A model generated the notes under the pieces. The model was not told the origin of the DNA, did not search any database, and was given only the letters and a program-made list of their open reading frames with translations. Position numbers and translations under genes: made by a program. Shown piece after piece: positions 1 through 33,958 of a stretch of 33,958 nucleotides of DNA. Position 1 is the first letter of the stretch, and each line of letters opens with the position of its first letter. This DNA comes from Tepidisphaeraceae bacterium. Its GTDB lineage: Bacteria; Planctomycetota; Phycisphaerae; Tepidisphaerales; Tepidisphaeraceae. The stretch lies in NCBI GenBank assembly GCA_051962375.1, contig JBQCCH010000078.1, forward strand, positions 1-33,958. The letters run 5' to 3'.

Positions 1-615
1 CCGTGACGCTGTGGGCGGTCGGCCTAGCGTTGCATCAGCTGAAGCTGACTTACAAAAAAAGGCGATCCACGCCGCCGAGCAGGATCGGACCGACGTCGCC
101 GAAGCCCGCGTCGCTTGGCGTGTAAGCCAGGCCGGGCTTGATCCTGCGAAGCTGCTCTTCATCGACGAAACCTGGGCCAAGACCAACATGACGCGGCTGC
201 TTGGCCGCGCGCCGGTGGGCGAGCGTTTGATCGTCAAAGTGGCGCATGCGCACTGGCACACCCCCACGCTGGTGTCCCGTGCTCGACGGGGCAATCGACC
301 GGGACGCGTTCGAGGCCTGCGTCGAGCAGGTCCCGGTCCCCACGCTCCTGCCCGGCGACGTGGTGGTGCGGAACAACCTCTCCAGTCACAAAGGCCCACG
401 CGTGGGCCAGCGGATCGAGGCGGCCGGGGCGAGACTCCTGTATCTGCCGCCGTACTCACCGATCCGAACCCGATCGAGATGGCCTTCAGCAAGCTCAAGC
501 TACTGCTCCGCTCGGACGGTCACCGGACGACGACTGCGTTGGGTCCGACACGCAACGCCTGCTCGAGCTCGTCACGACCCGCGACGCAACCGGCTCATTC
601 AAGCACTGCGGATAA
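1..615 (+). pseudogene. IS630-family DDE transposase relic; 5-prime end lies outside the window, several frame changes
   Basis: Homology blocks are split across three frames. LLFIDETWAKTNMTR..GRAPVGERL is in the frame of ORF 11..628. LLPGDVVVRNNLSSHKGPRV..AGARLLYLPPYSP is in the frame of ORF 246..644. DPNPIEMAFSKLKLLLRS returns to the first frame. SFKHCG-stop (TAA 613..615) is in the third frame. These are typical IS630 catalytic-region and C-terminal motifs. Confidence 0.8.
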
Positions 616-701
616 ACGCTACAGGTGAAGTAGGTTTGCGCTAATTTTGGATAATTCGATGAGTGCAACGCATGAGTTTGCTCCTGGCAGAGATTGCTGT
701 T

Positions 702-3700
702 TCAACGTTGCTTGCGAAGCGAGTAAAGGCGATCGGCCAAATTGCGATTCGCTCGAATAAGCTCGTCGTGCGGGGTATCGGTCGCGTTGATGAAGCCGCG
801 CAATACGGCCTCGCCATCCGGCCGGCCGGAGATGGGTTGGTCCCGATATTGAAAAAAATGAGCGCCGACCAGGAGTGGATGTCGCAGGGCGGCCGTCATA
901 TAGGTCTGCAGCCACATCGCGTGCTCGTCCGGGTCCCACGCATCGGCCGTGCGCCCGAAGGGTGTTTGTCGGTAATCCGAGCCGAAGCCCCATTCTCCTA
1001 CCATGAATGGCTTATCGACGATGCCGACATATTGGTTCAGCCGTCCCGTGGGCGTGGCGTCGTAGATGTTGTACGAGATGACGTCGCAGTAGTCGGCCGC
1101 AATTTTCATCAGGCCGCCATCGATGTGGCCATGAAAGCGGCAACCTAGATACAGCGTGTTCGGAGCGACGCGCTTCACTTCATCGCGGCAGATCGTGAAG
1201 TAGGTTTTTGCGAATTTCTTCGCAAAAGCCGTCATGTCGTCGTTCACTGCCGGCACATGCACATCGGGTGGATCGGTTCGCTTCAGCCAATCGTCCCACG
1301 AAGCATACGTTGCATGCCATGCTTTGTTGAGCGCGTCCATGTCAATTCCGTACTTGGCCTGAAGATCGCGACAGAATTCCCGCTTCGCCCACTGATCAGG
1401 GCTGGATGTAATTGCACGTTGCGCGAGTTCCAGTCCATCACGGGCCGAGCCCCATTGCAATTCGTTATCGACGAAATAGCCGATGTTCCACGGGTCATCA
1501 CTCGTGATGCCGCGTTCCTCGTGGAGACGGGCACGAAGTTGTGCGCGGAATGCCGGGTCAAACACATCGTGATGATGGCCGAAGTTCAGACTGTGGGCGT
1601 GAATCGCGACCGTGTAAGGCGTTCGATGCGCGAGGTAGACGCGGCTATCCGACCAGTTGCCGATCGTGTTGAAGCCCCAGCTTCGCAGCCGATCGTTTGC
1701 AAGGTGGACTATGGTGGAGTCGTAATGGTCGCCGTACTTGCGGGTCAGCGTATAATCGACCAGATCGACACCCGTCCAAGGTTTGTTCGTGTAGTACATG
1801 TAGCGGGCGCCGTTGTCCTGATGCCAGAAGCGTCCGGTGTCGCCGGTTTTTGGCGGAAGCGCGGCGAACCAGAATTCGCGTTCGCTTACTGGCGTCACGT
1901 CGCCGCCGAATCCCACGCCCGTGGGGCCGTAGCTGAAAAACAGGTGGCCGGCGGGATCGACCAGCCACCACTTGTTGCCGACTTTTTCGGTGCGAAAATG
2001 CCCGGTGGCTTTGAGCACCGGAGAAGCGGCATCGCCACCGTATTCGTCCCAGCCTGTGGGCCCAGGATGTTCGGCCAGATCTTTGGCTTCGTCGGCGCGC
2101 GCTTGATGCAGGTCCTGGTCGGAGTAGACCTTCCCATGCCAGTGCCCATGGATGTATTGGCCGAAGGCGTCGATGAAGGGGAAGAACGGCTTGGGCAGCG
2201 TACATCCCTGTCCGCCGAGTGCCACGCGCTCAAGCGTGGCATTGCCTTGATCGATGCGGAGCTGAATTCGTCGGATGTCGGTCGGATCAACCGTGCCGTC
2301 GCGGACATCCATGCTGCGAACGTACATAAAATACGGGCAAAAATAGAGGTCGCCCGGGTCACGCGGGCGAACGACGATCGGCAAGCGCAATGTTGTCGAA
2401 TCCGCCGTCGTCAGGTCGGCGATATCACTTACACAATTCCGCACGGCGCCGGCACCGGCGCTTTCTAGACGGTATTCCACCGTGGCCGGCGAAGTGCCGC
2501 TGCGTTTGAGTCTGAGATCCACTTCCGCGTGATGCGATAGATCCCAGCGTGTCGTGGTGGGTTCCAAAGCCAGTAGATTGCATGCTTCGTCGCCGTTTCG
2601 ACGTCGGACATCGATGCCGGAAAGATCGACCGACTCAAACGCCGAAGGATCAGTCAGTCGGACCCGCGCGACCGACCGAGAGCCGGCCCAATCCCGTGGG
2701 GCGATCGCGATACCTCGGACCGCCACGTACCGAGCGCCATTGAGCATAATCGCCTCATCGATCTCTGGCGAAGGTGCGAGAATCGCGGGACCGTCGTTGC
2801 CGAATGTCGCGATGGTGATGGGCTGATCTGCGGTGCCAGCACCGTGAAGCGATAAACGCGTTGGGTAGGTCGCGCCGGAACGCAAGAGAACGTGGCAACC
2901 GGGAGCCAACCGCAACTGGCTCAATCGCGCCAGAGATCGAAATGCCGAGCTGGCGGATCTCCCGTCCGCGGCATCATTGCCGGAGGTCGGATCGACGTAA
3001 TAGGTAACGCCTTTTTCAGTGTTCACCAACGCCGGCGGGGTGCAGGCGACGGACAACGGGGTGACGGGATGGTCGGGCTCGAACGTCACGCGGAAATTGA
3101 CCGATCCGTCTCCGCCGTCGGCGATGGCGACGCTCGTGCGAAATTCGCTCAGGCCCTTGTCGTTGATGGTAAAGACATGTTCCGAGCGAGCGTGCGCCCA
3201 GAGGAATCGGCTCACGTTCTTGCCCCCGACGGTGTGCGAGTTCCGGCCATCGTCCGGCCAGGCGACCTCCGCTCGGATCGCGTTGGAACTGGTAAGAGGG
3301 GTAACTCGACGGTCCGCATGAATGACCTGAGGATCGATCCAGATCGAGTGATCCCCGAAGTTATCGCTGCCGGCCTGGTCGACGGAGAGCGTTAGTTTTC
3401 CCGGGCCGGGGAGCGAGAGCGTGAGCGTTCGGATTGCCCCGGCGCGGACAGGGCCAGTCGATAATTGAAACTGAGGGGTGAATTGGTAGACATGGGGCAT
3501 CCCTGGTTCGGCTCGGCCGTCGACGAAAGGCTGATCCCACGTACCGGTTCCCAGAGATTCCCAGTCGCCGAAACCGATGCGACGCGCGACCGTATAGGGG
3601 GTTTGTAACGCATTCGTCAGCCGAATTTCAATAAGATCCGACCCACTGGCGGACGCCGTCACTGCCCCTGAGGACGGTCGGGGCGCCCCGACGAGGGCCA

Positions 3701-3746
3701 TAACGATGACGATAAAACCGCCATACCTCTGCATCGAATTCCGCAT
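702..3746 (-). CDS. Secreted ~1000-aa multidomain glycoside hydrolase: NPCBM-like module, beta-helix-like region, C-terminal clan GH-A (beta/alpha)8 barrel (GH42/GH50-like)
   Basis: Single long ORF (track 702..3773, TTG start). The ATG at 3746 follows GAGGAA and gives MRNSMQRYGGFIVIVMALVGAP, a signal-peptide-like N-terminus. The N-terminal part (GDHSIWIDPQV..RFLWAHARSEHVFTI..FRTSVAIADGGDGSVNFRV) looks like an NPCBM carbohydrate-binding module. VTYYVDPTSGNDAADGRS..SLARL resembles the start of a right-handed beta-helix. The C-terminal barrel carries YFVDNELQW (acid/base-type NE) and FMVGEWGFG (nucleophile-type E), plus FRTEKVGNKWWLVDPAGHLFFS. The family assignment is from memory of motifs only. 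Confidence 0.75.
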   Translation of the reverse strand: MRNSMQRYGGFIVIVMALVGAPRPSSGAVTASASGSDLIEIRLTNALQTPYTVARRIGFGDWESLGTGTWDQPFVDGRAEPGMPHVYQFTPQFQLSTGPVRAGAIRTLTLSLPGPGKLTLSVDQAGSDNFGDHSIWIDPQVIHADRRVTPLTSSNAIRAEVAWPDDGRNSHTVGGKNVSRFLWAHARSEHVFTINDKGLSEFRTSVAIADGGDGSVNFRVTFEPDHPVTPLSVACTPPALVNTEKGVTYYVDPTSGNDAADGRSASSAFRSLARLSQLRLAPGCHVLLRSGATYPTRLSLHGAGTADQPITIATFGNDGPAILAPSPEIDEAIMLNGARYVAVRGIAIAPRDWAGSRSVARVRLTDPSAFESVDLSGIDVRRRNGDEACNLLALEPTTTRWDLSHHAEVDLRLKRSGTSPATVEYRLESAGAGAVRNCVSDIADLTTADSTTLRLPIVVRPRDPGDLYFCPYFMYVRSMDVRDGTVDPTDIRRIQLRIDQGNATLERVALGGQGCTLPKPFFPFIDAFGQYIHGHWHGKVYSDQDLHQARADEAKDLAEHPGPTGWDEYGGDAASPVLKATGHFRTEKVGNKWWLVDPAGHLFFSYGPTGVGFGGDVTPVSEREFWFAALPPKTGDTGRFWHQDNGARYMYYTNKPWTGVDLVDYTLTRKYGDHYDSTIVHLANDRLRSWGFNTIGNWSDSRVYLAHRTPYTVAIHAHSLNFGHHHDVFDPAFRAQLRARLHEERGITSDDPWNIGYFVDNELQWGSARDGLELAQRAITSSPDQWAKREFCRDLQAKYGIDMDALNKAWHATYASWDDWLKRTDPPDVHVPAVNDDMTAFAKKFAKTYFTICRDEVKRVAPNTLYLGCRFHGHIDGGLMKIAADYCDVISYNIYDATPTGRLNQYVGIVDKPFMVGEWGFGSDYRQTPFGRTADAWDPDEHAMWLQTYMTAALRHPLLVGAHFFQYRDQPISGRPDGEAVLRGFINATDTPHDELIRANRNLADRLYSLRKQR

Positions 3747-3886
3747 CTGTTTCCTCACCGCGTCATACCACAAACTGAATTCTTTAGGGATTCAAAGATC
3801 GCTCCTTTAAACAACGCGGGTTTCATAGCGTTTAAAAGGAAAGAAGTGGGTGGCAGAATTTTCCCGAAATCGATCTTGTGCGATTT

Positions 3887-3907
3887 TGGGACTCTACTAG
3901 AATCCCA
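3887..3907. promoter_or_regulatory. Imperfect 21-bp palindrome in the divergent promoter region between the GH-A hydrolase and the esterase gene
   Basis: TGGGACTCTACTAGAATCCCA matches its reverse complement at 18 of 21 positions. It lies in the ~385-bp divergent intergenic region 3747..4132. Confidence 0.3.
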
Positions 3908-4132
3908 GATGCGGATTTTGCTGGGCAGTACCCTTTCTTAGATACGTCAATTGGCCGGAGCGAACGATCAAGCCGTCGCTGCTGGTCGCCGATGGGCGAT
4001 CGCAAGGGAGGCCGAATTTCGCTCACGGAGGGATCCCGCAAAGCTGCTGGCATCTGTCCCCACCGGGCTGCGCGTCTCGGCCGGCGGAGATTCCGGTGCG
4101 ATCTGTAGTGGCGGTTGTATGGGAGTAAGCAG

Positions 4133-6052
4133 ATGAGGACTTTTCGGCATCGATCTTGGCTGGCAACATTGCTCCTGTGCACATCGTCGGCGTGGGCTAC
4201 GGTCACGCCGAACGGGCTGTTCAAGGATCACGCGGTGCTACAGCGCGGCGTCGAACTCCCGATCTGGGGCACGGCATCGCCGGGTGAGCAGGTCACCGTC
4301 GAAATGAACGGCCAGATCGCCAAAGCGACGACGTCCGGCGACGGCGGCTGGAGCGTGAAGCTTCCTCCCATGGCTGCCGGCGGGCCTTTCACGATGACGA
4401 TTCGCGGGAGCAACTCCGTCACGGTCCGCGATCTGCTGGTGGGCGAAGTCTGGCTATGCTCCGGCCAATCCAACATGGAATGGCGGCTCTCCGGCCGCGA
4501 GCCCTGGGCCGGAGACGGTCTTCCGGCTCAGGCGGCGCAGTATCCCATGATTCGCGAATACGCTGTCGCGCGAGATACCGATTATGCGCCCGTGACGCAG
4601 GTCGGCGGCCAATGGTCGGTTTGCTCGCCGGAATCAGTGCTGGGTTTCAGCGGCGTTGCTTACTTTTTCGCGCGCGATCTGCATGCCGATCTGGGCGTAC
4701 CGATCGGAATTATTGTTTCTGCCTGGGGTGGCACGGTCGCCGAGGCGTGGACCAGCGCGACCGGGCTGAAAACGCTCCCTGATTTTCAGGAAGCCGTCGC
4801 CGAGGTGGAAAGGAAAGCAGAGCGGGAAAAGAGCGCCCCACCGATCGGCAAGCAGATGGCCGCCTGGTATGGCGCGAATGACCCCGGTTCGAAGCCGGAT
4901 CAGTCCTGGAGCGCTGCGTCGCTCGACGTTTCGGATTGGCATCCCACCCCGGTGCCGGCCATGTGGAAAGGCTCCCTCGCGCACTATGAGGGCAGTGTCT
5001 GGTATCGAAAAGAAATCGAATTGCCGCCCGCCTTTGCGGAGCGTCCGTCCATCCTGCACATGGGCCGGTTGGACGAGACCGATACGGTCTGGGTCAATGG
5101 CCAGCAGGTGGGCTCGACCATGGGATGGAATCTCGATCGCAACTATCGCGTCCCCACGGGGCTGCTGAAGGCCGGGAAGAACACGATCGCTATCAGACTG
5201 ATGAATACGGACGGGCCGGGCGGATTTGAAGGGTCGCCCGATGCGTTTGGCATCGAAACCGAAGGGGAATCTCCATCCAGCGTGTCGATGAGCGGCACAT
5301 GGTTGTTCAAAGTGGGGGCATCGATCAACCATTCATCGCCATTGCCGATCGCCATGGGCAGTCGGCCGAATGTTCCGACGGTGCTCTACAACGGAATGAT
5401 CGCGCCGCTGCGACCGTTTCCGATCAAGGGGATCATCTGGTATCAGGGCGAATCGAATCAGGATCGCGCCAAGCAATATGAATCGCTCTTTCCAACACTG
5501 ATCGAAGACTGGCGCCGCAACTGGAAGCAGCCGAATCTCCCGTTTCTGTTCGTGCAGATCGCGCCGTTCAAGGGAATACGGCCGCAGATCCGCGAAGCGC
5601 AGCGAATCACGCTTTCCAAAACCAGGAATACCGCGATGGCCGTCATCACCGACGCCGGTGATCCGATGGATATTCATCCGCGGAACAAGCAGCCGCCGGG
5701 CTCGCGCTTGGCGCTGGCGGCCCGGGCGCTGGCGTATGGCGAAACGCTGGAATATTCCGGCCCCTTGTATAAGTCCGTCCAATTCGATGGCGATCGCGCG
5801 ATTTTGCGTTTTACCCACGTCGGCGACGGGATGGTCGTGAAGGGGAAGACGTTGCGCGGCTTTGTGATCGCAGGCGAGGATAAAAAGTTCGTCGCCGCCA
5901 AGGCGGAGGTTATCGGCGATACCGTGGTTGTGCGTGCGGACGGCGTGAACACGCCGGTGGCCGTCCGATACGGCTGGGCGAAGGTGCCGGACGTGAATCT
6001 TTACAACACCGCTGGCCTGCCGGCGTCGCCGTTTAAGACCGATCCCGATTGA
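4133..6052 (+). CDS. SASA-family (sialate 9-O-acetylesterase / acetyl-xylan-esterase-like) SGNH-type carbohydrate esterase with inserted galactose-binding-like domain
   Basis: The ORF track starts at TTG 4115. The ATG at 4133 is preceded by GGGAG with a 7-nt spacer and gives MRTFRHRSWLATLLLCTSSAWA (signal peptide). Hallmark motifs are LFKDHAVLQR, GEVWLCSGQSNMEW, SAWGGTVAEAW and IIWYQGESN. A central WYRKEIELP..VWVNGQQVG block resembles a GH2-N / galactose-binding-like insert. Confidence 0.88.
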   Translation: MRTFRHRSWLATLLLCTSSAWATVTPNGLFKDHAVLQRGVELPIWGTASPGEQVTVEMNGQIAKATTSGDGGWSVKLPPMAAGGPFTMTIRGSNSVTVRDLLVGEVWLCSGQSNMEWRLSGREPWAGDGLPAQAAQYPMIREYAVARDTDYAPVTQVGGQWSVCSPESVLGFSGVAYFFARDLHADLGVPIGIIVSAWGGTVAEAWTSATGLKTLPDFQEAVAEVERKAEREKSAPPIGKQMAAWYGANDPGSKPDQSWSAASLDVSDWHPTPVPAMWKGSLAHYEGSVWYRKEIELPPAFAERPSILHMGRLDETDTVWVNGQQVGSTMGWNLDRNYRVPTGLLKAGKNTIAIRLMNTDGPGGFEGSPDAFGIETEGESPSSVSMSGTWLFKVGASINHSSPLPIAMGSRPNVPTVLYNGMIAPLRPFPIKGIIWYQGESNQDRAKQYESLFPTLIEDWRRNWKQPNLPFLFVQIAPFKGIRPQIREAQRITLSKTRNTAMAVITDAGDPMDIHPRNKQPPGSRLALAARALAYGETLEYSGPLYKSVQFDGDRAILRFTHVGDGMVVKGKTLRGFVIAGEDKKFVAAKAEVIGDTVVVRADGVNTPVAVRYGWAKVPDVNLYNTAGLPASPFKTDPD

Positions 6053-6083
6053 GTTGGCGTAGCGTGCCAAAGCTGCAAAAAAG

Positions 6084-8408
6084 ATGAGGATAATGCGTAT
6101 GAAACCGACATGGATTCTGAAAACATTGGGCACCGTCATGATGACGACGACCTTCGTAGCCGCGGCGGACAAAGTGCAGCTCGTGGCCCGTCCGTTCGAC
6201 TTGGCGGATGTGCGGTTGCTACCCAGCCGTTTTGAGGAAAACGCGCGGCGCGCCGAAGCGTATCTGCTGTCGCTCAACGCCGATCGCCTGCTTTCAGGCT
6301 TCCGCACCGAGGCCGGATTGAAGCCCAAGGCGGAGAAATATCCGGGCTGGGAGAGTGGAGGAGTGTGCGGCTGTGTCGCGGGACATTATTTGTCTGGCTG
6401 CTCACTGGCGTTTCAATCTACTGGCGACAATCGCTTCCGCGATCGGGTGCATTACATGATCGGCGAATTGGCCGAATGCCAGAACGCCAACGGCGACGGT
6501 TACGTCTCGGCGATCCCTGATGGCAAGCGCATCTTCGCCGAGGTCGCCAAGGGTGAGATCCGCTCCAAAGGCTTTGACCTCAACGGCGGGTGGGTGCCTT
6601 GGTACACCACGCACAAAGTGATGGCCGGGCTGCGCGACAGTTGGCTTTATTGTGGCGACTCCCAAGCCAAAGAGGTGCTGGTGAAGCTTGCCGACTGGGT
6701 CGATCGTGAAGTCCAAGGCCTGTCCGATGCGCAGATGCAGAAGATGTTGCTCTGCGAGCAGGGGGGAATGACCGAAGTGTTGGCCGACGTCGCTGCGATC
6801 ACCGGGGACGCGAAATATTTAAAGCTGTCGGAGCGCTTCAACCATCATGCCGTCATCGATCCGCTCGCCGCGGGAGAGGATCGACTTAGTGGATTGCACG
6901 CCAACACGCAGATTCCCAAAATCGTCGGCGCGGCGCGCGAATACGAACTCAGCGGCGATGAGACCTTTCGCCAAGTCGCCGAAACCTTCTGGAACGCCGT
7001 CGTCTACCATCACAGCTACGTCACGGGCGGCAACAGCGACGGCGAGCACTTCGGCCCGCCCGACGTTCTCTCGACATTTCTCAGCGACAACACCACCGAA
7101 ACCTGCAATACCTACAACATGCTGAAGCTCACCCGTCATCTGTTCAGTTGGACAGGTGATGCACGGTATTTCGATTTTTATGAACGGGCATTGGTAAACC
7201 ACATTCTCGGCTCGCAAAATCCCAGCACAGGCGAAGTGACCTATTACGTGCCGCTCCGCTCCGGCGCCAAGCGGCAGTGGCAGTCGCTTACGAACAGCTT
7301 CACCTGCTGCGTCGGCACAGGGATGGAAAACCACGTTAAATACGGCGACAGCATTTATTTCCACAACGATAAAGACCTGTGGGTGAACCTCTTCATCGCG
7401 TCGGAGTTGGATTGGTCCGACAAGGGTGTAACGGTGCGGATGGATTCGCCGTTCCCGCGGCCGGGCGAGGAGACACTCACGATCAATGCCAAGCGGCCGA
7501 CGTCTTTCACCCTGAAGCTGCGTCGTCCGTTCTGGGCCACCGATTTCGCTGTCAGCGTCAATGGCGAGCCTGTGAAAATTTCTGCGCAGCCGTCTTCTTA
7601 CGTGGATATCGACCGCCAATGGAAAACCGGCGACCGCGTGCGGATCAACGCCCCGTATCGTCTACGCACCGAAAGCCAGCCGGATAAAGCCAACGAGATC
7701 GCTATCTTCGATGGCCCCGTGCTGCTGGCGGAAAAGATCGCCGTGCCTCAGGATCGCAAGACGGTGCTGGTGGATGATTCGAGTGAGCTATTGCAGTCCA
7801 TCCAACCCGCCGGCGAGCAGCTGGAATTCAAGTCAACCGGTGTCGGTAGGCCGCAGGATTTCGAGCTCGCCCCGTTTTACGACGCTTGGAAGGATCACTA
7901 CGCCGTTTATTTCGACCGGTTTACCAAGGCCGAATGGAAACAGGTGCAGTCGAAGTACGAGGCCGAGCAGGCCCGACAACGCGCGTTGGAAAAACAAACC
8001 ATCGATTTCTTGGCCATTGGCGAAATGCAGCCGGAGCGCGACCATAACGTCACCGGTGAGAACACCCGCGTTGGCGAAGGCATGGAAGGACGCAAATGGC
8101 GCGATGCCGACGGTAACGGCTGGTTCGAGTTCACGCTCAAAGTCGATCCCAAAGTTCAAAACAATCTTCTCTGTACCTACTGGGGCGGCGAAACCGTCAA
8201 ACGCAGCTTCGAGATCAGCGTCAACGGCAAACCTTTGGCCCATCAAGTGTTGGCCAACGACCGTCCGGGCGAGTTCTTCGATGTGAGCTATCCACTGCCG
8301 CGCGAGTTGACAGAGGCCGGTGGGACGGTGCGGATAAGGTTTTACTCCAGCGAACACAGCACCGTCGGCGGCTGCTTTGGCGCCCGCATGATCCGGGTAT
8401 CCCAGTAA
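6084..8408 (+). CDS. GH127 (DUF1680) beta-L-arabinofuranosidase-family glycoside hydrolase
   Basis: Motifs seen are GLHANTQIPKIVGAAREYELSGD, TTETCNTYNM (the Glu-x-Cys of the Zn site as known from HypBA1) and FTCCVGTGMENHVKYG (Cys-Cys with the catalytic nucleophile). An alternative and probably better start is ATG 6099, 8 nt after GAGGA, giving MKPTWILKTLGTVMMTTTFVAAA (signal peptide). Confidence 0.9.
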   Translation: MRIMRMKPTWILKTLGTVMMTTTFVAAADKVQLVARPFDLADVRLLPSRFEENARRAEAYLLSLNADRLLSGFRTEAGLKPKAEKYPGWESGGVCGCVAGHYLSGCSLAFQSTGDNRFRDRVHYMIGELAECQNANGDGYVSAIPDGKRIFAEVAKGEIRSKGFDLNGGWVPWYTTHKVMAGLRDSWLYCGDSQAKEVLVKLADWVDREVQGLSDAQMQKMLLCEQGGMTEVLADVAAITGDAKYLKLSERFNHHAVIDPLAAGEDRLSGLHANTQIPKIVGAAREYELSGDETFRQVAETFWNAVVYHHSYVTGGNSDGEHFGPPDVLSTFLSDNTTETCNTYNMLKLTRHLFSWTGDARYFDFYERALVNHILGSQNPSTGEVTYYVPLRSGAKRQWQSLTNSFTCCVGTGMENHVKYGDSIYFHNDKDLWVNLFIASELDWSDKGVTVRMDSPFPRPGEETLTINAKRPTSFTLKLRRPFWATDFAVSVNGEPVKISAQPSSYVDIDRQWKTGDRVRINAPYRLRTESQPDKANEIAIFDGPVLLAEKIAVPQDRKTVLVDDSSELLQSIQPAGEQLEFKSTGVGRPQDFELAPFYDAWKDHYAVYFDRFTKAEWKQVQSKYEAEQARQRALEKQTIDFLAIGEMQPERDHNVTGENTRVGEGMEGRKWRDADGNGWFEFTLKVDPKVQNNLLCTYWGGETVKRSFEISVNGKPLAHQVLANDRPGEFFDVSYPLPRELTEAGGTVRIRFYSSEHSTVGGCFGARMIRVSQ

Positions 8409-8430
8409 GCCAAGTGGCAAAAAATCCCTC

Positions 8431-8460
8431 TGTGGCCGGCGAGTAGGTTCGCCGGCCACA
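8431..8460 (+). terminator. Hairpin terminator candidate downstream of GH127
   Basis: Perfect 12-bp stem TGTGGCCGGCGA / TCGCCGGCCACA with a 6-nt loop, 23 nt after the stop codon. The following T-tract is weak (TGCATTTC). Confidence 0.6.
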
Positions 8461-8596
8461 TGCATTTCAGACCGGAAAAAGGTATTCCGACTGTCGAATT
8501 TCCTTGCCCAATTCCCGCGAAAGATTAGAATCCTCCTGGAATCCCAGGACGGTGGGATTTTCATGTCAGGGTTCGGCGGTACAGATGGAGGCTCAT

Positions 8597-9412
8597 ATGA
8601 ATCGGCGTGTAAGGCTCGGTGATCGGGCGCATTGGTCAGCGTTTACGCTTGTGGAACTGCTGGTTGTGATTGGCATCATCGCACTGCTGATCTCCATCCT
8701 GCTGCCGGCGCTGCATAAGGCACGGGAACTCGCCAAGCGAGCCAAGTGTCTCTCGAACCTTCGCCAACTCGGCGAAGCCTCGCTCATGTATATGAACGAA
8801 CACCGGCAGGCGTGGCCGCACCAGGAAGACGTTTATGCCATTCCCCGGCCGCTGGACGGGCTGGTCAACACGAAGCCGCTGACGACACCGGAGAGCTGGG
8901 TGGCCGACGTCTGGCCTTACCTAGGCAAGAGCGTCACATCGAAGGTGTTCACCTGCCCCAGCGCATTCAACCCGCAGCCGGGAACTCTCGCGCCGGGGCA
9001 GTCCGACCATCCGGACATCAGTTATGTCGCCAATGGCGTGACGGCGTGGCTGGGCGTTAAACGCTTGCCGCGCCCTTCGTCGGAGATCGTGGCCTATAAG
9101 GACGATCAGCAATACTCCAACGGCTCGATTTGTCGGCCCGCCTGGATGCGCGGGAGAAATCCCGCGGCCACGTCCGGCTTCTCTGGTTGGGCCGAATGGA
9201 TGTGGTACTACACACCCAGCGTCCAAATCACCAACCAGCCGCACATGAATGGCCAGTGCATGGTCTTCGTCGACGGCCATGCCGAATGGCGGCGATGGCA
9301 AGACATGAATTGGGCTCAGTTCGGTTTGTTTCTCTACAAGGATCCGAAAAATCCATATGAGCCTCAGATTGGCATGGGCTTTAACCGGTACGGTCAGATT
9401 TTATCGAAGTAA
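8597..9412 (+). CDS. DUF1559-type pseudopilin-like protein (prepilin N-terminal cleavage/methylation domain)
   Basis: [59 protein letters not shown] is a typical PVC type-II-secretion/pseudopilin N-terminus. The C-terminal ..[10 protein letters not shown] matches the H-X9-DG-like tail. GGAGG lies 5 nt upstream of ATG 8597. The ORF-track extension back to 8504 is probably not translated. Confidence 0.85.
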
Positions 9413-9513
9413 CAGACCTCGATCGATGGCATGGCGATTCGGGCAGTTGCTGGAAAACTCGGCGTATCCGCGTTGCCATCGTCGATCTTTTGCAATCCCC
9501 TCTGGAGCGACCT

Positions 9514-10371
9514 ATGATTTTTCTCGAAACCCCGGCCGATTTGCTTGAACCTGGCGAGAGGCGGGGTCGTTCTTCTTGGGAGCGCGATGTGAGCAGCGGT
9601 GACAGTCTTAGCGCTAAGGCCTATCGCCACCTCCATAACGAGATTATGAGCGGCCGGATCGGCGTAGGGGATGTCATCTCCGAACTTGCCATCGCTAAGT
9701 CGCTCGGCATCAGTCGCACGCCCGTGGGCGAAGCAGTGCGGTTGTTGGCCCGCGAGGGGCTGGTGCATCAGGTGCCGCGCTACGGCACGGTGGTACGCCG
9801 CCTGGAACGGGCGGACTTGGAAGAGCATTACGAGCTGCGCGAAGCCTTGGAAAGCTATGCCACTGCGCAGGCGGCGCGGCGGGCCTCGCCGACGGATGTC
9901 AACCGGATTCGCGAACTCTGCGAGGCGACCGGCCGATGGCTGAATGAAAGGGCTCCTGGCGATCACCAGACGCTCAGCGAAACCGAACTGCGCCAGTTTC
10001 TGGCGGCAGACATGGCATTTCACCTTGCTATTGTGCAGGCGGCGGGCAATCGCCAGATCATGAACGCCGTTCACGCCTCGCGTTCGATCCTGCGTATCTT
10101 CGCGCTACGACGTCAGCAGCATGACCGCGACTTGGTTTTGGACGCTTACCAGCAGCACTGCTCGATTGCCAATGCGATCGCCAAGGGGGATGGTCAGACG
10201 GCGTCAACGCTGATGCTTCAGCACATCCGTCAAAGCAAGCAGTCGACACTGGAATGGTATGACCTTGAGGCTCGCCGCGGCCAGATCGGCATGCCCGGCC
10301 TGCCCGCGGACGTGCAGCATGAACTGAACGAGGTCGAGGAACTCCTAACCAAAATCAGCCAAACGCCCTAA
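9514..10371 (+). CDS. GntR-family transcriptional regulator, FadR/FCD subfamily
   Basis: Winged-HTH block AYRHLHNEIMSGRIGVGDVISELAIAKSLGISRTPVGEAVRLLAREGLVHQVPRYGTVV, followed by a helical FCD-like C-terminal domain (LREALESYA..FHLAIVQAAGN). GGAG lies 6 nt upstream of ATG 9514. The track start at 9490 is a TTG. Confidence 0.88.
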   Translation: MIFLETPADLLEPGERRGRSSWERDVSSGDSLSAKAYRHLHNEIMSGRIGVGDVISELAIAKSLGISRTPVGEAVRLLAREGLVHQVPRYGTVVRRLERADLEEHYELREALESYATAQAARRASPTDVNRIRELCEATGRWLNERAPGDHQTLSETELRQFLAADMAFHLAIVQAAGNRQIMNAVHASRSILRIFALRRQQHDRDLVLDAYQQHCSIANAIAKGDGQTASTLMLQHIRQSKQSTLEWYDLEARRGQIGMPGLPADVQHELNEVEELLTKISQTP

Positions 10372-10405
10372 CCGAACAGGAAGGCCAAGCCGGAAGGGCT
10401 GGCGC

Positions 10406-10430
10406 GGAATTCTGGAATTCAATGGAATCC
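10406..10430. promoter_or_regulatory. Three closely spaced GGAAT(T/C)C direct repeats between the GntR gene and the first BNR gene
   Basis: GGAATTC-T-GGAATTC-AAT-GGAATCC, 35 nt after the GntR stop. The repeats overlap the first possible ATG (10422) of the downstream gene. Confidence 0.35.
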
Positions 10431-12107
10431 TTCAACGGGCGGGCGATGCGAATGACACTCAAGGGACTGATATTCAGTGGGCTGACTCCCAAGGGGTTGA
10501 TTGGGGTATCGATAGGGGTAATTACCGGTGTGGCCGCTGCACAGACGCCCCCCGCGCCAAACTCGCCCATGCCCAAGCCCCCCGGCGCAGTCGTCTTCTA
10601 TTCTCCGCCGGTTTCGCGCATCTTCGTCGGATCACCGGGCATCGCCGTTTTACACGATGGCTCGTACCTGATGAAATGCGATGAGTTCGGTCCCGGCAGC
10701 AGCGACCAGACCGCCGCCGTCACGCCGGTGTTCCGCTCCACCGATTGCGGCGCATCCTGGAAGCCCATCGCTCGAATCAGCGGCCTTTATTGGGCGAACA
10801 TCTTTGAGCACAAAAATGCTGTCTACATGATCGGCGTGCATCACGAGTACGGCCCCCTAGTGGTGGTCAAATCCACGGACGGCGGCACGACCTGGACCAC
10901 GCCCAGGGACGCGAAGACGGGATTGATCCGTCCCGGGCGATGGCACACGGCGCCGGTGCCGGTCATAGAACACGACGGCCGGCTCTGGCGCGCCGTTGAA
11001 GACGCCCAAGGCCCCGGCGGGTGGGGTGTGATGTTCCACCCGCACTTGATGAGCATCCCCGTCGACGCCGACCTGCTTGACGCCGATCAGTGGACGATCA
11101 GCACCCCAGTTCCCCGCGACGGCGCGTGGCTCGGCGGAAAGTTCGGCGTCGTTCTCGAAGGCAACGCCGTCCTCGACCATGAAACGAACAAGGTGCTCGA
11201 CATCCTGCGCACCGATCACCCTCAACTCGCCGCCGTCGCGACGGTCAGCGCGGATGGTAAAACGCTGTCCGTCGCTCCAGCGTTCGACCAGATGCCGTTC
11301 CAGGGCGTCGATAAAAAATTCGAGATCCGTTGGGACGAAAAATCGCGTCAGTATTTTGCGCTGGCCAATCCGATCGCCCCGGCAGACATCACCGTGGGGG
11401 ATACCGGCGGCGTGCGCAACACGCTGGCGCTGTTCAGCTCGCCCGACCTGCGCCAATGGACGATGAAGTGCGTGCTGCTGCATCATCCCGACTGGAAGCA
11501 GCACGCTTTTCAATACCCGGACTGGGCGATCGACGGCGCGGACCTGCTGGTGGCGTCGCGCACGGGTTTTGACAGTCCCGGCGGGCCGCCCCCGCGCCAG
11601 CATGATGCGAACTACCTGACGTTCCACCGTTTCCATAACTTTCGTGATTTAACGATGAAGGATGGGGTGCAACTGCCGCAGCCTCCCGAGGTGCGTGAAG
11701 ATGTAGGAAGCCTGCGCATCCGCGGGGTCGGGTTCAGCGTCGGCAAACTTCGGGACGGGCTGAAGACGTTCTCGAACCGGAACTACGTTTTTGCCGACGT
11801 GCCCGCCAAATTGGACGGCGCCGCTATCACGCAAGGCGCCGGTGATTTCCGCGGATGGATCACGGTGAAAGCTCTCGCCAAGCCGGCCACGTTGTTCGTG
11901 TTTACGGCCGGGCCGCGCGAGGGGCTGGATTTGTCCTTATTTACCGAAGTGCCTGCACTGGGTTTCCACTACACCGACGGGGGCCGTTCGCGGGTCAGCG
12001 TCTTCAAGCGCGAATTGTCGGCGGGTGAAACCGTCACCCTGCCCGAAGGAAACTGGGCCGGCGTCCACGTGCTCGTGCCGCCGGCGAAGTCCGAGCCTCG
12101 TTCATAG
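10422..12107 (+). CDS. Secreted BNR/Asp-box beta-propeller (sialidase-superfamily hydrolase-like) with extra ~140-aa C-terminal beta-rich module
   Basis: Asp-boxes STDCGASW and STDGGTTW. Hydrophobic signal-like N-terminus (LIGVSIGVITGVAAAQ). Clear paralogy to 17526..18818 (FVGSPGIAVLHDGSYL / YVGSPALAVLPDGTYI; HTAPVPV / HTAPTPV; ANYLTFHRF / ANYLTFHRI). The true start could be ATG 10446 or 10452. Confidence 0.8.
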   Translation: MESFNGRAMRMTLKGLIFSGLTPKGLIGVSIGVITGVAAAQTPPAPNSPMPKPPGAVVFYSPPVSRIFVGSPGIAVLHDGSYLMKCDEFGPGSSDQTAAVTPVFRSTDCGASWKPIARISGLYWANIFEHKNAVYMIGVHHEYGPLVVVKSTDGGTTWTTPRDAKTGLIRPGRWHTAPVPVIEHDGRLWRAVEDAQGPGGWGVMFHPHLMSIPVDADLLDADQWTISTPVPRDGAWLGGKFGVVLEGNAVLDHETNKVLDILRTDHPQLAAVATVSADGKTLSVAPAFDQMPFQGVDKKFEIRWDEKSRQYFALANPIAPADITVGDTGGVRNTLALFSSPDLRQWTMKCVLLHHPDWKQHAFQYPDWAIDGADLLVASRTGFDSPGGPPPRQHDANYLTFHRFHNFRDLTMKDGVQLPQPPEVREDVGSLRIRGVGFSVGKLRDGLKTFSNRNYVFADVPAKLDGAAITQGAGDFRGWITVKALAKPATLFVFTAGPREGLDLSLFTEVPALGFHYTDGGRSRVSVFKRELSAGETVTLPEGNWAGVHVLVPPAKSEPRS

Positions 12108-12130
12108 CGCAATTCGAAAGAAAGTTGTAT

Positions 12131-13108
12131 ATGCAAATGCGAATCCGATCGACGTCTAAGTTGCGGGGGATCATTCCTCCCCTGGTGACGCCCCTGCTCG
12201 AAGATGGGACGCTCGATGAAGCGGGCCTGTGCCGCGTGGTTGAGCGAGCCGTCGAGGGGGGGGTACACGGGTTGTTCGTGCTCGGCACCACGGCCGAGTG
12301 GGCATCGCTCGATGACGCCACGCGCCTGCGCGTTCTCGAACTGTGCGCCACCACGACCGCCGGACGCGTGCCGCTGTATCTGCACGTGACCGATACCCGA
12401 TTCAGTGCCTCGCTCGCCTTGGCCCGTGCCGGCGCGGAAGTGGGCGTGGCCGCCATCGTCGCGGCGGCGCCGTATTATTTGCCGCTTCGACAATCCGAGC
12501 TGATCGGCTACATCGAGCGCTTTCTCGATGCCCAGGATTTGCCGATCGTTCTCTACAACATCCCGCAATTCATCAAGACCTCCTATGAGCCGGAGACGGT
12601 GCGGCAACTGATCCAAAATCCGCGCGTCATCGGCATCAAGGACAGCAGCGGCGATTTGGCGTATCAACGGGAGATCATCGACCTGACGGCGCCGCGCCCC
12701 GATTTTTCCGTGCTCTGCGGCGACGAGCGCTACATGCGCGAAATGCTCGCCTACGGAGCGCACGGATGCGTCGGCGGCGGGGGAAACCTGCTGCCGCGAT
12801 TGCTCGTGTCGCTATATCAATCCATCCTGGCCAACGATGCGGCGCAGACCGAGCAATTGCAGCATCAATTGCAGCGGCTCTCGGTTCTGTACGAGGCCCC
12901 GACCGTGGCGGCGGGAATTCGCAACGTGAAGTCGGCCCTGCATCAAGTGGGCATCATCGCCACCGACCAGATGTGCGCGCCGTATGGCGCGGCATCGGAT
13001 GACCCAGCGGCGGTTCGGCGCGTGCTACAGAGCGTGGGGCTACTCGAGGGCGAGGCGCCGCGACCCGCGAACGGCAGGCATCACGCGGCAATTTCCTCGG
13101 CGAGGTGA
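12131..13108 (+). CDS. DapA/NanA-family class I (Schiff-base) aldolase/lyase; specificity not assignable
   Basis: Motifs seen are GIIPPLVTPL, VLGTTAEW (GTTGE-like), VLYNIPQF (the YN(I/V)P tyrosine motif) and IGIKDSSGD (Schiff-base lysine context). No signal peptide. The track start at 12125 is TTG; ATGs occur at 12131 and 12137. Confidence 0.85.
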   Translation: MQMRIRSTSKLRGIIPPLVTPLLEDGTLDEAGLCRVVERAVEGGVHGLFVLGTTAEWASLDDATRLRVLELCATTTAGRVPLYLHVTDTRFSASLALARAGAEVGVAAIVAAAPYYLPLRQSELIGYIERFLDAQDLPIVLYNIPQFIKTSYEPETVRQLIQNPRVIGIKDSSGDLAYQREIIDLTAPRPDFSVLCGDERYMREMLAYGAHGCVGGGGNLLPRLLVSLYQSILANDAAQTEQLQHQLQRLSVLYEAPTVAAGIRNVKSALHQVGIIATDQMCAPYGAASDDPAAVRRVLQSVGLLEGEAPRPANGRHHAAISSAR

Positions 13109-13112
13109 GGCG

Positions 13113-14528
13113 TTGCGTCGGACGATTCGACTTTGTCTCGGGAGAAGTTTCATGGCCAGTTGCTCGATGCTGCTCGCCGGCTGCGCGGCGGCATCATCCT
13201 CGACGCGCCCAGCGCAGCCGCGCGATCGACAGGTGACGTTCGGCGAGTACGGCCACATTCTCACGAACGTGAATGTCTGGTCGCCGGACAGCAAGTGGAT
13301 CGCCTACGATGTCCGCTCCGATCCCGGCGGCGACCGATTCGACGGCGACCGGATCGAGCGCGTGAACGTCGAGACGGGCGTGGTGCAAGTCCTGTACCGC
13401 GCGTCGGCGAACGCCAAGGTGGGCGTTGTCACCTGTTCGCCGACCAGTGAAAAAGTCGTCTTCATTGAAGGCCCGAAGCATCCGACACCCGACTGGTCTT
13501 ACGCCGCCAATCATCGCCAGGGCGTGATTGTCGATGCGGCGCGGCCCGGAATCGAGACCAACTTGGACGCCCGCGATCTGACCGCCCCCTTTACGCCCGG
13601 CGCGCTGCGCGGCGGTACGCATGTACACGTGTTCAGCCCCGATGGCCGATGGGTGCGCTTCACCTACGAAGACGCGATCCTCCCGAGCGCCGGCGCGATT
13701 CCGGCCGACAGCGACGTGAACGCCCGCAACATCGGCGTCAGCGTGCCGGCCGGACCAGTGCGGGTAGCCGGCGACAACCCGCACAATCACGATGGCGATT
13801 TTTTCAGCGTTCTGGTCACGCACACCGTTCGCGATCCGAAGCCGGGATCGGACGAGATTTCGCGTGCCTGCGAAGAGGGGTGGGTGGGCGTGAACGGATA
13901 CGTGCGGCCGGATGGAACGCGCCAAAAGCGGGCGATCGCGTTTCAGGGGTCGGTAAAGACAGTCCAGGGCGAGTCGATTGCCGAGGTCTTCATCGTCGAT
14001 CTGCCGGACGACCTGACACGGCCCGGCGACGGCCCGCTCGCGGGCACGGCCACCCGCCTCCCCGCACCCCCTGCCGGCGTCATTCAGCGCCGCCTGACCT
14101 ATACCGCGGACCGAAAATATCCCGGCATCCAAGGCCCGCGCCACTGGCTCCAGGCCTCGCCGGATGGTTCGCGCATCGCGTTCCTGATGAAAGACGACAC
14201 CGGCATCATCCAACTCTGGACGATTTCGTCCAATGGTGGCAAGCCGACGCAGGTTACGCATGACCCGTGGAGCATCGCGTCAGCGTTCACCTGGAATCCC
14301 AAGGAATGGGCTGTCGCATATATCGCGGACAAGAGCGTGTTCACGGTGGATATGCGAACTGGCGTTAGTCGCCGACTAACCGAGCCAACAAACGATGCCG
14401 ATGCGCCGCGCCCGCTCGCCTGCGTTTATTCGCCTGACGGCCGGAAAATCGCTTATCTGCGGCCGGTTCAGTTGAACGGAAAAACTTGGAACCAGGTTTA
14501 TGTCGTCGCAACACCTGACAAAAATTGA
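13113..14528 (+). CDS. YidR/DUF3748-like TolB-type beta-propeller protein with lipoprotein signal peptide
   Basis: A TTG 13113 start gives MRRTIRLCLGRSFMASCSMLLAGCAAAS (lipobox LLAGC). The alternative ATG 13152 is preceded by GGAGAAG. PD40-like repeats are SPDSKWIAYDV, FSPDGRWVRFTYED, ASPDGSRIAFLMKD and YSPDGRKIAYLRP. The N-terminal HILTNVNVWSPDSKWIAYDVR resembles the start of E. coli YidR as I recall it. The ORF-track extension to 12984 overlaps the upstream gene and is unlikely. Confidence 0.8.
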   Translation: MRRTIRLCLGRSFMASCSMLLAGCAAASSSTRPAQPRDRQVTFGEYGHILTNVNVWSPDSKWIAYDVRSDPGGDRFDGDRIERVNVETGVVQVLYRASANAKVGVVTCSPTSEKVVFIEGPKHPTPDWSYAANHRQGVIVDAARPGIETNLDARDLTAPFTPGALRGGTHVHVFSPDGRWVRFTYEDAILPSAGAIPADSDVNARNIGVSVPAGPVRVAGDNPHNHDGDFFSVLVTHTVRDPKPGSDEISRACEEGWVGVNGYVRPDGTRQKRAIAFQGSVKTVQGESIAEVFIVDLPDDLTRPGDGPLAGTATRLPAPPAGVIQRRLTYTADRKYPGIQGPRHWLQASPDGSRIAFLMKDDTGIIQLWTISSNGGKPTQVTHDPWSIASAFTWNPKEWAVAYIADKSVFTVDMRTGVSRRLTEPTNDADAPRPLACVYSPDGRKIAYLRPVQLNGKTWNQVYVVATPDKN

Positions 14529-14582
14529 AGAAAACCGCGAATTTATTTGACGCGGTGCTCTCAGTGGCTTAGTTTGTGAATA

Positions 14583-14600
14583 CTTGTGGAATTCCACAAG
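14583..14600. promoter_or_regulatory. Perfect 18-bp palindrome, candidate operator, 40 nt upstream of the PATR gene start
   Basis: CTTGTGGAATTCCACAAG equals its own reverse complement. It lies in the 111-nt gap between the DUF3748 stop (14528) and ATG 14640. Its TGGAAT half-site core is shared with the repeats at 10406..10430. Confidence 0.5.
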
Positions 14601-14639
14601 CATATCTGTCCCAGGCGTGCGTTGGCGGAGGAAAATGCA

Positions 14640-17429
14640 ATGAATTCGGATCTTAACGGCGGCTCTACCTCTTCTGGTCATTCGAGCCAATGCGCTCGTC
14701 TTCCCTTGATCGTTGCGGCATGCGTAGCGCTTGTTTCCTCCCAAGCCTTTAGTAGCGACTGGCAACCGGCGACGGGCGGCGCGTGGGACACGCCGACCAA
14801 CTGGGATACCAATCCGACTATCCCCGACGGCGTTGGCGCGACTGCCGACTTTAGCCAAGTGGACCTCACCGGCGATGCCACCATCGCCCTGAACGGCAGC
14901 CGCACGGTCGGCATGCTGAACTTCGGCGACACCGATCCCTCCACGGCCGGCGGATGGCTCCTCAGCGATGCAACCCAGAAAACCCTAACGCTCGCAACCA
15001 GCAGCGGCCCGGCTAACATCAATGTGGGCAACCTCGGCACGGGCAAAGCCGTTACGATCGCATCGCTGCTCAAGGTCGACGCCGCCCAGGTCGTCACCAA
15101 GACGGGCAACGGCACCTTGATCTTCACCAACGTCGGCAACGCCTCGGCGAGCGCCTTTGCCGGCATTCTGGAGATTCAGGCGGGCGTGTTCCAGGTCGGC
15201 AGCACCGCGGCGCTGCCCAATTTCGATCCCAACACCGTCCGCATCAACGGCGGGACGATGCGCTTCAGCGCGTCGGCGAACACCGGCCGCGTCTTCTCGC
15301 TCGGGCAGAACGGCGGCACCCTCTCGATCGCGGCCGCCACGAATTTCAGCGGCACTGGCGCCATGCCGCTGGTCGGCAGCGGGGCACGCACGTTCACCAT
15401 CAACACCGAGACGGCCGGCGCCTATACGTTCGCCAACCTGATCGGCGACGGCACCGGCGGGGTGACCAGTCTCGTCAAGGCCGGCCCCGGCGCGCTCACC
15501 CTCGGCACGGCGAACACCTTCACCGGCACGATCGCCGTCAATGGCAGCACGCTGACCAATAACACCCTCGGCGGCACGCCCACCGGCCCGGCGGCGACGG
15601 CTACGGCCTACACCGGCGGCGGCATCACGGTCGCCAGCGGCGCGACCATGGGCGTCACCCGCGGACTGTCCCTCAACTTCGCCGGCTCCATCAGCGGCGC
15701 GGGCGGCCTGAACGTCAAGATCACCAACGATGGCAACGTGTCGCTTGGCAACGCCACCTTCGCCGGCACGACCACCATCCAACGCGGCACGTACAACCTG
15801 AGCAATAACTCGGCCACGTCCAATTACGTCTTGGGTGATAGCGTCGTGTCGGAATATGGCATCATCAATCTCGACAACGGCAACTTCACCGCCCCGCTGG
15901 GTACGACTGGCGGCGGGGTTACGTGGACTGGCTCGGGCGGCTTCTCCAACCCCAACGCCGGCACGCGCGTGGTGGCCCTCGGCGGCACCGCGTCGCCGAC
16001 ACCGCTGCAATTGAACGTCGGCGGATTCGTCGCCGGCAACAATTCCCCTGGCACGCCGGCGACGGACTTTCGCCTAAAACTTGGCGATGTCGGCGCTACC
16101 GCATTGGGCACCGTCGATTTCCAGAACGCCATCGACCTCAACAACCGCGAACTCCGCGTAACCGTCGACGGCCTGGCCCAGGCGCCTGGCATTCTCAGCG
16201 GCAACATCACGGGCACAGGTCGAGCCGCCGGGGCGCTCGCCAAATTCGGAAATGCCAGTCTTATTCTGAGCGGCAACAATACTTATACGGGCATCACCTC
16301 GATCGTCGCCGGCAATGCACCGACGTTCTCTTCGGCGATCATTCTCGGCTCGGCTGGGGCATTCAGCCCGAATTCGAACATCCAACTCAACGGCGGCACC
16401 GGCGGCACGGCCGGCGGCGTGCTCGGCCTGGGCTTCGCGGATGGTAACTTCACCCTCGGCACCGGCGGCGGGCAGGTTGGTTTCACCGCCAACAATTCCG
16501 GCGGCTTTGCCGCTTATGGCGCCGACCGCACGGTTACACTGAACAGCAACGCGCTGCTGACGTGGGGCAGTACCGCCAGCTTCATTACGAGCGGGCAGAA
16601 TCTCATTCTGGCCTTGCAAAATGCCGATTCCCGGCTCACGCTTTCAAACGACATTAACCTGAATGGCGCGGCCCGTACGGTCGTCGTTAACCAAGGCTCC
16701 GCGGCTGTTGATGCCCGGCTCTCCGGTCAACTGACCGGCACCGGCAGCAGCGGCTTGACGAAGTCCGGCCTCGGCACGCTAGAGTTGACCAACACCGCCA
16801 ACAACTACGCCGGCGTCACCAACGTCACGGCCGGCACGTTGCTGGTCAACGGCTCGACCGGCGCCGGCAAAACGACCGTTTCGGCCGGTGCTACCCTCGG
16901 CGGCAGCGGCACGATTTCGGGCGATCTGGCGGTCATCGGCGGCACGCTCGCGCCCGGCAACAGCCCCGCCTCGCTCGAAATTGGCGGCAACCTGACGCTC
17001 GATGCGGCTTCCACCACCGCGATCGAACTTGCCGGCACCGCTTTTTCCTTGAACGGCACGGAGCAGTATGACCGCCTCAAGCTCACCAGCGCTTCCGGCA
17101 GCCACACGATCGCCGGCACGCTGGCGGTCGACCTTTTGAACGGATTCACGCTCACTGACAACGAAGCCTTCGGCATCCTGCAACTCGATGATGCGGCCCT
17201 TCGCTCCGGCACGTTCACCGGGCTGACCACCGATGGCGCGCTGGTCGGCACCTTCGGCGGGCAGAACCTGTTCATCACCTACTCCGGCAGCTTCGGCGAT
17301 GCCGGCGCCATCTCTACGACCGGCGGCAACGACGTCGTGCTTTACACGCAGCAAACGCCCGAACCGGCGGCCCTCGGGCTGCTCGGCGGCGCGGCGATGA
17401 TGCTCGTGCGCCGTCGTCGCCGCGTTTGA
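14640..17429 (+). CDS. PATR (autotransporter-associated beta-strand repeat) surface protein with C-terminal PEP-CTERM sorting signal; no beta-barrel translocator
   Basis: GGAGGA lies 7 nt upstream of ATG 14640. Signal-like ARLPLIVAACVALVSSQAFS. The N-terminal W..GGAWDTPTNWD..P..GATADF is a typical PATR-protein opening. Long Gly/Thr/Asn-rich repeats follow (..GNGTLIFTN.., ..GPGALTLGTANTFTG.., ..GLGTLELTNTANNYAG..VNG). The tail is TPEPAALGLLGGAAMMLVRRRRRV (PEP motif, TM helix, Arg cluster). Confidence 0.88.
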   Translation: MNSDLNGGSTSSGHSSQCARLPLIVAACVALVSSQAFSSDWQPATGGAWDTPTNWDTNPTIPDGVGATADFSQVDLTGDATIALNGSRTVGMLNFGDTDPSTAGGWLLSDATQKTLTLATSSGPANINVGNLGTGKAVTIASLLKVDAAQVVTKTGNGTLIFTNVGNASASAFAGILEIQAGVFQVGSTAALPNFDPNTVRINGGTMRFSASANTGRVFSLGQNGGTLSIAAATNFSGTGAMPLVGSGARTFTINTETAGAYTFANLIGDGTGGVTSLVKAGPGALTLGTANTFTGTIAVNGSTLTNNTLGGTPTGPAATATAYTGGGITVASGATMGVTRGLSLNFAGSISGAGGLNVKITNDGNVSLGNATFAGTTTIQRGTYNLSNNSATSNYVLGDSVVSEYGIINLDNGNFTAPLGTTGGGVTWTGSGGFSNPNAGTRVVALGGTASPTPLQLNVGGFVAGNNSPGTPATDFRLKLGDVGATALGTVDFQNAIDLNNRELRVTVDGLAQAPGILSGNITGTGRAAGALAKFGNASLILSGNNTYTGITSIVAGNAPTFSSAIILGSAGAFSPNSNIQLNGGTGGTAGGVLGLGFADGNFTLGTGGGQVGFTANNSGGFAAYGADRTVTLNSNALLTWGSTASFITSGQNLILALQNADSRLTLSNDINLNGAARTVVVNQGSAAVDARLSGQLTGTGSSGLTKSGLGTLELTNTANNYAGVTNVTAGTLLVNGSTGAGKTTVSAGATLGGSGTISGDLAVIGGTLAPGNSPASLEIGGNLTLDAASTTAIELAGTAFSLNGTEQYDRLKLTSASGSHTIAGTLAVDLLNGFTLTDNEAFGILQLDDAALRSGTFTGLTTDGALVGTFGGQNLFITYSGSFGDAGAISTTGGNDVVLYTQQTPEPAALGLLGGAAMMLVRRRRRV

Positions 17430-17455
17430 ATAAACATTTAGACTGAATCCAGTTG

Positions 17456-17493
17456 AAGATGGGGTGCCGGATCCCTCCGCGGCACCCCATCTT
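17456..17493 (+). terminator. Hairpin terminator candidate downstream of the PATR gene
   Basis: Perfect 14-bp stem AAGATGGGGTGCCG / CGGCACCCCATCTT with a 10-nt loop, 27 nt after the stop, followed by GTGTT. Confidence 0.6.
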
Positions 17494-17525
17494 GTGTTCG
17501 CCGGTTCCGCTTTCAAGGGATCATC

Positions 17526-18818
17526 ATGCTTGCAACCGCGCGGCGCATCATCGCGGCAGTGGCGATCACCGCTTATGCCGGGGCGTTTTGTTCCGCGGCG
17601 GCTTATTCGTCCGTACCCGGCAGCGTGATCGATCACCTGCCGGCCGGCGGTGGCGTGTATGTCGGATCGCCGGCGCTGGCGGTCTTGCCGGATGGCACCT
17701 ACATCGCCTCGCACGATCTGTTCGGCCCATCCTCGACCGCGCCGAGCGTGGGCGTGACGAAGCTGTTTCGCTCGATTGATCGTGGCGTCACCTGGTCGCC
17801 GCTTTCCACGATCAGCGGGCAGCAGTGGTCGAACCTGTTCACGCAGGGCAACGCGCTCTACCTGATGGGCACGAGCAAGGACTACGGCCGTGTGACGATT
17901 CGCAAATCGATTGACGGCGGCGCGACCTGGACCACGCCCAGCGACACCACCAACGGCTATTTGAGCTTGGGTGAAACACACCACACCGCGCCGACGCCGG
18001 TGGTCATCGCCGACGGGCGCATTTGGCGGTCGATGGAAGACACCGGCGCCGGAGGCGGTTGGCCGGCGCAGTTTCGCACCTTCGTCATGTCGGCACCGAT
18101 CGGCAGCGATCTGCTCAACAAGGGCAACTGGCGCTACACCGGCGACATGCCCGGCACGGCCAAGCTCAGCAGCAGCAAAGGCTGGCTGCCCAACAACGCC
18201 TTCAACGGCTGGCTCGAAGGCAACATGGTGCGCACGGCGGGGGGCGAGCTGGTGAACGTGTTGCGTGTCGATGTGCCCGCCGGTGCGGCCCAGAAGGGGG
18301 CGATCGTGCATGTCAATCCGGCGGACAACGGCCTGGCGTTCGATCCCGCCGTCGATATCGTGAACCTGCCCGGCGGGTCGTCGAAGTTCACGATCCGTTA
18401 TGACCCGGCCACCCAAAAATACTGGACGCTCAGCGACACCGTCACGGTGGCAAACAACGTAGCCGGTGTGCCGCCGGGATCGATTCGCGATGTCGTCTCG
18501 CTCGTCTCTTCAACCGATCTGACGAATTGGACGATCACCCGAACGGTGCTAAGCGATACGACTGATGCTGGCCACATCGGCTTTCAATACCTGGATTGGC
18601 AATTCGACGGGGCCGATATCGTGGCCGTATCGCGTACGGCTTATCCTGACGGCGTAGGCGGGGCCAACAGTTATCACAACGCAAATTATCTGACGTTTCA
18701 TCGGATCGTCGATTACGCCGCCGTTCCAGAACCTGCGACGATCGCTCCACTCCTGGGGATGTTGTGGTTATCCCAAATGCGGTGGAAACTTCAGCGTCGG
18801 GCAGGGCGGATTGCGTAA
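17526..18818 (+). CDS. BNR/Asp-box beta-propeller (sialidase-superfamily hydrolase-like) with C-terminal PEP-CTERM sorting signal
   Basis: Asp-boxes SIDRGVTW and SIDGGATW. Signal-like MLATARRIIAAVAITAYAGAFCSAAA. The C-terminus is VPEPATIAPLLGMLWLSQMRWKLQRRAGR (PEP motif, hydrophobic helix, basic tail). Paralogue of 10422..12107. Confidence 0.82.
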   Translation: MLATARRIIAAVAITAYAGAFCSAAAYSSVPGSVIDHLPAGGGVYVGSPALAVLPDGTYIASHDLFGPSSTAPSVGVTKLFRSIDRGVTWSPLSTISGQQWSNLFTQGNALYLMGTSKDYGRVTIRKSIDGGATWTTPSDTTNGYLSLGETHHTAPTPVVIADGRIWRSMEDTGAGGGWPAQFRTFVMSAPIGSDLLNKGNWRYTGDMPGTAKLSSSKGWLPNNAFNGWLEGNMVRTAGGELVNVLRVDVPAGAAQKGAIVHVNPADNGLAFDPAVDIVNLPGGSSKFTIRYDPATQKYWTLSDTVTVANNVAGVPPGSIRDVVSLVSSTDLTNWTITRTVLSDTTDAGHIGFQYLDWQFDGADIVAVSRTAYPDGVGGANSYHNANYLTFHRIVDYAAVPEPATIAPLLGMLWLSQMRWKLQRRAGRIA

Positions 18819-18832
18819 GGAAACACGTTAGG

Positions 18833-20191
18833 ATGAACGAATTAAACACCATCGTTCGCAATCGGCCCACGATTGGCCCCCGGTATAAATGGGCCATCGT
18901 TGCGATGCTCTGGTTTGTCTGCTTCTTTAACTACGCCGACAGAATGGCGATCTATTCAGTCTTTCCGTTGCTGAAAAAAGAGATGCTGCTTTCGGATGTG
19001 CAGTTGGGGATCCTCGGCAGCGAGTTCATGTGGGTTTACGCGGCGATGTCGCCGATCGCAGGCTGGGTCGGCGATCGCGTCAGCCGTAAGACGTTGATCG
19101 TCGGTGGCCTGATTTTCTGGTCGGTCATCACACTCGCGACCGCGCTTTCGACCGATTACCTACATCTGGTTATTTTCCGAGCGGCCGAAGGACTAGGCGA
19201 GGCATTCTACTTTCCCGCGGCGATGTCGCTGGTGAGTGATTACCACGGCCGCGCGACGCGCTCTAAGGCGATGGCGATCTGTCAATCGAGCGTTTACGCC
19301 GGCACGATCGCCGGCGGAACGGTCGCCGGATTTCTCGCCGAGCAGCACGGATGGAGATCGAGCTTCTATCTGTTCGGCGCGCTCGGCGTACTACTCGGCT
19401 CTGTGCTGGTCGTGCTGCTGAAAGAACCGCAGCGCGGCGAGGCCGACGCCATCGATCTGGTCGACGGCCGCGATAACCCGGGCCCGGAGCCGTTGCTCGT
19501 GGGTCACGCAATCAGCTCTGAAAGAGTGAGCATCCCCGCGACAATCGCTGCCGTGTTTGAGAATCCCATCGTATTGATTCTGGTGGCCGTTTTCATATGT
19601 GCGAATTTCGTGGCGTCGGTGTTTCTGACCTGGATGCCGTCGTTCCTGCATCGGAAGTTCGACATGAGCCTTGCCATGTCGGGCCTTAACGCGACGGGCT
19701 GGCTTCAGATCGCTTCGGCGATCGGCGTGATGTGCGGCGGCGTGCTCGGCGACGCGCTGGCCACCCGAACGACCGGCGGCCGGATGATGACGCAGGCCGT
19801 CGGCCTGTTCTTCGGCATTCCTTTTATTTTCTTCACCGGTTACACGCTCTCGACGACGGTGCTGGTGCTGGCCATGGTCGGCTTCGGTTTTTTCAAGGGC
19901 TTTTATGACGCAAACCTCTGGGCGTCGCTGTACGACGTCGTTCCCGTCAAAAATCGCGGGACCGCGCTGGGAATCATGAACGCGCTTGGTTGGGTGGGCG
20001 GTGGTATTGCACCCGTGGTGATCGCCGCGGGCGCCGAGCGGTACGGGATGAGCACTTGCCTCAGCGCGACGTCGGGCGTTTATCTTGTCGCGGCGGTGAT
20101 GATGATTATCGGCATGCAGTCATTGGCGCGGCGCGGCCTGAATCAGCCCAAGGCCATAGGCGTATTAGAACCGGAAGGATTTTTGCGCTAA
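18833..20191 (+). CDS. MFS transporter (anion:cation symporter / Spinster-like type), probable acidic-sugar permease
   Basis: ATG 18833 gives MNELNTIVRNRPTIGPRYKWAIVAMLWFVCFFNYADRMAIYSVFPLL. G..GDRVSRK is an MFS loop 2-3 motif, and the protein has multiple hydrophobic segments throughout. The ORF-track extension to 18764 overlaps the upstream gene. Confidence 0.85.
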   Translation: MNELNTIVRNRPTIGPRYKWAIVAMLWFVCFFNYADRMAIYSVFPLLKKEMLLSDVQLGILGSEFMWVYAAMSPIAGWVGDRVSRKTLIVGGLIFWSVITLATALSTDYLHLVIFRAAEGLGEAFYFPAAMSLVSDYHGRATRSKAMAICQSSVYAGTIAGGTVAGFLAEQHGWRSSFYLFGALGVLLGSVLVVLLKEPQRGEADAIDLVDGRDNPGPEPLLVGHAISSERVSIPATIAAVFENPIVLILVAVFICANFVASVFLTWMPSFLHRKFDMSLAMSGLNATGWLQIASAIGVMCGGVLGDALATRTTGGRMMTQAVGLFFGIPFIFFTGYTLSTTVLVLAMVGFGFFKGFYDANLWASLYDVVPVKNRGTALGIMNALGWVGGGIAPVVIAAGAERYGMSTCLSATSGVYLVAAVMMIIGMQSLARRGLNQPKAIGVLEPEGFLR

Positions 20192-21114
20192 TGGACGAGC
20201 TTTTTTTCCTGGCGAGCATCGTTGTCGCACTCACCATTCGCGTGCCGCGTCCGCCCTCGGCCGGCGAGACGCTCGTGGGCGATTCGTTTGACCTCGGACC
20301 TGGCGGCAAAGGGCTCAATCAGGCCCTCGCAGCGCGGCGGCAGGGGGCCGGGGTGTCGATGATTGCCGCGGTCGGTGATGACCTTCTCGCAGGCGTCGCG
20401 ATGGGAACCATAGCGACCGAGGGGCTCGATGCGCGTCTTGTTCGGAAGATGGAAGGTATCAACACAGGCGTTGGCTTCGTCACGCTCGACGCCCGCACGG
20501 CGGATAACACGATCGTCATCGATCCCGGCGCGAACTTACGTCTGACGGACGCCCATATTCAGCAATGCGCGAAGGAAATTCGGACGGCAAGAATGGTGAT
20601 CTCGCCGCTGGAACTGCCGGACGCGCCGGTGCTGGAAGCATTCCGAATCGCGAAGCGTTACGGGGTAAAAACGCTGCTGAACCCGGCGCCTGCGCGGCCG
20701 TTGCCGCCAGAACTGCTGGGGCTGACCGACCTGCTCACGCCCAATGAGACCGAAGCAAAAATGCTGCTCGGACTGTCCGGCGAAGACGACATTCCTCCGG
20801 AAATTCTCGGCCGGCGGCTGATGGCGGAATTGGGCATCGGCCAAGTCGTCATGACACTCGGTCGCCGCGGCGCGATGGTCTTCAGCAATGAAAGTGAAAT
20901 CCGAATCCCGTCCGTTTCTGTTACGGCCGTCGATCCGACAGGCGCGGGAGACTGTTTCAACGCGACACTGGCCGTCGGACTGATCGGCGGCTTATCGCTC
21001 GTCGACGCCGCCTCCAGAGCGGCCGCCGCAGGCGCATATTGTGCACAACATCTGGGCGTGATCGCCGGTCTGCCCACGGCGTTGGAACTCGATACGTTCA
21101 TTCAATCGCATTAA
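20191..21114 (+). CDS. pfkB-family sugar kinase, ribokinase-like
   Basis: ATG 20191 overlaps the MFS stop (TAATG). GPGGKGLNQALAA, DPGANL, LNPAPARPLPPELLGLTDLLTPNETEA and DPTGAGDCFNA align without gaps to E. coli RbsK blocks as I recall them (GGKGANQAVAA, LNPAPARELPDELL..ITPNETEA, AAGDTFNGA). The ORF-track extension to 19990 lies inside the MFS gene in another frame. Confidence 0.85.
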   Translation: MDELFFLASIVVALTIRVPRPPSAGETLVGDSFDLGPGGKGLNQALAARRQGAGVSMIAAVGDDLLAGVAMGTIATEGLDARLVRKMEGINTGVGFVTLDARTADNTIVIDPGANLRLTDAHIQQCAKEIRTARMVISPLELPDAPVLEAFRIAKRYGVKTLLNPAPARPLPPELLGLTDLLTPNETEAKMLLGLSGEDDIPPEILGRRLMAELGIGQVVMTLGRRGAMVFSNESEIRIPSVSVTAVDPTGAGDCFNATLAVGLIGGLSLVDAASRAAAAGAYCAQHLGVIAGLPTALELDTFIQSH

Positions 21115-21130
21115 GAACAAGGTCATACGC

Positions 21131-21802
21131 ATGAGCCCTTCATCCGCCACGCTCTGGATCGCCGGAACTATCGACGAGTGCGCCTCCGCCGCTAGCACCG
21201 GACTCACGAGCGCAATCGTGACCAACCCGACGGTCATCGCCAAGTGGTGCGCCGGCACGCGCACGCTCGAAGCAGTCTGCCAGGAAATGTTGGAGCGCGC
21301 ACCGCTTCCTCTGTTCGTGCAATTGCGCGGCCCGATGACGGCGCAGTATCTTGCCGAAGCCGCCCATTTGCGAAAGATTTCAACCCGCGTCGTTCCCAAG
21401 CTTCCCGCCACGCTTGACGGGCTGGCGGCCGTGCGTGCGCTGGCGGACCGTGGTGTGGAGAGTCTGGTGACGACCGTCTGTTCCCTGGAGCAGGCCTATC
21501 TTTGCGCGGCCGCGGGCGCGCGGTGGATTTGCCCCTATGTAGCGCGTGTGAACGACGCGGGGGGTAACGCATTCACTCTTATTCGAGATGCCGCCGAGTA
21601 TTATCGCCGTACAAATGCCGGAATTCGCATCATGCCCGCCAGTGTCCGCACGCGACTTGATGCCGAGGAGTGCCTTCGGGCGGGCGCCGACGGCGTCATC
21701 GTTTTTCACGACCTGTTTCTCACCCTCTTCGATCATCCGGTAATGATGAATTCGCTAGAGAAATTTGAGGCTGAGGATTGGAGCCGCATCTGTTTTGCAT
21801 AG
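21131..21802 (+). CDS. Transaldolase-superfamily protein, small FSA/TalC-type (fructose-6-phosphate-aldolase-like)
   Basis: ~220 aa with AIVTNPTVIA (TTNPS-like), VVPKLPATLDGLAAVRAL (Schiff-base Lys context V-K-x-P-x-T) and AAGARWICPYVARVNDAGG (matches ..APYVNRIDAQGG of E. coli FsaA). Confidence 0.8.
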   Translation: MSPSSATLWIAGTIDECASAASTGLTSAIVTNPTVIAKWCAGTRTLEAVCQEMLERAPLPLFVQLRGPMTAQYLAEAAHLRKISTRVVPKLPATLDGLAAVRALADRGVESLVTTVCSLEQAYLCAAAGARWICPYVARVNDAGGNAFTLIRDAAEYYRRTNAGIRIMPASVRTRLDAEECLRAGADGVIVFHDLFLTLFDHPVMMNSLEKFEAEDWSRICFA

Positions 21803-21962
21803 TTCAACGGGGAACTCGCTGGGTGCGATAAGGAGAACCGGTCCCTCCCCCTCCTCTTTTACATTCTTTCTTTTGCAACATGGCATTGTGTCGAGGTAAA
21901 AACGTGTGCAAAAGTAGCGATAAAAATGCTTGCTTAGGTCGGAAATGGATCGGCAAGTTTTA

Positions 21963-22630
21963 GAGCCTGTCATGAACTGTTCGCAGCCCTTTCGCTGAAG
22001 TGGGCGTATGGCAAGGAAGCCTCACTCCAGCAATGTGACGGATGATGAGAGGCATTCGTCGTCCCGTATCTAATGCTGATGCAAGAGGACGGCCCGCAGC
22101 GCGAGTACGAACTTCGGAAGGTCTTCGATGGCCTCCGGTGCTTCGTCCGAGGCTTGCTGAGGCGGCAGGCTTTGCCCGATGACCTGCCGCCGATGGCACG
22201 TGGTGAACCAGCAGACACAGCGGTGGATCAAGGCCGGCGTGTTCGAGGTGATCGTACACGACTTGCGGCGGATCCTGCGGCTCCTGGACGACCGACGGCC
22301 ATCGACACGCTCGGCCACCTGCTGGCGCTCCGCGTCACAGCGGCCGACACGTAGGAGCGGGACGAAGTCGAACGACTTGCCCGTGACGTGCAGGAGGCGA
22401 GCGGCGAGAACGTGGAACTGGCATACGTCGACCAGGGCTACACCGGCGAGCGGCCCGCCGACGCCGCCGACGGGCTTGGGATCAAAATGGAAGAGGTGAA
22501 ACTGCCCGAGGGCAAACGCGGCTTCGTGCTTGCCGCGGCGGTGGGTGGTGGAGCGTTCCTTCGGCTGTCCTGCTAGGTTCCGCCGGCACGCCCGCGTTGC
22601 GGCAGACAATCGCCCAGGCCGGCGGGGTCA
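21963..22630 (+). mobile_element. IS5-family insertion sequence relic: left inverted repeat plus heavily frameshifted, internally deleted transposase gene; right end missing
   Basis: Terminal repeat GAGCCTGTCATGAAC at 21963 is preceded by TA. ATG 22008 gives MARKPHSSNVTDDE. After frame changes come AFVVPYLMLMQEDGPQREYELRKVFDGLRCFV, WHVVNQQTQRWIKAGVFEVIVHDLRRILRLL, then AIDTLGHLLALRVTAADT-stop, VQEASGENVELAYVDQGYTGE..GIKMEEVKLPEGKRGFVL and RWVVERSFG..ARFRR. All are typical IS5-family DDE transposase blocks. The right boundary is approximate. Confidence 0.8.
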
Positions 22631-22762
22631 GTGCGGGGGCCGCGCCGGCGGCGAAAAGGCGCGACTGCCGCGTCGGGACACTGAGACGTTGGGACGTGTT
22701 TTCGAAAAAGCGTCGTTGGTGAAAGTTGCCATTCAACCCGATTCACCTCGGCCAGCCGTCGC

Positions 22763-23803
22763 TTATTGGCCGGCTTTGAACAGGGCGATCTGTTGCTTGA
22801 GCAGGTCCAGGTACTTCGTGCCAAACTCGACCGACGGTTCGATGTCCTTGCTGATTTCCGCGGTCGGCTGCTCGCCGCGGTGCCACTCGTTCCAACTGAC
22901 GACGGTAGCGAAGTGCGGGCCGACCGACCTGGCGCGGGCCCATTCGCGCAAGAAGGTTTTGCCGTTGTCGCGACTGGCTGCCGCGATGTAGCCGCGGCCG
23001 CCTCCGGGCTGGCCCTGCTGGCGGGTGGCGGCGGTGACGACCATCGCTTCAGGGTGTCCGCCGTATACGCTGAACGTCTGCGGGCCGCGGTCTTCCCACG
23101 ACCAGTAACCGAACTTGCTGACCAGATCGGGCGTGCGCAAGGAGCTCTGCTCGGTGACGTAGCCGGTCATCCAGCGGACGGTGAAACGGTCGTCTTTCCA
23201 GGCCGGCACACCGGTCTGGAAGGGGGACGGCGTGTTTACGTAAACCACCAGCAGCGGCTTGCCGAGATACTGCTCGACGAGCGGTGCGTACCGCGGGTTG
23301 GCGACGTAATGGTGGTAAATCTGGTCGGCCTTGCGTTGCAGACGCCCGTTCTGGACTGCCTCAGGGGAGCCGGTGACGCCGGCGAAGATGCTGATGTTGG
23401 GCGTCTTCTTTCCAGCCGCACGTAGATCGGCGTATTCATCGAAAAGGGCGCCGGTCGCACCTTCAATCATGTCGAACGTGGGGTTCGGCTTGCTCGGGTC
23501 ACGGTGGTATTTGATGTCGTTCGACCAGTCGACCCAGATGAAGTCGACACCCGCGTCGGCGAGCCACGCGGCGTGCTGGTCGATGACTTTCCGGTCGTCC
23601 GACTGGTAGAAGCCCAGCAACGGTTTGCCCCAGGTGTTGGTCCAGTTCGGTGTCACGTGCCAGGTCGTGTAAGCGACGCCCACTTGTCGCTCGGCGGGGG
23701 GCGCCGGGGTGTAGTCGGTCGCGGGGCCGACGCTTGGCTCGCCAGGGGCCAGGGCGGCGGTCAGAAAAATGGCTGCAAAGCCGGATCGGACGTGAATATT
23801 CAT
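22763..23803 (-). CDS. Secreted TIM-barrel glycoside-hydrolase-like protein (GH99-like fold family; tentative)
   Basis: Signal-like MNIHVRSGFAAIFLTAALAPG. Motifs are VGVAYTTWH..WGKPLLGFYQSDDRKVIDQHAAWLADAGVDFIWVDWSN and VVSWNEWHRGEQP. The latter recalls the SFNEWHEGTQIE block of GH99 endo-mannosidases. It is a distant paralogue of the gene at 32199. Confidence 0.6.
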   Translation of the reverse strand: MNIHVRSGFAAIFLTAALAPGEPSVGPATDYTPAPPAERQVGVAYTTWHVTPNWTNTWGKPLLGFYQSDDRKVIDQHAAWLADAGVDFIWVDWSNDIKYHRDPSKPNPTFDMIEGATGALFDEYADLRAAGKKTPNISIFAGVTGSPEAVQNGRLQRKADQIYHHYVANPRYAPLVEQYLGKPLLVVYVNTPSPFQTGVPAWKDDRFTVRWMTGYVTEQSSLRTPDLVSKFGYWSWEDRGPQTFSVYGGHPEAMVVTAATRQQGQPGGGRGYIAAASRDNGKTFLREWARARSVGPHFATVVSWNEWHRGEQPTAEISKDIEPSVEFGTKYLDLLKQQIALFKAGQ

Positions 23804-24189
23804 ACGCGCCTGAGAACAATAACGTGGAAGGGTGTAGAAGACGACGGACTTTACTCATTGCGTTGCCCGCAATGGGCAGCCACCAGCCGCCAATTTATGC
23901 TGAATCGTACGCCACTTGGCCAGAGAGTGCTTTGTGCTCAAAGCGAGGGCGGGCGAGGTGGCAATGAGCATATTTTTGTCAGCAAACGAGGGAAGGGCAG
24001 CACACGGTCCATCGAGCCTGCGTGAAAGTCTTGGAACAGAACTTTTGTGATTCCGGTCGTATCCCGTCGGGACGGGGTGACCCGGCCGTGACGGGACGGG
24101 ATGCGGTTCGTCCCGTTCATGAGATGGAGCGTACTTCCGTCGAACAGGTAAACCATCGTGGCCGGATCGTGGACCTCGTTGCGTTTTAT

Positions 24190-24669
24190 CTGAGGGCCTT
24201 AGTTCAAGCTGCCGTACGGTCGCGAAGGCGTTTAAGTGTAGTAGATCGGCGGCACGTCAGTTCGCGCGTGCCCGAACGAAGTGCCGTTGATCGAATACGA
24301 CATGTCGACTGCTTCGGCCAACGCCGCCAGCCGCTCGGCCGACGCGGCGCGCGTCGGCGGGAGTCAACCGGATGGGCCGGATCACCGACGAGGGACCGGC
24401 CACCCTGCGGAAACTGTTAACGGAAGCGGCGTGGCAACGCGTGCTCCGCAGTCCCACGATTCGCGCCTTCCACGAGCGAATGAAAAACGGCCGAGATGAC
24501 CGTGAACAAGAAAACGCTGATCGCCACCGCGCATTATCTGTCGCGGGTAATGCTGACGATGCTTAAAACCGGCGAGTCGCGTCGTGGAGGTGTGGAACCC
24601 GATAAGAGGGCCGATCGGGCAATTGAACAGAGCGCTGCGGGCAACGTCTTGGTCCCCGAACCGGCCTAA
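24190..24669 (+). pseudogene. IS110-family transposase C-terminal relic (in-frame stop plus frameshift); no N-terminal DEDD part present
   Basis: ..RQFARARTKCR-stop..ASAGVNRMGRITDEGPATLRKLLTEAAWQRVLRSPTIRAFHERMKNG, then a frame change to KKTLIATAHYLSRVMLTMLKTGE. This matches the conserved C-terminal region of IS110-family transposases (GRITK.G...LR..L.EAAW......P..RAFYER......K.A.VA.A..L.RV...ML..GE). The left boundary is uncertain. Confidence 0.6.
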
Positions 24670-25189
24670 AAACTGGCCTGGACATCGCGACGAGTCGGAT
24701 CAAGGATGCGAGCCAAGCGTGCCGGACCTCGATTGACGGACTGGGGGTAAGAACCCGCGGTATTGAATGAGGCCGGCCGTACGCCAGGGGCGTCGATGAT
24801 CGCGTTCCGAACTCATCGACGACACTCACACGCAACGTCCACTTTCCCGGCTTGCCCGGCGTGGAGCGAACTTAAAACGCGCCCCCCCTCGACCCGCACT
24901 GCGGCCGCCAGAACGCAGGCACGACCAACGCGCGGCCGGTCGCGCCGGGCAACGCGGCGTCGACGGCGACCCAGCTCGGGTCATACGGTTTGTGGTACGA
25001 ACGGCCGACGTCGATCGCCCACTCGCGCACCGGTGACGCGTCGTCGAGTCCGCTCTCGGCATTGACGAAAACGGAATCCGCGCCGCACGTCATCTCAGCC
25101 CGGGCGGCGATCATTAGGCAGGCCACGCCGGCAATCGCGAAAGACTTGGAATGACCCTGCTCCCTCGGTGATCCGACTTCTGCCGACTA

Positions 25190-26104
25190 CTATAGCCCCG
25201 AAGTGCGGCTGGACGTTTTCGACGCCGACGGCGCCCGGAGTCGGGCCCGCCAAGGCATGGGCGCCAGTCCCGTGTGCCGCTTGAAATCGATGGAAAAGTG
25301 GAACGGCGAATCGAACCCCAGCCGGGCGGCGATTTCTTTGACGGACAGTTGCGTGCTTTGTAAAAGGTCCTGCGCCCTGCGCAGCCGGACTTGAATATGA
25401 TACTGCTTTGGAGTGACGCCGGTGTGGGCTTTAAACGCCCGCCGGATGTAGGAATAGCTCAGTCCTGATTCCTCGGCCAGGTTTTGCATGCTCACTCCCA
25501 CGCCGGAACATTCACTGATGCGACACCGCAGGGCTGTCACGCCGGGCGGTGCGCCGGCGCCAGCCGTTCGGCGTTGACGGCCGTGCACGACGCGCGCCAG
25601 AAATTGCAGCCCGAGCAAGCCGAGCAGCACAGAGTAGCCTTTCGGCGCGGCCGCTGTGATTCGATGGCATTCGTCGAAGAGTTCTGACAGCGCCAGGTCC
25701 AGGCCGGGCCGCAAGAGCGGCCTTTCCGGCCGCAGCACCCCGGCACGCCGCAGGCGGTCGACGGCCGGGCCTTGCAATTCGAGCCAGTCCTCGGTCCAGC
25801 CGGTCTGACGCAGCGGCTCGTACCGGTGCCACACGCCCGGGAAGAGCACGAAAACCGTGCCCGGCTCGATTCGCGCCTTTCCGGACCGCGCCGATTCAAA
25901 TCGCCCCTGGCCCGCGGTGATGTACACCAGTTGATACGCGTTCAACACGCGGCCACGCTGCCAATCGAGCGCGTAGTCGTCCGGGTGTCGGCCGGGCGGG
26001 TACAACGCGCCAGGCACGGTTTGCGTATGCCCGGCTGCGGTGACGCGAACGCCCCAAGGATTCATCGCGCCCGAATCCGGATAGTAAGCCGAGTAATTGG
26101 TCAT
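25190..26104 (-). CDS. AraC/XylS-family transcriptional regulator (cupin-like sensor plus dual HTH)
   Basis: The C-terminus LAEESGLSYSYIRRAFKAHTGVTPKQYHIQVRLRRAQDLLQSTQLSVKEIAARLGFDSPFHFSIDFKRHTGLAPMPWR is a canonical HTH_18/AraC signature. The N-terminal ~150 aa are cupin-like (YQLVYITAGQGRFES..GTVFVLFPGVWHRY). Confidence 0.9.
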   Translation of the reverse strand: MTNYSAYYPDSGAMNPWGVRVTAAGHTQTVPGALYPPGRHPDDYALDWQRGRVLNAYQLVYITAGQGRFESARSGKARIEPGTVFVLFPGVWHRYEPLRQTGWTEDWLELQGPAVDRLRRAGVLRPERPLLRPGLDLALSELFDECHRITAAAPKGYSVLLGLLGLQFLARVVHGRQRRTAGAGAPPGVTALRCRISECSGVGVSMQNLAEESGLSYSYIRRAFKAHTGVTPKQYHIQVRLRRAQDLLQSTQLSVKEIAARLGFDSPFHFSIDFKRHTGLAPMPWRARLRAPSASKTSSRTSGL

Positions 26105-26208
26105 CCGCGACGTGTCAGATTTTATATGTAATGGGTCAGAAATGCGATGGCCGTCAGCGGGTGCGCATTTATAGGTTGCAGGGCGTACCTGTCTTGTGGA
26201 GGAGCCTT

Positions 26209-27645
26209 ATGCAACACCAGCGCCCGCCGCTTCGGATCGGTCTGTTCGGGATTGGCCTCGATACGTATTGGCCGCAGTTCGAGGGTCTTGAGGCTCAGCT
26301 AACCGGCTACCTTAGACGTGTCGGTCAGAAGCTGGCACGGCCCGGCATGGAGATCGTCGATCTCGGGCTGATCGACACGCCCGCCAAGGCCCAGGAAGCC
26401 GGCCACGCCTTCCGCCGCGCGGACGTGGACCTGATTTTTCTCTATGTCACGACCTACGCGCTTTCCAGCACCGTGCTGCCGGTCGTCCGCCGGGCGAAGG
26501 TGCCGGTGATCATCCTAAACCTCGCCCCCGCCGCCGCCATCGATTACGCGACCTTCAATGCCATGGGCGACCGCACGAGCATGACCGGCCACTGGCTTGC
26601 CTTCTGCCAGTCCTGCCCCGTGCCAGAGATTGCCAACGTCTTCAACCGCTGCCGCATCCCGTTTCATCAGGTAACCGGCATGATCGAGGACGACCCGATC
26701 GCCTGGGAGCAGATCGGCCACTGGCTCGACGCCGCCCGCGTGGCCCACGTCATGGAGCACAACCGCCTGGGCGTCATGGGCCACTATTACAACGGCATGC
26801 TCGACATCTATAGCGACCTGACCCAACAGTGCGCCCACTTCGGCGGACATGTCGAAATTGTCGAAGTCGATGAGTTGGCCGCGTTGCGCGCGGCGGTGAC
26901 GGATCAGCAGATTGAAGACCGCGTGGCCCATTTCGGACAGGCATTCGACGTTCGATCCGATTGCCCGGCGGACGAACTGCGGCGCGCCGCCCGGACCAGC
27001 GTGGCGTTGGATCGCTTGGTTACCGAACACGATTTAGGGTCGCTGGCCTACTATTACATGGGCGTCGGGAACCCGGCCAACGAGGACGCGATCAGTTCGA
27101 TCATCCTTGGCACCAGCCTGCTGACCGCCCGCGGCGTTCCGGTCGCCGGCGAATTGGAAATCAAAAACGCCCAGGCGATGAAGATCATGGACAGCTTTGG
27201 CGCCGGCGGTAGCTTCACCGAGTTCTATGCGATGGATTTCCACGACGACGTCGTGCTGATGGGCCACGACGGGCCGGGCCATCTGACAATCGCGCAGGGC
27301 AAAACCCGCGTGCGGCCGTTGCAGGTTTACCACGGCAAAGTGGGCCGCGGTTTGAGCGTGGAAATGAGCGTGCGTCACGGTCCGGTGACGATGCTGAGCG
27401 TCGTCCAGACGGCGGACGGACGGCTGAAGTTGCTGGTCGCCCAAGCTACCAGCGAACCGGGGCCAATCCTGGAAATCGGCAACACCAACAGTCGGTACCG
27501 CTTCGCGATCGGCGCGCGGCGATTCGTCGAAGCCTGGAACGTGCACGGCCCGGCGCACCACTGCGCCGTCGGCGTCGGGTATATCGCCGACAAGATCGAC
27601 AAACTCGGCCAGTTGCTCGGCATGGAAGTCGTACGCGTCTGTTAG
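26209..27645 (+). CDS. L-arabinose-isomerase-family (AraA/FucI-superfamily) sugar isomerase
   Basis: GGAGGAG lies upstream of ATG 26209. LRIGLFGIGLDTYWPQF is an AraA-like N-terminus. GELEIKNAQAMKIMDSFGAGGSFTEFYAMDFHDDVVLMGHDGPGH parallels E. coli AraA GEGDWKTAALLRIMKVMS..GTSFMEDYTYHF..LGSHMLEV, including the metal-site E, E and H positions. HGPAHHCAVGVG parallels GGAHHTVFS. It is transcribed divergently from the AraC gene. Confidence 0.8.
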   Translation: MQHQRPPLRIGLFGIGLDTYWPQFEGLEAQLTGYLRRVGQKLARPGMEIVDLGLIDTPAKAQEAGHAFRRADVDLIFLYVTTYALSSTVLPVVRRAKVPVIILNLAPAAAIDYATFNAMGDRTSMTGHWLAFCQSCPVPEIANVFNRCRIPFHQVTGMIEDDPIAWEQIGHWLDAARVAHVMEHNRLGVMGHYYNGMLDIYSDLTQQCAHFGGHVEIVEVDELAALRAAVTDQQIEDRVAHFGQAFDVRSDCPADELRRAARTSVALDRLVTEHDLGSLAYYYMGVGNPANEDAISSIILGTSLLTARGVPVAGELEIKNAQAMKIMDSFGAGGSFTEFYAMDFHDDVVLMGHDGPGHLTIAQGKTRVRPLQVYHGKVGRGLSVEMSVRHGPVTMLSVVQTADGRLKLLVAQATSEPGPILEIGNTNSRYRFAIGARRFVEAWNVHGPAHHCAVGVGYIADKIDKLGQLLGMEVVRVC

Positions 27646-27789
27646 GCACGCACGTCCCGCCGACCGAGTCACTTCGCCGCCGGCCTTGTCTCGTACATTC
27701 CGTACGCTACGGCGCGGTTGGCGTTTAGAGCGGGCCGAGTTCAGGTCTAGCGCCCGGACGTTGTGATCGTTACTGTCGGCGATGCAGGC

Positions 27790-28550
27790 TTATTCGATCG
27801 ACCTCCGTCGTTCGGGGTCGTTGGCCTCGTACCACTTGGCGACCCGGGCGGCCGCCGGCGGGCGGTGCAGCTCGGCGTTCGCGGCCGCTTTCCCATCGGC
27901 CACGGGTTGGCGGAAGTCGGGCAGGGCGTTCAAGGCGGGCACGCTGGTCCTCGCTTCAGCGACGGTGCCGCGCCAGGTCGACACGACGACGCTATCGGGC
28001 ACGTGCGCGTCGGCGTGCGCGTAACGGGCGAAGTAATGCGCGACGGCGCTGCGGTCGTTCATCGTCGAGCGGGAACAAACGGCCCACCGGTCCGCGACGT
28101 CGGACGCCGGGTTCAACTTCGCCGCACGGTCCAGTTCGAAGAACAGGATGTTGGGTAGCGAATCCGCCTCGACGGGCGCGGGTCATTCGCGATGCGCTGC
28201 TGGCGGGCGAGGCGGAATTCCATGTTCGATTGGCTGGACGCCAACCAGACGTTGCCGACCCCTACGTCGTGGCCGTCGGCCCTCTTCTGGCCGGCGATCG
28301 ACAGCGTGTACGGCCCGCCGGCCTGCTGGCGCTGCAGCACCGCCTTCCAGCGTCCGCCAATGTCGGCGACGGCTTCGGCGGTTCAAACATTTAGGCGAAC
28401 CGTCACCCGTTCGTCCGGCGACGCGTTCCCCCAGACGAGAAGGTCGACGTCCCGCTGGAGCACGACGTGATCGGCGAACAACGGTGCGGCGTAACCGCGA
28501 CCTTCGCGCGACCGTTGCGGGCGAAGGCGAACACATTGGCGACCGCCGTC
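27790..28550 (-). pseudogene. Decayed paralogue of the SASA-type O-acetylesterase (N-terminal ~260 codons only; in-frame TGA, two or more frameshifts, 3-prime truncation)
   Basis: Minus-strand reading gives ..AKVAVTP / PLFADHVVLQRDVDLLVWGNASPDERVTVRLNV-stop (TGA 28383..28385). It continues ..GGRWKAVLQRQQAGGPYTLSIAG..VGNVWLASSQSNMEFRL. After a frame change it reads ..PNILFFEL..DRWAVCS..AVAHYFARYAHADAHVPDSVVVSTWRGTVAEA..LPDFRQ..AKWYEANDP-stop. This is collinear with residues ~30-260 of the intact esterase at 4133..6052. Confidence 0.85.
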
Positions 28551-28587
28551 GGCAGGTGTTTCCTAGAGCGGTTTCGGGTAACGGATT

Positions 28588-29682
28588 TCAATCGCGTCCT
28601 GCGTTGACGTCCGCGGGACGCACGTCGGCCGGTGGGGTGACCAGTTCGTCGCGGTTGCATTCCAGCCGGCCGTCGTGGACGGACAGTTCGCTCATGTGCA
28701 GCCAACTCCGGCCCGCCTTCTTCTTCTCCAACTCGGACTGGTCAGCCGGCAGGTACGGGTGGTTGAAATAAAAGATAAAGGCGCGATCGCCGATGACGGC
28801 GACGCTCGGGTGCTTGCCGCTATTCTTATCCAATGGACGCCAGCCCGGGTTTTGCAGCAGGGGGCCGCCGAAGGTCCAGTTGGTGAGGTCTTCGGAGTAG
28901 TACTGACCGAGCCGCGAGCCCTGGTCAGTAAGTAGCCAGTAATGGCCTTTCCATTTGAATGCGTACGGGGCTTCCTGGTAGCTCGCGCCGTTGACCTTCT
29001 GGTCGTTGGCGGGGCCGGTGACATGGCCGTGGCGGGTCCAGGCGTTCAGGTCCGGACTGGTGGCGTAGTACAGGCTGCCGGGGGCTTCGCCTTTCTTCGG
29101 CAGGTCGCGATAAAACATCCAATACTGGTCGTTGGCGTGAATCAGGCCCGCATCGATGGTGTCGGGCGGGGGGATAGCGTCGTCGACCTTGGTCCAACCA
29201 TTCAGCAGGTCGCCGCCCTTGGCCACGTAATGGCGGATGCGGGTATCGCCGCTGCCCCAAACGCCTTCGGCTCCGGGCCGCCAGACTAAGAACATGTGGT
29301 AAACGCCCGTCGAATCACAGATGATGCCCGGTGCCCAGAGCGTGGTGGCGGAATCTTTCTCGCCGCCCACGCCGTCGAATTTGCAATAGCCGGCGAAGCG
29401 CCAGTCGATCAGGTTCTTCGACACCGCGACGCCGATCGGGCAGCCGCCGCAGCCGGGGTTGGTGTCGGCCATGATCCGGCGGGCGGTGTAGAAGATCCAC
29501 CACTCCTTGGTCGCCTTGTTCCAAACGATTTCCGGGTCGGCCGCGCCTTCGTAATTGGGGTCATTGAAAATCGGCGAAGGGACGACCGCGGCCGATGGTG
29601 CAGCCTGCGTAGCCGGCTGGGCGCTGGCGATGGGGACGCAAATGAGCAAGAAGAGGATCCACGCTCCAACCGTCTGCCGCAT
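28588..29682 (-). CDS. GH43-family five-bladed beta-propeller glycoside hydrolase (arabinanase/arabinofuranosidase/xylosidase type), secreted
   Basis: MRQTVGAWILFLLICVPIASA signal peptide. AADPEIVW (catalytic-base Asp context), LWAPGIIC, TIDAGLIH (second Asp) and YQEAPYAFKWKGHYWLL (catalytic Glu context) occur in the usual GH43 order. Confidence 0.82.
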   Translation of the reverse strand: MRQTVGAWILFLLICVPIASAQPATQAAPSAAVVPSPIFNDPNYEGAADPEIVWNKATKEWWIFYTARRIMADTNPGCGGCPIGVAVSKNLIDWRFAGYCKFDGVGGEKDSATTLWAPGIICDSTGVYHMFLVWRPGAEGVWGSGDTRIRHYVAKGGDLLNGWTKVDDAIPPPDTIDAGLIHANDQYWMFYRDLPKKGEAPGSLYYATSPDLNAWTRHGHVTGPANDQKVNGASYQEAPYAFKWKGHYWLLTDQGSRLGQYYSEDLTNWTFGGPLLQNPGWRPLDKNSGKHPSVAVIGDRAFIFYFNHPYLPADQSELEKKKAGRSWLHMSELSVHDGRLECNRDELVTPPADVRPADVNAGRD

Positions 29683-29744
29683 GCGATTACTCCGTTCGGG
29701 GTGTTTTTCCGACCGAGACTGAAAGATCTACGTACTCGAATCAA

Positions 29745-29826
29745 CATTCCAATGCGGGTCATATATTTTCCACTTGTATTGGTACTCTCGTGGGATCCCA
29801 GTGTTGAAGGCCCTGGCATTGGAATG
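29745..29826. promoter_or_regulatory. Divergent-promoter region with an 11-bp perfect inverted repeat pair flanking a perfect 10-bp palindrome
   Basis: CATTCCAATGC (29745..29755) and GCATTGGAATG (29816..29826) are exact reverse complements 60 nt apart. TGGGATCCCA (29791..29800) lies between them, and TATATATTTT lies nearby. The region sits between the GH43 start (29682) and the GH127-relic start (29844). Confidence 0.35.
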
Positions 29827-29843
29827 AGGACGAGGCCTTGATA

Positions 29844-31390
29844 ATGCGATTTCGACAGCTCAGTGCGGCGTTGATGTCGCTCGGGCTGACGGCCCAAACG
29901 GCGTCGCGGTCGGCGGTGAGAAGCCGGTCACCCAGCCGTTCGCACTTGCAGACGTGCGTTTGCTGCCCGGCCGCTTCAAAGAGAGCACTGACCGGGCGGA
30001 AACGTACCTGCTGTTGATCGACATGGACCGGCTGCTGAGCGGCTTCCGCACTGAAGCATGGCTAAGGCGGAAGGCACCGAAGGGCATTATCTGTCCGACT
30101 GCGCAACGGCGTACGCCTCGACCGACTGGACGAGCCCCGAGATTTCCAACCTGTCCGACGAGCGGGTGCAGCAAATCCTCCGTTGCGAGCGGGGGCATGG
30201 CCGTCGTGTCGCCGATCACGCATGACCCGAAATACCTGACATTGGCCACCCGATTCAATCACAAGGCCGTGCTGGTCCTACTCGAAGTCGGCCACGACCC
30301 ACTGGCCGGCCTGCACGCGAACACGCAGATTCCGAAGATCGTCGGCGCCGCACGTGAATAAGAAGTCGGCGGCGACTCCGCGCTCGTCAAGGCCGCCAAC
30401 ACCTTCTGGGACGCCGTCGTCGGCCATCACACCTACGTACCCGGCGAATACAGCAACGGCGAACATTTCGGCCCGCCCGACCGGCCCACCCTCTGCAACG
30501 GCACGACCGAAACCTGCAATACCTACGACATGCTGCGCCTGAACCGGCACTTGTTCAGATGGACCGGCGACGCCAAATATCTCGACTTCTACGAACGGGC
30601 TCTGGCCAACGACATTCTGGGCTCGCAAAACCTCAGCACCGGCGAGGTGACGTGTTACGTGCCGCTCAAATCCGGCGCCAAACATGAATGGCAGACGCTC
30701 TATAACAGTTTTACCTGCTGCGTCGGCACGGGCACGGGCATGGAAAATCACGTCAAATACGGCGAAAGCATCTACTTTCACGACGACCAAACGCTTTGGT
30801 CCAACTTGTTCATCGCCTCGGAACTGACGTGGAATGACGCGGGCGTGAATGTCCGCATGGATCCGCTGTTCCCCGCGCCCGGCAAGGTATCGCTGACGGT
30901 CACGGCCGAGCCGCCCAAGCGGTTCGCGATGAAACTGCGTCGTCCGGAATGGGCAATAATGTACGCGTTCACCGTCAACGGCCAAGCCGTCGCCGACGTA
31001 CCGGGGCCGGCGTCTTACGTGACCATCGATCGCGAGTGGAAGACCGGCGACCGCGTCGAAATCGACGCGCCGCATCCGCTGCGCACCGAACCGCTCGGCA
31101 CTGACCCAAGCCACGTGGCCGTGCTCAGCGGACCGGTGCTGATGGCCCAGAAGATTGCCGGTAACGACTACCGCACGGCTGTAATCGTTGACCCGTCGGG
31201 CGAACTGCTGCAGTCGCTCAATCCCGACGTGGAGCGGCTTTGGCGTACCGCACCGCCGGCGTCGGCAAGCCGGACGACTGTCCGCAACGTCCGTCTTACG
31301 ACGCATGGGAGGACCGCTACGCGGTTTTGTTCCTGAAGTTGACGCCCGCGTAAAGCTGCCTCAGCTCTACCCATCAGTTGAGGCTGGCTG
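29844..31390 (+). pseudogene. Decayed paralogue of GH127 beta-L-arabinofuranosidase (frameshifts, internal deletions, TAA nonsense, 3-prime truncation at an IS scar)
   Basis: ATG 29844 gives MRFRQLSAALMSLGLTAQTA, then a frame change to ..FALADVRLLPGRFKESTDRAETYLLLIDMDRLLSGFRTEA. Roughly 85-90 codons are missing between ..GHYLSDCATAYASTD and W..SNLSDERVQQILRCERGGM. AGLHANTQIPKIVGAARE is followed by TAA (30359..30361) where the intact gene has TAC. Next come TETCNTYDML..FTCCVGTGTGMENHVKYG..DREWKTGDRV, with a further frameshift near 31250. Homology (..SYDAWEDRYAVLF) stops just before the IS scar at 31398. Confidence 0.88.
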
Positions 31391-31397
31391 AACACTA

Positions 31398-31473
31398 GAG
31401 CCTGTCATGCACATTGTCGCCTTCGTCTGCCTCATGCTCGCCAGCTTTTTACGCTTGAGTTCATAACAGGCTC
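31398..31473 (+). mobile_element. 76-bp internally deleted IS5-family element (MITE-like) with both terminal inverted repeats and a TA target duplication in CTAG
   Basis: The left end GAGCCTGTCATGCAC and right end GTTCATAACAGGCTC are imperfect inverted repeats. The left end matches the IS relic end at 21963 (GAGCCTGTCATGAAC) at 14 of 15 positions. The element is flanked by cTA..TAg. Its interior reads HIVAFVCLMLASFLRLSS-stop, which is the C-terminal tail typical of IS5-family transposases. Confidence 0.8.
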
Positions 31474-31632
31474 TAGGCGATCGCGCCGCTCGGCCGATGA
31501 GCGGACTCCAGATGTCCTACGGCGAGAACCGTGACAACAACCGCGGAGGCGTCCCTTCCAATGATTTGACACCGAGCCAGCGGCCGGCCAATCTGGCTTG
31601 CTATTTCGTGGTACGCGATTCGAGAGCAATCC

Positions 31633-32202
31633 ATGTTTGACCTAATCAACGACTGCGAATCTTCCGGCGTCGCCGACTGCGGCAAACTCGCCTCTGCAAT
31701 GCCCTCGGCCGAGCCGCTCCTAGCGCCGGCGAACGTGTTCATCGGCTCGTACTTGCGGCTGGAACTTTTGGCCCGTCACGGGCGGCACGATCAACTGCTC
31801 GAAGAGTTGCGTGCCCTGTTCTTGCCGATGCTGGCCCACGGCCCCGGCACGGCTTGGGAACACCATGGGCCCGAAGACAGCCGTTGTCACGGGTTCGTCT
31901 CACGCGCGGCGTTGTGGCTGCTGCGGGACGTGCTGGGCATCGGCCCGCCCGGCGCGCAGGCTCGCACCATCGAATCTACTCCTAATCCGGCCGGCCTTGC
32001 TTGGGCGAGGGGAAGCACGATCGTTGCGGGCCAACCCGTATCGGTGGAATGCTCGAGCACGGCCGAACGCTTCTCGTTCAACGCCACGGTCGCGTCGGCC
32101 TATACCGGCGTACAGCGTTTGCCGCCCACGCGGCGGTCGTTGCACCAGCGGGACGAACCCGTCGGCTTCACGGGAAACCTCCGATTGGAACTCACCCTAT
32201 GA
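31633..32202 (+). pseudogene. C-terminal stub of an (alpha/alpha)6-barrel glycoside hydrolase, GH78 alpha-L-rhamnosidase-like; N-terminal several hundred codons missing
   Basis: ..SYLRLELLARHGRHDQLLEELRALFLPMLAHGPGTAWEHHGPEDSRCHGFVSRAALWLLRDVLGI..P..GLAWARGS matches the end of the catalytic barrel plus the C-terminal beta-sandwich of GH78-type enzymes (..ML..G.tT.WE......S.cHgWs..P...L....LGI). The frame is open from about 31570. It begins about 100 nt after the IS scar. Confidence 0.6.
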
Positions 32203-33958
32203 CTTTCCAAATATTCATCTCACTCGCCCGGCGCCTCGCGCAGGCAGCCACTTGTTCGATCGCGGTCACTTCTGCGGCGGCGGTGGCAGCGGGTCAACCG
32301 TCCTTGCGCGATACGCGGCCGGACACATGGGCCGCGGTGGACGGGCTCGGCCGGCGGATCGACCCAACCGCCTACCCGGCCGCGCGGCCTGGGAAGTTCG
32401 TGGGCGTGTTCTACTTCCTCTGGATGCAAGGCGGGCCGAAGGACCGTGTGTTCGACATCTCCAAGCTGCTTGCCGCCAGCCCTGCCGCGCCAGCATGGGG
32501 GCCCCGCGGAGCGTTCCACTGGTGGGGCGAGCCATTCCTGGGCTACTACCGAAGCGACGACACCTATGTCATTGCCCGCCACGCGCAGCAACTGAGCGAC
32601 GCTGGCGTGGATGTAATTGTGTTCGACGTGACCAACGCGCTGACTTACGACGCCACGCTTTTGAAAGTGTTCGATACGTTCGAGCGGCTGCGCGCCCAGG
32701 GCCGGCGGACGCCGCAAATAGCGTTTATTACCCACGGCAAATCTGCCGCAACGATTAATCACCTCTACGACACGATTTACGCGCCCGGCCTTCATTCCGA
32801 CTTATGGTTCCGCTGGCGGGGCAAGCCGCTGATGATGGGACCGTCGGCCGGGCTGGACGCCAAGGTGGCCAGCTTCTTTACGATGCGCGACAGCTGGGCT
32901 TGGACCAGTCCCAATGGCTGGTTTAAGGACGGCCACAACAAGTGGCCGTGGCTGGATCACACGCCGCAGAAGTTCGGCTGGACCGACGCCCCGAACCGGC
33001 CTGAGCAGATCTCCATCGCCGCCGCAGAGCACCCCGTAACGCGCATCGGCCGCAGCTTTCATGACGGCCACCAGCCCCCCCGAGCCGAGGCGACGCCGGC
33101 GCGCGGCCTGTACTTCGCTGAGCAGTGGAAGCGGGCACTCCAGGTCGATCCTGAGTTCGTGTTCGTCACGGGTTGGAACGAGTGGATCGCGCAGCGTTTC
33201 ATCGCAAAGCCGACGGGCACGCCGAAGGTCTTGGGCTACAAACTTCTGTCAACGGGCGACACGTTTTTCGTCGATACCTACAGCGAAGAGTTCAGCCGCG
33301 ACATCGAGCCAATGCGCGGCGGGCACGGCGACGCGTTCTATTACCAGATGGTTGAGGGCATCCGCCGTTTCAAAGGTGTTCGGCCGCTGCCACCGACGTC
33401 GCGGCCGCGGTCGATCGACGTCGACGGCGCCTTCGACCAGTGGGCGGGCGTGACGCCAAAGTACATGGACGACCTCCACGATACCGACCCCCGGAATGCC
33501 CAGGGCTACGGTGACGCGGGAACGTTGAAAAATGACTCCGGCCGCAACGACATTGATACCGCGCAAGTGACGTACGACGACAAGAACGTCTATTTTTACG
33601 TGCGGACACGTGAAAATCTGACGCGCCCGTCCGACAGCGGATGGATGACGCTCTTGGTCCGCACGGCCGGGCGGGGGTGGGGCGGATATGACCTTGCGAT
33701 TAACCGCACCGCTCCACACGACGGCCGAGCCACGGTCGAACGCGTCACCGATGGGAAGCGTTGGCCGTCTGCCGGGGAGGCCCGCCTTCGCTTTGCCGGG
33801 AAAGAACTGCAGCTGTCCGTGCCGCGTTCGCTGCTGGGCGGAACCGGAGGCCGGCTGCAGCGGTTTGAGTTCAAGTGGACCGACAATGTTCCGGCCGGTG
33901 GAGACCCGATCGCGTTCATCGACCAGGGTGACGTCGCGCCGAACGGGCGGTTCAATTA
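32199..33958 (+). CDS. Secreted glycoside-hydrolase-like TIM-barrel protein with C-terminal beta-sandwich module; 3-prime end outside the window. Not present in the supplied ORF track.
   Basis: I translated the frame of ATG 32199 by hand and it stays open to the window end. It reads MTFQIFISLARRLAQAATCSIAVTSAAAVAAGQP (signal-like), then FVGVFYFLWMQG..WGEPFLGYYRSDDTYVIARHAQQLSDAGVDVIVFDVTN..FVFVTGWNEWIAQRF..DDKNVYFYVRTRE..FEFKWTDNV. Codon usage and amino-acid composition look normal. By contrast, the overlapping track ORFs 31811..32758 and 33061..33453 are Arg/Pro/Ala-rich junk. Its ATG overlaps the stop of the upstream stub (ATGA). Confidence 0.8.
   Translation, partial: MTFQIFISLARRLAQAATCSIAVTSAAAVAAGQPSLRDTRPDTWAAVDGLGRRIDPTAYPAARPGKFVGVFYFLWMQGGPKDRVFDISKLLAASPAAPAWGPRGAFHWWGEPFLGYYRSDDTYVIARHAQQLSDAGVDVIVFDVTNALTYDATLLKVFDTFERLRAQGRRTPQIAFITHGKSAATINHLYDTIYAPGLHSDLWFRWRGKPLMMGPSAGLDAKVASFFTMRDSWAWTSPNGWFKDGHNKWPWLDHTPQKFGWTDAPNRPEQISIAAAEHPVTRIGRSFHDGHQPPRAEATPARGLYFAEQWKRALQVDPEFVFVTGWNEWIAQRFIAKPTGTPKVLGYKLLSTGDTFFVDTYSEEFSRDIEPMRGGHGDAFYYQMVEGIRRFKGVRPLPPTSRPRSIDVDGAFDQWAGVTPKYMDDLHDTDPRNAQGYGDAGTLKNDSGRNDIDTAQVTYDDKNVYFYVRTRENLTRPSDSGWMTLLVRTAGRGWGGYDLAINRTAPHDGRATVERVTDGKRWPSAGEARLRFAGKELQLSVPRSLLGGTGGRLQRFEFKWTDNVPAGGDPIAFIDQGDVAPNGRFN

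Follow-up and report, generated by a model that had tools for sequence, protein, structure and literature searches.

The window, a 33,958-nucleotide stretch of DNA from a Tepidisphaeraceae bacterium, carries a tightly spaced run of plus-strand genes for a GntR/FCD regulator, a sialidase-fold propeller, a pyruvate lyase, a DUF3748 protein, a PATR-repeat protein, a second propeller, an MFS permease, a pfkB kinase and an FSA-fold aldolase. These nine genes had been described in the initial annotation, and the open reading frame positions together with the family matches confirmed every gene, its strand, the spacing and the TAATG overlap. The intergenic gaps across the operon are 1 to 96 nt. The permease stop and the kinase start share 1 nt (TAATG), and 16 nt separate the kinase from the aldolase. 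The proposed start of the unit at 9514 did not hold, as co-directional genes from 4115 onward precede GntR. They encode a SASA esterase, a GH127 enzyme and a DUF1559 pilin-like protein, and they accompany the cluster in relatives as well. The conserved order in the nearest relatives (L006, L008 and L098) begins with GH43, GH127 and DUF1559, therefore the unit begins upstream of 9514. The features are listed below.

4115..6052, + strand: SASA-type carbohydrate esterase with an inserted GH2-N-like beta-sandwich (Pfam SASA 77.9 bits, Glyco_hydro_2_N 30.3 bits), probably a de-O-acetylase of the glycan
6084..8408, + strand: GH127 glycoside hydrolase, beta-L-arabinofuranosidase family (Pfam GH127 catalytic domain 411.9 bits)
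8504..9412, + strand: DUF1559 / N-methyl pseudopilin-like protein (Pfam SBP_bac_10 35.4 bits, N_methyl)
9490/9514-10371, + strand: GntR/FCD transcription regulator (Pfam GntR 51.6 bits, FCD 74.6 bits), presumed repressor of the operon
10422..12107, + strand: propeller 1, secreted six-bladed sialidase-fold propeller (BNR_2 27.3 bits, below the 31.4 cut-off)
12125..13108, + strand: cytoplasmic class I (Schiff-base) pyruvate lyase of the DHDPS/NAL superfamily (DHDPS 192.7 bits), candidate keto-deoxy (ulosonic) acid aldolase
~13152..14528, + strand: DUF3748 beta-propeller, YidR orthologue and hub protein of the module (DUF3748 162.8 bits, plus PD40)
14586..17429, + strand: PATR-repeat surface protein with a PEP-CTERM anchor (four PATR repeats, 49.1 bits; TIGR02595 22.4, above 16)
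17526..18818, + strand: propeller 2, paralogue of propeller 1 with a signal peptide (Asp-box match only)
18833..20191, + strand: MFS permease of the anion:cation symporter type (MFS_1 212.6 bits), presumed importer of the acidic sugar
20191..21114, + strand: pfkB kinase of a distinct ribokinase-like clade (PfkB 177 bits)
21131..21802, + strand: FSA/TalC-fold class I aldolase without Asp6 (TAL_FSA 83.5 bits)
25190-26104, - strand: AraC regulator (Pfam HTH_18, AraC_binding), divergent from the isomerase gene
26131-27645, + strand: AraA/FucI-superfamily isomerase (Pfam Arabinose_Iso_C 35.7 bits)
28588..29682, - strand: GH43-like hydrolase (Pfam GH43 40.8 bits)

The gene arrangement is not due to chance; the order recurs in four independent metagenomic contigs with 62-85% protein identity. 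An order of GH43, GH127, DUF1559/N_methyl, GntR, propeller, lyase, DUF3748, PATR and MFS is common to L006, L008 and L098, and variants are found in L001, L002 and L100. The regulator is 76-77% identical to its counterparts in L006 and L008, where SASA esterases (56% identical) also adjoin the cluster. GH127 is 70% identical and lies at the equivalent position in L006, L008 and L098, and is present in L001 too; it scores only 93.6 bits with the aceric-acid-hydrolase model (cut-off 950). The N_methyl gene is at the equivalent position in these four loci. The GH43 of the window is displaced by 7 kb as compared to the conserved cluster, but is 84-85% identical to the GH43 adjoining GH127 in L006 and L008; in L098, too, a GH43 lies at that position. 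The PATR protein has counterparts of 63-70% identity in L006 and L008, and its gene is duplicated in L098. The divergent AraC/isomerase pair (25190..27645) had no homologue among the comparison loci, and the isomerase reached 57 bits with the L-arabinose isomerase model (cut-off 622); it possibly represents a linked pentose step.

We then examined 80 PVC genome loci anchored on DUF3748 (1.2 Mb in total), counting partners within 3 kb. Of these loci, 16 had a member of the propeller family, 17 had one of the lyase subfamily and 16 had an SSF or MFS transporter, and the same families ranked at the top in an unbiased clustering of neighbours. Adjacencies of less than 300 bp between DUF3748 and a propeller, lyase or transporter gene occur in dozens of genomes from several phyla. 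The nan-like skeleton noted at the outset (propeller, permease, Schiff-base lyase and GntR/FCD regulator) is recurrent; it is conserved in close relatives, and a reduced version of it is spread over Planctomycetota, Verrucomicrobiota, Kiritimatiellae and Lentisphaerae. The reported absence of NanK and NanE was also borne out, with no homologue of NanK, NanE, NanT or NanQ in the window or in any of the 88 comparison loci. A module partner is present in only about half of the DUF3748 loci. Some DUF3748 loci, such as L099, lie amid housekeeping genes; DUF3748 can stand alone, and L002 has the module without DUF3748 on its visible contig. Sulfatases are frequent neighbours (8-9 loci).

The DUF3748 protein is 48% identical to E. 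coli YidR over its full length. Its identity as a YidR/DUF3748-like protein was upheld, but its description as a lipoprotein depends on an LLAGC box that is itself weak, and a signal peptide is lacking in E. coli YidR and in about half of the homologues overall. The AF2 model (pLDDT 86.6) has the PL22 oligogalacturonate lyase 3pe7 as its best whole-fold match (TM 0.54/0.63), a similarity of fold with no sequence signal. In E. coli, yidR is two genes from dgoT and the 2-keto-3-deoxy-galactonate (dgo) operon, and RefSeq names YidR a galacturonate catabolism protein. It has been reported that yidR co-varies with the 2-keto-3-deoxy-galactonate operon and that growth of the yidR mutant is poor on galacturonate and on gluconate (PMC5293155). 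DUF3748 may serve as a NanM/NanQ-like enzyme (anomerase or ring-opening), as a lactonase or as a PL22-like lyase.

The lyase scores below the cut-offs of the dapA, nanA, KDG-aldolase and KdgD models; with the NanA models it reaches 102-119 bits against cut-offs of 281-382. It keeps the catalytic Lys, the Tyr and the GTTxE motif. It cannot be DapA because Arg138 of DapA is Phe, and this assignment was rejected. The lyases of the module share a single signature, with Ser at NanA position 167 and Gly at position 208 (Ser208 in NanA); they are 38-41% identical to the window lyase, as compared to 27% for E. coli NanA, DapA and YagE. The best solved relative is PDB 4XKY (209 bits, E = 8e-61), deposited as "dihydrodipicolinate synthase" and presumably from Bacteroides thetaiotaomicron. 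In some sources the name given to relatives of the lyase is 2-dehydro-3-deoxy-D-pentonate aldolase.

The two propellers are 37% identical (E = 2e-82). Propeller 1 has a C-terminal domain of about 140 aa (residues 421-561) with no Pfam match, and its orthologues in L002, L006 and L008 are 65-67% identical. Propeller 2 is 76% identical in L002 and absent from L006, L008 and L098; its C-terminal "VPEP..." tail and helix look PEP-CTERM-like by eye, but no model detected PEP-CTERM. With NCBIfam, propeller 1 had a single sub-threshold match and propeller 2 had none. The AF2 model of propeller 2 (pLDDT 91.7) has six blades, and the PDB folds ranking highest for it are GH33 sialidases and GH93 enzymes (TM ~0.55, ~14% identity), the fold being equally close to GH93 arabinanases and to GH33. 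Residues E231, R321, Y355, D364, R370 and H384 are invariant in the family, R321 and Y355 in 34/34 members. In an alignment with Salmonella NanH, whose sequence was verified, E231 and R247 fall on E231 and R246, and R321 and Y355 match NanH R309 and Y342 by blade topology; the hhalign probability of this alignment is only 20%, and the register is lost towards its C-terminal end. Several more invariant or near-invariant arginines would suit carboxylate binding. The first arginine of the sialidase triad is missing, with Gly47-Ser48-Pro49 where Arg-Ile-Pro is expected, and the acid/base Asp62 has no conserved counterpart. GH33 membership was rejected on the loss of the RIP arginine. It had been proposed that a GH93 or GH74 classification would speak against an ulosonic-acid locus; no confident assignment to either family was obtained, yet the propellers are not GH33 either.

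Among NCBIfam models the permease scores best with the D-galactonate-transporter subfamily (177.6 bits against a cut-off of 395), and the sialate symporter models give 56-57 bits only. Its nearest kin by sequence are acid-sugar carriers of the DgoT type, with 23% identity to E. coli DgoT; it is 69-70% identical in L002 and L006. The regulator scores 50.5 bits with the NanR model (cut-off 260).

The kinase reaches 246.6 bits with the ribokinase model, below the 299.65 cut-off. It keeps K43, N46, E143 and the GAGD motif, but RbsK Asn14 is replaced by Val and Asp16 by Ala, and its identification as RbsK was rejected for the loss of these ribose-binding residues. The kinase has a "GSxxxG/AxT" motif in common with all 11 nearest cluster representatives, and the clade shows faint ketohexokinase similarity. 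The aldolase scores 129.2 bits with the FSA equivalog (cut-off 245.95). K85, Q59, T109, Y131 and R134 are kept, of which Gln59 and Tyr131 are FSA-type and not transaldolase-type residues, and Asp6 is replaced by Ala-Gly (LWIAGTID). The WIAGTIDE motif is also present in L094, the sole metagenome relative (50% identity). Because RbsK Asn14/Asp16 and FSA Asp6 are lost, the terms "RbsK-like" and "FSA-type" denote fold, not function. The initial annotation took these two enzymes as replacements for the missing nan follow-up enzymes. Neither a pfkB kinase nor an FSA-type aldolase was found in any of the 80 DUF3748-anchored loci, and in the closest complete relatives, L006 and L098, the operon ends at the permease. 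By this distribution the pair is a lineage-specific add-on. Synteny is limited to the core of the gene order, and the kinase and the aldolase are not part of it.

A pentose link was found in other relatives. Ribulokinase equivalogs are present in L002, L012, L024, L044 and L084 (571-627 bits, cut-off 428), and in L002 the ribulokinase adjoins the permease gene, in the position that the pfkB kinase occupies in the window. Four ribulokinases in ~890 ORFs compare with ~0.2 expected at one copy per genome. FucI is the L-fucose/D-arabinose isomerase. In L060 a FucI gene directly follows DUF3748, propeller and lyase (670 bits over a partial sequence; 64% identity to E. coli FucI), and L024, L026 and L033 have a FucI-superfamily isomerase, giving four FucI-type loci. 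AraA and AraD were not found in the 88 loci. Ribulokinase with a FucI-type isomerase but without AraA or AraD is an independent pointer to D-arabinose, the product of Kdo cleavage. These partners are as expected if the lyase releases D-arabinose, an unexpected, partial rescue of the Kdo idea. On the other side, FucI also serves L-fucose, and the frequent sulfatases suit fucoidan-like substrates. GH127 and GH43 suggest glycans rich in L-arabinose, so the ribulokinase could work in L-arabinose breakdown while AraA and AraD are encoded at other sites.

We put the chances at about even that the locus serves a planctomycete of the Tepidisphaeraceae type as a polysaccharide-utilisation operon, built around a PVC-conserved module that harvests and splits an acidic 2-keto-3-deoxy sugar (ulosonic acid), most likely Kdo. 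From the observed gene content, synteny, co-occurrence and retention of family residues we infer each substrate and reaction. The SASA esterase, GH127, GH43, the PATR/PEP-CTERM protein and one or two propellers would trim the glycan outside the cytoplasm and free the acid sugar, which the anion:cation-symporter-type permease would take up. The lyase, of a distinct DHDPS/NAL subfamily, would split it in the cytoplasm into pyruvate and an aldose, with DUF3748 as a constant partner and the GntR/FCD protein holding the operon repressed until the sugar is present. The most likely single substrate would be Kdo, giving pyruvate and D-arabinose. In the relatives D-arabinose would be converted to D-ribulose-5-phosphate by a FucI-type isomerase and ribulokinase. 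In the window organism the atypical pfkB kinase and the Asp6-less FSA-fold aldolase may handle this pentose by different chemistry, either from arabinose-5-phosphate to glycolaldehyde and GAP or from a ketose-1-phosphate to DHAP and glycolaldehyde.

The earlier interpretation fared well in its skeleton and its missing Nan enzymes, but not in making the kinase and aldolase a conserved route, in which Kdo yields pyruvate and D-arabinose, the kinase forms arabinose-5-phosphate and the aldolase releases glycolaldehyde and GAP. The two genes are translationally coupled to the permease (TAATG overlap, then the 16-nt gap), the aldolase has the FSA-type Gln59 and Tyr131, a pentulose kinase directly adjoins the permease in the nearest relative, L002, and the relatives point to D-arabinose. 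Their presence in 0/80 module loci and their absence from behind the permease of L006 and L098 make this exact route unlikely as a conserved design. Moreover, the kinase, from a separate clade with faint ketohexokinase similarity, is without the pentofuranose-binding Asn14 and Asp16, the aldolase is without Asp6, and a 1-kinase with a ketose-1-phosphate aldolase (FucK/FucA-like chemistry) fits equally well. Somewhat better placed, though still not probable, is a locus for an arabinose-rich or pectic glycan, with GH93-like exo-arabinanase propellers, a PL22-like DUF3748 acting on uronate oligosaccharides, a KDG- or keto-deoxy-pentonate-type aldolase and ribulokinase for L-arabinose. The conserved GH127 and GH43, the GH93 structures among the top propeller folds, the 3pe7 match, the galacturonate phenotype of the yidR mutant and the pentonate aldolase annotations are all in line with it. 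However, AraA and AraD are found in 0/88 loci as compared to FucI-type isomerases in four, no KduI, KduD, UxaC or sugar-acid dehydratase was found in the conserved core, and the PL22 likeness is by fold (TM 0.54) with no sequence signal. The propellers also retain several arginines together with an invariant Tyr/Glu pair, as is typical for enzymes that act on ketosidic acids.

A true sialic-acid locus for Neu5Ac or KDN, with the downstream steps encoded elsewhere, is very unlikely. Several sources do use the name "exo-alpha-sialidase" for the propeller family, NanS, NanR and NanA have their parallels in the SASA esterase, the GntR/FCD regulator and the NAL-superfamily lyase, and the SSF transporters and sulfatases of relatives would suit sulfated sialoglycans. 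Against this stand the lack of NanK, NanE, NanT and NanQ in all loci, the low NanA scores and the Ser208 to Gly change of the lyase, the missing RIP arginine, and isomerase and kinase partners of a pentose type that have no role in ManNAc or mannose metabolism. We give least weight to a generic secreted glycan-active cluster lying beside unrelated cytoplasmic enzymes without a shared pathway. Such genes are abundant in planctomycete genomes, paralogues of the propellers turn up in many unrelated settings (L004, L005) and DUF3748 stands alone in L099; the order conserved over four contigs, the sub-300-bp DUF3748 adjacencies and the coding overlap inside the operon make this account highly improbable.

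Kdo occurs in bacterial and plant cell walls. If the ulosonic-acid reading is true, the locus could encode a breakdown pathway, with genes not known to have been identified before, for an acidic keto-deoxy sugar in a soil planctomycete. To our knowledge, three enzyme families of the operon have not been characterised by anyone.

The locus resembles the E. coli nan regulon (nanR, nanATEK-yhcH/nanQ, NanS, NanM) in its GntR/FCD repressor, MFS acid-sugar importer, DHDPS/NAL lyase and SASA-family esterase. As an accessory beta-propeller acting on the free sugar, NanM parallels DUF3748, but it is of the Kelch type and unrelated to DUF3748. Unlike the nan regulon, the locus has no NanK, NanE, NanT or NanQ homologue, its lyase and regulator are far below the NanA and NanR cut-offs, its permease is DgoT-like whereas the nan importer is NanT, and its downstream enzymes are of a pentose type. 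Among solved structures the lyase is most like PDB 4XKY, which shares the subfamily signature without Arg138 (His in 4XKY) and with KDS, G-P-E-E and NGGAN.

The E. coli D-arabinose route (FucI, FucK and FucA, or FucI and D-ribulokinase) is similar to the relatives with their FucI or FucI-superfamily isomerase and ribulokinase, but the module has no FucA or FucK orthologue, and the window has the atypical pfkB kinase and FSA-fold aldolase instead. The latter two have the folds and core catalytic residues of E. coli RbsK and FsaA; they differ by Val/Ala for Asn14/Asp16 across the entire kinase clade and by Ala-Gly for Asp6, and both score below the RbsK and FSA equivalog cut-offs.

The propellers share six blades and Asp-boxes with GH33 (Salmonella NanH, PDB 2SIL) and GH93 (2W5N, 3A71). 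They differ in the low TM (~0.55) and identity (~14%), in Gly-Ser-Pro for the RIP arginine, in having no visible equivalent of the acid/base Asp, and in the extra invariant residues R168, E171, R291, D364, R370 and H384. Sialidase-like Kdo hydrolases have been described, namely KdhAB of Francisella and Helicobacter (PMC3573668) and the C-terminal domain of B. thetaiotaomicron BT1013 (PMC13501991). Together with the GH143 Dha hydrolase BT1020, they are sialidase-fold proteins that cleave 8- and 7-carbon ulosonic acids, but no sequence relationship between them and the propellers was detected. KdhA depends on a partner in the membrane and edits the LPS of the cell that makes it, and the B. thetaiotaomicron enzymes belong to a Sus-type PUL of an organism that secretes, and does not consume, Kdo. 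In RG-II breakdown the Dha hydrolase works alongside a beta-L-arabinofuranosidase; similarly, the propellers share their cluster with GH127, a family that includes beta-L-arabinofuranosidases.

The nine genes at 9490-21802 all lie on the forward strand with intergenic gaps of 1-96 nt, in a window of 62% G+C, and the families named for all nine in the initial annotation were borne out by Pfam and NCBIfam:

within 9490-21802, +, GntR and FCD regulator (Pfam/NCBIfam)
10422-12107 (propeller 1) and 17526-18818 (propeller 2), +, two Asp-box propellers, homologous to each other (37% identity, E = 2e-82)
12125-13108, +, DHDPS-family protein, here the lyase (Pfam DHDPS, 192.7 bits)
13152-14528, +, DUF3748 and PD40 protein, YidR orthologue (Pfam/NCBIfam)
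within 9490-21802, +, PATR/PEP-CTERM protein (Pfam/NCBIfam)
18833-20191, +, MFS permease, nearest to D-galactonate-type carriers (Pfam/NCBIfam)
20191-21114, +, PfkB kinase, nearest to ribokinase (Pfam/NCBIfam)
21131-21802, +, TAL_FSA protein, nearest to fructose-6-phosphate aldolase (Pfam/NCBIfam)

We classify the locus as a nan-like sugar-acid harvesting operon built from three uncharacterised families. None of the enzymes among the nine reached the curated NCBIfam equivalog cut-off of the family that it resembles best. The TAATG overlap between the stop of the permease gene and the start of the kinase gene is real and is seen in the sequence. The nine genes stand as a group but the proposed start of the locus does not: three more genes in the same direction stand ahead of the GntR gene and move the start of the block to 4115. 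They encode a SASA-type esterase, a GH127 hydrolase and a pilin-like DUF1559 protein. A promoter and terminator scan of 3700-22700 gave counts equal to the shuffled expectation, and no inverted repeats were found as a GntR operator in 9380-10460. The 50 nt that separate the GntR stop from the start of propeller 1 are filled by three tandem copies of GGAAT(T/C)C (10406-10412, 10414-10420 and 10424-10430). The NanR operator is a repeated hexamer, and these copies recall such an arrangement; they showed no clear conservation before propeller 1 in L006, L008 and L098, the contigs with the nearest relatives of the cluster. Upstream of the esterase, a divergent gene (702-3773, reverse strand) encodes a 1023-aa protein whose sole domain match is a short NPCBM. 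It has no recognisable catalytic domain and was not found in the relatives examined.

We compared the contigs that carry the nearest lyase and DUF3748 orthologues. L006, L008 and L098 share the order GH43 (reverse strand), GH127, N_methyl, GntR/FCD, propeller, lyase, DUF3748, PATR (one or two copies) and MFS. Their lyases are 62-64% identical to that of the window, and pairwise identities of the relatives' proteins to those of the window are 56-85%. The GH43-like protein is the best conserved of the set (84-85% to the L006 and L008 copies); in these two contigs GH43 abuts GH127 and is adjoined by a SASA esterase. The GH43 gene of the window lies at 28588-29682 on the reverse strand, 7 kb beyond the operon with an AraC/isomerase pair in between, a placement that points to local rearrangement. 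Propeller 2, the kinase and the aldolase are absent from L006 and L098. The L006 cluster ends with the permease, followed by an unrelated two-component system, and L098 has no further gene past the permease on the same strand. L002, with the nearest propeller 2 (76%), carries propeller 1, lyase, PEP-CTERM protein, propeller 2, FGGY kinase and MFS before the contig end. The order in L001 is GH127, GH2, further genes, GntR, N_methyl, DUF3748, three propellers, SSF transporter and lyase, and in L100 it is DUF3748, a 409-aa protein, lyase, GH2 and MFS. From these gene orders in L006, L008, L098, L002, L001 and L100, the core is syntenic, but the kinase/aldolase tail, which L006 and L098 lack, is not.

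DUF3748 has more than 4600 matches, with about 60% identity across phyla, and the window protein is 48% identical to E. coli YidR. A genome scan with DUF3748 gave 80 loci, spread over Planctomycetota, Verrucomicrobiota, Kiritimatiellae, Lentisphaerae and other groups. In a tblastn search of all window proteins against them, DUF3748 had within 3 kb a member of the propeller family in 16 loci, one of the lyase subfamily in 17 and a transporter in 16 (10 SSF and 6 MFS). At least one counted family (propeller, lyase, transporter, ribulokinase, isomerase, sulfatase or GntR) was present in 41 of the 80. Unbiased all-against-all clustering of about 890 neighbouring ORFs placed the propeller, lyase and transporter families at the top, followed by sulfatases, DUF1559 proteins, GFO/IDH/MocA oxidoreductases and FGGY kinases. 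The module often has sulfatases nearby (8-9 of 80 loci). Examples of gene order are DUF3748-propeller-SSF-lyase (L016), lyase-DUF3748-MFS (L040), DUF3748-propeller-lyase (L060) and DUF3748-FGGY-lyase (L084); in L099, DUF3748 stands among housekeeping genes without the module. Propeller and DUF3748 occur together in L062, from Planctomycetales strain ZRK34, a cultured relative. The kinase and aldolase had been put forward as the follow-up enzymes of the locus. This role is not conserved: besides their absence from L006 and L098, tblastn found no pfkB kinase or FSA-like aldolase, and no GH127 or SASA gene, in any of the 80 DUF3748-anchored loci. A link to E. coli yidJKL was rejected, since the SSF transporters of the module are 23-26% identical to YidK, and in two loci only. 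Five loci (L021, L033, L038, L040 and L043) have typical PVC content (DUF3748, DUF1559 and sulfatases) in records titled "uncultured Bifidobacteriaceae" or "Bifidobacterium", and these bins are probably mislabelled.

The window lyase is 100% identical to a protein placed by NCBI in a Tepidisphaeraceae MAG (Planctomycetota, Phycisphaerae). Authentic E. coli NanA, DapA and YagE served as references in its alignment. Its assignment as a Schiff-base lyase of the DapA/NanA family holds at the level of the superfamily but not for either equivalog. The class I features of the DHDPS/NAL superfamily are present (equivalents of K161, Y133, Y107 and T44-T45), so that the Schiff-base Lys, both Tyr and the GTTxE loop are retained. 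Arg138 of DapA is essential and binds aspartate-semialdehyde; this position is Phe in the window lyase and Leu, Met or His in other module lyases. The NanA Ser208 position is Gly. The lyase scored 158.9 against a cut-off of 206.15 with the DapA model TIGR00674, and 118.7 against 281 and 102.1 against 382 with the NanA models NF003164 and TIGR00683, respectively. Its signature is common to 15 of 15 module-associated lyases from other phyla, and module lyases are 38-41% identical to it, whereas the E. coli paralogues reach 27%. Among solved structures the nearest is 4XKY, which was deposited as a dihydrodipicolinate synthase and shares the signature (His at the Arg138 position, KDS, G-P-E-E and NGGAN). 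Because of this signature, and of His at the Arg138 position, 4XKY is probably a member of the module-lyase subfamily and not a DapA. Nothing decisive on 4XKY was found in the literature.

The propeller family is large, with 642 matches among the candidates scored, and is named "exo-alpha-sialidase" in several sources. The AF2 model of propeller 2 (pLDDT 91.7) has six four-stranded blades, with Asp-boxes (S-x-D-x-G-x-T-W) at residues 83-90, 128-135 and 329-335. These features support the placement of both propellers in the sialidase superfamily, but not in GH33. The best PDB folds are GH33 sialidases and GH93 arabinanases alike (TM about 0.55, about 14% identity), and the likeness to the GH93 entries 3a71 and 2w5n (TM 0.52-0.64, 11-13% identity) is by fold alone. 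GH93 exo-arabinanases have a catalytic Glu/Glu pair and act on alpha-1,5-arabinan. The Arg-Ile-Pro motif of sialidases supplies the first arginine of the carboxylate-binding triad. In alignment with 4fj6, 6myv and NanH, this site is Gly47-Ser48-Pro49, with Gly in 31 of 34 members. The loop aligned with the acid/base residue Asp62 of NanH, FGPxSxxxxxxxT, has no conserved acidic residue. Propeller 1 scored 27.3 bits with BNR_2, below the gathering threshold of 31.4, and propeller 2 had no BNR_2 match. PDB sequence searches with the propellers and with DUF3748 gave Asp-box or PD40 blade matches only.

For residue mapping we used the Salmonella NanH sequence, which was verified to be identical to PDB 1DIL. 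An hhalign comparison of the propeller family with NanH, at only 20% probability, pairs E231 and R247 with NanH E231 and R246. Its C-terminal third was rejected as out of register, with NanH Tyr342 paired to position 388, which is F/Y/L in the family; blade topology was therefore used for R321 and Y355, which by topology only would correspond to NanH R309 and Y342. In GH33 enzymes these NanH positions hold the second and third arginines of the triad and the Tyr/Glu nucleophile pair. All 34 members have E231, R321, Y355, D364, R370 and H384, and R168, E171, R247 (33/34) and R291 are near-invariant. The family seems to form a branch of its own within the sialidase clan, and on this inferred mapping the propellers may keep the Tyr/Glu pair together with a remodelled arginine cluster. 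Propeller 1 has in addition a C-terminal domain of about 140 aa (residues 421-561, 11682-12107) with no Pfam match. The orthologues of L006, L008 and L098, with 528-530 aa, have kept this domain, which may be a carbohydrate-binding module. In L001 one gene (13048-15033) encodes a propeller of this family fused to an FGE-sulfatase domain, which resembles formylglycine-generating enzyme.

PL22 enzymes are seven-bladed propellers that bind Mn at a His/Gln site and use a catalytic His. Among whole-fold matches to the DUF3748 AF2 model (pLDDT 86.6), the best is an oligogalacturonate lyase of PL22, 3pe7 (TM 0.54/0.63), and the rest are generic propellers of DPP4 or TolB type. An H-x-H motif (H152, H154) is invariant in DUF3748. 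By sequence profile, DUF3748 had no match to PL22 and matched PD40 blades only. In E. coli, yidR lies beside dgoT and the dgo operon and is correlated in expression with dgo genes, and a yidR mutant grows poorly on galacturonate and gluconate (PMC5293155). These E. coli data tie DUF3748 to keto-deoxy and uronic acid metabolism. A Kdo change in an E. coli metabolome study was rejected as evidence on yidR, because the sentence appears to concern yidK. A signal peptide is present in about half of the DUF3748 homologues and missing from the rest. Our guess is that DUF3748 assists as NanM or NanQ do, by anomer conversion or ring opening, a role with which this varying localisation is compatible. 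The literature searched held nothing decisive on DUF3748 function.

FucI is an L-fucose and D-arabinose isomerase, ribulokinase phosphorylates ribulose at C5, and the products of Kdo aldolase are D-arabinose and pyruvate. With 571-627 bits, the FGGY kinases of L002, L024, L044 and L084 exceed the cut-off (428) of the ribulokinase equivalog NF003154. A fifth copy was found in L012 by tblastn and ORF labelling, and three other FGGY genes, rhamnulokinase- or xylulokinase-like, were set aside. In L060 the gene directly after the lyase is FucI-like; it shares 64% identity with the E. coli enzyme and scores 670 bits across the 377 residues that precede the contig end. A divergent FucI-superfamily isomerase lies within the module of L024, L026 and L033. 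By tblastn, AraA had no match in any comparison locus, and the single class II aldolase/epimerase match in the loci was a FucA-like gene in L055. An isomerase and a ribulokinase without the AraD epimerase would suit the use of D-arabinose and not of L-arabinose. A further pairing of lyase and pentose kinase is seen in L003, where three consecutive genes (18538-21491) encode a nucleoside hydrolase (IU_nuc_hydro), a lyase from this subfamily (40% identity) and a ribokinase of canonical type, which retains the Asn and Asp of RbsK. A propeller paralogue lies 7 kb away.

The kinase of the window had been described as RbsK-like. It keeps the ATP-binding and catalytic motifs of RbsK but not the identity of a ribokinase, as Asn14 and Asp16, the ribose-binding residues of RbsK, are replaced by Val and Ala, and its score with TIGR02152 is 246.6 against a cut-off of 299.65. 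GSxxxG/AxT stands in place of GSxNxD in all 11 of the nearest 50%-cluster representatives; since these carry the same motif, the group, judged by its sequences, is a real clade and not a product of decay. The GSxxxG/AxT clade comprises the gene at 20191-21114 and representatives P0361-P0372. Domain fusions within it (tandem PfkB, DUF488 fusion) gave no functional clue. In keeping Lys85, Gln59, Thr109, Tyr131 and Arg134 of FsaA the aldolase resembles the FSA type and not the transaldolase type, but Asp6 is replaced by Ala-Gly (LWIAGTID vs. LYLDTSD) and it scored 129.2 with the FSA model TIGR00875, against a cut-off of 245.95. A metagenome scan with the aldolase found a single relative, at 859-1527 of the 2-kb contig L094, which shares WIAGTIDE. 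The two belong to an FSA-fold subfamily that has this N-terminal motif and lacks Asp6. Ahead of the L094 gene stands an unannotated ORF of 275 aa, which by sequence resembles a cupin/PMI-type sugar isomerase and has no Pfam match, DUF4867 included. A sulfoglycolysis reading of the tail was rejected, as this neighbour is without DUF4867 and plasmid-borne fsa genes, including those of Priestia, are only 31-35% identical.

Two chemistries fit the tail equally. D-arabinose would be converted to arabinose-5-P and then to glycolaldehyde and GAP, or a ketose 1-kinase would be followed by a ketose-1-phosphate aldolase, in a FucK/FucA-like manner. For the latter, loss of the acidic Asp6 would make room for the phosphate. 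The kinase clade shows faint ketohexokinase similarity, and for this reason we lean slightly to the 1-kinase/ketose-1-phosphate chemistry. Ribulokinase in L002 and the pfkB kinase in the window both adjoin the permease gene, which suggests that one kinase displaced another within the same pathway.

From their readable signal peptides and PEP-CTERM tails, the esterase, GH127, GH43, PATR protein and propellers appear to form a secreted or surface set, which would trim a complex glycan to a free acidic sugar. The acid-type permease would import this sugar, the cytoplasmic lyase would cleave it to pyruvate and an aldose, and DUF3748 would be needed at some point between release and cleavage, with GntR/FCD controlling operon expression. 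We give even odds to the postulation that the locus harvests and cleaves an ulosonic or keto-deoxy acid. Kdo occurs in virtually all Gram-negative LPS, many capsules, plant rhamnogalacturonan-II and green-algal scales; its hydrolase is EC 3.2.1.124/144 and its aldolase EC 4.1.2.23. The FucI-type isomerase and ribulokinase of the relatives fit D-arabinose, and give the Kdo idea circumstantial support that is independent of the tail of the window. It is possible, though doubtful, that propeller, DUF3748, transporter and lyase form the first genetically defined Kdo catabolic pathway. The propellers would then be a new sialidase-clan family of Kdo-releasing hydrolases, the lyase the long-orphan Kdo aldolase and DUF3748/YidR a new enzyme on keto-deoxy sugar acids. 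The D-arabinose would pass to FucI and ribulokinase in the relatives, or through a novel pfkB-kinase/FSA-fold-aldolase bypass in the window. The initial annotation had proposed the exact route from Kdo by way of D-arabinose and arabinose-5-P to glycolaldehyde and GAP. A Kdo route is plausible from the D-arabinose-type enzymes of the relatives, but its kinase/aldolase part is not conserved in the 80 loci, and we consider these exact three steps improbable.

Sialidase-like Kdo hydrolases exist (KdhAB, PMC3573668; the C-terminus of BT1013, PMC13501991). A sialidase-like Dha hydrolase works with a beta-L-arabinofuranosidase in RG-II breakdown, and this precedent makes the pairing of GH127 with propellers in the window suggestive. 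Neither a Kdo aldolase gene nor a Kdo catabolic cluster was found in the literature searched. Recent papers cite Kdo aldolase by EC number and work of 1966-1990, and a 2026 preprint describes the pathways for Kdo secreted by B. thetaiotaomicron/gut Bacteroides as unconfirmed. The locus and its PVC relatives offer a concrete and cheap test set in the lyase (with the solved homologue 4XKY), the propeller family, the DUF and the permease. Even if the sugar is not Kdo, work on this set would give a function to DUF3748/YidR, 48% identical between a planctomycete and E. coli, and would define both a large sialidase-fold family now mis-annotated as "exo-alpha-sialidase" and a DHDPS-like subfamily now mis-annotated as DapA. 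The initial annotation was right that NanK and NanE are missing, as tblastn with E. coli NanK, NanE, NanT and NanQ gave no match in the window and 88 loci. The locus is like the nan cluster in design, but none of its components qualifies as the nan counterpart.
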